NCBI GenBank assembly: GCA_965261395.1
Contig: OZ253462.1
Location: 4,000,001-4,064,000, forward strand
Reading direction: 5' to 3'
Source: Candidatus Latescibacterota bacterium
GTDB lineage: Bacteria; Latescibacterota; UBA2968; UBA8231
DNA length: 64,000 nucleotides
Part shown: in pieces, positions 1-64,000 of the stretch
Numbering within the stretch: the first letter of the stretch is position 1
How the letters are laid out: every line of letters begins with the position of its first letter
Made by a program: the position numbers and the translations under genes
Notes under the pieces: generated by a model
Told to the model about the DNA's origin: nothing
Database searches by the model: none
The model's input: the letters and a program-made list of their open reading frames with translations, nothing else

Positions 1-1200
1 TCTGACAATGACTATGCGGTTGTATTCTTGATCGGGCGGCGGTTGGTTGATTTTATTCTAAAAAGTGAAAATCGTCGCATTTTGAATCCCGAGCTACAAG
101 CGGAACTTGAATTCGGTATAGAAAACTCAAGAGACAAAAGTGTCGAAGATTTTAAAAACTTGTGGAAAGCGTTCTTGTCAATGGGTGACGATTGGGAATA
201 CGCAGAGGATGCGATACTCACCCTTCGTGATAATTATTCTCGTCACAATGATCCGGTATCACAACAACTAAACTCTGTCGTTGCTGACGAGGTTGCATAT
301 CTCTATGCAATTTGGTCTGATGATTTTGAGGTCGCACTTGAATATGCAAGAAAGGTCGCAGACGCACTCGATGGCGATGAAGTAAAGGCATATCGGGCTT
401 GGTGGTACTACCTCTCGTCCGAAGCCGCGATGGCTCTCCATGAGGCCACTAAAGAGGAAGCCTATCAAGACACCGCTCGCGATTTACTGAAACGTGCCTC
501 AAGATGTTGTATCGGCGTCAGTTGGTTTGCACGTTTAGGGCGGTCATTGGGTCCGAAGTACGAAACGCCAGAAGTTGATGAGATGTCTGCGGTAGCTGTG
601 GAGACAATCCGGGAATATTTGGCTAATTTGGGTGCTGTTGGAGGGCAGTTTGAGAAAAAACTCAGCCAGGTCAAGGAGAATCTCCAGTCCACTAACCACA
701 AGGCATTTCATCAAGGTCTCAAAGGACTCGGCGAGATGCTGGGGTTCCAGGCAGAATTACCTGAAGGGAATGCTGCACCTGACTGCATTTGGTCCATTAG
801 AAACCTCGTCTATGTTGTACATGAGGCGAAATCAGAACACACGTCAAAGGAGCCGATAGGCGTCAGGGACATCCGACAGGCTCAAAGCCATGCCAAATGG
901 ATTCGTGCTAATCGGAAATGTGAAGCCAATACCGAGGTTTTGTGTCTAATTGAAAGTCCTCGCACGACAGTTGATCAAGAAGCCATTGTTCACGCTGATT
1001 CTCTTCGCCATATCACACCTAGACAATTGAAAGAAATCTTTGATAAAATCGCTGCAATTCTCCGTCGAGTTAGGTCGAAATTGGTCGATCTCAGTGACGA
1101 GAAAGTTCTTGAGGAACTGTTCCGCGAGCTATCAGAAGGCAACCTTGTTCCTAGGCAATTACTGGACCGTCTATCCCAGAAGCTAGTCAAAGACATGTAA
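1..1200 (+). CDS. SF2 (DinG/Rad3-like) helicase with C-terminal PD-(D/E)XK nuclease domain, Hna-like; 5' end outside window
   Basis: Frame is open from base 1 (SDNDYAVVFLIG, typical of the segment after helicase motif VI); C-terminal PDCIW...HEAK nuclease-like motif. Confidence 0.6.
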   Translation, partial: SDNDYAVVFLIGRRLVDFILKSENRRILNPELQAELEFGIENSRDKSVEDFKNLWKAFLSMGDDWEYAEDAILTLRDNYSRHNDPVSQQLNSVVADEVAYLYAIWSDDFEVALEYARKVADALDGDEVKAYRAWWYYLSSEAAMALHEATKEEAYQDTARDLLKRASRCCIGVSWFARLGRSLGPKYETPEVDEMSAVAVETIREYLANLGAVGGQFEKKLSQVKENLQSTNHKAFHQGLKGLGEMLGFQAELPEGNAAPDCIWSIRNLVYVVHEAKSEHTSKEPIGVRDIRQAQSHAKWIRANRKCEANTEVLCLIESPRTTVDQEAIVHADSLRHITPRQLKEIFDKIAAILRRVRSKLVDLSDEKVLEELFRELSEGNLVPRQLLDRLSQKLVKDM

Positions 1201-1254
1201 ATCACGGTGGTGAAGGAAGCAAAGACAGGAAGGGATGGGAATAAAACTTGAGGA

Positions 1255-3294
1255 ATGAATGAATACCAGATGGTAAAAAATGGACTCACGAGTAACTGGC
1301 GTGACCAGATTCTCCGCGAATTCACGCCCAACGTAGCCCGTCTGACACTGGTCGCCGACCCTGACGGGCTACTTTTGGAAGAAGGCATTCTTGCGGGCAT
1401 ACGCGAGCGAGGATTTGAACTGATTCCGTTCGAGGATCATATCGCCTTTCGGTATGCCTACGAGACCAAGTTCCGTTCCCGTTGGGATCGAGGCGAGCAA
1501 ACAGAACTGGTGGTCGTACTGCACTCCGAGGCCCGTGACCTTAATAGCTTGCCATACGACCTGCTTCAGGCTGGTCGTCGGCTGTCATTCAGCTTGGGCG
1601 AGATTTTCCCCAACCTGAGCTATCCGGTTGTGGCCGCCTTGGACCGGCGAGACTTGGACGCGCTGGACGATGCCCAAGAGCAGTACGCGCCCGATGTGCT
1701 GGGAGACAACGCGACCATAAAATTTGTCCTGCGGCATGTCTTCGATATTGAGCCTGAACTCATCAAGGAGCCATCCGATTTGTTGCGCGTGCTGCTGCGC
1801 CGCCATCACCGAGAACAGCGGGTTCCGGCTTTGTTGGACGAGCGATTTGTCCAGTTGCTTCGCCAGCAGCATGGCTTTGAAGACTGGCCACTCGAAACGA
1901 TCATTTCAGACCGGCAGGCATTTTTCGCCTTTCTCCAAGAACGCTGGCCCATTTTTCTCGACCGGGCAGCGAGCGAAGAAGGTCTCGGCGTTCGGGAGCG
2001 CACGGAACCTTATGCTTTAGAGTTTTCCGGCCCTACGGATTTGCCATTCGATCACGACGATATCCGTATTTATATAGACAACCTGTTTCTTGAAGGACTG
2101 CTTGAAGCCGTTCCATACGAACAGGCCGAATCGTTGTCAAAGCCTTGGCTCGTTATTGGCATCCGAAGGGATGAGCAGGCGGACCGAGAGCGCCGCGTGG
2201 ATGGCCTGCTCTGCACTTTGGCCTCCACTATTCCGCAAGAGGATGCACAACACGACGATTGGTTCCGCTTTGCCAAGACTTGGGCCGAACTGGTGGCCTT
2301 ATCTATGGAATCGGATGCGATTTTGCCAGAGCCTGTACGTCAAAAGATGGAGACGTTGCAAGCACGAATTGACGATGCACTTGTATCTTGGCTGGCAAAC
2401 CGCTATGCGGGATTGAGCAGTCTGCCGCCAGTTCCGCCGGTCATGCTGCACCACATTCCCCGTTTCCTTGCTAGGCATGTCAAGGATGCCAAGGAACACA
2501 AGGTGGCGTTCGTCCTAGTAGATGGCCTTTCGCTAGATCAGTGGATCGTCGCCCGCAAGGAGCTTGCCAAGCAACGCCCCGAGTACCGTTTCCGAGAGCA
2601 CGCGGTGTTTGCTTGGATACCCACCATCACCTCGGTTTCGCGCCAGGCAGCCTTTGCCGGCAAGCTACCTAGCTACTTTCCAAACAGTATTGACACCACG
2701 AACAAGGAGCCAGCCTTATGGACGAAATTTTGGGTGGACCAAGGGCTGACACAGCAAGAAGTCGGATATGCCAAAGGGCTTGGGGACGGTGCACTGGATC
2801 GCGTAGAGGAGATGATTGCTCGACCACGGATGCGCGTCGTTGGTTTGGTTGTTGACAAAGTAGATAGGATCATGCACGGCATGGAGCTTGGCACTGCGGG
2901 GATGCACAATCAAGTTCGGCAGTGGGCCAATCAACCGTTCATGGGGAACCTCATTGACCTGTTGCTGGATAATGGATTCCGCGTCCACCTATCTTCGGAT
3001 CATGGAAACATCGAAGCCGCCGGATGCGGGCGACCTACCGAGGGCGCAGTTGCAGACCAGCGTGGTGAACGGGCGCGCGTGTACTCCAATTCAGTGCTGC
3101 GGGGCCGAGTCAAAGAGCGATTCCTTGACGCCTTGGAATGGCCGTCGATTGGGCTGCCGGAAGACTATTTACCTCTACTGGCTCCTGGCCGTTCTGCATT
3201 CGTCCATGAGGGCGAACGCCTTGTCGGCCATGGTGGCGCATCGCTTGAAGAACTCATTGTCCCCTTTGTGCAGATCGACAGGAGGGGGCCATGA
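1255..3294 (+). CDS. pglZ: BREX type 3 phosphatase PglZ
   Basis: N-terminal WRDQILREF...LVADPDGLL; alkaline-phosphatase-fold motifs VLVDGLS, PTITSVSR, SSDHGN, GHGG; exact start uncertain. Confidence 0.93.
   Translation: MNEYQMVKNGLTSNWRDQILREFTPNVARLTLVADPDGLLLEEGILAGIRERGFELIPFEDHIAFRYAYETKFRSRWDRGEQTELVVVLHSEARDLNSLPYDLLQAGRRLSFSLGEIFPNLSYPVVAALDRRDLDALDDAQEQYAPDVLGDNATIKFVLRHVFDIEPELIKEPSDLLRVLLRRHHREQRVPALLDERFVQLLRQQHGFEDWPLETIISDRQAFFAFLQERWPIFLDRAASEEGLGVRERTEPYALEFSGPTDLPFDHDDIRIYIDNLFLEGLLEAVPYEQAESLSKPWLVIGIRRDEQADRERRVDGLLCTLASTIPQEDAQHDDWFRFAKTWAELVALSMESDAILPEPVRQKMETLQARIDDALVSWLANRYAGLSSLPPVPPVMLHHIPRFLARHVKDAKEHKVAFVLVDGLSLDQWIVARKELAKQRPEYRFREHAVFAWIPTITSVSRQAAFAGKLPSYFPNSIDTTNKEPALWTKFWVDQGLTQQEVGYAKGLGDGALDRVEEMIARPRMRVVGLVVDKVDRIMHGMELGTAGMHNQVRQWANQPFMGNLIDLLLDNGFRVHLSSDHGNIEAAGCGRPTEGAVADQRGERARVYSNSVLRGRVKERFLDALEWPSIGLPEDYLPLLAPGRSAFVHEGERLVGHGGASLEELIVPFVQIDRRGP
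1288..1368 (+). repeat. 81-bp direct repeat copy 1 (pglZ 5' end), partner at 9173-9253
   Basis: 76/81 identical by manual alignment, last 52 bp identical. Confidence 0.95.
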
Positions 3295-4037
3295 ACGGCC
3301 GGCAAGCCCAGATTGGCTTCAGTCAACGTATCCGACTTGAGTGGTTCGAGCAGACAGCTAATATGATACTGGCTGGAAACGATAAGACTGCCATCAACGA
3401 CTCTCTGCAAGCTCTTCTGGAAGATAAGATCTCAGTAGGCGGTCAGGCCGTCAGAGGCGGCAGGGAGAAAGTGATTACCATCCTGTTGAAGACTTGGTTG
3501 ACCGTACCTCGTGAATTAGAGACGCTGCGGGACGAGGGCTTGGACATCTTCCAGAGGCTACCTCGTAAAGAACGCATTGTTATTCACTGGGGCATGGTCT
3601 TGGCAGTCTATCCGTTTTGGGGTGCAATCGCCGCTGATACTGGCAGGCTTCTACGCCTACAGGGCACAGCCGCAGCAGCCCATGTTCAGCGACGGGTCAA
3701 GGAGCAATACGGAGAGCGCGAAGCCGCGTCACGGGCTGCCCGGCGTGTGCTTCGATCATTCATCGATTGGGGAGTTTTGAACGAGACGGGGGACAAAGGC
3801 GTCTATGCCCAAGGGGAACAGTACTCCGTTGAGGAACCTAGGCTTATCGCCTGGCTAATGGAGGCGTCTCTCCGCTCCCGTGTGCATAGGGCTGCCGCCA
3901 TTAAGGATCTGCTCGAAAGTCCAAGCATCTTTCCGTTTCAATTAGCCCACATCTCAGCCGAGCAGGTGGCGTCCCTATCCCCTCGCTTAGACATCCTACG
4001 ACACGGTCTGGATGACGATCTGGTGATGCTACCGTGA
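3291..4037 (+). CDS. brxA: BREX type 3 BrxA-like protein
   Basis: ATGA overlap with pglZ, ~250 aa, IGFSQRIRLEW N-terminus, canonical position after pglZ. Confidence 0.75.
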   Translation: MNGRQAQIGFSQRIRLEWFEQTANMILAGNDKTAINDSLQALLEDKISVGGQAVRGGREKVITILLKTWLTVPRELETLRDEGLDIFQRLPRKERIVIHWGMVLAVYPFWGAIAADTGRLLRLQGTAAAAHVQRRVKEQYGEREAASRAARRVLRSFIDWGVLNETGDKGVYAQGEQYSVEEPRLIAWLMEASLRSRVHRAAAIKDLLESPSIFPFQLAHISAEQVASLSPRLDILRHGLDDDLVMLP

Positions 4038-4116
4038 CTACCGGACAAGTCCCCAAGTCCACTTCAGCGATACCAGACAACGGATAAGGGCGAACCAACT
4101 TCGGAGATAGGTAGTC

Positions 4117-4494
4117 ATGTCGAGACTCGAAACACCCCTCACACGACGCTATTGGCGAGAGATCGGCGGCACCCTGATAGAGGAGTTCCCGGCCGTCCGT
4201 TCTGGCCCGAATCAAGGTAGGAGATTGCTTGATGGCGTCGTGCTCTTGGATTCTCCACACTTGATTGCGAACCATCGGGAAGTTGAAATCGAGAATCGAG
4301 ATATTGTGGTGATTCAAACAAAGGCCAGCCGACTGGGCATGTATCTCCTGGGTCAGGCGCTATTCTCGCGACATCTGATGATGCCGTTTCGGCCCAGTAG
4401 CGTAGACACGGTTGCAATTTGCACCAAAGGTGATGCCGTGCTGGAACCTTTGGCTGCGGAATATGGAATAAAGGTGGTGGTGTACCAGGACTAA
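4117..4494 (+). CDS. Small hypothetical protein, PD-(D/E)XK-like
   Basis: RBS GGAG upstream; LDGV...IQTK...GQAL pattern. Confidence 0.55.
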   Translation: MSRLETPLTRRYWREIGGTLIEEFPAVRSGPNQGRRLLDGVVLLDSPHLIANHREVEIENRDIVVIQTKASRLGMYLLGQALFSRHLMMPFRPSSVDTVAICTKGDAVLEPLAAEYGIKVVVYQD

Positions 4495-4712
4495 CTCAGC
4501 AGGCGTGCCGAGGTCTTGTCGGTCTCTTCGGCCTGCACGCTCGGGGCTTGGTGCGATACGGATTGAGGTAGCGACAGGCCATCAAACCGTATTGGGAGTC
4601 CTGCCGAAGAAGCCGCAAACCCTCTTCAGGGAGCTTGTCCGGCCCGTGCGAGCGTTTATCGCCTTGACAGAGAGTCCAAAAAAGAGGCTTTATTTTCCTT
4701 ATACTCGATAAG

Positions 4713-4931
4713 GTCGAGCATCGCGGCCAAGCGGAAAACGGCCAGGCGGCAGTGGAGATCATCATGGCCATGTACGAGTCGGCGCGACTACACGAGGTGC
4801 CCGCGCTGCCTTTGCGGACGATGGCTTCACCGCTGGAAGTGATGATCGAGGCAGGAGATTTGCCGGTAGAGCGCCCAGGCCGCTACGACATCCGCGCCTT
4901 CCTGCTGCGCGGCGAGGATATGCAGCCTTAG
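4713..4931 (+). pseudogene. 3' fragment of a Gfo/Idh/MocA-family oxidoreductase
   Basis: Reads VEHRGQAENGQAAVEIIMAMYESARLHEVPALPL...GRYDIRAFLLRGEDMQP*; no start; GC-rich like the host core genes. Confidence 0.7.
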
Positions 4932-4967
4932 AACCAGACGAAAATTGAAACCCACAGGAGAAAGGTA

Positions 4968-5024
4968 ATGGCGGACTCTCTTGCCGATCAGATCATGAGA
5001 AAGGTCGGGCCGGCCGCCAGTCTA
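4968..5024 (+). pseudogene. brxF: 5' stub of BREX-3 brxF
   Basis: Strong RBS, then MADSLADQIMRKVGPAASL, resembling BrxF N-termini; breaks before the Walker A. Confidence 0.6.
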
Positions 5025-5026
5025 AA

Positions 5027-5125
5027 GCTGTCGCGGGAAAAATCCCGGAGACGATCCTCCAAGAGGATTCTAAACTCCTCATGTGGTATGACCAAGCAAT
5101 AACACGAATGGGAGATGAGGCATGA
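5027..5125 (+). pseudogene. pglXI: 3' stub of BREX-3 methyltransferase pglXI
   Basis: Different frame reads AVAGKIPETILQEDSKLLMWYDQAITRMGDEA*, matching the BREX-3 methylase C-terminus as I recall it; stop overlaps the next ATG. Confidence 0.7.
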
Positions 5126-7890
5126 AAGAGTGGGGCTGGAACGGTGCGCGTTGGTGGAAGTGTGATTTTCACACGCATACCCCGGCATCCAACGATTATG
5201 GGAAGGGCCAGAAGCAGACGGCTCTTCAGGAGCGATCCCCCAAGGAATGGCTGCTCGACTACATGCGTGCCGGCGTTGATTGTATTGCGATCACAGACCA
5301 TAACACCGGGGCGTGGATCGACGTACTGCGAAACGCCATGGAAGAGCTGATAGAGGATGGCCATTCAGATTACCGCAAACTGTATATTTTTTCTGGAATG
5401 GAAATCTCTATATCTGGCGGAATCCATTTGCTTGCGATTTTCGATCCTTCAAAGACATCTTCGGACCTTGACGCCCTTCGAGGCGCAGTGGAGTATGGAG
5501 GAACGCCGGGGCAAAGCGATGACGTCACACGCAAGGCGTTCGTCGACGTAATCAACACAGTCACTTCAGCCGGAGGTATAGCGATCCCTGCTCACGTGGA
5601 TGAGGAAAGTGGGCTTTTTCATCGACAGAAGGGGAATACACTAGATCAGGCATTGAACTGCAAAGATATCTTCGCCATGGAGTTGGTGGACCCAGCGTCT
5701 GAGAAACCACAGCTTTATATTGACAAAGGCCTACGCTGGGCTGAAATCCTTGGTTCAGACTCCCATCATCCTTCCGGTGTCGCGGGACAGTCATATCCGG
5801 GCAGCCACTTTACTTGGGTCAAGATGGGGTCGCCCAGCGTGGAGGGATTGCGGTTAGCCTTGTTGGACGGAGAGCTTTCCGTACGTCGGTCCGACCAGGA
5901 TACGGATGACCCAAACGAACACGCACCGTTGGTGTTGGATTCTATTGAGGTTTCGCAAGCGCGCTACATGGGTTGCTCCCAAATCTTCACTATTGGGTTC
6001 AACCCATGGTTCAACGCTATCATCGGAGGCCGAGGCACAGGTAAATCGACTGTTGTCGAGTTCCTTCGTACTGCCCTTCGACGGGAGGCTGAATTGCCGG
6101 AGACGTTGCAACCGGAGTTCGAACAGTATAACCGAGTCTATCAAGACCGAGAAGACAGCGGACTGCTTACAGAAGATGCTGCCATCCGAGTGATTTGCCG
6201 AAAAGACAGCGACCGGTTTCGCGTCCAGTGGAATAAGGCCGGCGGCCTTGAACCTATTGAACAAGAAGTGAATGGACAATGGCAGCGCGCAGAAGGCGAT
6301 ATTCAGCAACGATTTCCCGTGCGAATCTACAGTCAGAAGCAAGTGTTCCAACTCGCCAGAACTCCGCTTGCGTTGCTTAAAAATATCGATGAGGCCCCAG
6401 AGGTTGGTTACCATTCTTGGTCTGAAAAATGGAAAGTGCAGGAAAGCCGCTTTCTTTCTCTGCGTGCTAAGGCTAGAGAAATCAAGGTCGGTCCTGGCGA
6501 GGAGCAGCGTCTTCGGGGAGAGCTGGACGACGTGGAACGAAAACTGGCGATTTTTGAACAGTCGGGACACACCGAAATCCTAAAGTCCTTCCAAAAACGG
6601 AAACGCCAGCAGCGGGATGTCGAGGTATGGGAAGAAAGCTGGACTGGCGTGGGAGAGCAGTTGCGCGAAGTCGCGGCTGAAATAGTACCGGATCTGCTGG
6701 ATGAAACTTCTTTCGACTCAGATGCAGCGTCAGACAATGAATTGCAGAGACGTGCTGCTAAGACGCACGACCATCTAAACAAAATCCGCAAAGCGGTCGA
6801 AGTGCTTGCATCGCAAGCGGATGACATTGTCATCGAGTGGCAGAAAAGCAGGGATGAGTCGTCTTGGAAACAGAGCGTTGAGGCTGCCGCGCAAGCCTAC
6901 CAGGAATTGACAGAGAATCTGTCCCGAGAAGGGGCTGGCGACCCTGCGGCCTACGGCGAACTTGTACAGCGTCGGCAAGTCATTGAGCAACGGCTTTCGG
7001 AAGTGGACGAACGTAAAAAACAGGTTGATGATCTGAATAATCAGGCAGATGCACACTTGCAGCATTTGCTGGAAATTCGCCGGGAGTTGACGGCGTCTCG
7101 TCGATCATTTCTCAATTCCGTCCTAAGCGACAACCCATATATCCAGATACAGGTCGCCCCTTATGGTGCCCGCGAGACGGTCGAAAGCGAGTTTCGCCGA
7201 TTGCTCCAAAGAGAGGATGGGACGTTTGAGAAAGACATTGGATCGCCGAATGACGGGGGATTGCTTGGCGAACTTTATGAGCAGGATGCCGGTGCCGAGG
7301 TGATTGAAGAGAATCTTTTGAACATCAAGACCCGTGTCACAGAGATCGCGTTGGGTGAATACGGCACGGGAACAGTGGCAGATCGGCGTTTTGCCAACCA
7401 TGTAGGCAATCTCCCGCCTGAAGCTATTGATCGCCTTGACCTGTGGTTTCCAGAGGATTCTTTAGAGGTCCAATACAGCGCAAGGGGCGATGGACAGCGT
7501 TTTCGCTCAATACAAGAAGGTTCGCCTGGTCAGAAGACCGCAGCGCTCTTGGCGTTTCTGCTTTCCTACGGAAACGAACCACTGATCTTAGACCAGCCGG
7601 AGGACGATTTGGACAACCACCTGATCTACGGTTTGATCGTGACCCAATTGCGGGCGATCAAACGCCGTCGGCAGGTCATTGTGGTCACGCACAACGCGAA
7701 TATAGCCGTCAACGGTGACGCCGAATTGGTAGTAGCCCTCACAGCACGCGGCAGGGAAACGCAGAAAGAGTGCGAAGGCAGCCTGCAAGAGCAACAGGTG
7801 AGAGAGACCATTTGTGCAGTGATGGAGGGTGGTCGTAAGGCCTTTGAGGATCGGTATCGCCGCATTGCGCTGGAAGGACGCTATGTTTAA
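5122..7890 (+). CDS. PHP phosphoesterase fused to SMC/ABC-like ATPase (Ppl/TrlF-like defence protein)
   Basis: PHP motifs DFHTH, ITDHN, PAH, GSDSH; Walker A GGRGTGKS, coiled coil, SPGQ, ILDQPEDDLD, VTHN. Confidence 0.88.
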   Translation: MKEWGWNGARWWKCDFHTHTPASNDYGKGQKQTALQERSPKEWLLDYMRAGVDCIAITDHNTGAWIDVLRNAMEELIEDGHSDYRKLYIFSGMEISISGGIHLLAIFDPSKTSSDLDALRGAVEYGGTPGQSDDVTRKAFVDVINTVTSAGGIAIPAHVDEESGLFHRQKGNTLDQALNCKDIFAMELVDPASEKPQLYIDKGLRWAEILGSDSHHPSGVAGQSYPGSHFTWVKMGSPSVEGLRLALLDGELSVRRSDQDTDDPNEHAPLVLDSIEVSQARYMGCSQIFTIGFNPWFNAIIGGRGTGKSTVVEFLRTALRREAELPETLQPEFEQYNRVYQDREDSGLLTEDAAIRVICRKDSDRFRVQWNKAGGLEPIEQEVNGQWQRAEGDIQQRFPVRIYSQKQVFQLARTPLALLKNIDEAPEVGYHSWSEKWKVQESRFLSLRAKAREIKVGPGEEQRLRGELDDVERKLAIFEQSGHTEILKSFQKRKRQQRDVEVWEESWTGVGEQLREVAAEIVPDLLDETSFDSDAASDNELQRRAAKTHDHLNKIRKAVEVLASQADDIVIEWQKSRDESSWKQSVEAAAQAYQELTENLSREGAGDPAAYGELVQRRQVIEQRLSEVDERKKQVDDLNNQADAHLQHLLEIRRELTASRRSFLNSVLSDNPYIQIQVAPYGARETVESEFRRLLQREDGTFEKDIGSPNDGGLLGELYEQDAGAEVIEENLLNIKTRVTEIALGEYGTGTVADRRFANHVGNLPPEAIDRLDLWFPEDSLEVQYSARGDGQRFRSIQEGSPGQKTAALLAFLLSYGNEPLILDQPEDDLDNHLIYGLIVTQLRAIKRRRQVIVVTHNANIAVNGDAELVVALTARGRETQKECEGSLQEQQVRETICAVMEGGRKAFEDRYRRIALEGRYV

Positions 7891-9139
7891 CAGCCCGGAA
7901 GAACTGTTGCAGAAGATACGCCTTGGAGAAGATACTTCGCTGGAACTCAAGGCCGTCCGGTTCAGGGGCGACCGGGTTTCCGGTCCTGGTCGCGATGAGT
8001 TGGCCGACGAGTTGGCAGCTATCGCCAATACTCACGACGGTGTACTTGTCTTGGGCGTAGACGACAAGACGCGAGACATCATAGGCATTCCGATAGACCA
8101 CCTTGATGCTGTCGAAAGCTTTGTCTATGAGATTTGCAATGAGAGCATCACGCCGCCAGTCCATTTTCGTTCTTTCCGTATGCAGCTCCCTGATGCCACG
8201 GGGAATCTCCGGTCCGTGCTCAACGTAGAAATCCCACGCAGCCTTTTTGTCCACAGGAGCCCTGGAGGATATTTCTTTCGGCAAGGAAGTTCAAAACGAG
8301 AGATGCCGCCCGATTATCTGACACGGCTGTCCCAGCAACTAAGCCAAGTTCGGCTGATTCGATTCGAGGAACAATCCGTGCCGCAATCGAGCAGGGACGA
8401 CTTATCCGAAAAGTTGTGGGCCAACTATATAACAAGATCTGATGAATCCGCGGGTATCGTGCTCCTTAAACGCGGTCTTTTGTCGAAGGAAGAAAGCGGG
8501 GCCGTCCGGGCTTCGGTTGCTGGCATTCTGGTCTGTTGCGAGGAGCCAGAGCGTTTTTTGCCTAATGCCTATATTGAAGCCGTGCGCTATCGCGGAAAAA
8601 AGCGGGATTCCAATTATCAGATAGACGCCCAAAAAATTCGCGGCCCGCTGAATCGACAGATCGAACAAGCTATGACCTTTCTCAGGAAAAACCAGACGGT
8701 CTCAGCCGTAAAAATTCCGCATCGGGTCGAAGTGCAGCAGTTCAGCGAAAGAGCGGTTTTTGAAGCGATTGTCAATGCTGTGGCTCACCGCGATTATTCC
8801 ATTTTCGCCTCGAAAATACGGTTCTTCATGTTTGAAGATCGGTTGGAAATCTACTCGCCAGGTACTCTCCCGAATACCGTGACCATTGACAGCATCTCCC
8901 TCCGTCAGGCTACCCGAAACGAACTGATTACCAATCTGCTTACAGAGACGCCAGTGGCGGGAACGGTCGGCGATGTGGGACGTAGTTTTTACATGGAAAA
9001 GCGAGGCGAGGGTGTTCCAATCATTTTTGACGAGAGCGAAAAACTTTCCGGAAAGAAGCCTGTTTATCGACTTATTGACGACTCCGAACTGCTACTGACC
9101 ATTTTTTCGAGGGGCACGGAACGTGCGGATGAGCACTGA
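7883..9139 (+). CDS. AlbA_2 (Schlafen-like) + HATPase_c_4 domain protein
   Basis: GEDTSLELK, AIANTHDGVLVLGVDD, EAIVNAVAHRDY, EIYSPG; overlaps upstream stop. Confidence 0.88.
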   Translation: MFNSPEELLQKIRLGEDTSLELKAVRFRGDRVSGPGRDELADELAAIANTHDGVLVLGVDDKTRDIIGIPIDHLDAVESFVYEICNESITPPVHFRSFRMQLPDATGNLRSVLNVEIPRSLFVHRSPGGYFFRQGSSKREMPPDYLTRLSQQLSQVRLIRFEEQSVPQSSRDDLSEKLWANYITRSDESAGIVLLKRGLLSKEESGAVRASVAGILVCCEEPERFLPNAYIEAVRYRGKKRDSNYQIDAQKIRGPLNRQIEQAMTFLRKNQTVSAVKIPHRVEVQQFSERAVFEAIVNAVAHRDYSIFASKIRFFMFEDRLEIYSPGTLPNTVTIDSISLRQATRNELITNLLTETPVAGTVGDVGRSFYMEKRGEGVPIIFDESEKLSGKKPVYRLIDDSELLLTIFSRGTERADEH

Positions 9140-9172
9140 TGTAAGCGGTCGGTATTTAGGATCGGATGCACG

Positions 9173-9253
9173 ATGAGTAACTGGCGCAACCAGATTCTTC
9201 ACGAATTCACGCCCAACGTAGCCCGTCTGACACTGGTCGCCGACCCTGACGGG
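9173..9253 (+). pseudogene. pglZ: 5' stub of a second pglZ (direct repeat copy 2)
   Basis: ATG start, MSNWRNQILHEFTPNVARLTLVADPDG, then homology stops abruptly. Confidence 0.92.
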
Positions 9254-18134: not shown

Positions 18135-19598
18135 ATGCGCTACGCACTGGGCATTGACTTGGGCACGGGAAGCACCAAGGCCGTCCTCATCGACGAGGCA
18201 GGAGACCTCATCGCTAGGGGGCAGGCCGAGTATCCTCTCTACAAGCCGCATCCTGGGTGGGTCGAGCAGGACCCGGAGGAGTGGTGGCAAGCGCTGTGCG
18301 CGTCTGCACGTCAGGCACTCGCCGATATTGACCCAGCGCAGGTCGCCTGCGTCGGCTTGTCGGGGCAGATCAACGGCGCAGTATTTGCCGACAGCGCCGG
18401 ACAGCCCCTGCAGCGGGTGCCGATCTGGCTCGACCACCGCTCGCAAGCAGAGTGCGATTGGGCCGAGCAGCGCGCGGGGGACTTGCTGCGGGAGCGGACG
18501 CTAATGCGGTTGGGGCCGGTTAATACCCTAGCAAAGGTACTATGGGTAAAAGACCATGCGACAGATGTTTACCAGAAAAGCCGCTGGATGCTGCTGCCCA
18601 AGGATTGGCTGCGCTACCGGCTCACCGGACAGATAGCAGCAGAGGTGTCGGATGCCTCGACAACTGCGGCTTTTGATCTGCACGAGCGCCAGTGGTCCGG
18701 GGAAATCCTAGAGGCATTGGAAGTCGATATCGAGCTGTTCCCGCCTTTGGTTGATTCACCGGACGTAGTCGGGGCCATAACCCAAGCAGCTGCCGAGCAG
18801 ACCGGGCTGGTGGCGGGCACGCCCGTCGTCGCTGGCGGCGGGGACATGCCTTGCATGATCCTCGGTGCCGGGGTCATTGAGCCGGGCATTATCAGCTTGG
18901 GGATCGGCACGGCGGCGCACGCCACGGCTTTTGCCGAGACGCTGGATCCACGGGCCTTTGACAAACTCTGGCCGATGTGCCACCCCATCCCCGGCAAATA
19001 CGCTTGGCTGGGTTGCTCGTTTACCGGGGGGGCCTCGCTCAAGTGGTTCAAGGAGGAGTTCGGGGGTAGCTACGAAGAGTTAACCGAGGCTGCGGCTGCG
19101 GTTCCCGCCGGTGCCGAGGGGGCGTTTTTCATGCCTTGGCTCGAAGGAAGGGCTACGCCGCGTCCCGATGCCCAAGCCCGCGGGGGCTTTGTCGGGCTGT
19201 CGCTGGCGCACACGAAGGGGCATCTGGTGCGGGCCGTACTGGAGGGGGTCGTCTTCGACTTGCGGCACTCGCTCGACTGTTTCGCTGAAATCGGCTTGCC
19301 CATTGACGAGCTGCGGATCGGCGAGGGCGGTTCGCACTCGGAGGTATGGCGGCAAATCCAGGCCGATATTTTGGGGCGCGACGTGGTGCGGATCGCCACT
19401 GACGATCTGTCGGCGATAGGGGCGGCGTTGTTGGCGGGCATTGGCGGCGAACTCTATGCGGATTTTGCCACCGCTTGCCAGCGCACGGTCAAGTTGGCCG
19501 AGACGGTGCGCTGCGACCGGGAGCGGGTCGAATACTACCGACGGGCTTTTGAGCGCTACCGGGCGCTCTATCCGGCCTTGCGGGACTGGTATTCTTGA
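18135..19598 (+). CDS. FGGY carbohydrate kinase, xylulokinase-like
   Basis: GIDLGTGSTK, EQDPEEWW, DAS, GGGD. Confidence 0.88.
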   Translation: MRYALGIDLGTGSTKAVLIDEAGDLIARGQAEYPLYKPHPGWVEQDPEEWWQALCASARQALADIDPAQVACVGLSGQINGAVFADSAGQPLQRVPIWLDHRSQAECDWAEQRAGDLLRERTLMRLGPVNTLAKVLWVKDHATDVYQKSRWMLLPKDWLRYRLTGQIAAEVSDASTTAAFDLHERQWSGEILEALEVDIELFPPLVDSPDVVGAITQAAAEQTGLVAGTPVVAGGGDMPCMILGAGVIEPGIISLGIGTAAHATAFAETLDPRAFDKLWPMCHPIPGKYAWLGCSFTGGASLKWFKEEFGGSYEELTEAAAAVPAGAEGAFFMPWLEGRATPRPDAQARGGFVGLSLAHTKGHLVRAVLEGVVFDLRHSLDCFAEIGLPIDELRIGEGGSHSEVWRQIQADILGRDVVRIATDDLSAIGAALLAGIGGELYADFATACQRTVKLAETVRCDRERVEYYRRAFERYRALYPALRDWYS

Positions 19599-19675
19599 TG
19601 TCCGAAAGGAAGCGAGCTTGCCATGACACTGTGCCCATTAAGACTGTGAATAATTGGAGCAAAAGGTAATATCGC

Positions 19676-20965
19676 ATGATTACGCAAATTGAGATCGGGG
19701 GCTACCGGCTTCTCGGCGAGTTTAAGGCAGACTTCAATCCGCTGACTGTGGTGATCGGTGCTAATGCCGTCGGCAAAAGTACGCTGGTTGATTGTCTGCA
19801 ACTGATTGCCGAGTGCTGCGAGCATCCGCTAAATACCGCGATTGGTTGGCATCATGGGGCAGCATCTCTTCTTACCTCAGGTAAAAGGAATAGGCAGTTG
19901 ACTTGGAAAATCACTTTTCATAAGCCTGCCGGATGGAATGTTATTCCGTTGGAGCAAGGAAAGTCCTTGATGTACGAGGTCGTTCTCCAAACTGATGCAC
20001 TGGGCCAGATGCACCCGCAATACGAGGTTCTCAGGAATCGAGAACCAATACAGGGGCATAGGGAACCCTTCAAGTTTCTGGAGGCAACCCCGCACCAGCG
20101 ATACATATTCGACAAAAAACGAGACCAACTGATACCGTTTGATGAAGCGCAACCTTTGTCCGCTGTCGTCCGCGATGCTGATTCAGCGGCAGCCCCTCCG
20201 AGAAGCAGACAGATAGATGCACAACAAGAGGCCGCGCTGCTGCTGTCACAAATTCGCTTCATCAACGAGTTCCCCATTCCTTCTTGGGGGCGCATTCTAT
20301 TGGCGAGTATGGCGTTCTATCCGGGTTTCGATGTGACACGATCTTCCCCGCTCCGCACCAAGGCCGCCGAGATCAAACCGGATACTGCATTATCATCCAG
20401 CGGCGACAACTTGGGGACCGTGCTGCACGAAATCCTGACCCGATATGATTACCGTTCAGCAGCAGAGGAGTTACGTGATTTTCTGCGTGTGGCCTATCCC
20501 GCATTTGAGGAAATTCACTGCGATACCACGTATGGAACACCACCGCAAGTGCTCGTCCGGGTGCGCGAGCGAGGCATGTCCCGATCTATGGAGCTATGGG
20601 AGCTATCAGACGGCATGCTACGTTTCCTCTGCTTAGCGACAGCGCTGCTAAATCCACAGCCGCGGCCGCTGGTGGCCATCGATGAACCAGAATTGGGCTT
20701 GCATCCCGGCCTGTTGCCGATTGTCGCCGAAATGATCAAGACAGAGGCGGAGCGCACCCAAGTGATCGTGACGACGCATAGCCCGGACCTGCTCAACTGC
20801 TTCGACATAGCCGATGTTGCCGTGATGGCGCGCAATACAGATGAGGCAAAGGTCGCGTGGCATCGTCCCGCGAACCGCGAGACGCTTGTGCAAATGCTAA
20901 AAGATGTTGCAGGCGGAACCTTGGGAGACCTTCACCGCTCCGGCGAACTGGAGGCCGGCGCATGA
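19676..20965 (+). CDS. AAA_21-type ABC ATPase
   Basis: GANAVGKS, LSDG, IDEPELGLHP, TTHS. Confidence 0.88.
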   Translation: MITQIEIGGYRLLGEFKADFNPLTVVIGANAVGKSTLVDCLQLIAECCEHPLNTAIGWHHGAASLLTSGKRNRQLTWKITFHKPAGWNVIPLEQGKSLMYEVVLQTDALGQMHPQYEVLRNREPIQGHREPFKFLEATPHQRYIFDKKRDQLIPFDEAQPLSAVVRDADSAAAPPRSRQIDAQQEAALLLSQIRFINEFPIPSWGRILLASMAFYPGFDVTRSSPLRTKAAEIKPDTALSSSGDNLGTVLHEILTRYDYRSAAEELRDFLRVAYPAFEEIHCDTTYGTPPQVLVRVRERGMSRSMELWELSDGMLRFLCLATALLNPQPRPLVAIDEPELGLHPGLLPIVAEMIKTEAERTQVIVTTHSPDLLNCFDIADVAVMARNTDEAKVAWHRPANRETLVQMLKDVAGGTLGDLHRSGELEAGA

Positions 20966-21648
20966 AGGTGTGGATTTTTGTGGAAGGGAGTTCGGACGTT
21001 AGGGCCCTGTCGGCATTGTTGAACGGCTGGAAGCAAAATCTCAGCACTAAAGGCTGGGGCATTCAGCTAATACCTCTTGAAAGCAAGTCCAAATACTTCA
21101 GAAAAATTGGCTCAAGAGCGACCGAGAAACTGGCAAATGATGCACACGACCTCGTTGTCGGCTTACCCGATCTCTACCCGAATAGGGATTATGCGGATAC
21201 GGAGTACAAGCACAACAATCTGCAAGAGTTGCAAGGCGTTCAAACACGTTTGGTGAAACAGCACTTGCAGCAGCAGATGGGCAGACGGGCTGATGTTGAC
21301 AGTCATATCGCGCATTTTTATGCCAGCGCGTTGAAACACGACTTGGAAGTGCTGCTCCTTGCAGCGACGAGTCAACTTCAGTCTCGACTCAATATGTCAA
21401 ACAGGCCTAGCGGCTGGCGGCGACCTCCAGAAAATCAGAACCAAAACAAGCCCCCCAAAAAAATCGTTGAGGAACTCTTTCGGAGACATATCGGGCGGCC
21501 CTATCGAGAAATTGTGGATAGCCATGCCATTCTCAGCAAAGCAGATTTGCGAGAGGTGGTGTTTGACGAGCACGGGACAGTACAATGCCCGGTATTTCGT
21601 GCTATGATCGATTGGATTGGTAAGAAGACCGGTGTACCCGGGTATTGA
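20962..21648 (+). CDS. DUF4276-like (TOPRIM-like) protein
   Basis: ATGA coupling to the ATPase; IFVEG, PDLY, PE...N motifs. Confidence 0.75.
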   Translation: MKVWIFVEGSSDVRALSALLNGWKQNLSTKGWGIQLIPLESKSKYFRKIGSRATEKLANDAHDLVVGLPDLYPNRDYADTEYKHNNLQELQGVQTRLVKQHLQQQMGRRADVDSHIAHFYASALKHDLEVLLLAATSQLQSRLNMSNRPSGWRRPPENQNQNKPPKKIVEELFRRHIGRPYREIVDSHAILSKADLREVVFDEHGTVQCPVFRAMIDWIGKKTGVPGY

Positions 21649-21858
21649 ACGATGGGATCCTTCCTATAGATTCCGTGAATCCTGCTCCTTAACGCAACAC
21701 TTGGCTAAGCAACGCATATCCAACCCCCACTAGCGTCCTGACTAAACTCACTTTGTTCTCGCCGGTTGCTTCCAGTGGGGAGGTGAGTTCTGGGCCTACT
21801 TGGGCGTACGACGAGGTGTCTGGCGCGTTTAACTCTTACTTGAGGAGATCATACGATC

Positions 21859-22935
21859 ATGGAGAACTATAACAACGAACGGGAACACGACATGTGCCTG
21901 ATTTCTTTGGTCGGAGCACTGGACGAAGCGGGTCGGCTCGACATATTCCGAGACGCCTTTCGGATCGAAGAGGATCTTGGACCATTGAAGTATGCGCTCC
22001 ACAGAAAAGCCTTCGATATAGAATTGGAATTCGCCAATCTATCTGTTGCGATCGAAACAAAGGTCCACTCGGATGAGGGCGGAAGATGGTCGCCGCCGTG
22101 GCAGACAGAACGCATCGCCGAGCAGCGAAGAGAAGTGAATGGACTGTGTTTCTTCATTACCTATGGAATTTCCGAATTCTACACGAAGCCCTACGAGCCG
22201 GGGCCCGCATCTCCGGAGTTTCAGCACATTCCGCTGGACAGAATGATCCATCTAGTTGAGTCGTCTCTAGCGGCTCTTCCGCAGATCGGACAGAGCACCG
22301 ATTCAGTCGAGTGGCTGCGGCTCATGAGGCTCGAAAAGGAGAAACGCGAGAAGGCTCAGGAACTCCTGCATTCGTTCGCACAGTTCCGTACGCGTTATCT
22401 CGAGGTCCATGGAGAGAACGACTTTCCCAGAGGCCGCGTAGCGTTTTCCGCTCCCGAGCTAGCTTTTCCCGTCTTTTCGAAACTGATGGAGCATTGGGAC
22501 AGGTCGAAGTATGTCGCTAAATTCGGACGGCTCGCGATCTATCCCATTGCCCGGGGATTTTCTCCGGTTGTGGACTCCATCCTCAATTTCTGGGAGATAT
22601 GGGATGAGGGCCCGGCACTGGCCCCGGACCTCGTTGGGTCTGAACGATACCTGTACCTCGAAGTCAACGAGGACTTTAATCTCAATCTGAAGCTGGACGA
22701 GGGGCAAGCTGGGCCGGACGAGGAACAGAAAGAAATGATCTGGGAACGCCTGTGTGGTGCTAGGTGGCCTTCGGGCGTGAATGCGTGCCGCCGCGATTAC
22801 CGGCAGAATTCTCGGGTGTTGTACGAGGTAGATTTCGGGTTTCTGGCGAACGTAGACTGCCTGTCTGAAGTGGTGAGCAACCTCGGCCGCACGCTTGAAG
22901 TGATCTTTGGCTCACTGAACAATGACCGTGAATGA
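21859..22935 (+). CDS. Hypothetical protein with N-terminal PD-(D/E)XK nuclease-like domain
   Basis: FDIE...AIETKVHSDE...Q; RBS GAGGAG. Confidence 0.6.
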   Translation: MENYNNEREHDMCLISLVGALDEAGRLDIFRDAFRIEEDLGPLKYALHRKAFDIELEFANLSVAIETKVHSDEGGRWSPPWQTERIAEQRREVNGLCFFITYGISEFYTKPYEPGPASPEFQHIPLDRMIHLVESSLAALPQIGQSTDSVEWLRLMRLEKEKREKAQELLHSFAQFRTRYLEVHGENDFPRGRVAFSAPELAFPVFSKLMEHWDRSKYVAKFGRLAIYPIARGFSPVVDSILNFWEIWDEGPALAPDLVGSERYLYLEVNEDFNLNLKLDEGQAGPDEEQKEMIWERLCGARWPSGVNACRRDYRQNSRVLYEVDFGFLANVDCLSEVVSNLGRTLEVIFGSLNNDRE

Positions 22936-23012
22936 TCGGCGATGGATTGAGGGCACCGGACTTGCGACGACCGTCCGCCTTGGGCCACTCGCCCGCGACT
23001 AATGGCAGCGTC

Positions 23013-24236
23013 CTAGTCCTCAATAAACGGCCCTTCCTCCTGTAACCTCTTGAGGACGCGGGCGTAGTCGGCGGAGCCGTCGTCGGTCCAGTACTCAAAG
23101 TTGAGGCCCTGGAGGCGACCTTCTTCAGTGCCGGTCAGGCGGTTGATATTGGGGCTGCCCAAGCTGTAGGCTTTATGGCCGCCGGCAAAGTGCAGCACGC
23201 CGATGTAGTCGTAGCTGGGCAGGTGGGCGCGGGCGGCGGCTTGAGCTAGGGCTTCTTCGTCCACTTCTACGCCTAGCCCCGGGCCTTCGGGCACAGGTGA
23301 AAAGCCCTCGACGACTGGGATCTTTTCGGCGATATCGGACTCGAACTGGTCGTCTATGTTGATGGTGTGGGCCGAGGCCGTGGGCAGGACGGCCGCTTGG
23401 TGCAGGGTGAGGGCTTTCATCAGGGTATTGCCGCATTGCTGGATCAGGCACTGGACATTGGCCTTGCCGTAGGCAAAACCCGAGGTCAGGGTGTCGCCGA
23501 TGCGTCCGCCAATCATGTAGATATCAGCGACCCCGCAAATCACTTCTTGGATGCCGCCCAATTGGGGGACGTGCATGACGAGGGGGATTTTGGTCTTCTC
23601 GCGCAGGGTGCGCCAGCCGTCGATATCGCTCCACACCAGCGGGTCTTCGATAAATCCGACGATCGGCGATTTTTCCAGTTCGGCGACGATGGGCAGGATT
23701 GTGCCCAGCGTGCGGTTGTGGTTGAGATCCCAGTGCAGTTTGAAGCCGGGCGGTGCTACTTTTTCCGCCGCGCGGGTCTGCTCGATGACGTCGTAGCGGG
23801 CGTCCGAGTGCATTTTGAAGACGCGGTAGCCCTGATCGACAGCGCGCTGGATCTCCCCGGCGAAGACGTCGGGGGGGCAGGGGCGGGTCCAGGCGGCGCA
23901 GGGGACGGCGTCGCGCACTTTTTGCCCCATCAGTTTGTACGCGGGCACACCTACGTGTTTACCCATCAGGTCGTAGAGCGCCATGCCTAAGGCCATGTGG
24001 AAATTGTTGAGCAGATAGTCGAAAGGGTTGGTGCCGATGAGCGCGTCAATCTCGGCTTGGGGTACGGGAGCGGGATTGTCTTCGTAGTCGCCGTAACCGA
24101 CTAATCCATTGTCGCCGTGGACTTTAACCACTAGATGTTGATCCATGTCGTACATGCGCATGCGGCCGGCGTGATTGTCGTAGCGCTTGGCTAGGGGCAT
24201 GGCGATGGGGATTTGCTCGATGTGGGCGATTTTCAT
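23013..24236 (-). CDS. Mandelate racemase/muconate lactonizing enzyme family protein
   Basis: ALYDLMGK, DLN, EDP, GPGLGVE. Confidence 0.88.
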   Translation of the reverse strand: MKIAHIEQIPIAMPLAKRYDNHAGRMRMYDMDQHLVVKVHGDNGLVGYGDYEDNPAPVPQAEIDALIGTNPFDYLLNNFHMALGMALYDLMGKHVGVPAYKLMGQKVRDAVPCAAWTRPCPPDVFAGEIQRAVDQGYRVFKMHSDARYDVIEQTRAAEKVAPPGFKLHWDLNHNRTLGTILPIVAELEKSPIVGFIEDPLVWSDIDGWRTLREKTKIPLVMHVPQLGGIQEVICGVADIYMIGGRIGDTLTSGFAYGKANVQCLIQQCGNTLMKALTLHQAAVLPTASAHTINIDDQFESDIAEKIPVVEGFSPVPEGPGLGVEVDEEALAQAAARAHLPSYDYIGVLHFAGGHKAYSLGSPNINRLTGTEEGRLQGLNFEYWTDDGSADYARVLKRLQEEGPFIED

Positions 24237-24433
24237 GGGAAGCTCCTGTTATTGGAAAAAGTACTGCAAGCGGGCTGGCCTTGGGACGGAACTAAGCCCT
24301 CGATATCCAGATGAATTTTTGTGCAGAGCGGCTTGGCCTCCAATAATTGACTTGGGTGGTGGCCTGTCAAGGTGGTGGCCGCGTATATTAGGGCGACGCT
24401 GAATACCTGCAATCATCCCGCATTGAGAAAACC

Positions 24434-25744
24434 ATGATCCAACTCGCCACGTTCGAATCTGACGTTACGCCGCCGCTGGGCCATCCGCTCTGTGCGGGGT
24501 GGTATCCACCGGCCAAGGGCATCGCCGACCCGCTGTCCGCCTTGGGACTAATTTTAGTGCCGGACGATCAATTGCCGATCGTCTTGTGTGCCTTGGACTG
24601 GGCCGAATTGAGCAACGGCGATTACGACCGTTGGCGCGGGGAACTGGCTCAGGCTGTGGGCACCGAGGCCGAGCGGGTGGCCGTGCACTGTATCCACGCC
24701 CACGATACGCCCTGGCCCGACCGCGATGCTCAGGACATTCTCGACGCCCACGGCTGTCCCAATGTCATTATGGCTGGCAATTGGGCCGAAAAGGTGCGGG
24801 CCGAAGCGGCACAAGCGGCGGGCGAGGCTATGACAAGGCTGCAACCCTGCACGGATATTGCGGTGGGTCAGGCCAGGGTCGAGCGGATCGCCTCCAATCG
24901 GCGGGTAATGGGGCCAGACGGCAAGGTGGCCGGGGTGCGCTGGACCCAGTGCCGCGATCCTCAAATGCGGGCCGCTCCCGAGGGCGTCATTGATCCCATG
25001 CTAAAGACGATTGGCTTTTACCAAGGGGAGACGGCCTTGGCCCTGTTGCACTACTATGCCGTCCATCCCACCAGCACGGACGGCACCGGGCTGGTTACGC
25101 CCGAATTCGTCGGCTTGGCGCGCAACCGCCGCAAGGCGGAAAGCAATGTGCCGCACCTATACTTCACCGGCTGCGCGGGCAATGTCACTGCGGGCAAGTA
25201 CAACGACGGTATAGCCGACAACCGAGAGTTGTTCACCGAGCGCGTCCACCGGGCCATGGTGGAGGCGGAACAGGGTAGTACGCGGCAGCCGCTGGAGCAT
25301 GTGCGCTGGACGGTCGAGCCGGTGCGGCTGCCGCCGAGGGAGGATATGACCGAGGAAAGCCTGCTGGCGCAAATCGCCTCGGCAGCCACCGGGGCCAAAG
25401 TGCATAGCAAAGCCGCTCTTATGCTGACGTATCTGCGCCGCCGCGAGCGGCCCATTCCGATTACTTGTTTGCAACTCAACGACCGGGTGGCGGTGGTCCA
25501 TTTGCCGGGCGAGATCTTTATCGAATACCAATTGCACGCGCAGGCGAGTCGCCCGGACGCCTTTGTCGCCGTGGCGGGATACGGGGATTTGGGGACCGGG
25601 TATATAACCTTGGCGAGTTCCTTTGCCGAGGGGGGATACGAGCCAGTGGACGCCTTTGTGTCGGGGCGGTCGGAAAAAATCGTGCGCGCCGCCATCGAAA
25701 AGGTCCTACAGGGCCGGTTTAACCAGCGCACGGAGACGACCTGA
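24434..25744 (+). CDS. Neutral ceramidase-like hypothetical protein
   Basis: DVTPP, HAH, NRR, YAVHP, GCAGNV, LPGE, GGYE. Confidence 0.75.
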   Translation: MIQLATFESDVTPPLGHPLCAGWYPPAKGIADPLSALGLILVPDDQLPIVLCALDWAELSNGDYDRWRGELAQAVGTEAERVAVHCIHAHDTPWPDRDAQDILDAHGCPNVIMAGNWAEKVRAEAAQAAGEAMTRLQPCTDIAVGQARVERIASNRRVMGPDGKVAGVRWTQCRDPQMRAAPEGVIDPMLKTIGFYQGETALALLHYYAVHPTSTDGTGLVTPEFVGLARNRRKAESNVPHLYFTGCAGNVTAGKYNDGIADNRELFTERVHRAMVEAEQGSTRQPLEHVRWTVEPVRLPPREDMTEESLLAQIASAATGAKVHSKAALMLTYLRRRERPIPITCLQLNDRVAVVHLPGEIFIEYQLHAQASRPDAFVAVAGYGDLGTGYITLASSFAEGGYEPVDAFVSGRSEKIVRAAIEKVLQGRFNQRTETT

Positions 25745-25793
25745 GGCGGACCCTCATGACAACGCAGGCAATTGACGAGAACGGGAGAAAAGG

Positions 25794-27116
25794 ATGATGC
25801 GCGACTTGCTGGCCGGAACCGGTGGTGCCCGGATCACTCCACCAATCGGCTTCCCCATGGGCGGGTACGGTGCCCGCGACCACGGGGCCGAGGGCGTACA
25901 CGACCACCTCAACACCCACGCCCTGTTCCTCGACGACGGCTCGACCCAGGCCGTGATCATCGCCAACGACCTGCTCGGCATGCGGGCGGAGCAGGTCGCT
26001 GGCGTGCGCGAGATGGTGCACGCGGCGACGGGGGTGCCCGCGGCCCACGTATTCCTCGCCTTCTCGCATACGCACGGCGGTCCGCTGATGTACTCTGACT
26101 TTTCGGCGCTGGGGGAACAGGTTTCCACCTACATCGACGCGGTGAGCCACTACATGGCCGGTGCCGCCCTGCAGGCGGCCACCTCGGCGGTGCCCGTGCG
26201 CTGGGGCACGGGCCGTCATCCGCTGCAGGTCGGCGTCAACCGCCGGGAGCGACAGGCCGATGGCACGACCCGCATCGGCGTCAACCCCGACGGAGCGGTG
26301 GCGCCTTGGGTTGACGCGGTGTGGTTCGAGCGCGACGACGGCGGTCCGCTGGCGGTGATCTACCAGCACGCGGCCCACGGGACCTGCCTAGTGAACGACA
26401 ACTACCTGTTCACAGCCGACTGGATCGGCTACGCCATGCAGTTGATCGAGTCCCAACTGCCGAGTGTGACGGCGCTGTTCGTCAACGGCTGTGCCGGCAA
26501 CATCAACCCCCATCCGCGCGGCACCTTTGCCCTTGCCGAGCGCCACGGTACTAGGGCCGGTGCCGCGGTGCTGCAGACGGTGTTGGACCGAGCCGACCTG
26601 AGACGGGGCGGCCGGCTGCGCTGTGCCCGGCACGCCTTTGAGCTGCCCCTCCAGCCCATGCCGTCGCAGCAGGAGTGCGAGCGCGAACTGGCGAAGTGGG
26701 AACCGGCCTTTCGCCAACTCAAGGGCGAGCACCACCGGAACTGGCATGTCTGCCGCCATTACTTTGCCGCAAAGGAGCGGGTCGCGGCGTGTCAGAGCGG
26801 CTCGGTGGCCACGGGCTTGCCCCTAGAACTGCAGGTCGTGGCCTTGGACGACGTGGCCCTCATTGGCCTGCCGGGAGAAATTTTCGTCGAGACGGGGCTG
26901 GCCATTGCCGAGGCATCACCCTTCTCCTTGACCCTGCCCGTGGGGTACGCCAACGGCTCCATCGGATACGTGCCGACGAGTGAGGAGGTGCCCTACGGAG
27001 GGTACGAGGTCCTCGATGCGCGGGCGTGCCACCAGGGGCGCTTTCTGCGCGACGACGCGGATCGGGTCCTGACCGCCGGTGCGTTGCGGGCGCTGGAACT
27101 GGCTGCGGCGGAGTAA
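25794..27116 (+). CDS. Neutral/alkaline ceramidase N-terminal domain protein
   Basis: ITPP, SHTHGGP, NRR, GCAGNINP, LPGE, GGYE. Confidence 0.8.
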   Translation: MMRDLLAGTGGARITPPIGFPMGGYGARDHGAEGVHDHLNTHALFLDDGSTQAVIIANDLLGMRAEQVAGVREMVHAATGVPAAHVFLAFSHTHGGPLMYSDFSALGEQVSTYIDAVSHYMAGAALQAATSAVPVRWGTGRHPLQVGVNRRERQADGTTRIGVNPDGAVAPWVDAVWFERDDGGPLAVIYQHAAHGTCLVNDNYLFTADWIGYAMQLIESQLPSVTALFVNGCAGNINPHPRGTFALAERHGTRAGAAVLQTVLDRADLRRGGRLRCARHAFELPLQPMPSQQECERELAKWEPAFRQLKGEHHRNWHVCRHYFAAKERVAACQSGSVATGLPLELQVVALDDVALIGLPGEIFVETGLAIAEASPFSLTLPVGYANGSIGYVPTSEEVPYGGYEVLDARACHQGRFLRDDADRVLTAGALRALELAAAE

Positions 27117-27121
27117 GTTGC

Positions 27122-28297
27122 ATGGATTATCTCGCAGCGCTCCTGGCCGGCGTTGAGGGCCTGAGACCGCGGCTGCCGGCCATCTCAGAGGCCGCCGACC
27201 AGGTCGCCGGACGCTTGGCGGCGGACGGACGACTATTGCTGGCTAGTGCGCGGCCGGATTTCACGTCGGAGGGGTTCGTCCGCTCCGGTGGGCTGATGCT
27301 GGCCGAGGAGTGGACATCTGAGACGGCGCTGTCGCCGAATGACGCGGTGATCCTCGGCTGGTCGGGTGCCCCGCCGGACCAGGAGTTGGAGTTGTTGCGG
27401 GATCTGCGTGCCTCGGGTGCCCTGATCGTCGGCATTGGGCCGGCCGCGTGGGCTGGGGCGGATTCGCAGTTGGGCGCCGACCTATTCCTGGAGAGCTCGA
27501 TCCCCCTGCCAGAGGCAGTGACCGCTCCCTTCGGCGGCGAGAGCTACCCGCTGATCTCCCTGCAGAATCTAGTCGTACTGTGGACCTTCACTGGTGAGGT
27601 CGTGGCCGCCTTGACTCGGATCGGGCGGATGCCTGCCATGTATCAGAGCGTGCTGGTGGCAGGGGCGAGGGATCGCAATGCCCGGTTTGCCGACTCGCGT
27701 TTCCACCAGACACACCAAGTGCCGGCGATTCCTCCGGGACAGGTTGGTGGGGAGTATCTAGACGCAATCGGAGAGATTCTGCGCGCTTTGATCGAGGAAG
27801 AGGCGAGGGCGATCGAGCGCGTCGGTGCGGTCTGCGCCGAGGTCTTCGATGCCGGCCGCGTCATCCATGCGGGGATGATCTCACACTTTCCCGTGCATCA
27901 GCACGGAGCGCCGGGCGATCCGCTGTACATGCGTCGCCTAGGCGCGCTCGATGGGGAGTCTCCGTCGAGCGCCGAACTCGAGCGCGAGCTGCAGTTAGGG
28001 GATCTGTTCTTCTTCCTCGGATACTACCGACGGCCAACGCAAGCTTACCGGGCCGCGCGCCGGGCGGGTGCGCGGATCGTCGAGGTGATCGCGGGGGACG
28101 GAGCGGACGGCCCGCCGCAACCGGATTACGTCATCCGGCCAAAGTGGCCCTTCGGCGATGCGGTGACGCGGGTGCCGGGGTACGACGTAGAGATCTTGCC
28201 CAGCTCAGGGATCGTGCAAGCGGCGATTTACTGGGCCGTGGTGGCGTCGATCTGGCAGGAGCTCGCCGAGCGGTCCGCGTCTACTCGTATTCTGTGA
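27122..28297 (+). CDS. Hypothetical protein, possibly two SIS-like sugar-phosphate binding domains
   Basis: Long ORF in operon; internal two-fold alpha/beta pattern. Confidence 0.55.
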   Translation: MDYLAALLAGVEGLRPRLPAISEAADQVAGRLAADGRLLLASARPDFTSEGFVRSGGLMLAEEWTSETALSPNDAVILGWSGAPPDQELELLRDLRASGALIVGIGPAAWAGADSQLGADLFLESSIPLPEAVTAPFGGESYPLISLQNLVVLWTFTGEVVAALTRIGRMPAMYQSVLVAGARDRNARFADSRFHQTHQVPAIPPGQVGGEYLDAIGEILRALIEEEARAIERVGAVCAEVFDAGRVIHAGMISHFPVHQHGAPGDPLYMRRLGALDGESPSSAELERELQLGDLFFFLGYYRRPTQAYRAARRAGARIVEVIAGDGADGPPQPDYVIRPKWPFGDAVTRVPGYDVEILPSSGIVQAAIYWAVVASIWQELAERSASTRIL

Positions 28298-28304
28298 GGT
28301 AGAA

Positions 28305-29381
28305 ATGGTAAACAGCACGGAGACAACAACAGTTCAGCTCGGCAGCGGAGAAAAGCTGACGATCGAGGTATGCGAGCCACCCTTTCCCGGCGGAGAGCAC
28401 AGCCTCTGCTGGTGGGGGGATATTGCCGCTGACCTGATGGGAGGGAACCTGCGACCTTGGCTGTACACGCCCTATTACCTAGGGAAAATCGACGGAGAGG
28501 TGGTGGGCTACATGGGCTGTCAGACCCCCGCGGATACGCGCGAGGTGGGGCTCGTCGAGTTCGTCTGGACTGCCGAGGCGCATCGGCGCAAGGGGATCGC
28601 TTCGCTCTTGCTTGGCCGACTCGTGGAGGAGTTCGCGCAGGCTGGGGGGTTGGCTCTCTACCTGTGTACGGCCAACCCCCATGCCGGCAGCCTGTACGAG
28701 CGCCACGGATTCCGCTATTTCATCGGAGATGGGATGCGCTACTTGGCACCCGGTGCCAGCGACTTTGACCGCGACTACCTCGATGGCGGCGGTCCGGCCG
28801 AGGTTCGCGACGCCACTTGGGCCGATTTGCCGGGGGCTTCAGTGCTCTACAACCATCCCGAGCCGAGGTGGATCGTCAAGGACTACCTGAGCCAGAGTTT
28901 TCGCGACACCCGCTACGAGAGTCACTTTGTGAAGACCTTGCGGCGCTTAGAAGATCGGCGGGGGTTCTGCCTCGCGCTGGAAAACGCCAAGCGCCGCGTG
29001 GTTGGTCTGGCCACGGTCGAACGGCGGGAGACCTTTGCCGAGCAGCACACGGGCATATTGAGTTTTCGCGTGGCACCGGCCTTCAGCGGCCAAGCCGCGG
29101 ATTTGCTCGGTGCGGTGGTCGAGCGGTGCGCGGCCTTGGATATCACGGTCCTGCATGTCTATCTGGCGGACTGCGATGCCGATCAGAAGCAGCTACTTGC
29201 GGAAGCGGGATTCGGCGAAGAGGCGCGCTTTAAGGGGCGGCTGTGGGTCGATGGGCGGTACGTGGATATGGTCGTGTACGCGCGAACCATAGCGCAGACG
29301 GCGACAGCTCTTTTCGATGAGGGCTACTACTACGGCGGGCGCAAGGACTGGCAGCGAGTGCGCGTCGCCAGTGCCGACTAA
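28305..29381 (+). CDS. Tandem GNAT acetyltransferase
   Basis: HRRKGIAS, LYERHGF; second domain ending AGF. Confidence 0.8.
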   Translation: MVNSTETTTVQLGSGEKLTIEVCEPPFPGGEHSLCWWGDIAADLMGGNLRPWLYTPYYLGKIDGEVVGYMGCQTPADTREVGLVEFVWTAEAHRRKGIASLLLGRLVEEFAQAGGLALYLCTANPHAGSLYERHGFRYFIGDGMRYLAPGASDFDRDYLDGGGPAEVRDATWADLPGASVLYNHPEPRWIVKDYLSQSFRDTRYESHFVKTLRRLEDRRGFCLALENAKRRVVGLATVERRETFAEQHTGILSFRVAPAFSGQAADLLGAVVERCAALDITVLHVYLADCDADQKQLLAEAGFGEEARFKGRLWVDGRYVDMVVYARTIAQTATALFDEGYYYGGRKDWQRVRVASAD

Positions 29382-29422
29382 CCTATTGTCGCCGTGTGCT
29401 TTAACCGCTATATATTATTGGC

Positions 29423-30559
29423 TCAAGCGATTTTATTCTTCTCGATATAATCCCAGTTGATATTCATCCCCAGCCCAGGCCGTTGGGGGACGTGGACAAA
29501 ACCCTGCTCGTCCATCAGTTCGCCGTGCTCGTGCAGCCAAGGGGCGGGCTGGTCGAAGTCGATGAAGGGGTGTAACAGGCCGCGTTCGTAGAATTCGCCG
29601 TTGTGCATGGCGCACAGGGCGTGCAGGTTGCCGGGGCCACCGCCGTGGATTTCGCAGCGCATGCCAAACGACTCGCACAGATGCACGGTTTTCATCAGTG
29701 GGGTGAGGCCGCCCACGTCGCCCACGCCGCAGCGGCTGATATCACAGGCACCGGCTTTGATCCACTCGGCGCGCACGTACATTTTGCCCTCGCAGGTCTC
29801 CGGGCCGCAAATCGGCAAGCTGGTCTGCTCGCACAGCCAGATGTAGGACGACATGCTGTGTTCGTCCATGGGTTCTTCCATCCAGTAATAGTCGAGCTTT
29901 TCTAGTTCCTTGGCTAGGAATAGGGCGGCCTCGCGGTCGTAGTAGTGGTAGGGGTCGAGCATACAGGGCACGTCGGGACCGACCACCTCGCGCACGGCGG
30001 CGCAGGCTTCAATGTCGCGCTTGGGGTCGGGCGCGCCGGCGTAGGGCGGTTGCCAGGTGTGCAATTTGAAGGCGGGGTATCCGCGCTCCATGCACCACTG
30101 GGCGTAATTGGCGTAGTCCTCGGGAGTGGCTAAGCCGCCTTTGAGGTCGTCGCCGCACATGGTGGAGGCGTAGGCCGGCACTTTGTCGCGCAAGCCGCCC
30201 AATAGTTTGTACACGGGTTGATCTAGGGCGCGTCCGGCCAGGTCCCACAAGGCTAGGTCAACGGCCGTGAGCACTTGGTCGGACAGCGTGCCCATGTTGA
30301 GCCGCTGGCGATGGTTGAGGTCGCGCCAGATTTTTTCGCGGTACAAGGGGTCTTCGCCGACTATGGCGGGTTTGACAATGCTGTCTATGGCTTGGGCATT
30401 AGCGCCAAACCAGTACCCGGAGACGCCTGCGTCGGTGTCTATTTGCAGCAGGGTTTGGGTGGTTTCGCGCTCGGGGCCGGGATGGCCGTGGCCGTCGGAG
30501 TCGCGCACGGTATTGGTGATGGTTTTGAAGCGGATGGTCTCTACTTGGGTGATTTTCAT
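29423..30559 (-). CDS. Mandelate racemase family dehydratase
   Basis: DLALWDL, KLH, MLD, EEP, GLG. Confidence 0.9.
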   Translation of the reverse strand: MKITQVETIRFKTITNTVRDSDGHGHPGPERETTQTLLQIDTDAGVSGYWFGANAQAIDSIVKPAIVGEDPLYREKIWRDLNHRQRLNMGTLSDQVLTAVDLALWDLAGRALDQPVYKLLGGLRDKVPAYASTMCGDDLKGGLATPEDYANYAQWCMERGYPAFKLHTWQPPYAGAPDPKRDIEACAAVREVVGPDVPCMLDPYHYYDREAALFLAKELEKLDYYWMEEPMDEHSMSSYIWLCEQTSLPICGPETCEGKMYVRAEWIKAGACDISRCGVGDVGGLTPLMKTVHLCESFGMRCEIHGGGPGNLHALCAMHNGEFYERGLLHPFIDFDQPAPWLHEHGELMDEQGFVHVPQRPGLGMNINWDYIEKNKIA

Positions 30560-30718
30560 GCGTCGTCCTTTCGCGGATGGCGATCTTGGTCGCCGGTGAT
30601 AAGCAATCGTAAATCATTCATAAGATAATCCGCAGATGGACGCAGATGGGCGCAGAATAGTAGAAACAAGACGATCCGCATCTCGAATCGTTCAAGTCAT
30701 TCGGGATTGCTATAGTAG

Positions 30719-31435
30719 TCAAACCCCGCTCTCTGCAATTAGTCGCCCGACAATCTCCACGGACCGCTCCATGCACTCCCGCCCGTATGCGGCGCTGGCG
30801 TCGCGTGGGTCTTGGCCGCCGACCCCTTGCGGCCACACGCTCCGATCGGCAGACAACCGCCCGAGGTCCACCAAATCCTCCCGATAGTGCATCACCAGCG
30901 ACGTTTCGTTACGCGCGGCGTGGTCCATTTGGCTTTTCCATTCTCGCGCTACTTCATCCGTAACTCCCGCCAGCTTGAGGCCGAAGCGCTGTTCCCGTTC
31001 GGCCAGAGCTTCGCGCCAAGCTCTGCGGCTCGGCCCGTGTCCGTCGGCGAATACAAATTTGAAACCCGCGCGCTTGATTTGCTCTAAGATCGCATCGACT
31101 AGCATTCCGAAAAGCCCGTTCGACACCCAGTAGCAACTACCGTCTAGTTGCCGGTGGGGCTCGGTGCTGTCGGCGTAGTCCATGCCCTGGAGCACTTCGC
31201 CCTCGCCGCGGTCCCACGCCCGATCCGGCCCAAGGTGAATTGGCGGCATGACGATCCCGCCAAAGCGCTTGGCGCACTCGATCATCAGCTCTTCGCTCTG
31301 GATCGCGTCGCTGCCCAACGGCAAGTGCTCGCCGTGCCATTCGAGTGTGCCCAGCGGCAGATACGCCACCGGCCTAGCCGCCAGCCGCTGGCGAAATTCC
31401 CACGGCAACAAATCGGAATATCTGACCTTTTCCAT
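30719..31435 (-). CDS. Creatininase family protein
   Basis: GTLEWHGEHLPLGSD, GHG, DHA..ETS. Confidence 0.88.
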   Translation of the reverse strand: MEKVRYSDLLPWEFRQRLAARPVAYLPLGTLEWHGEHLPLGSDAIQSEELMIECAKRFGGIVMPPIHLGPDRAWDRGEGEVLQGMDYADSTEPHRQLDGSCYWVSNGLFGMLVDAILEQIKRAGFKFVFADGHGPSRRAWREALAEREQRFGLKLAGVTDEVAREWKSQMDHAARNETSLVMHYREDLVDLGRLSADRSVWPQGVGGQDPRDASAAYGRECMERSVEIVGRLIAESGV

Positions 31436-31448
31436 GGACCTTTCTCCT

Positions 31449-32702
31449 TCAATGTTGCGAAATTCGATAGCCCGGTCGTTCCGGCTTGAACAAATCGGGA
31501 TTTAGCCTAACGCCCAAGCCGCTGCCTTGGGGCAGATTCACATATCCGCCGTTGATTTCCACCTCCACGTCGATCAGTTCTCGATACACCGTTTGGATCT
31601 GCGCCCGCACGGTTTCCTGATAGCAGCAATTGGCTACTGCGGCTCCCACGTGCAAGCCGGCAAAGAGCGTCAGCGGGCCGGTGCAGTCGTGCATGCTGAC
31701 CGGCACATTATAGGTCTGCGCTAGGTGGGCGATCCGCGCGGTCTCGGAAATCCCGCCGACCCAGGTCGGGTCAATCATCACGTAGTCGGCGGCTTGGTGC
31801 ATCAGCACGGAGTTGTAATCGGCCCGGCTCAACAGCATCTCGCTTACTGAGATCGGCATCCGGCTCTGGCGGCGGAAGTCGGCGACTGTGTCGAGGTTGT
31901 CCATCTTGATCACGTCTTCCAGCCACAGCGGCGCGACTTCGCGCAGGGCCTCGGCAATGCGCAGTGCCGCTGGGAGCTGGAAATGCGCGTGGCCATCGAC
32001 GAAGATGTCGAGGTCCATGCCCACCTTGTCGCGGATCTCGCGCAAAGGCTGCACGCCTTCCTCAATTGCGCGGTGCGGAATGCGCGCTGGGCCGTACTGG
32101 ATGGCCGCTTGGTCAAAGGGCCAGACCTTTAACCCGCTATAGCCTAGCTCAACTAGCTCCTCGGCTAGCGCCACTGGCTCGTGGAACAGCTTCCACGAAT
32201 CGCCCAGCGGCCCCGGCTCGCCGATGGCACCAAAGCCCGGCCAGCCTTTGCGCCCGGTGGTACTCGGCCCGTACTGGGGGTTGCCGCAGCTATTGTACAC
32301 CAGAATTTTGTCGCGCACCGGCCCGCCGAGCAGGCGGTAGATCGGCTGGTTGCAGACCTGACCGAGAATGTCCCACAGCGCCACGTCCAGCGCCGACAAA
32401 GCGCGGAGCTCCGTGCCGCGGACGCCGAAATTCGCGGCTCGCTCGTAGAGGAAGCGCCAGTGCGACTCGATTGCTAGCGCGTCTTCGCCGAGCAGTCGGC
32501 GCGCCATCCAGTCGTGCAGCATGGCCTGCACGGCCTCGGCGCAGTAGTACGTTTCGCCGTGGCCGATGAGTCCGGCGTCGGTGTGGATGCGCACCAGCAG
32601 CAAGTCGGGGAACAGGTCGAGCGGCTGCACGGATTCGATGGCAGTTACGGTGACTTTGCCCTCGTCAATGGGCGACGGGGGCAGGTGGGGTTTCGCTGTC
32701 AT
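31449..32702 (-). CDS. Mandelate racemase family dehydratase
   Basis: DVALWDILG, KVW, VDGH, LED, HDCTGP. Confidence 0.9.
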   Translation of the reverse strand: MTAKPHLPPSPIDEGKVTVTAIESVQPLDLFPDLLLVRIHTDAGLIGHGETYYCAEAVQAMLHDWMARRLLGEDALAIESHWRFLYERAANFGVRGTELRALSALDVALWDILGQVCNQPIYRLLGGPVRDKILVYNSCGNPQYGPSTTGRKGWPGFGAIGEPGPLGDSWKLFHEPVALAEELVELGYSGLKVWPFDQAAIQYGPARIPHRAIEEGVQPLREIRDKVGMDLDIFVDGHAHFQLPAALRIAEALREVAPLWLEDVIKMDNLDTVADFRRQSRMPISVSEMLLSRADYNSVLMHQAADYVMIDPTWVGGISETARIAHLAQTYNVPVSMHDCTGPLTLFAGLHVGAAVANCCYQETVRAQIQTVYRELIDVEVEINGGYVNLPQGSGLGVRLNPDLFKPERPGYRISQH

Positions 32703-33665
32703 TTAATATCCCTTCTCTAAATCGCATACGTTCAATAGCGCTGCGCCTGCCAGATAGCGGCGTAGATTTTCCACGAAGATCGCCTTGCGGCGCTCGATCA
32801 ATTGCACGGACTCGGCCGAGGTGTGCGGCGAGATTAGCATGTTGGGCGCGTCCCACAGCGGGCTGTCGGGCGGCAGCGGCTCGATTTCCGTCGCGTCGAG
32901 CGCGGCTCCGCCGATCCGGCCCGCGTGCAGGCCCTCGGCCAGTGCTTCCTCATCGACGATTCCTCCGCGCGAGACGACCACCACAAACGCTCCTTCTTTG
33001 AGCAAGGCGAGCCGTTGTCGATTGATCATCCCGGTCGTCTCCTTGGTTCGCGGGGCCGTTACCACTAGCCAGTCGATCATCCCGAGCATCTCGTCCAATC
33101 GCTCGACCGGCCACACCGCGCACACCCCCGGCGGCGGTTCCATCGGTAAGATATCCACCGCGTACACTTCGATTTCAAACGCCGCCGCCCGCGTGGCCAC
33201 GGCCCGCCCAATATCTCCCATCGCCAGCACCCCCATCTTGGTTCCGGCCAACTCGATGATGCGCCGCACATAGCGCTTGGTATTCCACTGGTGGTTGCGC
33301 TGGTCTTCGAGCAGTTCGGGGATCCGGTGGGCGTGTGCGAGTATCGCGGCGAAGACGTGGTCGGCCATGGGCACGACATGCGTCTGGCGCGCGTTGGTCA
33401 TCGCCACGGCACCCGTGCGAAATTCCGGTATATCGCGCACGATCGGGTCGAAGCCGATGCCGACAAAGTGAAACCACTTGAGTTCTTTTGCCGCCAAAAA
33501 TACGGGCCGCTTCATCAACCCAAACACAATCTCCGCATCTGCTACCTCCTGTACCTGCTCTGCTTCGCCATACCCATACGCCGGGCAGAAGTCCAACTCG
33601 GGGAACGCCGTCCGCAATTCTTCGACGAAGGATTCCCCCATATCATATGTCAGTACGACCTTCAC
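32703..33665 (-). CDS. D-2-hydroxyacid dehydrogenase
   Basis: MGDIG, SRGGIVD, EPLP, SPH. Confidence 0.88.
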   Translation of the reverse strand: MKVVLTYDMGESFVEELRTAFPELDFCPAYGYGEAEQVQEVADAEIVFGLMKRPVFLAAKELKWFHFVGIGFDPIVRDIPEFRTGAVAMTNARQTHVVPMADHVFAAILAHAHRIPELLEDQRNHQWNTKRYVRRIIELAGTKMGVLAMGDIGRAVATRAAAFEIEVYAVDILPMEPPPGVCAVWPVERLDEMLGMIDWLVVTAPRTKETTGMINRQRLALLKEGAFVVVVSRGGIVDEEALAEGLHAGRIGGAALDATEIEPLPPDSPLWDAPNMLISPHTSAESVQLIERRKAIFVENLRRYLAGAALLNVCDLEKGY

Positions 33666-33820
33666 ACTGCTATCCTTTCTCAGAGTCGGATTTCAATTTC
33701 TCGCAGATTTTTCTATAATGTCGGTTAAGTTAGCGAAAAAAGAGATTGTGGAGAAAAGCGGGCGGTTCAGAGATTTTCACAAGGATGATTCGACCACGCG
33801 GAGATACAGGAGTTTAGAAG

Positions 33821-35971
33821 ATGAAGCAGCAATGGCGGGAACGACTGGGGACGGTGACGCTGGAACCCTGCGCGCCGGTGGTGGCCGGCAGCTATCAGCA
33901 ATGGACTTTGACCCTGACGGTGGGCAGCTACGGCATTGACGAGCGCGGCACCATTAAGATCGCCCAGCGCTTTGCCTGCGATATGCAGCCAGCCCAATTC
34001 AGCGATCCAGCCGCGCCGGCTTATTGCACGGTGCAGACTAACGGGGCGGCCAAGCTGGTGCCGCGCTTTGCTCCCAAAGGGCACGAGCGGCCGTGGATGC
34101 GCTGGTGCGTGGTGATTGATGTGTACGACGGCTCCCTCGCGCCCGGCGATACGGTGACCGTGGTCTTGGGCGAGCGCAGCGGCGGCTCGCCGGGGATTCG
34201 GGTGCAGACCTTTGTTGAGTCAGCCCACGAATTCCGCGTTTTCGTCGATCCGACCAATGCTGCGGTGGCTCGGGCCGTGGCGGATTCGCCCAAGTTTTCC
34301 ATTGTTGCGGGCGAGGCTGTGGAATTGGTGTGCATAGCGCCGAGCCAGGCAGTGGTAGGGGAGGCGGTGGAGGTTTTTGTCAAAGGGCAGGATATGTGGG
34401 GCAATCCGACAGAAGTGACAGGTCCGGTTGAACTGGATTGGGAAGGGGAAGGGGAGATCGTGGTCGAGGGGTGCAGGGTGTCCTTTTGCGCTTCGGGCAG
34501 TGGATGGCTGATTGCGGTGGCGGACGGCTTGCGCTGTTACAGTAATCCAGTCGCCGTTTCTGCGACAGCGATTCAGTGGCACCGCTACTGGGGGGATTTG
34601 CACGCCCAGTCCGACGCTACCGTCGGCGTGGGCACGGAGGAGGAGTACTTCGCCTTTGCCCGCGACTGGGCGAGGGTGGATTTTGCCTCGCATCAGGGCA
34701 ATGATTTCCAGGTTGACGACCAGGACTGGCAGCGGCTCAACGAGACGGTGCGGGCTTTTCACCGGGACGGCGAGTTTGTCGTCTTTCCTGGCTACGAGTG
34801 GTCGGCCAATTCTCCGGCCGGCGGGGACCGCAACGTCTTTTACTTTGCCGAAGGGCTGCCCATTGTGCGCAATAGCCACTGGCAGATCCCGCACGTGCCC
34901 GAGGACGAGGTGTCGCCCGCGCATCCGGCCGATGTGTTCTTCGCCCGGCTCGCTCGCTTGGTGCCACGCGATCAAGTGATTATCGGCTCGCACGTGGGCG
35001 GGCGCTGGGCCGACGTCAAGGCGTATTTCGATCCCGAGGCGCACAATCTGGTGGAGGTCGTCTCGGGCTGGGGCGTGTTCGAGTGGATGCTGTTCGACGC
35101 GCTGGACTGCGGCCACGTGGTCGGGGTCATGTGCAACAGCGACGGCCACAAAGGGCGGCCTGGGGCTGAGGGGCCGGGCGCTGGCGAGTTTGGTATTGCC
35201 GGCGGTTTGACCTGCGTGTTGGCTGGCGAGTTGTCGCGCGCGGGCGTGTGGGAGGCTTTATGTAGTCGGCGCTGTTATGGTACGACCGGCGCGCGCATAC
35301 TTCTAGATGTACAGATAGCGGGTGCGCTCATGGGGGCGGTGGTGAAAGATGTGAACTCGGTGGATATTCGCGCCCGGGTTGTGGGGGCGGTACCGCTGGA
35401 GGCGCTGCAAGTGTATCGCGGTCGGACATTACTCGCTGAGGTCCAGCCGCCTGAATTCCGGGATTTGGGGCATTCCAACAGGTTGCGCCTGACGTGGTCT
35501 GGCTCGCGGATGCGCGGGCGCGGGCGGCGGGTGGATTGGTCTGGGGTTATCCGCACCACCGAGGCGACCATCGTGGAGGCGACCACGGTCAGCTTTGACT
35601 CTGCGGCCGACGGCATCACCGCGACCGAGCCGCAGGCCGTGGCTTTTCAATCGCAGACAACAGGAGATTGCGACGGCATTGAGTTGGTGCTGGACGATGG
35701 GCGGGTTGGCCGCTTGGTGTTCGACTCTGCGGCGGGGACGACGGAGATTGATCTGGCGGGGCTGAGCCACGAGCCGTTGCGCTTCGATTACGGCGGCTTG
35801 GATATGCAGTTGGTGGTGCAGCGCTATCCCGAGCGGGTGGAAGCGCTGGAATTGACGTTGGAGACTGTGGATCAGCCGTCGGGGGAGGGGCAGGTGGCTT
35901 ATTTCGTCAAGGCCATTCAGTGCGACGGGGAGATGGCTTGGTCGAGTCCGGTGTATGTATCCCTGAAATAA
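33821..35971 (+). CDS. DUF3604 (PHP-like) domain protein
   Basis: YWGDLH, GYEWS, NSDGH, YGTTG, AWSSP. Confidence 0.8.
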   Translation: MKQQWRERLGTVTLEPCAPVVAGSYQQWTLTLTVGSYGIDERGTIKIAQRFACDMQPAQFSDPAAPAYCTVQTNGAAKLVPRFAPKGHERPWMRWCVVIDVYDGSLAPGDTVTVVLGERSGGSPGIRVQTFVESAHEFRVFVDPTNAAVARAVADSPKFSIVAGEAVELVCIAPSQAVVGEAVEVFVKGQDMWGNPTEVTGPVELDWEGEGEIVVEGCRVSFCASGSGWLIAVADGLRCYSNPVAVSATAIQWHRYWGDLHAQSDATVGVGTEEEYFAFARDWARVDFASHQGNDFQVDDQDWQRLNETVRAFHRDGEFVVFPGYEWSANSPAGGDRNVFYFAEGLPIVRNSHWQIPHVPEDEVSPAHPADVFFARLARLVPRDQVIIGSHVGGRWADVKAYFDPEAHNLVEVVSGWGVFEWMLFDALDCGHVVGVMCNSDGHKGRPGAEGPGAGEFGIAGGLTCVLAGELSRAGVWEALCSRRCYGTTGARILLDVQIAGALMGAVVKDVNSVDIRARVVGAVPLEALQVYRGRTLLAEVQPPEFRDLGHSNRLRLTWSGSRMRGRGRRVDWSGVIRTTEATIVEATTVSFDSAADGITATEPQAVAFQSQTTGDCDGIELVLDDGRVGRLVFDSAAGTTEIDLAGLSHEPLRFDYGGLDMQLVVQRYPERVEALELTLETVDQPSGEGQVAYFVKAIQCDGEMAWSSPVYVSLK

Positions 35972-36067
35972 TGCCAATAAGAGAATTCGTTGGTCTCGCC
36001 GCAGATCGGTTTGAGTTGGCATCTATCGTTCTCCGTCTTGCTTTCACCGAGCCTTAGCCCAGCGGGG

Positions 36068-36625
36068 TCAACGTGCTCGCTCCCGGGCAATCTGCCTGCC
36101 TGCGCCCGTCACGTTTTGACGGTACCGAACGAGATCTACGCTTGCCAAAAAATGGTTGGCAATCTGTTCCTTGGGCATTCCACGGCGTAATGCCCAAAGC
36201 AGACCCTCTCGCGTTATCTGAAGGCAGCCCCCCATGTAGCGCGCCTCTTCTTCCTGCTCGTTGTCATAGCTTCTGAGAGACCCGTTTATCCCTGAGTTGG
36301 CAGCCGGATGTTTGCAGATGATGTGGGCGATCTCATGCATAATATCGCTTTCCTGTCGCGGCCTTGAATGAGTCGAATTGTGGACAATGAATACTCGATC
36401 CTGTTCAGGGATCACCACAGCTCCAGCCGACCACTTTGAGTCGCGATTCGACAACCATCCGGAATGCAATGGATCTAGACCTGGTATTTCATCAGGAGTC
36501 ATTACGTGAATACCAAGGTGCTCAGCAAGGGATTTGGCTGGAAGCGGCTGACTGTCACAGATAGCGAGCGCTTGACGGTAGTCCCGAGCCTGCTGTTCCG
36601 CTTGTGTCTTGAATCCTCGCTTCAT
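36068..36625 (-). CDS. ImmA/IrrE family metallo-endopeptidase (CapP/ImmA-like)
   Basis: HEIAH zinc motif, downstream EEEA. Confidence 0.88.
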   Translation of the reverse strand: MKRGFKTQAEQQARDYRQALAICDSQPLPAKSLAEHLGIHVMTPDEIPGLDPLHSGWLSNRDSKWSAGAVVIPEQDRVFIVHNSTHSRPRQESDIMHEIAHIICKHPAANSGINGSLRSYDNEQEEEARYMGGCLQITREGLLWALRRGMPKEQIANHFLASVDLVRYRQNVTGAGRQIARERAR

Positions 36626-36633
36626 GGAATGCC

Positions 36634-36996
36634 CTATATCTCACCCCGTTTGCCCGCGTCATAGAGCGCTCGGAACGCCGCCGACAGCGCTTGGACGGTC
36701 TTGGGCGGAAGTTCACGATCTGCGCGCAGATGCGCCTCAACTACGTCGGGCGTGCTGACGGCCCTCGCTGAAGGGGTTACATCGGCGATTCCTTCCGTAA
36801 ACTCATCAGGTGAAAACCCAAGCCATTGACAAAGGCGAAGAAACGAAGCCAGATCCGGGAGCCTACCCGCCTCAACTCGCGACAATGTGGAAGCGCTAAT
36901 GCCCCCGATTTCTTTTGCTGTCTCCCGTAAGCCCTTATTTTCTCTCTTCTTACGGATTTCAACGGCCAACTTTCTCACGTCGATGGTCTCGGTCAT
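36634..36996 (-). CDS. XRE-family HTH regulator (CapH/ImmR-like)
   Basis: LRETAKEIGGISASTLSRVEAG; RBS AGGAGG. Confidence 0.9.
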   Translation of the reverse strand: MTETIDVRKLAVEIRKKRENKGLRETAKEIGGISASTLSRVEAGRLPDLASFLRLCQWLGFSPDEFTEGIADVTPSARAVSTPDVVEAHLRADRELPPKTVQALSAAFRALYDAGKRGEI

Positions 36997-37064
36997 CGCT
37001 AGCCTCCTCCTGTTTCTTTGTCTTCAAGATAATCAAATAGTCTCATCCGCGAAACAAAAACCAC

Positions 37065-37093
37065 TTGTGCAACGATATTGAAGTTGCTATATT
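37065..37093 (+). promoter_or_regulatory. Sigma70-type promoter of the ubiquitin-like operon
   Basis: TTGTGC-N17-TATATT. Confidence 0.55.
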
Positions 37094-37106
37094 CCCTCTT
37101 GCGACG

Positions 37107-37124
37107 CGTTGCATGTGTGCAACG
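37107..37124. promoter_or_regulatory. Palindromic operator CGTTGCA-N4-TGCAACG
   Basis: Perfect 7-bp inverted repeat just downstream of the promoter; half-sites overlap the -35 and -10. Confidence 0.6.
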
Positions 37125-37154
37125 ACACCTACTCCTTCGGAGGAATAAGAGATC

Positions 37155-37343
37155 ATGCCCAAGGTATTCAAGCCAGGACAGGACGCACCGGCATCAGGTC
37201 AATACGAGGAAATCGGACCTCGTGATGGAAAAACAGGCCATGAGGTGACATCCAACAAGGGACAGCCATTGCCACCGACTCGGGGACCGGGGCGGAGCTA
37301 CATCCTTGTAGACCGGAGTCGAAACAAGTCTGGGAGGGGATGA
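37155..37343 (+). CDS. YjzC-like small protein
   Basis: KPGQDAPASGQY...GPR...LPPT; RBS GGAGG. Confidence 0.75.
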   Translation: MPKVFKPGQDAPASGQYEEIGPRDGKTGHEVTSNKGQPLPPTRGPGRSYILVDRSRNKSGRG

Positions 37344-37393
37344 TTCCAGCGCATTCTTAAGGGGAGCCTATTCATATTCATAAGGAGAGACAA

Positions 37394-37927
37394 ATGGATA
37401 CTGCTATCGACAAACAAAATTTCGCGGACGAAATCGTGGATATTGAGATTTTCACGGCTGAGGGCAGGAAAGTTCCCGACTACTGTAAAGGCTACCTGAT
37501 CCGCATAAATGAGCAGAAGTATATCGTGGAGAAACCTACGGTGACTCGTGAGGAGGTAGTACGAATTGCCAAGTTTGATCCATCTGAGGATGCCTGTGTC
37601 CGCGTCTACATACATGGATCGAGGCCCCGAGTGCTCCAGCCGGGCGAAGAGGTTGACCTGACCTTACCGGGCATTGAGCACTTCCAAGTAGACAAGGAGT
37701 GCATCGTCAAGGTGAAGGTGAACACCACGACCTTTGAACTCGCAGTCCCGACGACCGGTAAGAAGGTAAAGCAGGCCGCTATTGAAGCTGGCGCGAAAAT
37801 TGAGCTTGACTTCGTTCTCTACTTGGAGCTCAAGGACGGGCCGCCGGAGCAGATTGATGACGACGAGGTAGTGTTCTTAGATGAGGGTGCCTGTTTCAAC
37901 GCTGTGTCGGGCGACGACAATTCCTAG
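37394..37927 (+). CDS. Multi-ubiquitin (two beta-grasp) domain protein, BubA-like
   Basis: Two repeats of the type YxIxIN.../VxVN... with VDL...EHF; ends SGDDNS; RBS AAGGAG. Confidence 0.78.
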   Translation: MDTAIDKQNFADEIVDIEIFTAEGRKVPDYCKGYLIRINEQKYIVEKPTVTREEVVRIAKFDPSEDACVRVYIHGSRPRVLQPGEEVDLTLPGIEHFQVDKECIVKVKVNTTTFELAVPTTGKKVKQAAIEAGAKIELDFVLYLELKDGPPEQIDDDEVVFLDEGACFNAVSGDDNS

Positions 37928-37930
37928 ACG

Positions 37931-38338
37931 ATGGCACTCAAACCCGCAGTTGAAGAGGCCATCAAGGACCTACAAAAAGCCTTCCCGGAGTCTGTTGTTA
38001 GTCCTACTGAAGATGGTCAAGGCGGAGCCCACATAGTGATCGAACCAGTACCGCTCGATACCCAAGTCTTCGTCCACAGCGAGACTTGGGGCGGATTCGA
38101 CCTGAGCTTCAACCTCCCGTATGCCGATGTCTATCCGATTTACGTCCGGTCGGACCTCGCCCGGCGCGATGGTCGGGAACTCAGGGATACAAGCGAAGGC
38201 TTGCACCCCGACCAGAGTTTCCAAGGCCGCTCCGCCTTGATGCTTTCCCGTCGCTCGAACAACCGCGATCCTGAGCACGACAAGCCCCACTTGAAGGTGC
38301 TCAGGGTTCTCGAATGGCTAAGGAGGTGGCCGGGGTGA
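37931..38338 (+). CDS. Prokaryotic E2-like protein, BubB-like, cysteine-free
   Basis: Located between Ubl and E1; P.AD.YP motif, LSRRS motif, terminal amphipathic helix. Confidence 0.72.
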   Translation: MALKPAVEEAIKDLQKAFPESVVSPTEDGQGGAHIVIEPVPLDTQVFVHSETWGGFDLSFNLPYADVYPIYVRSDLARRDGRELRDTSEGLHPDQSFQGRSALMLSRRSNNRDPEHDKPHLKVLRVLEWLRRWPG

Positions 38339-39765
38339 CCGATTTCGACCTGATTCTGCCGGCAAAACTCAAGAGCGACCTCTTTGCTCATCTCTTTCCC
38401 GGAGATGGCGACGAACATGGGGCCATAATCTCTGCCGGTGTCGTACATACTGATAGGGGCCTTCGACTTCTAGCTCGGGATCTGTTCTTGGCCGAAGACG
38501 GGGTCGATTACATTCCCGGAGAGCGTGGCTATCGAATGCTCACACCACGCTTTGTGATGGAAAAATCCCTCAATTGTCGGGACCAGAAGCTAGCATACTT
38601 GGCTATACATAATCATGGCGAAGGGGAGTCCGTCAGTTTTAGCGATGTGGACCTTGCTTCGCACGAACGTGGGTACCCCGCTCTGGTGGACATCTTGCAG
38701 GGACAGCCCGTTGGAGCCCTCGTTTTCGCTAGATATGCGGTCGCTGGAGATCTCTGGCTTCCAAGTGGTGGGCGTACCACGCTGCGAGAGGGTAGAGTTG
38801 TAGGAGGCTCCATCGAGTGCTTATATCCAAACCCGCCGCCGGCTCCTCCAAGTGTAGATTTGACCTATGATCGGCAGGCACGGCTCTTCGGTGACCGAGG
38901 GCAATCGCTCCTCAATGACGCAAAGATAGGAATCATCGGTGCTGGAGGCGTGGGGGCTCTCCTAGTGCTCTATATGGCCCGTCTCGGGGTAGGCCACATG
39001 GTCGTTGTGGATCCAGACCGCATCGACATCACCAATCTTTCTAGAGTCCCTGGTGCTACGCGCTTCGATGCAAGGACTTGGCTCACCGCAGGGGGGCGGC
39101 CTGAGTGGCTCCAAAGCTTCGGGCGTCGAATCTCTGCCCGCAAGGTGGACATTATGCGGCGTGTTGCCCGCCGAGCCAACCGGGATATTTGGTTTGAGGG
39201 CATCTTCGGAGATGTCGTGGATGACGCCGTAGCGATGCGGTTTAGAGACTGCGATTTCCTATTTCTGGCTGCGGATACCCACCAAGCAAGGCTCGTCTTT
39301 AACGCGCTCGTTCACCAGTACCTCATTCCTGGTGTTCAGGTTGGCTCCAAAATCTCTGTCGATAGGGCCTCTGGCGAGATTAATGACGTGTTTTCGGTCG
39401 TGCGTCCAGTCATTCCAGATTCTGGATGCCTTTGGTGCGCGAAGCTCATAGATCCGGCCCGTTTGGCGGAGGAATCGCAGCCAAAAGAGGAACGAGAGCG
39501 TCAGAGTTACATTGAGGAAGTTCCTGCACCGAGCGTAGTGACGCTGAATGGTATCGGTGCGAGCCATGCTGCCAATGAGTTTCTTTTTTCTTGGACTGGA
39601 CTTAGGCTTCCGGTCTCTGAGGAACTGTACCTATACTACCAGCCACGGGAGCGAAAGGGAATGATGCCAAAACCTTTACGTAAGGATGCCTGCACAGAGT
39701 GTGGGATAGGAACGGAAAGCCGACGGGCACGTGGCGACAGCACAGATCTACCGACACGGTGGTAG
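38335..39765 (+). CDS. JAB/MPN peptidase fused to ThiF/E1 adenylyltransferase, BubCD-like
   Basis: GTG start with AAGGAGG; E...HNH-x8-SxxD; YDRQ, GAGGVG, DPD..TNLSR, CLWC, CTEC. Confidence 0.85.
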   Translation: MTDFDLILPAKLKSDLFAHLFPGDGDEHGAIISAGVVHTDRGLRLLARDLFLAEDGVDYIPGERGYRMLTPRFVMEKSLNCRDQKLAYLAIHNHGEGESVSFSDVDLASHERGYPALVDILQGQPVGALVFARYAVAGDLWLPSGGRTTLREGRVVGGSIECLYPNPPPAPPSVDLTYDRQARLFGDRGQSLLNDAKIGIIGAGGVGALLVLYMARLGVGHMVVVDPDRIDITNLSRVPGATRFDARTWLTAGGRPEWLQSFGRRISARKVDIMRRVARRANRDIWFEGIFGDVVDDAVAMRFRDCDFLFLAADTHQARLVFNALVHQYLIPGVQVGSKISVDRASGEINDVFSVVRPVIPDSGCLWCAKLIDPARLAEESQPKEERERQSYIEEVPAPSVVTLNGIGASHAANEFLFSWTGLRLPVSEELYLYYQPRERKGMMPKPLRKDACTECGIGTESRRARGDSTDLPTRW

Positions 39766-39891
39766 GTGCTGAGAAATACGAGCCGATCAAGGATGAGATC
39801 AACTCAATTATAACTGACCTAGCCGTAGCTTGACTGACCAAAGTTCTTCGATTACATACAATAACAGTCGCGGTGAGAAAGGACGGCAACC

Positions 39892-40440
39892 ATGGTCATC
39901 CCCAATCCCATAGTCAAGTTTACCTACGAAGACTACCTGAATACGCCGGAAGATAAGCGCTACGAGCTCCTAGACGGAGAGTTGGTTATGACCCCTGCCC
40001 CCGGAGAACTTCATCAGAGCATTTCCATCCTGCTAGGATCGGAACTGTTTCAATTCGCATCTGAGAATAGCTTGGGGCGGGTCTATCAGGCTCCCTTCGA
40101 CGTGGTGCTATCGGATGTGGACGTGGTGCAGCCTGATCTACTGTTCGTCTCCAATGAGCGCGGCCACATCATCACTCCCGCGAACATTCAGGGCACGCCG
40201 GACTTGGTCGTCGAAATCCTATCCCCCTCCACAGCCGAACGCGATAAGACATTCAAGCGCACGCTATATGCCAAGCACGGCGTGAACGAATACTGGATGG
40301 TGGACACTACCGAAAAAGACATAACAGTCCTGCTACTCGGTGAGCGCGGATACGAGGTCGTGGATACCTACGTCGAAGGAGAGACATTGACTTCGCCGAC
40401 CTTGCAAGGCTTCAGGCTGCATATCGGCGACCTATTTTGA
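39892..40440 (+). CDS. Uma2 family endonuclease
   Basis: YELLDGEL, QPDL, PDLVVEILSPS, EYWMVD. Confidence 0.92.
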   Translation: MVIPNPIVKFTYEDYLNTPEDKRYELLDGELVMTPAPGELHQSISILLGSELFQFASENSLGRVYQAPFDVVLSDVDVVQPDLLFVSNERGHIITPANIQGTPDLVVEILSPSTAERDKTFKRTLYAKHGVNEYWMVDTTEKDITVLLLGERGYEVVDTYVEGETLTSPTLQGFRLHIGDLF

Positions 40441-40462
40441 GCGCCTCAGGCTGGAGGTTACA

Positions 40463-40699
40463 ATGCCAAGGGTCAGCAGCATCCAAGGGCCATATCGGTT
40501 CTTCTTTTACAGCTTTGACTGTCATGAACCTCGGCATGTGCATGTCAGAAGAGAAAAAAGAACATGCAAATACTGGCTTGAACCCATTGCATTGTGCAAA
40601 AATTACGGATTCTCTCCCCATGAACTGAATGGAATTCGGCGGTTGATCCAATCGAACTACGTGATAATTTTGGAGGCTTGGCGTGAACACTGTGAATAA
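40463..40699 (+). CDS. DUF4160 putative toxin
   Basis: YRFFFYS..EPRHVHV. Confidence 0.85.
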   Translation: MPRVSSIQGPYRFFFYSFDCHEPRHVHVRREKRTCKYWLEPIALCKNYGFSPHELNGIRRLIQSNYVIILEAWREHCE

Positions 40700-40949
40700 T
40701 ACGGAACCTCGCATCAAATCCATCAGGATTACTGAGGACTTGATCATCGCTGACTTGTTCGACGGTCGAACAATCAGTGTGCCACTCGTTTGGTCTTGGC
40801 GACTTTCCGATGCAACACCCGCTCAGCGTGAAAACTATGAATTTATCGGCGATGGGCAGGGCGTTCACTGGCCGGATATCGATGAAGACATCAGTGCAGA
40901 AGGCATGTTGATGGGCACACCTGCACAGCCCGCTAAACAGCGTGTGTAA
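40683..40949 (+). CDS. DUF2442 putative antitoxin
   Basis: DGRTISVPL, GVHWPDIDEDIS. Confidence 0.85.
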   Translation: MNTVNNTEPRIKSIRITEDLIIADLFDGRTISVPLVWSWRLSDATPAQRENYEFIGDGQGVHWPDIDEDISAEGMLMGTPAQPAKQRV

Positions 40950-40991
40950 CTCAATCTGTAGCGGGGCTGGTGCTGGTCAGCGAAAGTAATC

Positions 40992-41990
40992 CTACAACTC
41001 CACCCGCCTCCCACTGCGGGCCGACTCAAAAGCCGCCTCGACCACTCTGAGCGTGCCGTCGGCATGGTCGGCCATATAGGCGGGAGTCTCTTCTCCGCGC
41101 AGACATTGCTGGAAAAAGTCAATGGCCGGCTGGAAAGGCGGCGTGCCGGTCTGGAAGGTCTCGCTGCGGTTCTCATTGGAGCCGCTGACCACGTCAAAAC
41201 TGCTCTCCGCGCCGGGATGGTACGGGGAGGGTACAACCAGTCGGCCTTGGTCTCCAGTGATGAGGGCATGAGGCCCGCCGCGACCATCGAAACCGCAGTA
41301 CAAGGTTGCGGTGAGGCCGTCGGGGTATTCGAGGATGAGCGAGGTGGCCACGTCCACCCCGGCTTGCGCGTCAAAGCGCATGTGCGCCTGAACGCTAACC
41401 GGGTCGGTGCCAGCGATGAAGCGCGAAAAGGTGATGGGGTACGCGCCGCCGTCGTAAATGCTGCCGCCGCCCAACGCTTTAATCAGGCGGATGTTGCTGG
41501 GGTCGTCGATGAAGTAGGTCATGCCGGCGTTAATGTGGCGCAGGGTGCCGATTTTGCCGGCGGCGATGATTTCCTTGAGACGGCGGCTTTGGGGATGGTG
41601 CATGAAGACAAAGGCCTCAAAGAGCAGCACGTCGGCCTTGTGGCAAGCCTCGACCATTTGCCGGCCTTCGGCCGCGGTGACGGCGAGGGGTTTTTCGCAA
41701 AAGACGTGTTTGCCGGCCTCGGCGGCTTTGATGGTCCATTCGGCGTGCAGCGAATTGGGCAGCGAGATATAGACGGCGTCGATGTTCGGGTGGTCGAGCA
41801 GGGCTTGGTAACTGCCCAGCGCCACAGGGATATCGTGGTCGCGGGCAAAGGCATCGGCGGTGTCTTGGCTGCGGCTGGCCACGGCATAGACTTGGGCACC
41901 GGGCGTGGCGCGGGCCGAGGGAATGAAGGCGGTGACGCCGATTCTGGCGGTGCTGAGGATGCCCCATTGGATGGGTCGTGAACTGGTCAT
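40992..41990 (-). CDS. Gfo/Idh/MocA oxidoreductase
   Basis: WGILSTARI, PNSLH, CEKP, GGGSIYD. Confidence 0.92.
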   Translation of the reverse strand: MTSSRPIQWGILSTARIGVTAFIPSARATPGAQVYAVASRSQDTADAFARDHDIPVALGSYQALLDHPNIDAVYISLPNSLHAEWTIKAAEAGKHVFCEKPLAVTAAEGRQMVEACHKADVLLFEAFVFMHHPQSRRLKEIIAAGKIGTLRHINAGMTYFIDDPSNIRLIKALGGGSIYDGGAYPITFSRFIAGTDPVSVQAHMRFDAQAGVDVATSLILEYPDGLTATLYCGFDGRGGPHALITGDQGRLVVPSPYHPGAESSFDVVSGSNENRSETFQTGTPPFQPAIDFFQQCLRGEETPAYMADHADGTLRVVEAAFESARSGRRVEL

Positions 41991-42174
41991 TGAAGAACCT
42001 CCCGCAACCTAATTTTATGTAGTTTTAACAGCATGGGAATACTCTATATAGACCAAATAGCCCAACGAAGTAAATGCGGCCGGTTTTTCAGAGAGGAGGC
42101 CAGAGTTCCCAACGCGATTGCGGACTGCCGCCGGGATACTATCTTGATCCAGCAACTGGATGGAGACAATCTGC

Positions 42175-43404
42175 ATGGCAACGAAAACCACCGCTCCCAA
42201 AAAACTCTGGGCTGGCGTCGCAAAAGTCGATATCACCAATACGGCAGCGGACGCGACAGACGATCCGCTCTACGCCGGTATTGCAACAACAACCGCCAAT
42301 GACCCATTATACGCCAAAGCCCTAATCCTGCGCAGTGACCATACCACGGTGGTCCTCGTCACCGTGGACGCCGTGGCGATCGGCGAGATCGGCACCATCG
42401 GCAACGACTATCTGACCAATGTGCGGGCCCAACTGCAAAAAGAGCTGGCAATCGATCCGGCGCATGTGCTGATCAATGCCAGCCACTGCCACGGCGTGGT
42501 CTGCAAAGATGTCGCAGCGCGGACGGTGCAGGCCGTAGAAGCCGCATGGCAGCATATGGTGCCGGTAACAGTCGGCGTCGGCACCGGCCACGAGGACCGG
42601 ATCATGGAAAACCGCCGGCTCAAACTCAAAAATGGCCGTGAAGCGGATATCCGCCGCGCCTACTCGCTCCCGCCCGACGAACAAATCGCCGCGGTCGGTC
42701 CGATCGATCCGCAAATCGGCATCCTGCGGCTGGACAAGGAGGACGGACAGACCCTGGCCGTCCTCTATAATTTCGCCTGCCACCCCATCCAGGGCGTGCC
42801 CAGCGGTGCCAACACCGCAGACCTCAGCGGCTTTGCCTCCAGAGTCATTGAAGACAACATAAGCGACGGTGCCATCGCCTTCTTCTTACAGGGATGTGGC
42901 GCGGATATCAATCCGGTGCTCTATAGGGATATCGACAACCCCCCGGATGCCGAACCTCTGGGGCATATGCTAGGCTTGAGCACCTTGCAGGCGCTAAAGC
43001 ATATCAAGTGCGCGAAAGGCGACCCGCTGAAACTGGTCAACGAGACCCTCGAATTGCCCAGAGCCGACCTGCGAGAAGGCATCGAGGCCCTACGAGCCGA
43101 ACAAATGCGGCTATTGCAGTCTTTACAAGCCACTAGCCTCAACCTGAAGACCTTTGTACCCCTGCTGGTCAAATACAACCTCTCCGGCGAATTTCCCTCC
43201 TATGATGCCCATCGCTATCTGCACGAGAGAAAATTCGCCAGCAAGGGCCTGGACAAACTCGACGCCGACAACAGGCGGAACCTGGATCAGTACATCGCCA
43301 ATATGCATACTATGGAAGAGCTGACCCGGATCCAGATCAACTTGGACCTGCGGAAATACTGCAAAGGTTATAATGTCTATACCCGTCATCTTCGACGCCG
43401 ATAG
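42175..43404 (+). pseudogene. Ceramidase-like protein, probably 3'-truncated
   Basis: ASHCH, ENRR, FACHP, GCGADINP present, but the C-terminal PGE/GY segment seen in the paralogs at 24-27 kb is absent. Confidence 0.55.
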
Positions 43405-43445
43405 CGGCAGCCAAGTCCAACAATACCAACAATAGAGAGGGAACC

Positions 43446-44621
43446 ATGGCCCAGCGCAAAAAGATCGCCGCCATTATCACCGAATACCGCGTCCCGGCGC
43501 ACGCCGACGTCATTGTCGGCAAGTTCATCAAGGGTTTTCCCACTGACGAGGGCATGCAGGAGCCGCAGGTGGATATCGCCTCCATGTACCTGGACCAGAT
43601 ACCCGACAATGATATCGGCCTACAAGTATCCAAAGAATACGATATACCCGTGTACCAGAGCATCCCCGCGGCGCTGTGTCTGGGTGGCGGCAAATTGGCC
43701 GTCGACGGCGTAATTTCCATTGGCGAACACGGCACGTACGCCTTCAACGAGAAGGGCCAGCACATGTATCCCCGGCGCTTTTTCTTTGAACAGATCTGCG
43801 GCGTTATGGCCACCTCCGGCCGCTCGGTGCCGGTGTTCAGCGACAAGCACCTGTCCTACAACTGGTGCGACGCCAAGTGGATGTACGACCGGGCAGTGGA
43901 ACTGAACGTCCCCTTTATGGCCGGCTCTTCAGTGCCCTTGGGCTGGCGCGACCCCTGGCTCGAACACGAGCTGGATGCCCCCATCGAAGACGCCCTCATG
44001 CTCAGCTTTGGCGGCATTGAGTCCTACGGCTATCACGGCTTTGAGGGCCTGCAGGCCATGGTCGAGCGGCGCCGGGGCGGTGAGACCGGTCTGGCGGCCG
44101 TGCAGTGTTTGGAAGGCGAGGCCGTGTGGCAGGCCGGCGCCGACGGCCTGTGGTCGCGCCAGTTGGCCGCCGCGGCCGCGGCGGCGGGCAAAACCTCGGC
44201 CGAACCCATGGAGGAGGCCTGCGAAAATCCAGCGGCCTTTCTGCTGGAATACAGGGATGGTTTCAAGGCCGCCCTGCTGCACTTGAACGGGTACGTCGAG
44301 GAATGGTCGTACGCGGCCCGCGTCAACGGCCAGGTACAGGCCACGGGCCTGCGCTTGCACGGGCCGCCCTATCCCCACTTCAGCTACCTGGGCCTCAATA
44401 TCCAGGAGATGTTTCTCACGGGCCAGCCGCAGTATCCGGCGGAGCGCACCCTGCTGGTAAGCGGCGGTCTGGACGCCCTGATGGATTCGCGTCACCAGGG
44501 CCATATACGGCTGGAGACGCCGCATTTGGACGTGCAGTACCAGGCCCCCGAAAACAGGCCCATCCGCCCCACCGGACCCCGGCCGCAAGGGGCGAGCACA
44601 GTGCCTTTCGACGGGATTTAG
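43446..44621 (+). CDS. Conserved hypothetical protein, Gfo/Idh/MocA-like fold
   Basis: HADVI, EHG.Y, DKH, MAGSS, YGYH; good RBS. Confidence 0.7.
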   Translation: MAQRKKIAAIITEYRVPAHADVIVGKFIKGFPTDEGMQEPQVDIASMYLDQIPDNDIGLQVSKEYDIPVYQSIPAALCLGGGKLAVDGVISIGEHGTYAFNEKGQHMYPRRFFFEQICGVMATSGRSVPVFSDKHLSYNWCDAKWMYDRAVELNVPFMAGSSVPLGWRDPWLEHELDAPIEDALMLSFGGIESYGYHGFEGLQAMVERRRGGETGLAAVQCLEGEAVWQAGADGLWSRQLAAAAAAAGKTSAEPMEEACENPAAFLLEYRDGFKAALLHLNGYVEEWSYAARVNGQVQATGLRLHGPPYPHFSYLGLNIQEMFLTGQPQYPAERTLLVSGGLDALMDSRHQGHIRLETPHLDVQYQAPENRPIRPTGPRPQGASTVPFDGI

Positions 44622-44710
44622 GGCCACTTCCGGCACAACGGTCGCCTCTTTCCGCTGGCGGAAGCGGCCGGCCTTGTCAAGTCCGGTGTCTGCGCTTTGA
44701 TTTGCTCCTT

Positions 44711-44950
44711 ATGAATGACTCTCAAGAACAACTCGTCTCTGAGCCGCGCAAGGTCGGCTACATCTGGATCGTCTATTTGCTGCTCTACGCGGTGGCCGTT
44801 CCCTGGTATTGGCCCGAAGGGTATCGGGGGCCGCTGGTGCTGGGCTTTCCGCTGTGGGTGGCGGTATCGCTGGGGGCGGTGCTGCTGTTGGCGCTGTGGA
44901 CGGGCTGGGTGATCCACCGCTACTGGATTGAAGCAAAGGAGCAAGACTGA
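44711..44950 (+). CDS. Small two-TM membrane protein, SSS transporter partner
   Basis: Two hydrophobic segments, PWYW and GFPLW; stop overlaps the symporter start. Confidence 0.75.
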   Translation: MNDSQEQLVSEPRKVGYIWIVYLLLYAVAVPWYWPEGYRGPLVLGFPLWVAVSLGAVLLLALWTGWVIHRYWIEAKEQD

Positions 44951-46401
44951 TGGGCGGCATGGTGTTTGGTCCGGGCGCGCTCATCGCGGTGGGGCTATAC
45001 CTGGTCTCGATGATCGGCGTGGGGTGGATTGCGCGCACGCGCCGCCAATCCAACAGCATGGCCGACTTCTATCTGGCGGGGCGCTCGATGGGCTTGGCCG
45101 TGCTCTTCCTGACGCTCTATGCAACCCAATACAGCGGCAATACGCTCTTTGGCTACACGGGTAAGACCTACCGCATCGGCTTTGAGTGGACGGCTTCGGT
45201 GCTCTTTATGTTCTCGATCATCGTCGGCTACATGCTCTTTGCCCCGCGCTTGGTCGCGTTGGCGCGCAAGGAGGGGTTTATCACCCCGGGCGACTACATT
45301 ACGCACCGCTTCCGCTCGTCGGTGCTGACGCTTTTGAGCACGGTCTTGATGATCTACGCGCTGGGCAACTACGCGCTGGCCCAACTCAAGGCAATGGGTG
45401 CAGCCGTCGAGGGGATCACCGACGGCGCGATCCCCGGCAGCTACGGCATTATTGGCTTGGCGGTCATTATGGTCATCTATGAGACCTTGGGGGGGATGCG
45501 CTCGGTGGCGTGGACGGATGTCATGCAGGGGGGCGTGCTGCTGTTGGGCTTTGGCATCTTGGTCTTCCTCATCCCGCAGAAGCTGGGTGGGGGTCTAGGA
45601 CAGGTCGTGGCCCAACTGAGCGAAATGGATCCGCCCAAGGTCCAAGCGCCGAGCTGGGAGGGGGCCAACACGTGGATCAGCTACGTGCTGCTGTTGGGCT
45701 GTGGGGCGGCCATTTACCCGCAGGCGATCCAACGGCTCTACGCCAGCCGCTCGGTCGCGGTGCTCAAGCGCTCGCTGATTCTGATGGCCTTTATGCCGCT
45801 GACCACTACGTTGGTGGCCCTGGTGTGCGGCTTGACCGCGGCGGTGGTGTTGCCCGATCTGAGCAAGGCCGAAAGCGACCAAGTGTTGGCCCGGCTCTGC
45901 GCGCTGATTATGGGTGAGTCCGCGCTGGGCTACTGGCTGGTGGTGGCGATCTTTGCCGCGGTGCTGGCGGCGCTGATGTCCACTGCGGACTCAGCGCTGT
46001 TGTCGATCTCGTCGATGGTTACCAAGGATATTTACCTGCCGTATTTCCGGCCGCAGGCCACCGAGGCCGAGCTGACGAAGGTGGGCAAAATTAGCTCGTG
46101 GATCATCGTCGTATTGCTGGTCGCGGTGGCTATTAGCACCAAGGCGACTTTAGTGCGGCTGTTGGAGCTGAAGTTCGAGGTCTTGATCCAGGTCGTGCCG
46201 TGCTTTTTCCTCGGGCTGTACTGGAAGCGGCTTTCGGCGCGGACGGCGCTAACCGGCATGGTCTGCGGGCTGGCGGTGGCACTGGGGTTGACCTTGGGGG
46301 GCAAACCGATGATCTGGGGCTTCCACGCCGGGGTGATTGGTCTCGGTGTCAACACGGCGATCTGTGCCATCGGCACTTGGTGCAAACCGACGACATCATA
46401 G
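44950..46401 (+). CDS. Sodium:solute symporter family protein
   Basis: FYLAGR, GGMRSVAWTDVMQG, AALMSTADS. Confidence 0.93.
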   Translation: MGGMVFGPGALIAVGLYLVSMIGVGWIARTRRQSNSMADFYLAGRSMGLAVLFLTLYATQYSGNTLFGYTGKTYRIGFEWTASVLFMFSIIVGYMLFAPRLVALARKEGFITPGDYITHRFRSSVLTLLSTVLMIYALGNYALAQLKAMGAAVEGITDGAIPGSYGIIGLAVIMVIYETLGGMRSVAWTDVMQGGVLLLGFGILVFLIPQKLGGGLGQVVAQLSEMDPPKVQAPSWEGANTWISYVLLLGCGAAIYPQAIQRLYASRSVAVLKRSLILMAFMPLTTTLVALVCGLTAAVVLPDLSKAESDQVLARLCALIMGESALGYWLVVAIFAAVLAALMSTADSALLSISSMVTKDIYLPYFRPQATEAELTKVGKISSWIIVVLLVAVAISTKATLVRLLELKFEVLIQVVPCFFLGLYWKRLSARTALTGMVCGLAVALGLTLGGKPMIWGFHAGVIGLGVNTAICAIGTWCKPTTS

Positions 46402-46416
46402 ACTAAAAGGAGACCT

Positions 46417-47481
46417 ATGCGTCCAGCATCCAAGCAATTTCTCGTCGATCTGCTCAGTGCTCCCGGCCCTTCGGGGTACGAGGGGCCGGTGCGGGCGGTG
46501 TGGAAGGACGCGGTGGCAGAGTTCGCCGACCGCGTCGAAGTCGATGTGCACGGCAATACCATCGGCGTCCACAACGAAGCTGGCGGCCCCAAGATCATGT
46601 TCGCCGGGCACGCCGACGAGTTGGGTTTCCAGATCGTGTACATCGACGACAAAGGCTATCTCTACTTTGACACCATCGGCGGCTTTGACTTGCAGATCGT
46701 GCCGGGCCGCAAGGTGCGCATCCACACGGCGCAAGGGCCGGTCTTGGGCGTGTTGGGCAAAAAGCCCATTCACCTGATGAAGGCAGCGGACCGGACCAAA
46801 GTACCGGACAAGCACGACTTGTGGATCGATATCGGCGCAGCCGACGCGGACGAGGCGCGGCAACTGGTGGCCATCGGCGACCCGGCGACCTACGACGCCA
46901 ACTTTGAGGAACTGCGCAATGGGCTGGTGGTGTCGCGGGGGATTGACAATAAGGCCGGTGCTTGGGTGGTCGCCGAGGCGCTCCGGCGGGTCAGCCGCGC
47001 CAAGCGCAAATGCCGCGCCGCGGTGTATGCGGTGGCCACCGCGCAGGAGGAAGTGGGGATGCGTGGAGCCAAGACTAGCGCCTATGGGGTAGACCCGCTG
47101 GTGGGTATTGCCGTGGATGTTACTTGGGCAACGGACCATCCAGATATTGATAAGCGCCAAGTCGGCGAGTGCAAGCTGGGTGGGGGGCCGGTCATTTTGC
47201 GCGGAGCCAACGCCAGCCCGGTCGTGTACGAGCGGCTGGTGCAGGTGGCAGAAAAGAAGAAAATTCCCTATCAGATCCAAGCCGAGCCGGGGGGCACGGG
47301 CACGGACGCCAATGCCATCCAGCTCAGTCGGGCCGGGGTGGCCACCGGCTTGGTCAGCGTGCCGCAGCGCTACATGCACACGCCAGTCGAGATCGCGTCC
47401 TTAGAGGACTTGGACCACACCGCACGGCTGTTGGCGGAGTTTGCGCTGACCGTCGATGAAAAGGAGAGTTTCATACCATGA
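46417..47481 (+). CDS. M42 family metallopeptidase
   Basis: GPSGYE, GHADE, IDN, QEEVG, GTD, YMHTP. Confidence 0.93.
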   Translation: MRPASKQFLVDLLSAPGPSGYEGPVRAVWKDAVAEFADRVEVDVHGNTIGVHNEAGGPKIMFAGHADELGFQIVYIDDKGYLYFDTIGGFDLQIVPGRKVRIHTAQGPVLGVLGKKPIHLMKAADRTKVPDKHDLWIDIGAADADEARQLVAIGDPATYDANFEELRNGLVVSRGIDNKAGAWVVAEALRRVSRAKRKCRAAVYAVATAQEEVGMRGAKTSAYGVDPLVGIAVDVTWATDHPDIDKRQVGECKLGGGPVILRGANASPVVYERLVQVAEKKKIPYQIQAEPGGTGTDANAIQLSRAGVATGLVSVPQRYMHTPVEIASLEDLDHTARLLAEFALTVDEKESFIP

Positions 47482-48584
47482 AAATAACGTCTGTTGATAT
47501 TTGGACCGTAGTGGTGCCGACGATCCCCGGGCGAGTGCATAGCCCGGAATGCGTGCCCGAGACCGGGTGGGACCAAATGTCCAAGCACATCGTGCGCCTG
47601 AATACGGATACCGAGCTGACGGGCTTGGGGGAGACCGGGCGCGGTGAGGCGATAGAACAGGTCCGCGCAGGGGCGGCCCAGCTCTTGGGCAAAGACCCCG
47701 AGCAACTGACCTTGCAGGATATTTTTGCCGCCCGTCACGACGGCACGGAGGAGTTGCCCACAGTGGGGGGCGGACCGGCGTACGGCGCCTTTGAGATGGC
47801 GGTCTTTGACTTGGTGGGCAAAGCTCGCCAAGTGCCGGTACACGCGCTGCTGGGCGGTGCGGTACGCGACCGAGTGCGGGCCGATTACTGGATGGGGCAC
47901 CTGACGGTTGAAGACGGCAAGCGAGCGGTTGAACGGGCGCTCGCACACGGATTCAAAGGCGTCAAGATCAAGTGCAAGATCGAGGAGCCGATGGTCGAGA
48001 GGCTGAAGGCCATGCGCGAAGTGGGCGGGGTGGATTTTAAGGTGACGGTCGATCCCAACGAGCGCTTCCACACGGCCGAGCAGACCATCGAGCTGGCGCA
48101 GCAGCTTGTAGAGGTGGGCAACGTCGAGGTCTTTGAGGATCCCATCCCAAAGTCCGATTTGGAAGGCTATATCCAAATCCACGAGGCGATTGACCTGCCG
48201 GTAGCCATGCACGTGGGGAGCGGGCCAGCTATCATCCGCGCCATCAAGGCCGAGGTAGTCGATTGTTTTAACTTGGGTGGCAGCCTCGTCGGTTTTCAAA
48301 AGAATGCGGCGGTAGCGGCGGCGGCGGGCCTGCGCTGCTGGCACGGCTCGGGCAATGACTTGGGAATTGTCGATACCTCGTACGTCCACGCGGCCGCGGC
48401 CGCGCCCAACTGCACGATGGCTTCGGATTTTGTGGGGAGCTGGACCCGCGAGGACGATCTGATCGTCGAGCCGATTCCTTTTGTCGATGGGTACGTGCCC
48501 ACGCCCATGCAGCCGGGCTTGGGCTGTGTGCTGGACGAAAAAGCCTTGGTGCGCTACGTTCGGGGAAGCGAAACCGCCTCTTGA
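47478..48584 (+). CDS. Mandelate racemase/muconate lactonizing enzyme family protein
   Basis: KIK, VDPN, EDP, PGLG. Confidence 0.9.
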   Translation: MKITSVDIWTVVVPTIPGRVHSPECVPETGWDQMSKHIVRLNTDTELTGLGETGRGEAIEQVRAGAAQLLGKDPEQLTLQDIFAARHDGTEELPTVGGGPAYGAFEMAVFDLVGKARQVPVHALLGGAVRDRVRADYWMGHLTVEDGKRAVERALAHGFKGVKIKCKIEEPMVERLKAMREVGGVDFKVTVDPNERFHTAEQTIELAQQLVEVGNVEVFEDPIPKSDLEGYIQIHEAIDLPVAMHVGSGPAIIRAIKAEVVDCFNLGGSLVGFQKNAAVAAAAGLRCWHGSGNDLGIVDTSYVHAAAAAPNCTMASDFVGSWTREDDLIVEPIPFVDGYVPTPMQPGLGCVLDEKALVRYVRGSETAS

Positions 48585-48659
48585 GCGGGGCGACCTATTT
48601 ACAAATTCTGTGCGTCGGGCAGTGCTTGGCGTACTTAATCCCTTTAGGAGGATACAATC

Positions 48660-49208
48660 ATGCGCAAATGGCTGGATAAAACCACGGCCTTGGTCCTGTG
48701 CGGTGCTCTGGTGCTGGTCGCCTGTGGTGGCGACGACGACGAAGCCGCACCGGTGGAGCCTGAGCCGGAACCGGTGGCTGAGATAACGCCTGAAATTATC
48801 GGCTTATACGGCACGTTGGTCTCCAGTTTTACGAATATTTTCTTGGCCGCGATTGTCGCCCCTCCCGGTGAAACGGTGTCGATACCAGGAGTAAGCGGCG
48901 CGGTGGAGGTCACGGACAACGAATGGGTGATCAAGGACTTCTCACCCGATGGCGCGTTGGTGTTCAACGGCACCTTGACCGTCGACAAGGCCAAGGTGCT
49001 AGAGCAGATGCCTGTCCCGGTGACAGGATCGGTCACCTTTTCTGGATCACAAGAAGGCGAGCTGACGCTCGATATGCAGATCACGGTTGGAGCCGACGGG
49101 AGCCTTTCTTCTACCGGGACGATAACTATTGACGGCGCAGAATTTGACGTCGCGGAACTCTCGGCTGCTGTCGCCGCTGCTGTCGCTGCTGCCGAGGCCG
49201 CTGGATAG
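48660..49208 (+). CDS. Hypothetical lipoprotein
   Basis: Lipobox LVAC; RBS AGGAGG; beta-rich. Confidence 0.75.
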   Translation: MRKWLDKTTALVLCGALVLVACGGDDDEAAPVEPEPEPVAEITPEIIGLYGTLVSSFTNIFLAAIVAPPGETVSIPGVSGAVEVTDNEWVIKDFSPDGALVFNGTLTVDKAKVLEQMPVPVTGSVTFSGSQEGELTLDMQITVGADGSLSSTGTITIDGAEFDVAELSAAVAAAVAAAEAAG

Positions 49209-49214
49209 TAGGCC

Positions 49215-49727
49215 GTGCCGTTTTGCTGTTTGGTCGCAGCCCTAGCCTTGTGCTGGGGCTGCGACCGCGGTCTCGATGCCGAGGCCACCGGGCAGACCGG
49301 GATCGCCGGTCGGCTGCACTTTGTCGGCGAGTGGCCCGCGAATGTGGGGCAGGTGGCCGTGGCCGTCTATCGCGAGCCACCCGCTTCGCTGGCCGATTTT
49401 TTTAGGATCAATGGCTGGGACACCGAGGTCGCGCTCGGAGCCGAGTCCTATGACTATTTCGTCCCCTTAGACGGGGAAGGCGTATATCAGTGGATTATCG
49501 TGGCTTGGCGCGAGGAGGACCAGTTCTGGGACTTTACCTCGCTTTTGGGCTGCTATCACCTACCCGAAGCCGACCGTCCTTCGTCGGTGGAAGTCGGCCC
49601 CGGAGAGGTCGCTGCCGGTATCGACATTGAGATCAACTTCGCTGTGTTGGACCATGAGACCGAGCTTAGCACTGCTCTGTGTGAGCGCGTTTTGCCTGCT
49701 GAACTCCTGGCCGAGTTCGGCCGCTGA
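49215..49727 (+). CDS. Hypothetical lipoprotein upstream of TonB receptor
   Basis: Signal ending WGC; operon position. Confidence 0.65.
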   Translation: MPFCCLVAALALCWGCDRGLDAEATGQTGIAGRLHFVGEWPANVGQVAVAVYREPPASLADFFRINGWDTEVALGAESYDYFVPLDGEGVYQWIIVAWREEDQFWDFTSLLGCYHLPEADRPSSVEVGPGEVAAGIDIEINFAVLDHETELSTALCERVLPAELLAEFGR

Positions 49728-51906
49728 TATCGTCGTCCGCGTCCTCGACGCTAGCGACCAAACCCCGCTGCCCAGAGCGACGTTAGCGGTACTGGGAACG
49801 GAATTTGGGGGCTACGCCAACGAAGAGGGCTACTGCCGGGTCGAGGGCTTGCCTGACGGCCAATACGACCTGCTTTGTTCGCATATTGGCTATCGCTCGC
49901 ACACCCTGCGCGGCGTTGTGCCCGGGGACGAGGCGCGCGTCGTCGCCCTCGAACCTACAGCCGTCGAAGTTCCCGAGCTAGTCGTCTCTGCTGCCCGCCG
50001 CTCCCAGACTTTTGCCCAAGCCCCCATTAGCATTTCAGTAGCCGATGCCGAGCGCATCGCCGATCACAACGCCTTCTCGCTGACAGGCCCCCTGCGCTAT
50101 GTCTCGGGCATCAGCCAAGTAGGTAGCCAGCCCGTCGTCCGCGGATCGAGCGGCTTCAGCCGTGGCACGGGCAGTCGGCTACTGATGCTGGTGGATGGAT
50201 TTCCGATGCTGTCGTCGGATCTGGGCGACATCAAGTGGGATGCCGTGCCCCTGCAGCAAGTCGAGCGCGTGGAGGTGGTCAAAGGAGCTGGCTCGGCCCT
50301 GTACGGCACGGGGGCTTTGGGCGGGGTAATCAACGTGCTGACCCGCGATCCGGCGCGTGAGCCGGGCACCCGCTTTCGGCTGCTCAGCGGGCTGTATAGC
50401 CAGCCGGCGTATAGTCAGTGGCGCTGGACCGAGTCCCCGATGCACTTTGTCGGGTTTGACGTAAGCCACAATCGGGTCTTGGGCCGGACCGGCTTGGCGC
50501 TGAGCGGGGGACACAACCGGGGCACGGGGTACCACCAAAACGGCGATAATCGCCGCTATCACCTCTACACCAAGGCGGTGCATCGCTTCTCGCCGACGAG
50601 CTATTGGCGCGTGATGGGCAACTGGGCATTGGACGATCACGGGGTCTTCGTCCTGTGGCGCGACCGCAGTCATCCGCTGGCTGTGCCCGAAAGCGACGCC
50701 CCAGCCCATAGTATCTCGTGGAAGATGCACCTCAATTCCGAGTACTACCACTTGGTACACAGCGACTTGGGCTACCGACTCAAGACGGGGTATTACCGCA
50801 CGGGTTTTACCAACAACGCGGCGGCTGGAGGCTTGGCCTCAGATGGCCACAAAATTTCGGGCGAAGGTCAGTTCGACTACACGGGATTGCGCGGTTGGAA
50901 TTGGACGCTGGGGCTGGCCTCCGTGGCCGATCTGGTGCGCTCGCCCGGCGATTTCCTCGGCACGCGCTCTTTGATGACCGTCTCCGGCTACGCCCAAGGC
51001 GTGTATGAAATCAGTCCGCTGGCCGAGTGGACGACCGGGTTGCGCTACGACTGGAATCGGCTCTCCGCCGCCTCTGGGCTGACGGACGGGCCGTGCGGGG
51101 CACCGCCGGTTGATAGTAAAAGCATTGGGGAATTTAGCCCCCAAGTCGGCTTTTCCTATCGGCTGTCGGAGGCGACCGCGCTGCGGGCTTCGCTCGGCCG
51201 CGGTTTTCGCGTGCCTTCGGTACTTGAGGTCTTTTCTCAGGCCGAGGCCTCTGGTATCCGGGTCTGCCCCAACCCCGCCTTGGATCCCGAGCGGGCTTGG
51301 TCTGGCGAGGTCGGGATCAAACAGGGGCTGGCAAAGTGGTTGGCCTTGGATATGGCTCTGTTTTGGAACGAGTACCGCGAGTTAATTGAGGCGCGTCCAG
51401 ACCCCTATGCCGGAGGGACCGTGCCCGTGGCGCGCTTCCTGAATTTGGCGCGGGCGCGGGTCGCTGGGTTTGAAAGCGAAGTCTTGGCCGCCCTGCCGCT
51501 GGGCTTGGGGGCTAGGGCGGCTTATACCTTTGTCGATGGCGTAGAGTTTCTCGATGGGGACCAAGTGCTGCCGCCTTATTGCCACGGCGACTACGGCGAT
51601 CAGGCACCGCTGCCCTATCGGTCGCGCCACGTCCTCAATCTGGGCCTCCAAGGGGAGCGCGGCCCCACTAGCGGGCAGATAAACTTCCAATATCTCAGCC
51701 GTTTTGAACGGGTATCCGGTCTCTTTGCCGAGTGCGGGCGCGACTATGTGCCCATTTACTTGCTCGACGTGCAGTTGAGCCGCCAGCTAGGCCCCTTGCG
51801 GCTCAACCTACGAGTGGACAATGCGCTGCAGTATTACTACGCGACGATCGAGCGCAAAATACGCCCCTTGCGTCGCATCTCCTTGAGCGTGGATGGTGCG
51901 CTCTAA
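49654..51906 (+). CDS. TonB-dependent receptor
   Basis: Signal peptide, carboxypeptidase-regulatory-like N domain, RVEVVKGAGSALYG, GGVINV, NPALDPE. Confidence 0.92.
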   Translation: MRPSLALLCVSAFCLLNSWPSSAADIVVRVLDASDQTPLPRATLAVLGTEFGGYANEEGYCRVEGLPDGQYDLLCSHIGYRSHTLRGVVPGDEARVVALEPTAVEVPELVVSAARRSQTFAQAPISISVADAERIADHNAFSLTGPLRYVSGISQVGSQPVVRGSSGFSRGTGSRLLMLVDGFPMLSSDLGDIKWDAVPLQQVERVEVVKGAGSALYGTGALGGVINVLTRDPAREPGTRFRLLSGLYSQPAYSQWRWTESPMHFVGFDVSHNRVLGRTGLALSGGHNRGTGYHQNGDNRRYHLYTKAVHRFSPTSYWRVMGNWALDDHGVFVLWRDRSHPLAVPESDAPAHSISWKMHLNSEYYHLVHSDLGYRLKTGYYRTGFTNNAAAGGLASDGHKISGEGQFDYTGLRGWNWTLGLASVADLVRSPGDFLGTRSLMTVSGYAQGVYEISPLAEWTTGLRYDWNRLSAASGLTDGPCGAPPVDSKSIGEFSPQVGFSYRLSEATALRASLGRGFRVPSVLEVFSQAEASGIRVCPNPALDPERAWSGEVGIKQGLAKWLALDMALFWNEYRELIEARPDPYAGGTVPVARFLNLARARVAGFESEVLAALPLGLGARAAYTFVDGVEFLDGDQVLPPYCHGDYGDQAPLPYRSRHVLNLGLQGERGPTSGQINFQYLSRFERVSGLFAECGRDYVPIYLLDVQLSRQLGPLRLNLRVDNALQYYYATIERKIRPLRRISLSVDGAL

Positions 51907-53599
51907 CAATCCCTATACAGCTAGTATAGTCCAGTGGCAGGCCGCCATTGAGCAGGGCCGCTTTGACCGCGAGTTCGGGCGGATCTACGGGCGGGGACAG
52001 GTGGCGGCTTGGCGGGCCAATTACTTGGAGGCTCTGCGCCATTTTGCAGCTCGCTACGGCAGCGAGGGCCGCGTGGTCGTGGCGCGCTGCCCTGGGCAGA
52101 TGAACGTCATGGGTATGCACATTGACTACGGCGGCATGCCCTCGGTGCGGATGGCCGTGCGCGGCGCGGATACGTTGGTGGTGGCGCGGGCGGCCTCCAA
52201 CCGGCGAGTGCGGCTAGCCAGCTTCCTGCGCAGCCCAGGTGCGACCGCCGATCGCTTCGCGCCGATTGAACTCGACTTGAAGGAAATCCTACCGAAGGTC
52301 CGCGTGGCCGAGCGGCAGGCACTGATGGACTACGCGGGCCAAGTTTGCCGCCAGCGCTTAGAGCGCACGGGTAGCGCCTTGGCCCGCGATTGGTCGGCGC
52401 TGGTGGAAGGCCAGCTCGTGTACTTGGAGAGTTATTTTCGCGGTCGAGTGGCCTTGGGCGGCTTCGACGGGCTGGTGTGGAGCAATGTCTCGCCCAGCGG
52501 GGGCATGAGTTCGTCCTCGGCGCTGGTTGTGGCGACGGCGCTGGCGGCGATGGGGGTTCACGGATTGGTGCCGCGCTGCGATATGCCCGAAGCGGACTTG
52601 GTCGATGGGCTGGGCACCTCCGAGTGGATGCGCGGCACGCGCGGCGGCACGGCCGACCACGGAGGGATGATCTTGGGTCGGGCGGGCAAACTGGTCGGCG
52701 TCGGCGTCTTTCCGGCCCGTGTGCAAGGCGAGGCCGCATTGCCCGACGAGTACGCCGCCCTAGTGATCGACAGCGGCGTCGTGCGCGAATACGACGAGGC
52801 CGTCAAGGAAGAGACGGTCATCGCCTATCCGCTCGGCGCGTTTATCGCCCGCGAGTTGGTTTTGCCGCAGTTGGGCACAAGTCGCGCCGTGTGCGAGCGC
52901 GTCCGCTATCTCCGGGATATTGCGCCCGAGCCGTTGGGGCTGTCGCTTGCGGAGTTGTACCGGGTCTTGGGCCAGATGCCTCGGCAGACCAGTCTGGCGC
53001 AGTTAGCTGCCGAAGCGCAAGCGGCCGGAGTCGGGGAGCATTTCGACGCCATGTGCCAGCGAGAGGTCGCCGGCAAGTTCCAGCTTCTATCCGAGGACAC
53101 GCCTTTGTTTATTCGCCGGCGCTGCGTCTATGGTTTGGCTGAGCAGGACCGGGTGGCCGGTATGGTCGAATACCTCAATGCGGGCGATATGGCCACGGCT
53201 TTGGAGCTGATCCGCATTTCGCACGACGGCGATCTGGATCGGGAAGTCGGAGACGAGGTCTTGGCACAACTCATAGAGCGAGCCGAGCGCGGGGAAGCGC
53301 AAGCGCAACTGCGCTTTTTGCCCGGGGGCTACGGGCGGATGACGCCGGCCTACGATCGGACCGTGCGGGTGATCAATCGGTTTCTCACCGCCGAGGGACC
53401 AACGGCGGGGGCCGTGCAGCGGCTGGGTGCTGGCTGGGGCGGCAACATCGGCGGATTAGTCCATCGTGCGTTCGTCGATGGGGACCGCCGCGATGCATTT
53501 GCAGATATGTTGCGCACGGAGCTGGGCCATGAGCCGGAGCTAGCCGTGGCCGTGCCCGGCGAAGGGGCCGGTTTGCTCGCCGCACCCCAAGGAGATTGA
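51893..53599 (+). CDS. Galactokinase-like GHMP kinase
   Basis: PGQMNVMGMHIDY, GGMSSSSA, GAGWGG. Confidence 0.82.
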   Translation: MVRSNNPYTASIVQWQAAIEQGRFDREFGRIYGRGQVAAWRANYLEALRHFAARYGSEGRVVVARCPGQMNVMGMHIDYGGMPSVRMAVRGADTLVVARAASNRRVRLASFLRSPGATADRFAPIELDLKEILPKVRVAERQALMDYAGQVCRQRLERTGSALARDWSALVEGQLVYLESYFRGRVALGGFDGLVWSNVSPSGGMSSSSALVVATALAAMGVHGLVPRCDMPEADLVDGLGTSEWMRGTRGGTADHGGMILGRAGKLVGVGVFPARVQGEAALPDEYAALVIDSGVVREYDEAVKEETVIAYPLGAFIARELVLPQLGTSRAVCERVRYLRDIAPEPLGLSLAELYRVLGQMPRQTSLAQLAAEAQAAGVGEHFDAMCQREVAGKFQLLSEDTPLFIRRRCVYGLAEQDRVAGMVEYLNAGDMATALELIRISHDGDLDREVGDEVLAQLIERAERGEAQAQLRFLPGGYGRMTPAYDRTVRVINRFLTAEGPTAGAVQRLGAGWGGNIGGLVHRAFVDGDRRDAFADMLRTELGHEPELAVAVPGEGAGLLAAPQGD

Positions 53600-53600
53600 G

Positions 53601-54788
53601 ATGGAACACTTGTTGGACGGCGTGCAGGTGCTCGACTTGACGCGGGTTTTAGCCGGGCCGTACGCGTCTATGGTGTTGGCCGACTTGGGTGCGGAAGTGA
53701 TCAAGATCGAGCTGCCGGGCACGGGCGACGAGGCGCGGGGGTTCGGGCCGTTCCAAAACGGCGAGAGCGCGTACTTTGCCAGCGTCAACCGCGGCAAAAA
53801 AAGCGTGACGATCGACTTGCGACAGGCACAGGGTCAGGACTTGGCGCGGCGTTTGGCTGGCGAGTGCGATGTGTTGATTGAGAACTTTCGTCCCGGCAGC
53901 ATGGATCGCTTTGGGTTGGGGTACGCGGCCCTGCACGCGCTGTATCCGCGCTTGGTGTACGCGTCGATCTCGGGTTTTGGCCAAACCGGCCCGTACGCGC
54001 AGCGGCCCGCGTACGACGTGCTCATTCAGGCGATGGGGGGGCTGGCCAGCATCACCGGGCAGCCCGACGGTCCGCCCGTGCGGGTCGGCTCGTCGATTGC
54101 CGACTTGAGCGCGGCTCTCTTTGGAGCCATTGGCATCCTCGCGGCCTTGGAGCGGGCACGGCGCACCGGCGAGGGGCAGCAAGTCGATATTTCCATGCTC
54201 GACTGTCAGGTAGCCCTGCTGGAAAACGCCCTCGCCCGCTACGCTGTATCCGGCGAAGTGCCCAAGCCGCTCGGGTCGCGGCATCCGGCCATTACCCCTT
54301 TCCAGTTCTTCGCCGCCCGCGATGGGTACATTGTCATTGCCGCGGGCAACGACCGGCTCTGGCGTCAGCTCTGCGACGCCTTGGGCTTGAGCGCATTGGC
54401 CGACGATCCGCGCTTTGCCAACAATGCGCTGCGCACCGAGAACCACGCGGCATTGGAGCCGATTTTGGAACAGGTGCTGGTCGAGAAAACCGTTGATGAG
54501 TGGTGCGCCATACTAGCTGCGGCCGGCGTGCCGAGCGGGCCGTTGTGCGATGTGGAGCAGGTCTTTGGCGATGAGCAGGTGGCGGCGCGGGAGATGATTG
54601 TCGAGCTGGAGCACCCGGTCGCGGGTCGGCAGACAGTGGCCAACTCGCCGCTGCGGTTTTCCGCGACGCCGGTCGAGTTGCGCGGGCCAGCGCCCTTGTT
54701 GGGGCAGCATACCGAGGAGGTCTTAAGCGGCGTCTTGGGGGTGACGGAAGGGGAGATGGCGGCGTTGCGGGCTGAGGGGGTGATATGA
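53601..54788 (+). CDS. CaiB/BaiF family CoA transferase
   Basis: VLDLTRVLAGP, NRGKKS, ENFRPG, YD. Confidence 0.94.
   Translation: MEHLLDGVQVLDLTRVLAGPYASMVLADLGAEVIKIELPGTGDEARGFGPFQNGESAYFASVNRGKKSVTIDLRQAQGQDLARRLAGECDVLIENFRPGSMDRFGLGYAALHALYPRLVYASISGFGQTGPYAQRPAYDVLIQAMGGLASITGQPDGPPVRVGSSIADLSAALFGAIGILAALERARRTGEGQQVDISMLDCQVALLENALARYAVSGEVPKPLGSRHPAITPFQFFAARDGYIVIAAGNDRLWRQLCDALGLSALADDPRFANNALRTENHAALEPILEQVLVEKTVDEWCAILAAAGVPSGPLCDVEQVFGDEQVAAREMIVELEHPVAGRQTVANSPLRFSATPVELRGPAPLLGQHTEEVLSGVLGVTEGEMAALRAEGVI
54701..54788 (+). repeat. 88-bp repeat copy 1 (CoA transferase 3' end), partner 59264-59351
   Basis: 77/88 identical by manual alignment. Confidence 0.93.
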
Positions 54789-54839
54789 GGGCGGGGAGTG
54801 CTTGGCTGCGCCTTGGTTGCTGCTGGATATGCTGCGACC

Positions 54840-55258
54840 TAACGGAAATCGGTGGCTGCCTCGAAGCATTTGTTGTAAAAAATGGCTTGGGCGAAACCTA
54901 TGCGGCCGGGACCGGCTTCATTATTGACACCGCGCCCGATACGGTCCGTGCGCCCGACGTCAGCTTTGTGTCGCGGGAACGCGCTGAGGCTACCGCAGAA
55001 GAACGAGGTTTTTTCCCCGGCGCACCCGACCTCGCCGTTGAAGTCATTTCGCCCAATGATCGATACAGCGAGATTGAAGAAAAAGTGTCCGACTGGCTGC
55101 GGGCGGGTACGCAGATGGTCGTTGTGATAGACCCCCACCAACGCACCGCAACGGTTTACCGCGCACCCGACGATATTTGTATTCTCACCGAAGGCGACAT
55201 GCTCGACGGCGGCGATGTAGTGCCTGGGTGGAAAATGGCTCTTGCAGACGTATTCTAA
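54840..55258 (+). pseudogene. 5'-truncated Uma2 family endonuclease
   Basis: RAPDVSF and PDLAVEVISP present; N-terminal EL..GE...P...H segment missing. Confidence 0.65.
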
Positions 55259-55308
55259 ATGGCGGACGCATGGCTCGGGTAGCTCAGGAGTTGGCGCTGT
55301 ACAATGCG

Positions 55309-55348
55309 AGGGCGGCCATCTCAGCACATCGAGATGGCCGCCCTTTTT
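55309..55348 (+). terminator. Intrinsic terminator
   Basis: 14-bp stem AGGGCGGCCATCTC/GAGATGGCCGCCCT followed by a T run. Confidence 0.8.
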
Positions 55349-55418
55349 GTTTTAGCACCCTGATAATCGGGGCCGAATTCTACATCGAACCTGCCCAATG
55401 CAATTTGGGCGTGTATCG

Positions 55419-57068
55419 TCAGATCGGAAGGGGCAACTGCTCTTCCTCGACAGCCCTCTTCATCCAAGTGTTGAACTGCGTATTCACAAGGCCATAGTGG
55501 TTTTCCAACTCTGATTTTTCGATAGACCCGTTGGCAAGTCGTTCTTGGAGCGACTGAATAAAGTGCCCGTACAGGTCAGAGATGCCAGACGGTTCCTGTG
55601 GGCTGGTGTGCTCGGGCTGTTGGTTCAAACTAAGCATCACCGGCTTCGACTCCGCGACCACGTTTTCCTCGACAGCCCTCTTCATCCAAGTGTTGAACTG
55701 CGTATTCACAAGGCCATAGTGGCTTTTCAACTCTGATTTTTCGATAGACCCATTGGTAAGCCGTTCTTGGAGCGACTGAATAAAGTGCCCGTACAGGTCA
55801 GAGATGCCAGACGGTTCCTGTGGGCTGGTGTGCTCGGGCTGTTGGTTTAAACTAAGCATCATCGGCTTCGACTCCGTGACCACGTTTTCCTCGATAGCTC
55901 TCTTCATCCAAGCGTCGAACTGCGTTTTCACAAGGCCATAGTGGCTTTCCAACTCTGATTTTTTGATAGACCCATTGGCAAGCCATTCGCGGAGCGACTG
56001 AATGAAGTGCCCGTATAGGTCAGAACTCTGCTCCTGCGGCCTAGTGTACTCGGGCTGTTCCGAGACGTTTCCAGCACCAGAAGGAGCGGTCCCTACTTCA
56101 GTGTCTGCATATAAGGAGTCGTCCTCTATTTGCCCTGATGAGGCGGCTGATTGATCCGAGACACAAATCTGCTGGATTACCTCCTGCGGAGGACCTTGTG
56201 CTTGATGGACGCTTAAAAGGGCCGTATTGCCGGGGGAACCATCGCTGTCTTGGCGGACCCAGATTGGTACCCATTGTCTCTTCATATTCTCAATGGCACC
56301 TTCCCAAGTGCCACCTTTTATACCGGAATGAACAACTAACGCTCTGTCGGACAGGCAGTAGATGTACTTATTCCTTTGCATGGCTCTGCCGACGGTGAAG
56401 CCTGCCTCGGGGTTAAATGGCGAGACCAGCACTAGATTCTGAGACCGCAGATAGGATCGGTACATCTTACTTGACGACGCGCGTAGCAGGCTGTCCGCAA
56501 GAATGCCGACAACAGTGCCTTCCCTGTCCAGTGCCCCGAACATCGCGGCTTGGTCAATCCCCTTCGCTCCGCCCGATACGACGGAGTAACCGGCACCAGC
56601 CACAGCCTCGCCGAACGCCTGAGTCCAAGAAAGATCGCGATCCGAAGCCGCTCGAGAGCCGACGACTGCGATTCCTCTAGAACGCAGCAACTTTTGGTGG
56701 CCGCAGCCGTACAGCACTGGGGGGGATGCTTGGCCGAGCCGCTTCTTTAGGTGGACTGGATAGTCATCGTCAGCGCTCGTCAGCCACCACAAGCCAGCTT
56801 GTGCCCACCTATCCTTGGCAAGCCCCAAGGCACTTCCTCGATCTAGAAGTCTTTTGATCCTCTCCGTAGTTCCCCTAGGGTCGGACCTGCCTCCCAAGAC
56901 TTCATCCACATTCTCTAAGAGGTATTCTATGGTTGCATTCCGTTCCTTGAGCCAATTTGCAAATGCCCACCATTCTTCCGTCGTTAAGGGTTTCGCTCCG
57001 CCGTCATCAGAGCCGGAAAGGTGCGCCGTCAGGAGCAGCACCGCATCGCTATTGCCAGATGTAGCCAT
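55419..57068 (-). CDS. DprA/Smf-family protein with triplicated C-terminal domain
   Basis: YP..L, PPVLY, AVVGSR, VSGGAKGID, RNKYI, GGT. Confidence 0.9.
   Translation of the reverse strand: MATSGNSDAVLLLTAHLSGSDDGGAKPLTTEEWWAFANWLKERNATIEYLLENVDEVLGGRSDPRGTTERIKRLLDRGSALGLAKDRWAQAGLWWLTSADDDYPVHLKKRLGQASPPVLYGCGHQKLLRSRGIAVVGSRAASDRDLSWTQAFGEAVAGAGYSVVSGGAKGIDQAAMFGALDREGTVVGILADSLLRASSSKMYRSYLRSQNLVLVSPFNPEAGFTVGRAMQRNKYIYCLSDRALVVHSGIKGGTWEGAIENMKRQWVPIWVRQDSDGSPGNTALLSVHQAQGPPQEVIQQICVSDQSAASSGQIEDDSLYADTEVGTAPSGAGNVSEQPEYTRPQEQSSDLYGHFIQSLREWLANGSIKKSELESHYGLVKTQFDAWMKRAIEENVVTESKPMMLSLNQQPEHTSPQEPSGISDLYGHFIQSLQERLTNGSIEKSELKSHYGLVNTQFNTWMKRAVEENVVAESKPVMLSLNQQPEHTSPQEPSGISDLYGHFIQSLQERLANGSIEKSELENHYGLVNTQFNTWMKRAVEEEQLPLPI
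55443..56059 (-). repeat. 222-bp tandem repeat, ~2.8 copies, within dprA-like gene
   Basis: Same anchor at 55443, 55665 and 55887; 74-aa unit. Confidence 0.95.
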
Positions 57069-57069
57069 T

Positions 57070-59160
57070 TCAACCTCCTATGCCCGCTGTTGCCAGTCCT
57101 ACGGGATAAACTAAGCCGCTTCCGGAGCGCCGGAGGAGCGCCGCCAGAACAGTCATCGTCCAGCGTGAATCGACTACATCGTCAACGAGTAGGACGGGCG
57201 AAGCTGGAACTCTGCCGACGACTTTGAACGCGCCGTCGAGATTTCGGCACTGATGGAAGGTGTTCGCCTGCTGTTTCTGTGGCGGGCAGTCTCGTACTTT
57301 CTGGATCACATCGCAGAACGGTAGTTTGAGCTTATCTGCCAAGCGTCGTGCGAAATCAGGAACTAGGGCTGGGCACCGAAGCGATGGAACGCAGGTAACC
57401 CATTCCACAGGCGAGTCGGGCTGCCATCGCTCTCGGACCATTTCAGCCACTGCGCGGACAAGCTCGTCCCGGAAGTGCTCAGATTCCTTGTCTGCGGCGA
57501 CGACCGCGCCCCAGCCGGCATCTCCCCACTGGGACAGAATTCGCCCCTCCGACGCCTGTAGCTCCGGTACTAAGCGGTCATCAGGGAACCCGTAGGTCGG
57601 CAGCACTCCTTTGCGGATGCTCTTTCTCGGCTCGAACGGCAGTTCCGATCTGCGCAGAAAACGGACCGCTTCCACCTCTAGTTCGTGCTCGACTGTGATT
57701 GAGATCACAGGCTTTCCCATGCAGTTCGCGCACTTGCCGCATCTCTCGACTGCGGGATCGTCTAGCATGTGTCCGAGGTATTCCATGAAGCAGTTGTCGG
57801 TATCTACGTACTCCTGGAACTCTTGCCACTCGCGTTCCCTCTGGCCAGAAAGTCGATGAATGCGCTCCCGGTCCAACTCGAATTCGGCTGCGGTTCGGTG
57901 CCATTTTGGACCGATCTTTATGGCAGGTGAAGGAACTTCGACGCTGAGGACCTTCAGTACCTGCTCAATCTGGCTCTGGCGCATGTTTAGCTGGTTCTGT
58001 AATTCAATGATAGACTGGCCATCAGAGTCTTCCAATGCATAGAGTACCTTCTCAACCGTACGTTCTGGTGGAAAGGCTGTTCTCCGAAAGTAGTCGTGAA
58101 TCTGATCATCTTCCTCTCCCGCGAGCAGGATCCCAACGGCGCTAGGGATGGCCCGGCCGGCTCTGCCTACCTGCTGGTAGTAGGCGACGACGGAACTAGG
58201 AGCCTGATAGTGGATGACGAAGCTGAGGTCTGGCTTGTCGTATCCCATGCCTAAGGCCGTGGTAGCGACTAGGACCTTGATCTCGTTGTTTAGTAGCATG
58301 CCTTCCAGTCGGCGGCGTTCATCGTGGCCAGCTTGGCCCTGAAGACCCGCATGGTAGGCCCGAGCTGAAATGCCATGCCGAGACAGCCAAGCGGCAACCT
58401 GTTCGGCGTCACGCTTGGTAAGTACGTACACTATGCCACTGCCAGGGATCTGCGGAATTGATTGGGCAAGCCACGCTAGGCGCGAGGCTTGATTGTCGAG
58501 CCTTATGGTTTGGAGCGAAAGCGAGTGACGAGAGAGCGGGCCGCGCTGGATTTGGAAATGAGCTAGCTGCGTCTTAATATCGCCAATCACCCGGTCGTTA
58601 GCAGTTGCGGTCGTGCCGAGGACCGGCGTATTACGCGGAAGCATTCTCAGCACGTTAGTCAAGCGCCGGTAATCAGGCCGGAAGTCATGGCCCCAGTCGG
58701 AAATACAATGCGCCTCGTCCACAACGAGCAGACCGATACGATCTGCGATCTTCATCAGTGTGCTCTGGCGGAAGTTTTCGTTAGCGAGCCGTTCGGGTGT
58801 TATCAGCAAGGCATCGATCTGATCGTTAATCACGTCCGTGATGATGGCGTCCCAGTCATCGCGATTGGACGAGTCGATTGATGCGGCGCGTATTCCGAGT
58901 CGCTGCGCCGCCTCAACCTGATTTCGCATCAGAGCGAGCAGCGGCGATACGATGATGGTTGGGCCGCGACCTGCGTCTCGGAAGATTCTCGTGGTGACGA
59001 AGTACACGGCACTCTTGCCCCAGCCCGTCCGTTGCACTAGGAGCAGCTTGGCTCTCCGATTCGACACGGCATCAATCGCTTCCCATTGCCCAGCCCTGAA
59101 CCGCGCATCGGAGTTGCCCACAGCTATCTGTAGAAGCCTCTCCGCTTGTTGTCTATTCAT
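57070..59160 (-). CDS. RecQ-family helicase with C-terminal PRTase-like domain
   Basis: TGWGKS, DEAHCISDWGHDFRPDY, QVGRAGR, Zn motif CGKCANC, LLVDDVVDSRWT. Confidence 0.93.
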   Translation of the reverse strand: MNRQQAERLLQIAVGNSDARFRAGQWEAIDAVSNRRAKLLLVQRTGWGKSAVYFVTTRIFRDAGRGPTIIVSPLLALMRNQVEAAQRLGIRAASIDSSNRDDWDAIITDVINDQIDALLITPERLANENFRQSTLMKIADRIGLLVVDEAHCISDWGHDFRPDYRRLTNVLRMLPRNTPVLGTTATANDRVIGDIKTQLAHFQIQRGPLSRHSLSLQTIRLDNQASRLAWLAQSIPQIPGSGIVYVLTKRDAEQVAAWLSRHGISARAYHAGLQGQAGHDERRRLEGMLLNNEIKVLVATTALGMGYDKPDLSFVIHYQAPSSVVAYYQQVGRAGRAIPSAVGILLAGEEDDQIHDYFRRTAFPPERTVEKVLYALEDSDGQSIIELQNQLNMRQSQIEQVLKVLSVEVPSPAIKIGPKWHRTAAEFELDRERIHRLSGQREREWQEFQEYVDTDNCFMEYLGHMLDDPAVERCGKCANCMGKPVISITVEHELEVEAVRFLRRSELPFEPRKSIRKGVLPTYGFPDDRLVPELQASEGRILSQWGDAGWGAVVAADKESEHFRDELVRAVAEMVRERWQPDSPVEWVTCVPSLRCPALVPDFARRLADKLKLPFCDVIQKVRDCPPQKQQANTFHQCRNLDGAFKVVGRVPASPVLLVDDVVDSRWTMTVLAALLRRSGSGLVYPVGLATAGIGG

Positions 59161-59161
59161 C

Positions 59162-59245
59162 CTAAATACCTAGCGAAGCGAATAAAACAGCGTCAAGCTC
59201 AAGTGGGAGGAGAACCCATATCGGCGCTCGCTACAGTGCACAAGG
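59162..59245 (+). repeat. Degenerate copy of the upstream region and 5' end of gene 61523-61888 (partner 61471-61550)
   Basis: Shared AAAACAGCGTCAAGC, GAGGAGAA, TCGGCGCT..CTACA.TGC..AAGG; ATG changed to ATA. Confidence 0.8.
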
Positions 59246-59263
59246 GGCGCAGCTCACGGGCGC

Positions 59264-59351
59264 GGGGCAGCACACCGAGGAGGTCCTAAGCGGCGTCTTG
59301 GGGCTGACGGAAGGGGAGATAGAAGCGTTGCGGGCTGGGGGAGTAATATAG
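59264..59351 (+). pseudogene. 3' stub of a CoA transferase allele (repeat copy 2)
   Basis: Reads GQHTEEVLSGVLGLTEGEIEALRAGGVI*. Confidence 0.9.
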
Positions 59352-59373
59352 ATTGGGTTTCGGTGTGCTCGGC

Positions 59374-59778
59374 TTAGGCGCTCCAAAGCTCGGCTAAGGC
59401 TTTGAAGGCTTTGAAAGTGGATTCGGAGACGCCTTCGGTGTTTTCGGCTAAGGCTTCGGCACCTTCGGCGAAGCTTTCGAAGGCTTCGCCGATGTCTTCG
59501 GCGGATTTGGCTAAGGCGTCGAAGGCTTCGGCGACGTCCCCGCCGTATTCTTCACGGACGACTTCGGCGGTTTCGGCGACGCCTTCGACGTATTGGCGGG
59601 CACCTTTAGCGGCTTTCGCTAAGGCTTCGGCGTGTTGGCGGGCGTTTTCAGCTAAGGCTTCGACGCTTTCGTAGGTGGATTGAGCGATGGCTTCGGCTTC
59701 ACTGGCGGCTTCGGCGGCTTTTTCGCGGGCGTCGCCGGTGTCGAAAGCACGGGCTAAGCCCGTAAGAATGCGCTGCAT
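59374..59778 (-). CDS. Ala/Glu-rich helical hypothetical protein
   Basis: AAGGAG upstream; strongly periodic GCC GAA codons. Confidence 0.6.
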   Translation of the reverse strand: MQRILTGLARAFDTGDAREKAAEAASEAEAIAQSTYESVEALAENARQHAEALAKAAKGARQYVEGVAETAEVVREEYGGDVAEAFDALAKSAEDIGEAFESFAEGAEALAENTEGVSESTFKAFKALAELWSA

Positions 59779-59891
59779 ATCTCTCTAAATCTCCTTCTAG
59801 TGTGGGTGGGTCTCAAGGGCCGTATAGAGCTGCAGGCGTTCTCCACATTGAGTTTTCCGCCGAATCGTGCTCCTGACGAGCCGACCGTTCG

Positions 59892-59928
59892 GTTTCAATC
59901 CTCTGATAAGCGGGACTGAACTTTACAT
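59892..59928 (-). repeat. Solitary CRISPR-repeat-like sequence
   Basis: 37 nt ending GGATTGAAAC with a short TCCC/GGA stem; single copy only. Confidence 0.3.
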
Positions 59929-59991
59929 CGCAGCCTAATCCCGTCAACAACCACAGCACAACTGCTATAATTGTACTGTTCATGTCTATCC

Positions 59992-60894
59992 TTATGGGTT
60001 GGATTGATAAGGCGCACCTGGAAACTCAAAATCAAACTTCGGATCAGTATCTACAGCACTCGTAAGTTGCTGCATTATCCCAATAATCGTCTTTCTGTGA
60101 TCACTCAGCAGCTTAGAAGGCTCACCATATAACCGAGATCTCACCATCACCTTTTCCAGCCTCCACAAATCTTCTTTATAGACCCAAACTTCAAATCCCG
60201 CTGCCTTAATTTTAGAGTTAGGGTCATGCTTAATACGGGGCCCGTTATCGTCCATACAACGACGATCCTTGAAAGAAGGATATGGCACAAGATATGGTGC
60301 TATAAATGGAATAAAATTGTGCATATAGGTATGGCGATGTAAGTTCACAGCACTCAACGTCTCCGCCTGCCAGTGCATACTAGTATAAGCAGGCTGTATT
60401 AAACGTATGCTTTTCTTCTGGTCGCAAGTTAGACCATGAAGACACTTTCTAGATAGAAACCCCTCCTGCTCCTCCTGCAGGTGGTTCAAGCAGAGGCCGT
60501 GCTCGTATACGATCTCGCAGCAGCGATCTATTCGGCATTCGGCGGGTGGCGGCTGGTTAAGTCTATCAACTACAGGAAACTCTGACCTTCTATACGGGGT
60601 ATTCCCATTCGCATACGCTAAGAATCGAACCAGATAGTCCAATGCAGATCGCAACTCAGACATCCCCTGACCGAATTTTTTTCCGATAATCCACAAAGCC
60701 TTGTAATCATCCAAGCTACTGAAATCAGGATACCTGCTCTCGATCTCTCCAAGCGTAAGGTCGTTTACTTCATCTAAGATTTTAGTGGCCACCTCTTCAC
60801 TCAACGTACTTATCTCGTCAATAAGCAAGCTCACAGACTTTATTTGCACTTCTATACTTGCATACTGTCTTCTCATCTTAAACGCATTATCCAT
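59992..60894 (-). CDS. AT-rich hypothetical protein
   Basis: 300-aa ORF, RBS AAGGAAG, LRSALDY motif, Cys/His cluster. Confidence 0.65.
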   Translation of the reverse strand: MDNAFKMRRQYASIEVQIKSVSLLIDEISTLSEEVATKILDEVNDLTLGEIESRYPDFSSLDDYKALWIIGKKFGQGMSELRSALDYLVRFLAYANGNTPYRRSEFPVVDRLNQPPPAECRIDRCCEIVYEHGLCLNHLQEEQEGFLSRKCLHGLTCDQKKSIRLIQPAYTSMHWQAETLSAVNLHRHTYMHNFIPFIAPYLVPYPSFKDRRCMDDNGPRIKHDPNSKIKAAGFEVWVYKEDLWRLEKVMVRSRLYGEPSKLLSDHRKTIIGIMQQLTSAVDTDPKFDFEFPGAPYQSNP

Positions 60895-60956
60895 TGGCTT
60901 CTTCCTTTATCTATGGACACTCGCGGGGATCGGTAGCCCAGAGGTCTTACATAGCC

Positions 60957-61103
60957 AAGCAGTTTTTCAAATGGGGGCGGCGTACAGAAAGGATTTTCTT
61001 TAAGCAGGTCTAACAGTTTTTCCGCTCGGGGCCGCAAGCCCGCCGCTTGGAGCTTCTTGGCGTCTCTCTGCGCTTGCCGGGTAAAGACTAGCTTCCAACT
61101 CAC
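60957..61103 (-). pseudogene. 3'-truncated Txe/YoeB toxin
   Basis: GTG start, SWKLVFTRQAQRDAKKL...PPPFEKLLG; the SRRI...HRLVY half is missing. Confidence 0.8.
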
Positions 61104-61342
61104 CAGTCGAGTTCCTCGGCACACTCCTCTACAGGCGTTTTCAGGCCCTCGATGATAGATTCACGCATTTTAGGAATGGCGAGCAGGTGCAGCGTCTCCT
61201 GAATTGAACGCCACTCGTCCTCGGCAATGAGCACCGCTGACCCTCGCTTGCTATGAATGCGAATAGGTTCTCTGCCTTCGGCCACTTGCTCTAGGAGCTT
61301 GTAGAGCTCAGAACGTACCTTGGTTACGTTGATCGTCGTCAA
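61100..61342 (-). CDS. Phd/YefM antitoxin
   Basis: R..LY.L, AVLI...W.SIQETLHLL.IP.MRESI. Confidence 0.88.
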   Translation of the reverse strand: MTTINVTKVRSELYKLLEQVAEGREPIRIHSKRGSAVLIAEDEWRSIQETLHLLAIPKMRESIIEGLKTPVEECAEELDW

Positions 61343-61522
61343 AGCTATGACCTATCGGGGCAAAAATTTGGCCAGGATTCCGGCCATGAGGTGAAGAATC
61401 TCTTTCTGTACCAGTGGCAATCGCCTTATACAATAGTAGTAGTATCTTGGATAGGGTCGTCTTTAGCGTGCTAAATATCGACGAGATTACAAAACAGCGT
61501 CAAGCCTAAGCAAGAGGAGAAG

Positions 61523-61888
61523 ATGTCGGCGCTTACTACAATGCGTAAGGTGTGCGGAGCGATAGTCTGCGCCGTGTTAATCGGGGGCTGTGCGCTGATC
61601 GCCGCGCCGGCTATATCCCCGGAACCCTCACCCCAAGCCGCGCAGCTTTTGGCTGTCGGCGACTACGTGGAGGCGCACCTGATGCGCCGCTTTGCCGAGG
61701 GGTACTTGTTGGTGCGGTTGCCGGACCGGGCCGTCTGGTTGCTCGACCCTAAAGAACATTGCTCCTGGTGCTGGATCTACGTCGGTAAGACGGTATGGGT
61801 CAAGCTGGGCAAGCGCTCGGCCACGCTGCTCAACTCCAAGGGCGAGACAGCCGAGTGTTGGAACGGCGGGCAGATGAGCGAGTACTAA
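61523..61888 (+). CDS. Hypothetical exported/lipoprotein
   Basis: RBS GAGGAG, signal ending IGGC, CxxC. Confidence 0.65.
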   Translation: MSALTTMRKVCGAIVCAVLIGGCALIAAPAISPEPSPQAAQLLAVGDYVEAHLMRRFAEGYLLVRLPDRAVWLLDPKEHCSWCWIYVGKTVWVKLGKRSATLLNSKGETAECWNGGQMSEY

Positions 61889-63457
61889 TCAGGCCTTGAA
61901 CTTCAGGTAGCGGCCCGGCCAAGTCGGCCCCAAGTCTTCGACCGCGCCTCCGTTGCGGACGATGGGAACCCCGTTGACGAGAACGTGCTCAACGCCGACC
62001 GAGTACTGGTGGGGATCGGCGTAGGTGGCGCGATCCGCAACCGTCGCCGCATCAAAAACGACCAAGTCCGCGTAGAATCCCTCGGCGATTTGCCCCCGTT
62101 GCGTCAGTCCAAACCGCGATGCTGGGTGGGCGCTCAGCTTGTACACCGCGTCTTCGAGCGAGAAGAGCTGGTGGTTGCGCACGCAAGGCCCCAACAGGCG
62201 CGCGGCTGATCCGTATAAACGCGGGTGAACCGCGCCGTCGGGGAAGTAAATCCCATCGCTGCCCAGCATGTATTTGTCGTGCGCCAGGAAGGGATGCACC
62301 AAGGCGTCGTCGCCGTGGTGGAAGACGAGGAGCACCGCCAAGTTTTCCTCGATCAGCAGGTCGCAGAGCGCGTCGGCCGGGGATGCGTCGGCCTGTTGGA
62401 TGTATTCGTCTAAGGTGAGGCCGATAAAGCGGGCGTTGTCCCGCCCGGGCAGCCAGGCAATGGTCATCCGGTCGAGCGGGTTGACGTAGCGGTCGAGGGC
62501 GCGGGCGAAGCGACGGCGGATCGCGGGATCATTGAGTTTGGGCAAGGCACCCAACGGGCCGTCCTCCCACACCTCATAGGGCAACATGAAGTTGAGCATG
62601 GTCGAGCCGGGCAGATACGGGTACACATCGAAGCTGAAATCCACCTCATTGACCGCGACTTGATCCACGTACGACAGCAGTTCGTCGATTTGCTGGGGCG
62701 AGGTGCCCTTGAAGTGGGAAATGTGGACCGGGACGCCGGCACGCCGGCCGATTTCGACGGCCTCCTGCACCCCGGCGAGGGTGCCCTTTTTGTAGCGCAC
62801 GTGGGTTACGTAGAGGCCTTGTTGGGCGGCCATGGCGGTACAGGCTTCGACGAGTTCGTCGGTGGTGGCAAAGCATTCGGCGATGTAGTCGAGGCCAGTC
62901 GAAACGCCGACCGCGCCTTCGGCCATGCCGCGCGCGACCCCGGCGAGAATCTCTTCCATTTGCACGTCGTCGGGGACGCGGCGATCCCAGCCGCAGGCCA
63001 TGGCTCGCAGGTGGGCGTAGGGGAGGTGGGTGATGGTGTTTTGCGCGGTGCGGCCGTCGAGCAGCTGCATGTAATCGGCGAGGCTCTCCCAGCCTGAGTA
63101 GTGGCTTTGCATCAGGCCGTTGAGGGCGCGCATGTAGTAGAGCCAGTGGGCGCGGGTAGCAGCGTCAACCGGGGCGTAGGAGATGCCGTCGGCCATGAGG
63201 ACTTCGGTGGTAAAGCCCTGGAGGGTCTTGGGGAGGAAGTTGCGCTGCTGCAAGAGCCAGCCGTCGGAGTGATTGTGGACGTCGACAAAGCCCGGGGCGA
63301 CGATTTTGCCTTGGGCGTCGATGCTATGCTGTGATTCGGTGTTGCCGAGGTCGCCGATGGCCGCGATGCGGTCGGCGCGGAGGCCAATATCGGCGGAATA
63401 GCGGTCGGCGCGGGTGCCGTCGATGATGGTGCCGTTGCGAATGATCAGGTCGAACAA
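61889..63457 (-). CDS. N-acyl-D-amino-acid deacylase (D-aminoacylase)
   Basis: PGFVDVHNHSD, STGLDY, HISH, GSDG, HPR, ADLVVFD. Confidence 0.92.
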   Translation of the reverse strand: MFDLIIRNGTIIDGTRADRYSADIGLRADRIAAIGDLGNTESQHSIDAQGKIVAPGFVDVHNHSDGWLLQQRNFLPKTLQGFTTEVLMADGISYAPVDAATRAHWLYYMRALNGLMQSHYSGWESLADYMQLLDGRTAQNTITHLPYAHLRAMACGWDRRVPDDVQMEEILAGVARGMAEGAVGVSTGLDYIAECFATTDELVEACTAMAAQQGLYVTHVRYKKGTLAGVQEAVEIGRRAGVPVHISHFKGTSPQQIDELLSYVDQVAVNEVDFSFDVYPYLPGSTMLNFMLPYEVWEDGPLGALPKLNDPAIRRRFARALDRYVNPLDRMTIAWLPGRDNARFIGLTLDEYIQQADASPADALCDLLIEENLAVLLVFHHGDDALVHPFLAHDKYMLGSDGIYFPDGAVHPRLYGSAARLLGPCVRNHQLFSLEDAVYKLSAHPASRFGLTQRGQIAEGFYADLVVFDAATVADRATYADPHQYSVGVEHVLVNGVPIVRNGGAVEDLGPTWPGRYLKFKA

Positions 63458-63604
63458 GGTAAGTGTCTCCTGTGAGCCGCAGTGTGAAGAAAGGTGCCGG
63501 TCAATCTAGGCGGCTGGACGCGGCCTCGCAAGCGGCGCATCGCTGGACGGGCGCGGCCCTTTTTCGCATTTTATCGCGGCCCATTTCACCGAAAGGAATC
63601 CTTC

Positions 63605-64000
63605 ATGCGCATCATCGACCCTCATGTCCACGTATGGATTAACGATCCGGCCTTTCCTTGGCCAGCGGAAAACCCCAACCCGCCTGCCGAAGACCATACG
63701 GCGGAAGATCTACTGGCGCTGATGGACGCCAACGGCGTGGAAAAAACCGTGCTGGTGCAGGTCATCCACTACCGCTGGGACAACAGCTACGTCGCCCACG
63801 TCATCAAGCAATATCCCGACCGCTTCATGGCCGTGGGACGGATCAATCCCGAAGATCCGGCCTCGCCCGACCACATGTCGATGTGGACCGAGGAACACGG
63901 CCTGCACGGGATGCGGCTTTCGCCATCGCAGGATGCGGCGGGCGATTGGTTCAAGGGGCCGGGGATGGACCCGATTTTCGCCCGCGCCCAAGATTTGGGG
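63605..64000 (+). CDS. Amidohydrolase_2 family protein, runs off window
   Basis: MRIIDPHVHVW, VLVQ, DNSY; RBS AAGGA. Confidence 0.85.
   Translation, partial: MRIIDPHVHVWINDPAFPWPAENPNPPAEDHTAEDLLALMDANGVEKTVLVQVIHYRWDNSYVAHVIKQYPDRFMAVGRINPEDPASPDHMSMWTEEHGLHGMRLSPSQDAAGDWFKGPGMDPIFARAQDLG

Follow-up and report, generated by a model that had tools for sequence, protein, structure and literature searches.

The 64,000-nt window analysed here (positions 4,000,001 to 4,064,000 of contig OZ253462.1 from a Candidatus Latescibacterota bacterium) contains three hotspots, a BREX locus and loci at 11.6-14.9 kb and 54.7-61.5 kb, in which short, diverged direct copies of the termini of adjoining genes (stubs) lie between cargo genes. 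Alignments of the window show that the stubs claimed in the original prediction are all present at or near their predicted places, with the correction that two stubs of the BREX hotspot copy genes outside the window. The predicted lack of tRNA genes, integrases, insertion sequences and a shared att motif is borne out as well: the window has no tRNA gene and no Rfam match, a profile search finds no match to PF00589 (tyrosine recombinase) or PF00239 (serine recombinase), and there is no transposase among the window ORFs scanned. Stubs of flanking genes are lacking at two other accessory islands of the window, located at 19.6-22.9 kb and 36-40.9 kb (z <= 0.9).

The BREX locus is type-3-like, with BrxF, BrxC and PglXI encoded upstream of the window, in L051 (PADLOC). 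The slot between pglXI and pglZ is occupied by a PDC-S28-like gene, the C-terminal part of which opens the window (1..1200, + strand; PADLOC PDC-S28, E 6e-36). It is followed by pglZ (1255..3294, +; Pfam PglZ; PADLOC PglZ, E 0), brxA (3291..4037, +; PADLOC BrxA, E 4e-100) and a cassette with a 125-aa ORF of unknown family (4117..4494, +; without a Pfam or PADLOC match). This ORF adjoins a FAD-oxidoreductase/BNR gene in four relatives, and the window at about 4039-4513 is matched at 94-95% by L081, L084, L085 and L091. The first stub (4710..5023, +) joins the 3' end of a GFO-type gene (~222 nt), the intergenic DNA and 58 nt from the start of brxF, and its 314 nt match genome positions 3989451-3989764, 10.5 kb upstream of the window, at 94%; in relatives, this sequence is the real GFO end, and its distance from the FAD-oxidoreductase gene is between 18 nt and a few kb. 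The second stub (5023..5125, +) copies the 3' end of pglXI (~100 nt, ~85% to genome 3998500-3998603) and lies directly upstream of the Ppl gene. The cargo that follows (5122..9139, +), consisting of genes for a Ppl-like ATPase (5122-7890; PADLOC Ppl, E 5e-143) and a Schlafen/AlbA_2 protein (7829-9139; Pfam SLFN_AlbA_2 and HATPase_c_4), was not found in the loci of 14 relatives compared. The third stub (9166..9253, +; 79 nt ungapped, 95%, E 6e-29) is a 5' segment of pglZ, the intact copy of which is at 1280-1368.

The antisense strand of the pglZ stub encodes the last 14 codons of the adjoining FAD-oxidoreductase/BNR ORF (9207..11546, -; Pfam). The homology of this gene ends at window 9251-9253 in all 14 relatives' loci compared; the protein ends in VPNTD or NTG before the stop codon in the five relatives translated, and here VP is followed by the 14 foreign codons. 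The junction 9253/9254 removes three codons from the adjoining gene, and this truncation points to an illegitimate joint. The end of the WelO5-like gene described below is copied directly after the FAD-oxidoreductase/BNR gene in L081, L082, L083, L086 and L092. Because this genus-conserved gene is flanked by WelO5-like end copies in several relatives, it acts as an old cassette.

In the second hotspot, the 3' end (14807-14893) of a WelO5-like gene (14807..15657, with the ORF also given as 14809-15657; -; Pfam WelO5) is the intact copy of two stubs, both of which include the stop codon. Stub 1 (13506..13546, -) is the last 41 nt of the gene (41 nt, 88%, E 1e-6), and stub 2 (11564..11654, -) its last ~85 nt (63 nt ungapped, 95%, E 2e-21; 11564-11654 against 14807-14893 in a gapped alignment). 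The cargo between the gene and stub 1 is a 293-aa ORF of no known family (13737..14618, +; without a family match in Pfam or PADLOC), a relative's copy of which is found in L091 (87.5%), and the cargo between the two stubs encodes a leucine-rich-repeat (LRR) protein with an acidic 21-nt repeat (11827..13416, +; Pfam LRR). In L083, the unit of stub and LRR gene is on the opposite side of the FAD-oxidoreductase gene. Copies of the WelO5-like end are present in 8 of 12 relatives' loci, where the stop-codon end is always kept and the inner end lies at 25 to 91 nt.

The third hotspot begins with a CoA-transferase gene (53601..54788, +; Pfam CoA_transf_3) for which 22 of the 24 congeneric genomes searched have orthologues (78-97% identity). 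Its functional end is closest (3/86 mismatches) to those of L015 and L028, the two relatives in which the downstream flank is shared with the window, a linkage that speaks for the displacement reading given below. Cargo 1 (54785..59160) comprises an N-terminally short Uma2/PDC-S03 gene (54785-55258, +; Pfam), PsyrA (55419-57068, -; PADLOC PsyrA, E 2e-146) and PsyrT (57070-59160, -; PADLOC PsyrT, E 2e-293); the PsyrTA module is also found at this hotspot in L015, L017 and L019. Two stubs follow. One (59184..59253, +) covers -32 to +38 around the start of the downstream gene, is 77% identical to 61491-61560 (z 15.6 against shuffles) and has its start codon altered to ATA, and the other (59264..59349, +; 86 nt, 90%, E 1e-25) is the CoA-transferase 3' end up to the stop codon, copied from the last 86 nt of the gene (54701-54786). 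Cargo 2 (59374..61342), in which none of the genes has a PADLOC match, consists of a repeat-rich phasin-like ORF (59374-59778, -; Pfam), a 300-aa ORF (59992-60894, -), an 83-aa ORF (60873-61124, -) and a Phd/YefM antitoxin gene (61100-61342, -; Pfam). The conserved downstream gene (61523-61888, 121 aa; 61491..61888, +, with its start region) encodes a protein whose predicted N-terminus looks like a lipoprotein signal. In L026, this gene begins ~20 nt past the CoA-transferase stop codon, which represents an empty site.

The same anatomy recurs throughout the 6.5-Mb genome. Among 226 isolated local direct repeats, 42 are intergenic copies of gene 3' ends located 0.7-13 kb from the intact end, an excess over the controls (2 of 43 among inverted repeats; 1 of 25 among direct repeats with a spacing of 200-220 kb). 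The direction is consistent: 38 of the 42 copies are located past the intact stop codon and enclose the cargo between gene and copy. The repeat ends <=5 nt from the stop codon in 17 of the 42, and the lengths range from 39 to 380 nt (median 87). The 3'-end stubs outnumber the 5'-end stubs (42 versus 11), with the latter count resting on crude start-codon calls and 22 gene-interior/intergenic pairs that may hide 5' stubs. A stub of the opposite flank is found at the junction in 1 of 53 pairs, at a sensitivity that missed the window's own case. No integrase or resolvase family (Pfam) is found among 204 proteins of 50 stub regions, and the genome has four PF00589 matches and no PF00239 match, none of them within an island; the three PF00589 matches above the cut-off are 39-90 kb from any stub pair, and the weak fourth is 7 kb away. 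The 41 stub-bearing gene ends show no common motif or hairpin excess over control ends, and no protein family common to the islands was found among the stub-region proteins. These results uphold the prediction of integrase-free arrays across the genome.

The genes enclosed are compositionally atypical (native codon-pair score 0.34 versus 0.48, p 2e-10, with a lower GC content), and many islands consist of just one gene (1-3 kb). Defence or toxin-antitoxin domains occur in roughly 20 of the 45 stub regions retrieved from outside the window, as read from Pfam tables, indicating that the cargo is not solely the defence cargo of the original prediction. The differences between stubs and intact ends are allele-like. 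Mismatches by codon position are 124/97/241, and the third-position share (241/462) agrees with the predicted bias to synonymous changes; stub states equal the alleles of relatives' functional orthologues at 8 of 9 (the CoA-transferase stub), 3 of 3 and 2 of 5 sites.

All five sites compared with relatives vary across about 30 congeneric Latescibacterota genomes, and four are empty or near-empty in some relative (L026, L083/L085, L080 and L150-152, plus 14 of 30 genomes at the Hachiman site); the precise empty sites keep one repeat copy. Two cases appear to be young. In L069, identical repeats (50/50 nt) surround a 3.0-kb gene where relatives are empty with one copy, and this cargo is found elsewhere, without repeats, in four relatives and at the same site in 0 of the 30 relatives searched. 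In G012, stub and gene end differ at 0 of 110 positions, while the cargo is 93% identical to that of G000 and the flanks 86-88%. At the Hachiman site, the stub is nearer to its own genome's gene end than to the other species' stub (8 and 10 versus 16 mismatches). Because an other-species donor would give differing copies, the young identical repeats need a conspecific donor, gene conversion or true target duplication; a conspecific donor, or a resident sequence that was itself duplicated, would fit better than an other-species allele.

From these comparisons, we consider the stubs to be probably, if by a limited measure, scars of sequential displacement by host recombination at integrase-free gene-gain hotspots, with later deletions, and the best reading of the recombination mode is a homologous anchor in a core gene combined with an illegitimate joint. 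An incoming cassette, from a relative or a conspecific, would bring along its own version of the flanking conserved gene's 3' end and would be anchored in that gene by host homologous recombination. Its far end would be attached through an illegitimate joint, between a few tens and a few hundred bases ahead of the resident stop codon. The gene would remain intact with a new end, and the old end would be displaced downstream as a stub still tied to the older cargo. Repeats of this process would stack cassettes with the newest adjoining the gene, and recombination between stubs and illegitimate deletions would rearrange and trim the array. The enzymology (RecA together with end-joining, on the pattern of homology-facilitated illegitimate recombination) and the route of DNA entry are both inferred; the ComEC and two recA genes of the genome speak for this reading, and Ku was not found in the search, which counts against it. 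Counting against sequential displacement are the identical young repeats, the Hachiman stubs that are nearest to their own gene ends, and the result that none of the 30 relatives searched has the L069 cargo at its site. In addition, the third-position share of 52% is below the expectation for two long-functional alleles; hand arithmetic for a crude in-situ model gives about 44%. The 42:11 bias of 3' over 5' ends is not predicted by the displacement mechanism and may partly come from start-codon calling. The original prediction, in which alleles from relatives are added in tandem through flank homology and then trimmed by deletion, holds in part: the matches of stub states to relatives' alleles speak for such donors and the identical young repeats against them. 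The BREX remnants (in this order, GFO end and brxF start, pglXI end, Ppl and Schlafen cargo, pglZ start) fit a mostly deleted second BREX unit, the last junction of which is the one that removes three codons from the adjoining gene, but most stubs are one-sided 3'-end duplications and not trimmed whole-locus tandems.

A possible but distinctly less probable alternative is RecA-dependent cassette cycling, in which recombination between repeats loops out a circle with the cargo and one gene-end copy, and the circle re-inserts, in its own or a related genome, by a Campbell-type single crossover at the homologous gene end, recreating the repeats and permitting reordering. The 39-380 nt repeats suffice for homologous recombination, precise empty sites with a single repeat copy are found in relatives, and the stub and LRR unit takes differing array positions in the window and L083. 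Repeats of one genome resemble each other more closely than orthologous stubs do, as expected for within-species cycling, and the order at junction 59184-59349 (downstream-flank stub, then upstream-gene stub) is that given by a closed circle of the whole unit, but an opposite-flank stub is seen at only 1 of 53 junctions. An illegitimate event is still required for the first repeat pair, and no circle or its joint is seen in the data, which are unitig-like contigs only. If the donor were diverged, a single crossover should leave reciprocal hybrids, and 86-224 nt with 8-10 differences are too few to resolve these.

It is rather improbable that a dedicated, unrecognised insertion mechanism duplicates 40-220 nt of the recipient target, for example by widely staggered nicks at gene 3' ends and fill-in. 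The perfect 50-nt duplication in L069, with its one-copy empty sites and its cargo elsewhere without repeats, the mismatch-free stub of G012, whose cargo is closer to that of G000 than its flanks are, and the strong 3'-end bias would suit such a mechanism. However, the islands have no common protein family, the targets have no motif, the repeat lengths are irregular and several stubs hold other species' alleles, and a conspecific donor or gene conversion accounts equally well for the identical repeats.

Direct repeats of a gene 3' end, with the newest unit adjoining the gene, are typical of elements that integrate at gene ends; such integrative elements undergo tandem accretion at tRNA or gene 3' ends, and CIMEs are their integrase-less, cis-mobilizable remnants. 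The arrays described here likewise are stacked units bounded by direct repeats of the target 3' end, and they could be remnants of elements that have lost their integrase or are moved in trans by one of the few chromosomal tyrosine recombinases, of which one (333 aa, encoded at 4226130) is unassigned. This explanation is already disfavoured, and we regard it as a little more doubtful still. In contrast to tandem accretion and CIMEs, the 50 regions contain no integrase, either in cis or close by, the few PF00589 matches above the cut-off are remote from stub pairs, and the 41 target ends have no common core or hairpin; in addition, repeat length varies from 25 to 91 nt within one site, many islands are single small genes, and the 9253 junction intrudes into the adjoining gene. 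An assembly artefact joining metagenome strain alleles in tandem is highly improbable: the genome is a metagenome assembly, as inferred from its relatives, and related forms share runs (with the empty joint 11463>14808 in three), but the stubs are short and diverged, unlike long identical overlaps, contigs of two runs from two studies span stub 1, contigs of three runs from three studies cross the cargo-side edge of stub 2, independently assembled relatives (including short-read assemblies) have homologous stubs, and the direction and stop-codon register have no assembly explanation.

Among known systems, integrons resemble these arrays in outcome: small gene cassettes are stacked in order at one fixed site, the newest is at the entry point, and the order varies among relatives. 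In the arrays described here, there is no IntI, attI or attC-like common structure, cassettes of either orientation occur, and copies of the adjoining gene end act as delimiters.

The closest known systems are the minimal mobile elements of Neisseria (Saunders & Snyder 2002; Snyder 2007; as cited in PMC3787668) and the orphan arrays at T6SS and Rhs loci of Vibrio. As far as the cited accounts go, the Neisseria elements and the integrase-free transfer hotspots between conserved core genes (Oliveira et al., 2017, PMC5635113) share with our loci a variable content between fixed conserved flanks without mobility genes, common defence cargo, and exchange among relatives that is put down to host homologous recombination. 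There, a double crossover in both flanks is scarless, whereas here units are added and not swapped, and one-sided gene 3'-end copies lie between cassettes at ~50 loci of one genome. Sequential displacement is described for the effector-immunity arrays of the Vibrio cholerae T6SS and for orphan 3' regions at Rhs/CDI loci (Kirchberger et al., 2017, PMC5361080), in an account that ascribes the shifted 3' ends to homology-facilitated illegitimate recombination and remarks on the likeness of the arrays to integrons. As in that account, a new module stands beside the conserved upstream gene, the old module and its old 3' end are shifted downstream, and the newest unit comes first with no known integrase. 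The T6SS/Rhs arrays, as described there, are toxin-immunity loci only and are anchored in the conserved 5' part of the toxin gene, whereas in this bacterium the anchor is the end of any core gene (oxygenase, CoA-transferase, oxidoreductase), and the cargo spans BREX parts and PsyrTA to transporters.

The window spans bases 4,000,001-4,064,000 of a genome assembled as one contig of 6.55 Mb, and its chiefly metabolic gene content is broken up by five accessory islands, as annotated with Pfam and PADLOC. The first island (1-9.2 kb) is the tail of a type-3-like BREX locus, in which a PDC-S28-like gene, PglZ and BrxA are followed by a Ppl-like ATPase and a Schlafen/AlbA_2 gene; BrxF, BrxC and PglXI of the same locus lie immediately upstream of the window start, as shown by PADLOC. 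The second island (11.6-14.8 kb) consists of a leucine-rich-repeat (LRR) gene and a 293-aa ORF, and in-frame 21-nt repeats at 12046-12171 give the LRR protein an acidic, EEEDEET-like stretch close to its N-terminus. The third (19.6-22.9 kb) holds a HEC-01A-type AAA_21 ATPase gene followed by a DUF4276 gene (19676-21648), a candidate two-gene defence pair. The fourth (36-40.9 kb) contains, in the order seen at 36068-40949, an M78 peptidase and HTH pair, a multiubiquitin/135-aa/ThiF-E1 operon, Uma2 and DUF2442. The fifth (54.8-61.4 kb) carries Uma2, PsyrA/PsyrT, a repeat protein and a Phd antitoxin pair. The C-terminal part of its PsyrA-like gene contains three tandem 222-nt units (55443-56108; 96% and 66% identity to the first), whose copy number differs among relatives, and in-frame 21-nt repeats at 59421-59697 occupy most of a 134-aa phasin-like ORF.

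Short copies of neighbouring gene ends ("stubs") had been noticed between the cargo genes of three hotspots, and self-comparison of the window by repeat search and BLAST, with the ends of two pairs extended by gapped alignment, confirms them (pairs of 41-86 nt, 77-95% identity). At the BREX hotspot, the 5' part of pglZ is copied (1290-1368 and 9175-9253; 79 nt, 95%, E 6e-29; gapped extension 1280-1368 and 9166-9253). The second hotspot holds two copies of the 3' end of a WelO5-like gene, one at 11592-11654 matching 14831-14893 (stub 2; 63 nt, 95%, E 2e-21; gapped extension 11564-11654 and 14807-14893) and one at 13506-13546 matching 14809-14849 (stub 1; 41 nt, 88%, E 1e-6). At the third hotspot, the 3' end of a CoA-transferase gene is copied (54701-54786 and 59264-59349; 86 nt, 90%, E 1e-25), as is the start of the downstream gene (59184-59245 and 61491-61550; 62 nt, 77%, E 5e-5, z 15.6 against shuffles). 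The genome scan adds two copies whose intact counterparts lie upstream of the window: 4710-5023 copies the 3' end of a GFO-type gene and the first 58 nt of brxF (94%), and 5023-5125 copies the 3' end of pglXI (about 85%). All window stubs are parts of gene termini and each lies between cargo genes. No flank stubs were found at the islands at 19.6-22.9 kb and 36-40.9 kb. A further repeat, 24097-24139 against 29374-29416 (43 nt, 84%, E 5e-5), was set aside, because it brings no gene end into an intergenic gap and could be a chance match.

We then searched the whole genome for directly repeated sequences separated by 0.15-20 kb, seeding matches with 11-mers and extending them by an ungapped X-drop procedure. 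Isolated pairs no longer than 450 nt and no closer than 600 nt were placed on an ORF map made with a self-trained caller. The crude caller takes the longest ORFs and misses some atypical genes. The 226 direct pairs kept include 42 that join a gene 3' end to an intergenic copy, compared with 2 of 43 local inverted repeats and 1 of 25 direct repeats 200-220 kb apart in the same pipeline, so that the pattern seen in the window extends genome-wide. The corresponding 5'-end pairs number 11 (5 and 1 in the two controls), a class that is unreliable because of the longest-ORF gene calls; the 3':5' ratio is likewise uncertain, because start codons are crude and 22 gene-interior/intergenic pairs may conceal 5' stubs. 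In 38 of the 42 3'-end pairs the copy lies beyond an intact stop codon and encloses the intervening genes, and in 17 the repeat edge falls within 5 nt of the stop codon. The 3'-end repeats are spaced 0.7-12.9 kb apart, with a median length of 87 nt. Together, the 53 stub intervals hold 160 called genes in 203 kb, and about 50 stub loci make up about 200 kb, or 3% of the genome. A stub of the other flank is present at 1 of the 53 stub junctions genome-wide, at an ungapped score threshold of at least 40 that missed the window's own case.

The enclosed cargo includes PIN-MazE, AAA_15/21 ATPases, TIR-TPR, methylases, caspase with Mrr, Fic, GmrSD, Hachiman, a CBASS set, type I R-M and AIPR, together with ankyrin, WD40 and LRR proteins and plain metabolic or transport operons. 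Judged from the Pfam tables, defence or toxin-antitoxin genes are present in about 20 of 45 regions. Many PhyH-family genes are stub-bearing anchors or cargo genome-wide. Because 3 of 6 genomic copies of Uma2 lie directly behind a gene-end copy, we considered this endonuclease as an insertion enzyme; the idea was dropped, since single-gene cargo is often an island's first gene and PADLOC lists the family as the candidate defence gene PDC-S03.

The assembly was checked on Logan contigs, covering stub 1 and the cargo-side edge of stub 2. Stub 1 is bridged by pieces of two studies, from 12136 to 13592 in run X18 and from 12136 to 13600 in run X1, with no differing letter in either, and the cargo-side edge of stub 2 is crossed (11625-12096) by pieces of three studies. 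Among the pieces listed, none spans the other stubs, including the one at 9166-9253 and those in 4710-5125, which speaks neither for nor against them. The empty form, with 11463 joined to 14808, occurs in 3 of the 4 runs compared; runs with stub forms also hold this joint, indicating that related genomes co-occur. Runs with small word shares (X2-X17) were left out of habitat claims. An assembly artefact is argued against by the stubs that independently assembled relatives also carry.

Comparison with congeneric Latescibacterota shows that all three hotspots vary between the same conserved flanks. Of 24 congeneric genomes searched, including many single contigs, 22 have a CoA-transferase orthologue, with 78-97% identity. 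At the third hotspot, about 20 nt separate the CoA-transferase stop from the downstream gene start in one relative (L026), while the other 14 loci hold 1.4-12 kb of differing modules. PsyrTA occurs there in L015, L017 and L019, flanked in the latter two by repeats of about 58-60 nt, and Uma2 occurs in many loci; stubs copying the start of the downstream gene are also seen in several relatives (L016 and L020). In the window, about 37 N-terminal profile positions are missing from the Uma2 gene (54785-55258). The first 60 nt of this ORF represent another flank, common to L015 and L028, because the homology of the relatives' Uma2 module begins at 54846. At the second hotspot, the WelO5-like stop abuts the FAD-oxidoreductase gene in L083 and L085, and L083 carries the same stub and LRR unit as the window, but across the FAD-oxidoreductase gene. 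In 8 of 12 loci the WelO5-like gene end recurs in one to three additional copies; the stop-codon end is kept in all copies. Five such copies lie directly behind the FAD-oxidoreductase gene, which is thus bracketed like an old cassette. Matches to this gene in other records are Candidatus Latescibacterota MAGs.

The BREX hotspot also has an empty form, in L080, where 18 nt separate the ends of the GFO-type and FAD-oxidoreductase genes. In L086 pglXI adjoins pglZ, four relatives (L081, L084, L093 and L100) have their own GFO-type gene-end stubs, and L085 has a similar brxF/pglXI scar beside its real GFO-type gene. In all 14 loci compared, the FAD-oxidoreductase homology ends at 9251-9253. The protein ends in VPNTD or VPNTG in the 5 relatives translated, and the window's FAD-oxidoreductase/BNR ORF has lost its last 3 codons and ends in 14 codons read antisense from the pglZ stub (9207-9253). 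This joint is an illegitimate deletion scar. Judged from gene order, the succession of GFO-type gene end and brxF start, pglXI end, Ppl and Schlafen genes, and pglZ start is apparently that of a second BREX unit reduced to cargo of the slot. TATAAT, present at both breakpoints of the intact BREX copy, was considered as microhomology for the brxF/pglXI deletion; it is uninformative because it is absent from the joint itself.

The original prediction was that the stubs may derive from relatives' alleles added in tandem, and the evidence on this point is divided. Mismatches in 53 stub pairs fall on codon positions 1, 2 and 3 in the numbers 124, 97 and 241 (chi-square p 3e-17), revealing the expected third-position bias, and the differing codons are synonymous in 197 cases and not in 265. 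Bases of the stubs recur in relatives' functional orthologues at 8 of 9 differing sites for the CoA-transferase, 3 of 3 for stub 2 and 2 of 5 for stub 1, which favours foreign alleles. The functional CoA-transferase end is nearest to those of L015 and L028 (3 mismatches in 86), and the sequence just past its stop is common only to these two among the relatives; over its final 120 nt, the match to L028 climbs from about 90% to 96% identity, a weak sliding-window signal from small numbers. Homology-facilitated illegitimate recombination would leave the donor allele on the anchor side and resident sequence beyond an illegitimate joint. The CoA-transferase end, the bases shared with relatives and the joint at 9253 speak for it, and identical repeats in two young events speak against it. 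In the first, a 3.0-kb gene lies between perfect 50-nt duplicates where the flanks of relatives are unbroken and hold a single copy, and the same cargo is found elsewhere without repeats in 4 relatives. The second is a Hachiman island with 224-nt repeats; 14 of 30 relatives have an empty site there, and G022, G012 and G046 a filled one. The Hachiman stubs are closer to their own gene ends (8 and 10 mismatches) than to the other genome's stub (16), the stub of G012 matches its own gene end without mismatch over 110 nt, and the G012 cargo is 93% identical to that of the genome studied here, with flanks at only 86-88%. The integrase-free arrays stand and prove to be genome-wide, and the interpretation first offered for them is supported in part. 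The two young events point away from a foreign origin of the alleles; either both histories, relatives' alleles and local duplicates, seem to occur, or gene conversion levels the repeats.

The arrays share one layout, in which an intact gene end is followed by what we infer to be the newest cargo, and then by an old gene end joined to older cargo; outer edges lie at the stop codon and inner edges are irregular. This layout, in which neither a recombinase nor a motif is found, most likely reflects sequential displacement by host recombination. A homologous anchor would form in the core gene and an illegitimate joint would fall within the gene's last tens to hundreds of bases, with deletions probably added to displacement at the BREX hotspot. 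The genome encodes ComEC and two full-length RecA proteins (genome 61827-62603 and 1783324-1784094; E 2e-132 and 2e-131), which do not settle how DNA enters the cell, and no Ku was found in it. A cycle of circle formation and single crossover may coexist with displacement, and would account for the reordering and the identical repeats. Sequential displacement has a close parallel in Vibrio cholerae T6SS effector-immunity arrays and Rhs/CDI orphan strings, which follow the same logic and for which homology-facilitated illegitimate recombination is proposed (PMC5361080). Here too, displaced units lie behind remnants of a conserved gene's 3' part (11.5-14.9 and 54.7-61.5 kb), whereas the anchors are metabolic enzymes and the cargo is mixed instead of belonging to a polymorphic toxin-immunity context. 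The hotspots also resemble minimal mobile elements and other integrase-free hotspots, since content differs between the same conserved flanks (from a gap of about 20 nt to about 12 kb at the third hotspot, and likewise at the other two) and Pfam reveals no mobility genes in the window's variable regions. Recognisable mobile elements are missing from half of the hotspots at which bacteria gain genes (PMC5635113); there and in PMC3787668, variable slots are explained by double crossover in the flanks, and scars are left unexplained.

Accretion of site-specific elements or CIMEs shares one feature with these arrays, since every unit is bounded by direct repeats that stem from the 3' end of the target gene. 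However, such accretion calls for an integrase in cis, or intact relatives with one, and a fixed crossover core per site, and we found no integrase or resolvase family among 204 proteins of 50 stub regions (Pfam; 45 regions with 3'- or 5'-end stubs beyond the window, the stretch upstream of the BREX genes among them, plus 5 additional strong pairs), and inner ends that vary over 25-91 nt within the WelO5-like hotspot. A transposon would bring a transposase, terminal inverted repeats and a short duplication of fixed length, whereas 42 of the 50 regions are transposase-free (an IS5, DDE_3, UPF0236 or TnpB-type gene is present in 8) and the duplications span 39-380 nt. An integron would place an IntI-type tyrosine recombinase beside the array and attC-like imperfect palindromes shared by its units, and neither is seen here. 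Six-frame searches of the genome gave no resolvase-family or serine recombinase match in 6.5 Mb and four matches to the tyrosine-recombinase family (PF00589; 3.61, 4.23, 5.68 and 5.76 Mb), all outside the window; one, below the cut-off, lies 7 kb from a stub pair, and the three above it lie 39-90 kb from any. The 41 stub-bearing gene ends (last 100 nt and 30 nt downstream) equal control ends in pairwise similarity, shared 8-mers and folding energy, and the window contains no tRNA (ARAGORN) and no Rfam match. The lack of an integrase, a tRNA and a shared att motif noted at the outset therefore holds.

Double crossover, the accepted explanation, swaps content and leaves the addition of new units unexplained. 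About 50 loci in this lineage, which is almost without integrases, keep a scar of each addition, from which the gain's order, direction and, in part, source can be read. In the literature on defence systems of sponge Latescibacteria we found no such stubs for Latescibacterota, and we make no claim that they are absent from print. We consider it improbable, as a far-reaching generalization, that integrase-poor lineages such as this sponge-associated Latescibacterota genus gain genes mainly by a regular, undescribed mode of capture, in which promoter-to-terminator cassettes would enter behind core genes, 40-220 nt of the recipient's gene end would be duplicated and stacks would be reshuffled at the repeats, as a functional counterpart of integrons with no dedicated recombinase or with an unrecognised one. 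To our knowledge, one-sided homologous recombination has so far been measured only in a few transformable laboratory species. If the scars are a general signature, they would make it cheap to locate hotspots and defence cargo in the genomes of uncultured organisms, would allow gene gains to be dated, and would provide a natural data set for testing whether one-sided homologous recombination builds defence islands in nature.

Follow-up and report, generated by a model that had tools for sequence, protein, structure and literature searches.

A probable relic of a second type-3 BREX island, with its core genes deleted and a Ppl and Schlafen/AlbA_2 gene pair intact

Most likely, the segment 4710–9253 of the window (the whole stretch of 64,000 nucleotides analyzed here) is the relic of a second type-3 BREX island, allele B. 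Two deletions took away its core, its accessory gene pair stayed whole, and it lies in a layered hotspot at the end of an oxidoreductase gene. Of the core, 19 codons of brxF, 32 of pglXI and 27 of pglZ are left, with no brxC or brxA. The accessory pair, Ppl and a Schlafen/AlbA_2-GHKL gene, appears from its sequence and distribution to be a self-sufficient, horizontally mobile putative defence module that outlives its BREX carrier. An intact type-3 BREX island (allele A, genome 3989706–4004037) has brxF, brxC, pglXI, pglZ and brxA in this order (PADLOC: BrxF 9.5e-75, BrxC E 0, PglXI E 0, PglZ E 0, BrxA 4.4e-100). The features of the region are as follows.

1–1200, forward: 3' part of the gene in the slot between pglXI and pglZ of allele A, an 866-aa helicase (whole gene at genome 3998600–4001200), PDC-S28-like, with Pfam DEAD and Helicase_C_2 domains.
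1255–3294, forward: pglZ of allele A (PADLOC PglZ over residues 13–677; Pfam PglZ); the true start is probably near 1288.
3291–4037, forward: brxA of allele A (PADLOC BrxA).
4038–4094, no strand assigned: sequence of the right end; in G020 and G018 it follows brxA, in G009 it adjoins the oxidoreductase gene directly (blastn, 88–93%).
4102–4513, forward: orf125 module (ORF 4117–4494), common to G011, G012 and G021 (94–95% nt, 89–90% aa).
4514–4709, forward: 196 nt, unmatched, with a promoter-like repeat (4643–4705) pointing to the relic; the repeat core has three more copies in the genome.
4710–4931, forward: second copy of the GFO/IDH/MocA oxidoreductase 3' end (222 nt, stop TAG 4929–4931; blastx to residues 269–352); junction J1 is at 4709/4710.
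4932–5024, forward: spacer with ribosome-binding site and first 19 brxF codons of allele B (ATG 4968); J2 is at about 5024/5025.
5026–5125, forward: last 32 codons and stop of allele B pglXI (85/100 nt to allele A; 89.6% to L032 from 5038).
5122–7890, forward: Ppl (PHP phosphoesterase and ABC-type ATPase), 922 aa, intact (PADLOC Ppl, 4.5e-143).
7829–9139, forward: Schlafen/AlbA_2 gene with a GHKL-like domain (HATPase_c_4); the probable start is ATG 7883, with an 8-nt overlap with the Ppl stop.
9173–9253, forward: first 27 codons of allele B pglZ (75/79 nt to allele A; 100% to L032 over 9223–9253); J3 is at 9253/9254.
9207–11546, reverse: FAD-oxidoreductase/BNR gene, the right flank of the hotspot (Pfam; comparison with the empty site of G022 and with G020).

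All stub elements were confirmed at these coordinates, and their similarity to intact genes is far beyond chance. A nucleotide search places 4710–5023 on genome 3989451–3989764 (294/314 nt, 94%, E 4e-137), about 15 kb upstream. This intact counterpart comprises the final 222 nt of a gene for a GFO/IDH/MocA oxidoreductase (352 aa; Pfam), a 36-nt spacer with a ribosome-binding site and the first 19 brxF codons. An intact oxidoreductase gene followed by brxF is what the first-pass annotation had predicted for the upstream contig from a BLASTN search with 4713–5125. The brxF stub, starting at 4968, is identical to intact allele A in 19/20 residues (blastx). The next stub, 5026–5125, matches genome 3998504–3998603 (85/100 nt, 85%, E 2e-27) and represents the final 32 pglXI codons, ending ...LLMWYDQA...; this ending had been predicted upstream as well and is found there, at 85% over the last 100 nt. 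The brxF stub does not share its reading frame with the pglXI stub, in line with the junction proposed earlier, and the brxF frame ends at TAA 5100–5102 (44-aa ORF). The proposed ATGA coupling of Ppl is also present: the TGA of the pglXI stub (5123–5125) overlaps the Ppl ATG at 5122, and the same ATGA couples pglXI of allele A to its next gene. At the right end, 9175–9253 aligns with pglZ of allele A (window 1290–1368; 75/79 nt, 95%, E 2e-31), and counted from ATG 9173 the remnant has the 27 codons first noticed. With identities of 94%, 85% and 95% to allele A, the stubs do not stem from a fresh duplication. On balance, allele B appears to be the older of the two layers, and its collapse seems not to have depended on allele A.

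Both alleles lie between convergent host genes, the GFO/IDH/MocA oxidoreductase and the FAD-oxidoreductase/BNR gene, with the relic to the right of allele A. The host genome is probably that of a Latescibacterota. An empty site is present in G022 of the same genus. There, the end of the oxidoreductase match and the start of the FAD/BNR match lie within 18 nt and the stop codons overlap. BREX-3 occupies the same site in G020, G007 and G018. Further oxidoreductase 3' stubs were found in G018 (~207 nt), G012 (127–153 nt), G011 (~93–100 nt) and G013 (127–140 nt). That the 3' end of the oxidoreductase gene harbours a site-specific att site was considered and rejected, because the stubs differ in length (222, ~207, 127–153, ~93–100 nt). 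Among the island ORFs scanned there is no integrase domain, and no recombinase was found. On the right, the FAD/BNR gene has lost its last three codons and stop, and its reading frame continues for 14 codons in the antisense pglZ stub. Position 9253, where the matches of all relatives begin, was considered as a natural island end; this was ruled out, since the deletion took these three codons and the stop. The orf125 module, for which Pfam and PADLOC gave no family, is an older layer of the hotspot. Apart from the repeat core, 4514–4709 has no match in any fetched locus. Rfam (E ≤ 1) gave no match over 3900–9500, and in the same interval a promoter and terminator scan gave 2 promoters (3.0 expected from shuffled sequence) and 5 terminators (5.7 expected), and missed the repeat at 4643–4705.

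Homology-facilitated illegitimate recombination and layered defence hotspots are characterized by a flank that is conserved on one side, breakpoints that vary on the opposite one and unequal duplicated gene-end stubs. The loci described here share this footprint, from which the mechanism is inferred. It recurs at two scales, with oxidoreductase stubs separating islands and pglXI stubs separating cassettes. New DNA would repeatedly enter the hotspot at the end of the oxidoreductase gene, probably by homologous recombination in the conserved left flank combined with an illegitimate join on the right. Each arrival would shift the older layers rightward, behind a leftover oxidoreductase 3' stub. 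In allele B, a first deletion would have run from brxF codon 19 to the last 32 pglXI codons and a second from pglZ codon 27 into the last three FAD/BNR codons. Ppl and the Schlafen/AlbA_2-GHKL gene, in the accessory slot between pglXI and pglZ, would have been spared by both.

Complete versions of such an island exist. The first-pass annotation had suggested looking in relatives for BREX-3 with the PHP-ATPase and AlbA_2 genes between pglXI and pglZ, and the order brxF-brxC-pglXI-Ppl-AlbA_2-pglZ-brxA is intact in 4 of 21 related loci (L032, L038, L043 and L047). Among the fetched loci, L032 is the closest intact relative of allele B (~90% nt identity to window 5038–9253). In its genome the core flank is only 65–73% identical, compared with up to 98.5% for the island, which points to horizontal transfer. 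Relics with differing breakpoints, spread over several unrelated bacteria, are present in seven of the 21 loci (L037, L040, L042, L044, L045, L050 and L052), so that eight are counted with the present locus (G000). Two of them, L037 and L040, lie at the same site, a UvrD-like helicase. Ten loci, four of which end at a contig end, have no BREX trace at E ≤ 1e-4. Thus, the Ppl-Schlafen pair is not bound to BREX. Stub-less copies of the pair are flanked by housekeeping genes.

The first-pass annotation had explained the relic by a second allele integrated in tandem, loss of the redundant core and expression of the cargo from the brxF signals. The tandem layout is real and the second allele is diverged. 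Furthermore, in three of the eight relics (G000, L042 and, in frame, L044) the first brxF codons are still there and run into the pglXI end, as expected if deletions preserving the 5' signals were favoured. Loss through redundancy is doubtful, however, because relics also occur in genomes in which no PglZ was found and on a contig that has no intact island. Three genomes of the same genus (G011, G012 and G013, 93–94% complete) contain another collapsed BREX-3 locus, of A type, that kept the AlbA_2 gene alone, and the PglZ query has no match in them; in G040 the same query found a pglZ stub only. In the X15 contig, 210 other letters separate the 3' end of an oxidoreductase gene from window 4051–4747, which is joined to 5030; the contig so represents the left part of the relic without allele A. 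(The sequences from runs X1, X5, X6 and X15 are contigs, not long reads; the results refer to the pieces listed, and uncovered stretches of X15 are uninformative.) As for the brxF signals, the beginning of brxF survives in no more than these three relics of eight, and contigs from X5, X6 and X15 jump over 4748–5029 and hence have no brxF stub. The spacer ahead of brxF has only 36 nt, so any promoter would lie further upstream, where the promoter-like repeat stands at 4643–4705. Taken as a whole, loss through redundancy with expression from the brxF signals is unlikely.

Alternatively, an already trimmed cassette (pglXI stub, Ppl, Schlafen gene, pglZ stub) could have passed from one genome to another and been inserted here, with the conserved gene ends serving as homology arms. 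The same stub-flanked unit is indeed found in non-BREX surroundings (G040/L040 and L037). L047 has a complete pglXI followed by a cassette that brings a pglXI stub of its own (84% identity to the resident gene end), and a second pglXI stub is found in L050, ahead of another ATPase gene. Among seven alleles, the last 300 residues of PglXI are 79–85% conserved, compared with ~25% in the middle. The present relic, on the other hand, opens with 222 nt of genus-specific oxidoreductase, the spacer and the brxF start at 94%, a stretch that the unit of a distant donor would not bring. This indicates that allele B was once a full island at this site in this genus, and insertion as a trimmed cassette is distinctly improbable here. 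The collapse may have happened in a close relative, followed by homologous transfer.

Both cargo genes of the relic are intact. Ppl aligns with PDLC02208 over nearly its full length (residues 8–915 on model positions 4–892 of 894) and has an N-terminal HxH motif, a Walker A motif at residue 302 and matches to Pfam AAA_21 and SMC_N. It differs in 6 of 359 otherwise invariant columns; the other sequences differ in 1–19. Its partner matches SLFN_AlbA_2 (4.7e-14) and HATPase_c_4 (7.5e-19; Pfam). The dN/dS values of 0.11–0.24 for Ppl and 0.075–0.38 for the AlbA_2 gene refer to whole lineages and not specifically to the time since the collapse. In 15/15 copies checked the cargo is full-length (920–924 aa), and in 20/21 related loci the Schlafen/AlbA_2 gene is the next gene after Ppl. 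RNA-library contigs cover parts of both genes; since such libraries can hold DNA, this is no proof of transcription. According to the literature, a single protein makes up the Ppl system, and it responds to DNA ends. Ppl is described as a one-gene, stand-alone anti-phage system of E. coli (PMC11482910, PMC13648713); it is for E. coli homologues only that protection against phage is known. Bacterial Schlafens are RNases (PMC12839542). The present protein resembles the known system (Gao_ppl, PMC11482910) in its full-length PADLOC Ppl match, PHP motif and Walker A motif. Unlike the known Ppl, which is described as a single gene, it is followed by a Schlafen/AlbA_2 gene whose start overlaps the Ppl stop. 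Since the two genes are constantly linked, their proteins may act together.

It has also to be considered that Ppl and the Schlafen protein function within a BREX-3 variant, in which they replace the helicase, so that the relic would be a decaying orphan. Three of the four intact loci have the pair in the place of BrxHII and no BrxHII, and only L047 has both. Nevertheless, the ORFs are full-length in all relics, stub-less copies stand between housekeeping genes and Ppl is reported to work alone in E. coli. This explanation is therefore very unlikely. Intact in eight relic loci and alone between housekeeping genes, the embedded pair is, as far as gene content can tell, autonomous.

An assembly artefact, in which two strain haplotypes of the hotspot (allele A and the relic) were placed one after the other, would suit the locus variants in the runs (loose ends at 4710, 5023 and 9253/9254; a joint from 4747 to 5030) and the contamination estimate of 8%, but is hardly credible, as the genome is a single 6.5-Mb contig, J1 joins non-homologous sequence that an assembler would not join without reads, and contigs of three studies (X1, X5 and X6) run from 4055–4141 across J1 to 4739 without differences. 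They end 30 nt beyond J1, and their cover on its right side is accordingly 30 letters, compared with a criterion of 31. The first 34 nt of the oxidoreductase stub (4710–4743) do not differ from the intact copy, so a repeat-induced contig break just past J1 is plausible.

The first-pass annotation had also proposed BREX as a vehicle for collecting defence genes. Embedded cargo is indeed observed, but the idea is already in print (bioRxiv 10.1101/2024.01.29.577857, PMC12839542). The former describes how defence genes reside within operons of BREX, DISARM, Hma and type I RM systems ("guilt by embedding"), and BrxU lies in the BREX locus of pEFER (PMC8565348). As in that survey, where accessory genes stand among core genes in the same orientation, Ppl and the Schlafen gene are embedded in L032, L038, L043 and L047. 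PDC-S28, matched by the slot gene of allele A, belongs to the "PDC" phage-defence-candidate series of PADLOC, which, on our reading of the methods, derives from the embedding screen (bioRxiv 10.1101/2024.01.29.577857). In contrast to the present loci, from which the host system has recurrently gone, the survey excludes systems with pseudogenes, and the words "remnant" and "degraded" do not occur in the portion of its text consulted. The catalogue of type-3 BREX (NAR 2026, PMC12839542) gives the same order of brxF, brxC, pglXI, pglZ and brxA. According to the same catalogue, at least 1017 taxa have linked "backup effectors" composed of Schlafen-RNase, minimal histidine kinase and wHTH. "PHP", "Ppl" and "histidinol" have no occurrence in its main text, and the Ppl-Schlafen slot pair is thus unnamed there. 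Literature searches found no paper describing relic or remnant BREX loci of this kind; in the text seen of PMC9009780, "remnant" denotes an engineered brxL fragment. Two points therefore seem to be new: the recurrent collapse of BREX-3 with retention of its cargo, and the oxidoreductase and pglXI 3' stubs that mark repeated stacking of islands and cassettes.

Embedded genes serve the discovery of immune systems. Their fate after decay of the host system has not been followed before, and the stubs provide a fossil record of it. They are possible markers for the origin of stand-alone defence genes and for the recombination points of stacking. That the BREX-3 core is lost repeatedly is relevant to the cost of methylation-based defence and to its turnover. 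Ppl, up to now investigated as one gene, is consistently accompanied by a Schlafen-type protein, which gives a lead that can be tested. More tentatively, the pglXI 3' end could be a docking point at which cassettes are swapped and stacked across genera and phyla, with BREX-3 as a disposable carrier and Ppl and Schlafen as an obligate two-gene system. If so, each event would leave a pglXI stub, just as islands leave oxidoreductase stubs. Cassettes would be seeded into genomes and persist past the decay of their carrier, and stand-alone defence genes could be traced to BREX by the flanking gene-end stubs.

The canonical order with brxHII assumed at first does not hold for allele A. Its slot gene matches PDC-S28 with both the N-terminal half (1.3e-84) and the C-terminal half (5.9e-36) and has DEAD/DinG-type domains, with no BrxHI or BrxHII model among the matches listed. 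BrxHII gave no match at E ≤ 0.01 in the C-terminal half or at E ≤ 0.001 in the N-terminal half. Over five genomes, no listed match of the BrxHII profile lies inside the island; genome-wide the profile is unspecific, matching in 14/14 control genomes, and is useless for genome-level absence. BrxHII is present in only 77% of type-3 BREX systems in the catalogue (PMC12839542). In G020 and G007, BREX-3 loci of the same genus, there is no gene between pglXI and pglZ. Additionally, a 616-aa gene of allele A encodes SLFN_AlbA_2 and HATPase_c_4 domains together with Fic-like_C.

The contig that carries the window is a single piece of 6.55 Mb, and the window, its positions 4000001-4064000, starts inside an intact type-3 BREX island (allele A). 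Remnants of a second, diverged BREX-3 (allele B) lie at 4710-9253. Bare coordinates refer to the window and those marked genome to the contig.

Features of allele A and its surroundings
Upstream of window: GFO/IDH/MocA oxidoreductase, 352 aa
Upstream of window: brxF, 161 aa, allele A
Upstream of window: brxC, 1241 aa, allele A
Genome 3993956-3995806 (L007:11956-13806): Schlafen/AlbA_2-HATPase_c_4-Fic-like gene, 616 aa, between brxC and pglXI of allele A
Upstream of window: pglXI, 941 aa, allele A
Genome 3998600-4001200: helicase, 866 aa; its 3' end is window 1-1200
1255-3294: pglZ of allele A
3291-4037: brxA of allele A
4117-4494: orf125, no Pfam or PADLOC match
9207-11546, minus strand: FAD-oxidoreductase/BNR gene, downstream of the relic

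Both halves of the helicase match PADLOC PDC-S28 (1.3e-84 and 5.9e-36), and no BrxHI or BrxHII model is among the PADLOC matches of either half. The gene in this position is a PDC-S28-like DEAD/DinG-type helicase, not a Swi2/Snf2 BrxHII. The canonical brxHII slot of the first-pass annotation is thus not borne out for allele A. In PMC12839542, 77% of type-3 systems are reported to have BrxHII.

The relic consists of gene ends. When the stub region is compared with the upstream DNA by BLASTN, positions 4710-5023 match genome 3989451-3989764 (294/314 nt, 94%), spanning the last 222 nt of the oxidoreductase, a spacer of 36 nt and the opening codons of brxF. Positions 5026-5125 match genome 3998504-3998603 (85/100 nt), the end of pglXI including the ATGA coupling to the next gene, and 9175-9253 match pglZ of allele A (75/79 nt). 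Agreement in blastx is 19/20 residues for BrxF 1-20, 26/31 for PglXI 910-940 and 24/26 for PglZ 13-38. The frames of the brxF and pglXI stubs differ, and TAA 5100-5102 closes the brxF frame. The stubs are therefore as first described, and the predicted intact copies are present upstream of the window: brxF preceded by an oxidoreductase, and pglXI with the ending ...LLMWYDQA.

At the right junction (J3, 9253/9254) the sequence reads pglZ...GACGGG / GCAC...flank. Since the FAD/BNR gene ends three codons beyond J3 in two same-genus genomes (G022 and G020), the deletion clipped its last three codons and stop; it also took pglZ from codon 28 on, brxA and anything beyond. The FAD/BNR frame (9207-9253, minus strand) now has a 14-codon tail from the antisense of the pglZ stub. 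At the left junction (J1, 4709/4710) a 196-nt stretch, which has no match in any other locus compared, abuts the middle of the oxidoreductase. Within it, a repeat (4643-4705) contains a TTGACA box and an A/T-rich box and points toward the relic. It has four copies in the genome (the others at genome 2879029-2879089, 2912003-2912050 and 1653380-1653418) and is also present in relatives. The repeat may serve as a promoter or represent a small mobile element; a consensus promoter scan does not list it.

Fourteen sequencing runs contain at least half of the sampled words, and four were compared, all as contigs: X1, X5, X6 and the RNA library X15. Contigs of X1, X5 and X6, from three studies, run from 4098, 4055 and 4141, respectively, to 4739 with zero differences. 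They extend 30 letters past J1, one letter fewer than the 31 that the comparison asks for. A repeat is a plausible cause of their stopping here, as the stub and the intact oxidoreductase copy are identical over 4710-4743. In one contig each of X5, X6 and X15, 4747 is joined to 5030. This form, which skips 4748-5029, represents a variant of the relic in the population; it lacks the entire brxF stub and the greater part of the oxidoreductase stub. The same X15 contig links an oxidoreductase 3' end, via 210 other letters, to 4051-4747; the left part of the relic thus stands there without allele A. Further variants, whose right end resembles that of G020, are shown by loose ends at 9253/9254 in X1, X5 and X15.

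Two intact genes lie between the pglXI and pglZ stubs. Ppl (922 aa) matches the PADLOC Ppl model over its full length (4.5e-143) and has the HxH motif and Walker A. The second gene combines Schlafen/AlbA_2 with HATPase_c_4; its likely start is ATG 7883, with an 8-nt overlap with the Ppl stop. Ppl is 920-924 aa long in all 15 copies compared. At 359 columns invariant in the other 14, the window's Ppl deviates six times; the same count for the others is 1-19. Compared pairwise with the window's genes, the Ppl copies give dN/dS values of 0.11-0.24 (11 pairs) and the Schlafen copies 0.075-0.38 (4 pairs). As far as the sequence can tell, the cargo is alive. The RNA library has contigs on portions of the two cargo genes and none on 3000-3935, a cover that is no proof of transcription. 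The proposal that brxF signals drive cargo expression is not supported by what could be tested.

A Ppl protein scan of genome contigs yielded 21 loci, in which island proteins were located by tblastn (E <= 1e-4). The hosts are mostly Candidatus Latescibacterota MAGs, with MAGs of Bryobacterales, Terriglobia, Spirochaetes, Zixiibacteriota, Desulfobacteraceae and Gammaproteobacteria. The Schlafen gene follows Ppl in 20 of the 21 (exception L045). This constant pairing is new: in PMC11482910 and PMC13648713, in the parts available, Ppl is a single gene responding to DNA ends, whereas here it is paired with a Schlafen gene. The words PHP, Ppl and histidinol are absent from the available main text of PMC12839542, where linked Schlafen-kinase-wHTH proteins are reported as backup effectors.

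As predicted for relatives, four of the 21 loci (L032, L038, L043 and L047) have a BREX-3 in which the pair is placed between pglXI and pglZ. In L038, pglXI is interrupted by ~1.6 kb with a 510-aa ORF (L038:6447-7979, minus strand; no Pfam or PADLOC match). In L047, a true BrxHII, split into two ORFs (L047:14077-16980), follows the pair. Seven loci have stubs only, and in others the pair lies directly between housekeeping genes.

Loci with BREX-3 stubs only, and examples between housekeeping genes
L044: in-frame fusion of BrxF 1-63 and PglXI 797-937, the pair, PglZ 13-93, BrxA 194-247
L042: BrxF 1-35
L037: PglZ 13-130
L040: at least 52 codons of pglXI and 41 of pglZ, interrupted by a frameshift and a stop
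L045: 34 pglXI codons
L052: PglXI 572-939, frameshifted
L050: pglXI stub positioned after the pair
L048 (10001-13970): pair inside a pyruvate dehydrogenase operon, separating its E1 and E2 genes; neither stubs nor mobility genes seen in this stretch
L035: pair between a succinyl-CoA ligase gene and dnaK
L051: pair between a SpoU methylase gene and an asparaginase gene

No BREX trace was found in ten loci at this threshold; four of them are cut by a contig end (L039, L041, L046 and L049). L037 and L040 share their neighbouring genes and are counted as one lineage. As breakpoints differ among the remaining relics, the collapses are independent events.

L032 is 89.6% identical to the window over 5038-5316 and 90.5% over 5514-9253. 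This identity is a mosaic, from 60% in parts of Ppl up to 98.5% in the Schlafen gene. Two Ppl patches (5226-5822 and 6423-6822) are only 60-81% identical and neighbouring parts 90-98%, a sign that parts of the protein may have recombined or evolved fast. The esterase-oxidoreductase flank finds only 65-73% identity in the L032 genome while the island is far closer; thus, the island appears to have moved between genera.

The cargo is present in none of 24 genomes of the same genus, which were searched at the DNA level together with 16 of the same class (40 relatives in all). The site between oxidoreductase and FAD/BNR gene is empty in G022: the oxidoreductase match stops 18 nt before the FAD/BNR flank match, and both stop codons overlap. 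Other members of the genus have BREX-3 between the two genes (G020), directly after the oxidoreductase (G018) or after the adjacent esterase gene, where the oxidoreductase has no match (G007); the stretches compared for G007 and G018 show no FAD/BNR gene. Between pglXI and pglZ there is no gene in G020 (~60 nt) and G007 (~270 nt), and there are three small ORFs without Pfam or PADLOC match in G018. The gap is therefore a variable slot, which is empty or contains unknown ORFs, the Ppl-Schlafen pair or, in allele A, a PDC-S28-like helicase.

A parallel collapse is found in three relatives, G011, G012 and G013. Behind the oxidoreductase are a 35-nt brxF piece, a 37-nt brxC piece and the last 54 nt of brxC, followed by a full copy of the 616-aa AlbA_2 gene that allele A carries between brxC and pglXI, and by the initial 34 nt of pglXI. 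An oxidoreductase stub comes next, and then the orf125 module in G011 and G012. In G021 the AlbA_2 gene copy is truncated. A PglZ protein query finds nothing in G011, G012 and G013 (93-94% complete) and a stub only in G040. Hence the BREX-3 core was lost and the embedded gene kept in genomes without a second BREX-3 found by this query. Loss of the core through redundancy with a tandem copy, as the first-pass annotation had it, is unsupported, given these three collapses and the X15 contig without allele A. Its view that BREX carries defence genes is already in print. New is that the cargo recurrently survives loss of its carrier. A literature search found no description of relic BREX loci; bioRxiv 10.1101/2024.01.29.577857 excludes systems with pseudogenes in its methods, and its available text lacks the words 'remnant' and 'degraded'.

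Extra oxidoreductase 3' stubs are found in the hotspot of G018 (~207 nt), G012 (127-153 nt), G011 (~93-100 nt) and G013 (127-140 nt). A site-specific att site is argued against by these unequal lengths and by the lack of an integrase domain among the ORFs scanned. Both observations fit repeated entry of DNA, which would occur by recombination in the conserved left flank and an illegitimate join on the right. The history is that of a hotspot with stacked layers, of which one that looks older has collapsed.

Stacking recurs at the end of pglXI. Seven PglXI alleles are 79-85% identical over their last 300 residues and ~25% in the centre. L047 has a full pglXI, three genes (HATPase_c, STAS-like DUF4325 and PIN; L047:7921-9710), a 167-nt pglXI stub (84% identical to the gene end of its own locus) and then Ppl. 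In L050 the pair is followed by a second pglXI stub and a further P-loop ATPase gene. The pglXI stubs repeat the footprint of the oxidoreductase stubs at the next level down; gene-end stubs as stacking footprints at two scales are likewise new.

In the same hotspot, orf125 is 89-90% identical in G011, G012 and G021. Its sequence gives the impression of a D...E.K-like pattern recalling small PD-(D/E)xK nucleases. Just outside the right flank, 11827-13416 encodes a 529-aa leucine-rich-repeat protein.

Follow-up and report, generated by a model that had tools for sequence, protein, structure and literature searches.

The closest described relatives of the locus analysed here are the Bub (bacterial ubiquitination-like) systems, formerly called 6E.1 or DUF6527 operons, for which Type I Bub as described by Ye, Gong, Chambers & Corbett (bioRxiv 10.1101/2024.11.21.623953; PDB 9ea4, 9ea8, 9eae) serves as our reference. 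Oxyester intermediates have been shown experimentally for Citrobacter Bub, where Y370F and S333A/H335A abolish conjugation; bubE (DUF6527) is found in all Bub operons, in a catalogue that is itself anchored on bubE, and CapH plus CapP are linked to 31% of them (Ye et al., 10.1101/2024.11.21.623953). The 6e operons (Iyer, Burroughs & Aravind 2006, PMC1779556), in the accessible portions of their description, resemble the window (the whole 64-kb stretch of DNA analysed) in having a polyUbl, a cysteine-free E2/RWD-like domain and a JAB-E1 fusion, and an E2-like gene that stands alone, with the Ubl gene on one side and the JAB-E1 gene on the other, is explicitly described for them as well. Unlike the window, the 6e description includes a conserved metal-binding protein (later DUF6527) and deems the E2-like domain inactive, and the same portions do not discuss the C-terminal tail.

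Two further conjugation systems share parts of this machinery. Bil (bacterial ISG15-like) Types I and II join a Ubl, in some cases one with multiple beta-grasp domains, to E2, JAB and E1 proteins for protein conjugation, and Cap2/Cap3 of Type II CBASS employ similar E1, E2 and JAB enzymes in the context of defence; in contrast to Type II CBASS, the window has neither a CD-NTase nor an E2-E1 fusion. On the regulatory side, CapH/CapP (10.1101/2022.04.27.489752), ImmR/ImmA and DdrO/IrrE combine, like the pair in the window, an HTH repressor with an HExxH metallopeptidase, the two being encoded side by side, upstream of and opposite to the operon that they control. Set against these systems, we believe the locus to be an inducible Ubl-conjugation cassette and a sister branch of Type I Bub, with a probability of roughly 0.7.

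Layout and surroundings of the cassette

The Ubl-conjugation operon under a repressor/protease switch is real and intact. A preliminary description of this DNA had placed six genes in 36068..39765, and all six are present there as intact ORFs (ORF list with translations):

36068..36625, minus strand: ImmA/IrrE-type M78 zinc metallopeptidase, 185 aa (Pfam Peptidase_M78)
36634..36996, minus strand: XRE-family helix-turn-helix repressor, 120 aa (Pfam HTH_3)
36997..37154, no strand: divergent regulatory region (sequence reading)
37155..37343, plus strand: YjzC-like small protein, 62 aa (Pfam PF14168)
37394..37927, plus strand: ubiquitin-like protein (Ubl), 177 aa (Pfam Multi_ubiq and fold model)
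37931..38338, plus strand: BubB-like E2, 135 aa (fold model and Foldseek)
38314..39765, plus strand: JAB/JAMM-E1 fusion, 483 aa, BubCD-like (ThiF and PDB match)

The E2 and JAB-E1 genes overlap by 25 nt. The flanks encode a DUF3604 protein, an MR/MLE enolase-superfamily protein, a 2-hydroxyacid dehydrogenase and a GFO/IDH/MocA oxidoreductase, which bears out the earlier view of an insertion among metabolic genes, and G+C is 0.51-0.57 at about 36000-41000 as against about 0.60-0.64 on both sides. Directly 3' of the cassette, the same low-GC island carries genes for a Uma2-family nuclease, DUF4160 and DUF2442, which the preliminary description does not mention. As it had claimed, neither a CD-NTase nor an E3 is found among the scanned window proteins (Pfam, PADLOC).

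Across 80 related loci from many phyla, the order Ubl, E2, JAB-E1 is kept in 75-76, and other neighbours are each shared by 7 loci at most; the three genes are one unit. The YjzC-like gene had been counted as a member of the operon, and it is indeed present as the first gene after the divergent promoter region (PF14168 at 5.5e-7 in Pfam, with which the protein atlas concurs), but it occurs in 0 of the 80 related loci, the closest one (E1 84% identical) included, and its product has only 9 close homologues in a set of 5.8 billion proteins. It is a lineage-specific passenger, outside the conserved cassette.

The proposed regulatory switch and possible role of the cassette

The divergent XRE and ImmA-like pair proposed earlier is borne out by Pfam matches of both minus-strand genes. 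The XRE protein matches HTH_3 at 7.8e-9 (residues 14-66) and resembles CapH/ImmR, and 44 of the 80 related loci have a homologue divergent from their Ubl gene. The ImmA-like protein matches Peptidase_M78 at 8.1e-13 (residues 35-169 of 185), has an HEIAH motif and matches the PADLOC capP profile at 7.5e-5; homologues occur in 36/80 related loci by phmmer, and M78 domains are found by Pfam in further ones. We regard it as the candidate protease of the switch, CapP-like but short: unlike CapP or IrrE, it is at 185 aa essentially M78 alone, and since it has no room for linker and GAF domains it is nearer to ImmA in size. CapP has a GAF domain according to the accessible part of Lau et al. (10.1101/2022.04.27.489752), and because the 185-aa protein lacks room for one, its sensing of ssDNA is not assured.

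The divergent region contains a palindrome, CGTTGCA-N4-TGCAACG, at 37107-37124, with the core TTGC-N6-GCAA at 37109-37122, and two copies of GTGCAACGA, at 37067-37075 and 37117-37125, with no other exact copy in the 64-kb window. The core adjoins the XRE gene in 20 of 44 related loci, and it has 23 matches in the 11.4 kb beside that gene against 22 in the remaining 951 kb, a roughly 87-fold enrichment. From this pattern we propose TTGC-N6-GCAA as the conserved putative operator of the divergent promoter region, and a palindromic operator would be a feature common to the window and CapH/CapP-type switches. A Shine-Dalgarno-like GGAGGA stands 5' of the YjzC ATG, and a consensus scan of 36997..37154 gave no sigma-70 promoter. 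Overall, the cassette is probably inducible.

The biological role may be anti-phage defence or a part in general stress. Type I Bub and the clade of the window alike have frequent divergent CapH/CapP-like regulators and mobile or defence contexts; neighbours in the related loci include restriction-modification, AbiE, RES-Xre, PIN, integrase, transposase and relaxase genes, and relatives of the cassette also lie on plasmids. Neighbourhoods with so many restriction-modification, Abi and toxin-antitoxin genes are typical of defence islands, and Ye et al. (10.1101/2024.11.21.623953) state that the related Bil system acts on phage proteins. At the same time, we see a substantial chance, if one below even odds, that conjugation serves a general response to DNA damage or stress, or the maintenance of mobile elements, and not anti-phage defence: HTH and metallopeptidase pairs such as DdrO/IrrE and ImmR/ImmA control DNA-damage regulons and mobile-element induction (accessible part of Lau et al., 10.1101/2022.04.27.489752), no Bub operon has so far been protective against phage in E. 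coli according to the accessible parts of two sources (Ye et al., 10.1101/2024.11.21.623953; PMC13373217), and the cassette has no conserved effector gene alongside it.

The conjugation proteins and the end of the Ubl

The preliminary description had staked its reading on beta-grasp folds in the 37394 protein and a UBC fold in the 37931 protein, and the AF2 models contain both. The Ubl matches Multi_ubiq in two stretches (Pfam, 8.1e-18), and its model (pLDDT 84.5) shows two beta-grasp domains behind a disordered N-terminus (about residues 1-25); its best Foldseek matches are Bub and Bil multi-ubiquitin proteins, the E. coli multi-ubiquitin protein 9cd2_A being the best in the PDB (1.6e-8), and the TM to beta-grasp 3 of Citrobacter BubA (9ea8_B) is 0.79. 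The E2-like protein has no Pfam match of its own, Prok-E2_E being matched by 8 of 25 aligned members of its family, and its model (pLDDT 88.7) is a UBC fold closest in the PDB to Citrobacter BubB (9eae_C, TM 0.72/0.75), with eukaryotic E2s next (Foldseek). The third protein, with a JAB/JAMM peptidase at about residues 1-170 and an E1 adenylation domain at about 185-483, matches ThiF at 1.1e-27 (Pfam) and has Citrobacter BubCD as its best PDB match (2.6e-22, covering both domains); PADLOC E1-E2 profile matches are limited to residues 196-245, the Rossmann part of the E1. With BubA, BubB and BubCD all matched, the Bub-type assignment made earlier holds.

The active-site residues point in the same direction. 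JAMM residues E34, H99, H101, S110 and D113 coincide in the alignment with the peptidase site of BubCD and are conserved (E34 in 78/80 related loci, the other four in 80/80); judged by this alignment, the JAMM site is intact. As in Type I Bub, where a JAB peptidase likewise stands at the N-terminus of a homodimer-type E1, the crossover loop has no cysteine and an invariant tyrosine, here Y399 (80/80), aligned to the tyrosine of the BubCD stretch GYIT. The 135-aa E2 contains no cysteine anywhere, and with its UBC fold and conserved serine it too is like that of Type I Bub, as is the Multi_ubiq beta-grasp Ubl. Its candidate catalytic serine, S106 within LSRRSN, aligns to the WSRH serine of glycine-type fused E2 domains (hhalign, 96.2% probability), and conservation is 75/76 for S106, 75/76 for R107 and 70/76 for R108. 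The preliminary description missed both this cysteine-free chemistry, with Tyr399 (E1) and Ser106 (E2) as candidate catalytic residues, and the motif of the E2, which is S-R-R in the clade of the window as against S-x-H in Type I Bub. Because the invariant histidine beside the catalytic serine in Type I Bub is an arginine here, E2 activity could differ or be lost.

Likewise overlooked was the end of the Ubl, which is not a glycine: it reads ...AVSGDDNS, followed by a TAG stop. In 75 of 75 loci, the last residues of the ORF form an acidic tail, [DE][DE]x[S/A], always with serine or alanine, a small residue, in final position, and in fused Ubl-E2 forms of the same clade DDNS stands at the junction. 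We think that the reactive end is the serine of this conserved tail and not a glycine; to our knowledge, there is no precedent for a C-terminal serine among conjugated Ubls. Because a glycine, G173, stands four residues before the end, processing there is conceivable for the window Ubl.

Nor is the operon "complete", as the preliminary description had it. BubE/DUF6527 is absent from the window and from 80/80 related loci, by a motif search and our own ORF calls reaching about 1.3 kb to each side in the related loci, a span that a more distant copy would escape; since Ye et al. ascribe bubE to all Bub operons, the operon falls short of the published definition. It may be argued that this is an ordinary split Type I operon whose BubE was lost or is encoded elsewhere, and whose DDNS is a propeptide cut off by the JAB domain to expose glycine 173. 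Citrobacter BubCD does cut just after a conserved glycine (Ye et al., 10.1101/2024.11.21.623953), one of the seven parts of Table S1 of the same work holds 31 rows for Type I operons in which Ubl and E2 are encoded separately and DUB and E1 are fused, and the window Ubl shares a glycine at position -5, just before the tail, with 31 of 76 related Ubl ORFs. However, in the other 45 of 76 that position is proline, aspartate, asparagine, alanine, threonine, histidine, valine or serine, yet the tail itself is nearly invariant, and its small last residue is what is expected of one that is adenylated. DUF6527 is missing from all the loci searched, and the two DUF6527-bearing split operons inspected, both on plasmids, have glycine-type Ubl ends and a phosphotransferase gene between E1 and DUF6527 that the window lacks; the one E2 read from such a relative has S-W-H, and E1s linked to DUF6527 are about 28-30% identical to that of the window, as against at least 44% inside its clade. 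We therefore consider an ordinary Type I operon unlikely.

Far less probable still is that no protein is conjugated, the E1-like enzyme modifying the Ubl tail by ThiF/MoeB sulfur-carrier or MccB-type chemistry and the E2-like protein being an inactive binding module. The non-glycine tail would suit such a scheme, as would the 6e E2-like domain, called probably inactive in the accessible part of Iyer et al. (2006, PMC1779556), and the E1 shows weak PDB matches to MoeB, ThiF and MccB across its nucleotide-binding part and keeps, in 78-80 of 80 related loci, the four zinc cysteines typical of MoeB/ThiF, whereas Citrobacter BubCD lacks the first CxxC (one aligned stretch). Against it, the operon encodes neither a rhodanese domain nor any sulfur or cofactor function, the serine of its E2 and the tyrosine of its E1 are conserved at precisely the positions that are experimentally active in Bub, the E1 has an intact JAB peptidase as its fusion partner, and Bub homologues do make conjugates (Ye et al., 10.1101/2024.11.21.623953). 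A decaying remnant without function, which the loss of a defining family gene and a Ubl frameshift in the closest genomic relative (L002) might suggest, is hardly credible given six intact window ORFs, a conserved gene order and candidate catalytic residues kept in 70-80 of 76-80 relatives from many phyla.

Proposed mode of action and place in the Bub family

With an E2 serine, an E1 tyrosine and an intact JAMM site, the conjugation cassette would work much as Type I Bub does, and the general pathway can be sketched. Consider a resting cell, in which the XRE repressor would sit on the TTGC-N6-GCAA operator of the divergent promoter region. A stress signal, by analogy with CapH/CapP perhaps DNA damage or single-stranded DNA, would activate the ImmA-like metallopeptidase, and cleavage of the repressor would then allow transcription of the YjzC-like, Ubl, E2 and JAB-E1 genes. 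The E1 domain would adenylate the C-terminus of the two-domain Ubl, which would pass to Tyr399 of the crossover loop and on to Ser106 of the E2, as an oxyester at both stations, and finally be joined to lysines of target proteins; this relay is carried over by analogy from a homologue with only a distant relationship between the E1s. With the BubE serine protease missing, the JAB domain is probably the sole peptidase here, and its tasks would be to process precursors that are extended or fused to the E2 and to take conjugates off again.

Among the differences between the clade and Type I Bub, BubE is missing, the Ubl ends in [DE][DE]x[S/A] and not in glycine, and the E2 motif is S-R-R and not S-x-H. 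The DDNS tail and the S-R-R motif mark a separate clade, and the operon in the window belongs to an undescribed branch of the Bub family, one that does without a defining gene of that family and whose Ubl ends in serine.

Layout of the operon and its surroundings

Direct reading of the sequence gives six intact open reading frames in 36068–39765, with metabolic genes on both flanks:

36068–36625, minus strand, M78 (ImmA/IrrE-type) metallopeptidase with an HEIAH motif, 185 aa
36634–36996, minus strand, XRE helix-turn-helix protein with an HTH_3 match, 120 aa
between 36996 and 37155, divergent intergenic gap separating the minus- and plus-strand genes, 158 nt
37155–37343, plus strand, YjzC-family protein (Pfam PF14168), 62 aa
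37394–37927, plus strand, ubiquitin-like protein (Ubl) matching Pfam Multi_ubiq in two stretches (8e-18), 177 aa
37931–38338, plus strand, E2-like protein with no family match of its own, 135 aa
38314–39765, plus strand, JAB-E1 protein whose C-terminal 300 residues contain a ThiF domain, 483 aa

For comparison, an E1-alignment scan of one representative genome per species confirmed 239 relatives, and the best 80 of the 239 were retained (loci L001–L080). In the window, the E2 gene starts one codon past the TAG stop of the Ubl gene and is in frame with it; the E2 and E1 genes overlap by 25 nt. We do not claim programmed read-through at the in-frame TAG, because the lengths of the Ubl-E2 gaps and overlaps differ among related loci. 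Among the genomic relatives, the nearest is L002, from a Latescibacterota MAG (E1 84% identical). It retains the same TAG-ACG-ATG junction into E2, and a one-base frameshift, due either to misassembly or to decay, interrupts its Ubl gene (5083–5620 of that locus).

The operon sits in a low-GC island, where G+C is 0.51–0.57 within about 36000–41000 and about 0.60–0.64 outside. There is no tRNA gene in the window, no direct repeats flank the island, and no integrase was found among the window proteins scanned. Also within the island, directly after the operon, is a Uma2-family putative nuclease gene (39892–40440, plus strand; Pfam 1.4e-35, PADLOC defence candidate PDC-S03 1.9e-41), which has a promoter-like site of its own (39834–39862) and is found in none of the 80 related loci. 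At the island edge, a DUF4160 gene (40463–40699) and a DUF2442 gene (40683–40949), both on the plus strand, overlap by 17 nt and may form a two-gene module. Two long plus-strand ORFs elsewhere in the window, 42160–43404 (414 aa) and 43446–44621 (391 aa), match no Pfam family at E ≤1e-2.

Conjugation proteins and the end of the Ubl

To our knowledge, no known ubiquitination-like system is more divergent than the Bub pathways. These comprise a Ubl (BubA), an E2 (BubB), a JAB-E1 (BubCD) and a DUF6527 serine protease (BubE), and in Citrobacter, according to the available text of Ye et al. (bioRxiv 10.1101/2024.11.21.623953), either E1 Y370F or E2 S333A/H335A abolishes conjugation, from which a relay through oxyester intermediates was concluded. 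Citrobacter BubCD is the best solved match of the window's JAB-E1 in a PDB sequence search (2.6e-22), in two stretches that span the JAB peptidase (residues 13–122) and the E1 (residues 205–425). As in Type I Bub, the JAB domain, with its JAMM site intact, is fused N-terminally to the E1, which has a single adenylation domain, and the crossover loop is free of cysteine, there being none between C375 and residue 411. Invariant in an 18-sequence E1 alignment are JAMM residues E34, H99, H101, S110 and D113, crossover-loop Y399, which pairs with the tyrosine of the BubCD stretch GYIT, and four zinc-site cysteines; among the 80 genomic relatives, H99, H101, S110, D113 and Y399 are each present in all 80 and E34 in 78.

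The E2 sequence has no match in the PDB at E ≤10, whether as a single sequence or as a profile. It has 39 homologues of similar length, and Pfam Prok-E2_E is matched by 8 of the 25 that were aligned. Its AlphaFold model (pLDDT 88.7) nevertheless folds as a UBC domain, as the preliminary description had expected of the gene at 37931, with BubB as the top Foldseek match (9eae_C, TM 0.72/0.75) and eukaryotic E2s following. Like the E2 of Type I Bub, the protein combines this fold with a near-invariant serine at the candidate catalytic position and contains no cysteine at all. By profile alignment (96.2% probability), S106 corresponds to the serine in the WSRH motif that glycine-type fused Ubl-E2 proteins carry in their E2 domains. 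This serine is kept in 75 of 76 relatives, as is R107, and R108 is kept in 70. R108 occupies the position of the histidine in the S-x-H motif of Type I Bub, where histidine occurs in 0/76. D66 (72/76), which lies inside the aligned block, is a candidate counterpart of the invariant aspartate D299 of Type I Bub. Compared with Citrobacter Bub, then, the tyrosine and the serine are both kept, whereas the histidine is replaced by arginine.

The AF2 model of the Ubl (pLDDT 84.5) consists of a disordered N-terminus and two beta-grasp domains, which bears out the multi-beta-grasp assignment first made for the gene at 37394 and falls within the one to three such (Multi_ubiq) domains of Type I Bub. Its best Foldseek matches are multi-ubiquitin proteins of Bub and Bil systems from E. 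coli, Methylobacterium and Citrobacter, followed by linear di-ubiquitin and ISG15.

It is at the C-terminus that the Ubl departs from the family. Every characterised Ubl that we know of uses a glycine end. The ORF in the window ends in ...SGDDNS, without the terminal glycine conserved in Type I Bub, and an acidic tail ends the Ubl ORF in 75/75 loci (DDNS 62, HEDS 4, DDDS 4, DDNA 3, DDHS 1, DENS 1); a Rhizobium plasmid Ubl ends in DDDNS. In a library-wide search with the Ubl, the 150 best representatives fall into distinct classes by their endings, with 50 DDNS, 14 close variants and a separate ...QTEG class, and fused Ubl-E2 forms exist with both junction types.

We think that the serine of the tail is the end that the E1 would adenylate, for several reasons. 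The tail is nearly invariant and its final residue is always small (serine or alanine); the ORF extends a few residues beyond DDNS in five loci, and fused Ubl-E2 forms have a variable linker after it; and by our own count from a conserved phenylalanine, the serine comes one residue earlier than the glycine does in the ...TEG class. The window's own Ubl may instead be processed at G173, directly before the tail, which would restore a glycine end. Glycine occupies this position (-5) in 31 of 76 ORFs, a minority that also argues for the serine; the other 45 have proline, aspartate, asparagine, alanine, threonine, histidine, valine or serine. With the serine as the reactive end, the JAB domain would trim any residues that follow it and, BubE being absent, would also remove conjugates.

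The absence of BubE is the remaining departure. The available text of Ye et al. states that "all Bub operons possess bubE" and heads its Table S1 as a list of DUF6527-containing operons. Pfam finds no DUF6527 among the 11 window proteins scanned, nor, in counts that leave out the closest relatives on metagenome contigs (E1 84–92% identical), among 150 flanking ORFs of loci L001–L036, 106 flanking ORFs of 80–320 aa from L036–L080, or 105 plus-strand ORFs starting ≤500 nt past the E1 stop in 66 loci. The Cys/Ser/His spacing of BubE was matched once in the 80 loci and the window, by a hit that we judged spurious. Two plasmid operons whose E1s are 28–30% identical to that of the window (L084 and L085) served as positive controls: both have an annotated DUF6527, their Ubls end in ...ANFG and ...FGGGV, and the sole E2 translated from these controls has FSWH.

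As a separate observation, a phosphotransferase-annotated gene precedes DUF6527 in both of these split plasmid Bub operons, lying between it and E1 (4798–6282 in L084; 4862–6310 in L085). The same annotation falls under the match in eight rows, seven from Bradyrhizobium and one the Deinococcus record L085, and the available text of Ye et al. does not mention such a gene.

Overall, judged from sequence and predicted structure, the system appears to work like Type I Bub, most of whose defining features among those checked are present. Three are missing: BubE, a terminal glycine on the Ubl, and S-x-H in the E2. Other known systems fit less well. ThiF/MoeB sulfur-carrier pathways pair a Gly-Gly Ubl with sulfur, cofactor or rhodanese linkage; the operon shows neither, the window proteins scanned and the related loci include no neighbours of that kind, and the NCBIfam ThiF and MoeB matches of the JAB-E1 are far under their cut-offs and cover residues 184–250 only. 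The system is not Bil, because it has no separate JAB, no E1 with tandem adenylation domains and no catalytic cysteine. Nor is it Type II CBASS (Cap2/Cap3), because neither a CD-NTase nor an E2-E1 fusion occurs among the window proteins scanned, the E2 being a separate gene.

The proposed regulatory switch and the YjzC-like gene

The two minus-strand genes have the layout of CapH/CapP, an HTH_3 protein and a Peptidase_M78 protein (HEIAH) encoded upstream of, and divergent from, the operon that they would control, and PADLOC matches capP at 7.5e-5. CapP itself is built of three domains (peptidase, HTH-like linker and C-terminal GAF), whereas the M78 domain of the window peptidase takes up residues 35–169 of only 185 and leaves no room for a GAF domain. 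Against PDB sequences the ImmA-like protein has no match at E ≤1 and the XRE protein has weak matches only. CapH/CapP-like pairs beside 6e systems are described in the available text of Lau et al. (bioRxiv 10.1101/2022.04.27.489752).

Two exact copies of the 9-mer GTGCAACGA are present in the 64-kb window. Both are inside the 158-nt intergenic region, and one is included in a perfect palindrome, CGTTGCA-N4-TGCAACG (37107–37124). Of the 44 loci with an XRE homologue, 20 have the core TTGC-N6-GCAA beside that gene; the core gives 23 matches in 11.4 kb beside XRE genes against 22 in the remaining 951 kb, an enrichment that supports it as a putative conserved operator of this repressor family. A promoter scan found none in the intergenic region; the pair TTGTGC-17-TATATT, picked out by eye at 37065–37093, matches the -35 consensus at only three of six positions, and we make no promoter claim for it.

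Between the putative operator and the Ubl gene lies the YjzC-like gene, which has a good ribosome-binding site and no predicted terminator separating it from the Ubl gene. It scores 30.2 bits against Pfam YjzC (gathering cut-off 25), and nine of ten aligned homologues match the family too. We treat it as a passenger brought under the cassette's promoter. By phmmer, YjzC is found in none of the 80 related loci, including the Latescibacterota locus with the 84% identical E1, a count that again leaves out the closest metagenome-contig relatives; close homologues number only nine in a large protein set. None of these nine coincides with E2 or E1 matches in a crude co-location test, a weak one in that one contig is reported per cluster. 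Complex prediction of the YjzC-like protein with JAB-E1, E2 and Ubl gave 0.00 against a mark of 0.32, which has no bearing either way on binding, and a literature search on YjzC found nothing relevant. Elsewhere, 55 plasmid records, among them 4–9 kb Klebsiella and E. coli plasmids, carry solitary small genes of the YjzC family. The four of these 55 contexts that were viewed had Abi-like neighbours in two cases and GNAT/DUF1778 toxin-antitoxin-like neighbours in one; an M78 peptidase was present in none of the four, and a general XRE-ImmA-YjzC module was therefore dropped.

In L066, the slot of the YjzC-like gene between the regulators and the Ubl gene is taken by a DUF3892 gene (5053–5331; 7.4e-17). 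The available text of Lau et al. describes DUF2188 and DUF3892 operons under CapH/CapP-like pairs, so small proteins in first position after such switches may be a theme. Small ORFs upstream of the Ubl gene in L041 and L006 are unrelated to the DUF3892 gene and to each other.

Distribution of the cassette and its meaning

The cassette is widespread. About 3,600 proteins among 8,000 candidates scored match the JAB-E1 at E ≤1e-10, and the clade spans Actinomycetota, Chloroflexota, Cyanobacteriota, Acidobacteriota, Pseudomonadota and other phyla, as well as plasmids; RefSeq-annotated plasmids of Rhizobium, Mycolicibacterium and Nostoc have the same cassette together with ImmA/IrrE and HTH genes. 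Separate genes in the order Ubl, E2, JAB-E1 are found in 75–76 of the 80 loci, an XRE homologue in 44 and an ImmA homologue in 36, with Pfam M78 in further loci. Every other neighbour is limited to 7 or fewer of the 80, and the neighbourhoods abound in genes of defence systems and mobile elements, among them restriction-modification, AbiE, RES-Xre, PIN, KAP NTPase, integrase, transposase and relaxase genes.

Two local arrangements stand out. In four sphingomonad and Caulobacter loci (L058, L059, L067 and L072), whose Ubl tail is HEDS, the gene immediately upstream of the Ubl, in the same orientation, encodes a protein of roughly 1120 aa (977 aa in L058); in L059 (1428–4790), the only copy scanned, this protein is an M78 peptidase domain fused to a UvrD helicase and a PD-(D/E)XK nuclease. 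In L069 (7431–9011, minus strand), L074, L075, L076, L078 and L080, a conserved convergent gene of about 526 aa adjoins the E1 stop, and L035 has a homologue upstream of its cassette; the L069 protein, the only copy scanned, has no Pfam family.

Parts of this picture have precedents. The 6e architecture, including a standalone E2-like gene, was already described in the available text of Iyer et al. 2006 (PMC1779556), and Bub biochemistry was published in 2024 (Ye et al.). The available texts of Ye et al. and PMC13373217 report no case so far in which a Bub operon protects against phage. We did not find a BubE-less, serine-ended, S-R-R clade in print, where a search on Bub protein names returned only the two Corbett preprints as relevant and one on the DDNS tail returned no papers, and the journal version of Ye et al. 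may already treat it.

With roughly one chance in three, we propose that these loci form a widespread, undescribed sister clade of Bub: a three-gene, BubE-less cassette in which the Ubl would be activated and conjugated not through glycine but through the C-terminal serine of an acidic [DE][DE]xS-COOH tail, by a Tyr/Ser oxyester relay with arginine as the E2 helper, and in which the fused JAB would be the only processing and deconjugating peptidase. The catalogue of Ye et al. is anchored on DUF6527, so a clade without DUF6527 would escape it. In the cases inspected, three changes occur together, namely the loss of BubE, a non-glycine Ubl end and the change from S-R-H to S-R-R in the E2. Their co-occurrence amounts to a natural experiment that bears on which features BubE recognises and on the extent to which the glycine end of Ubls reflects chemistry or history. 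The cassette also provides a minimal three-protein system for reconstitution.
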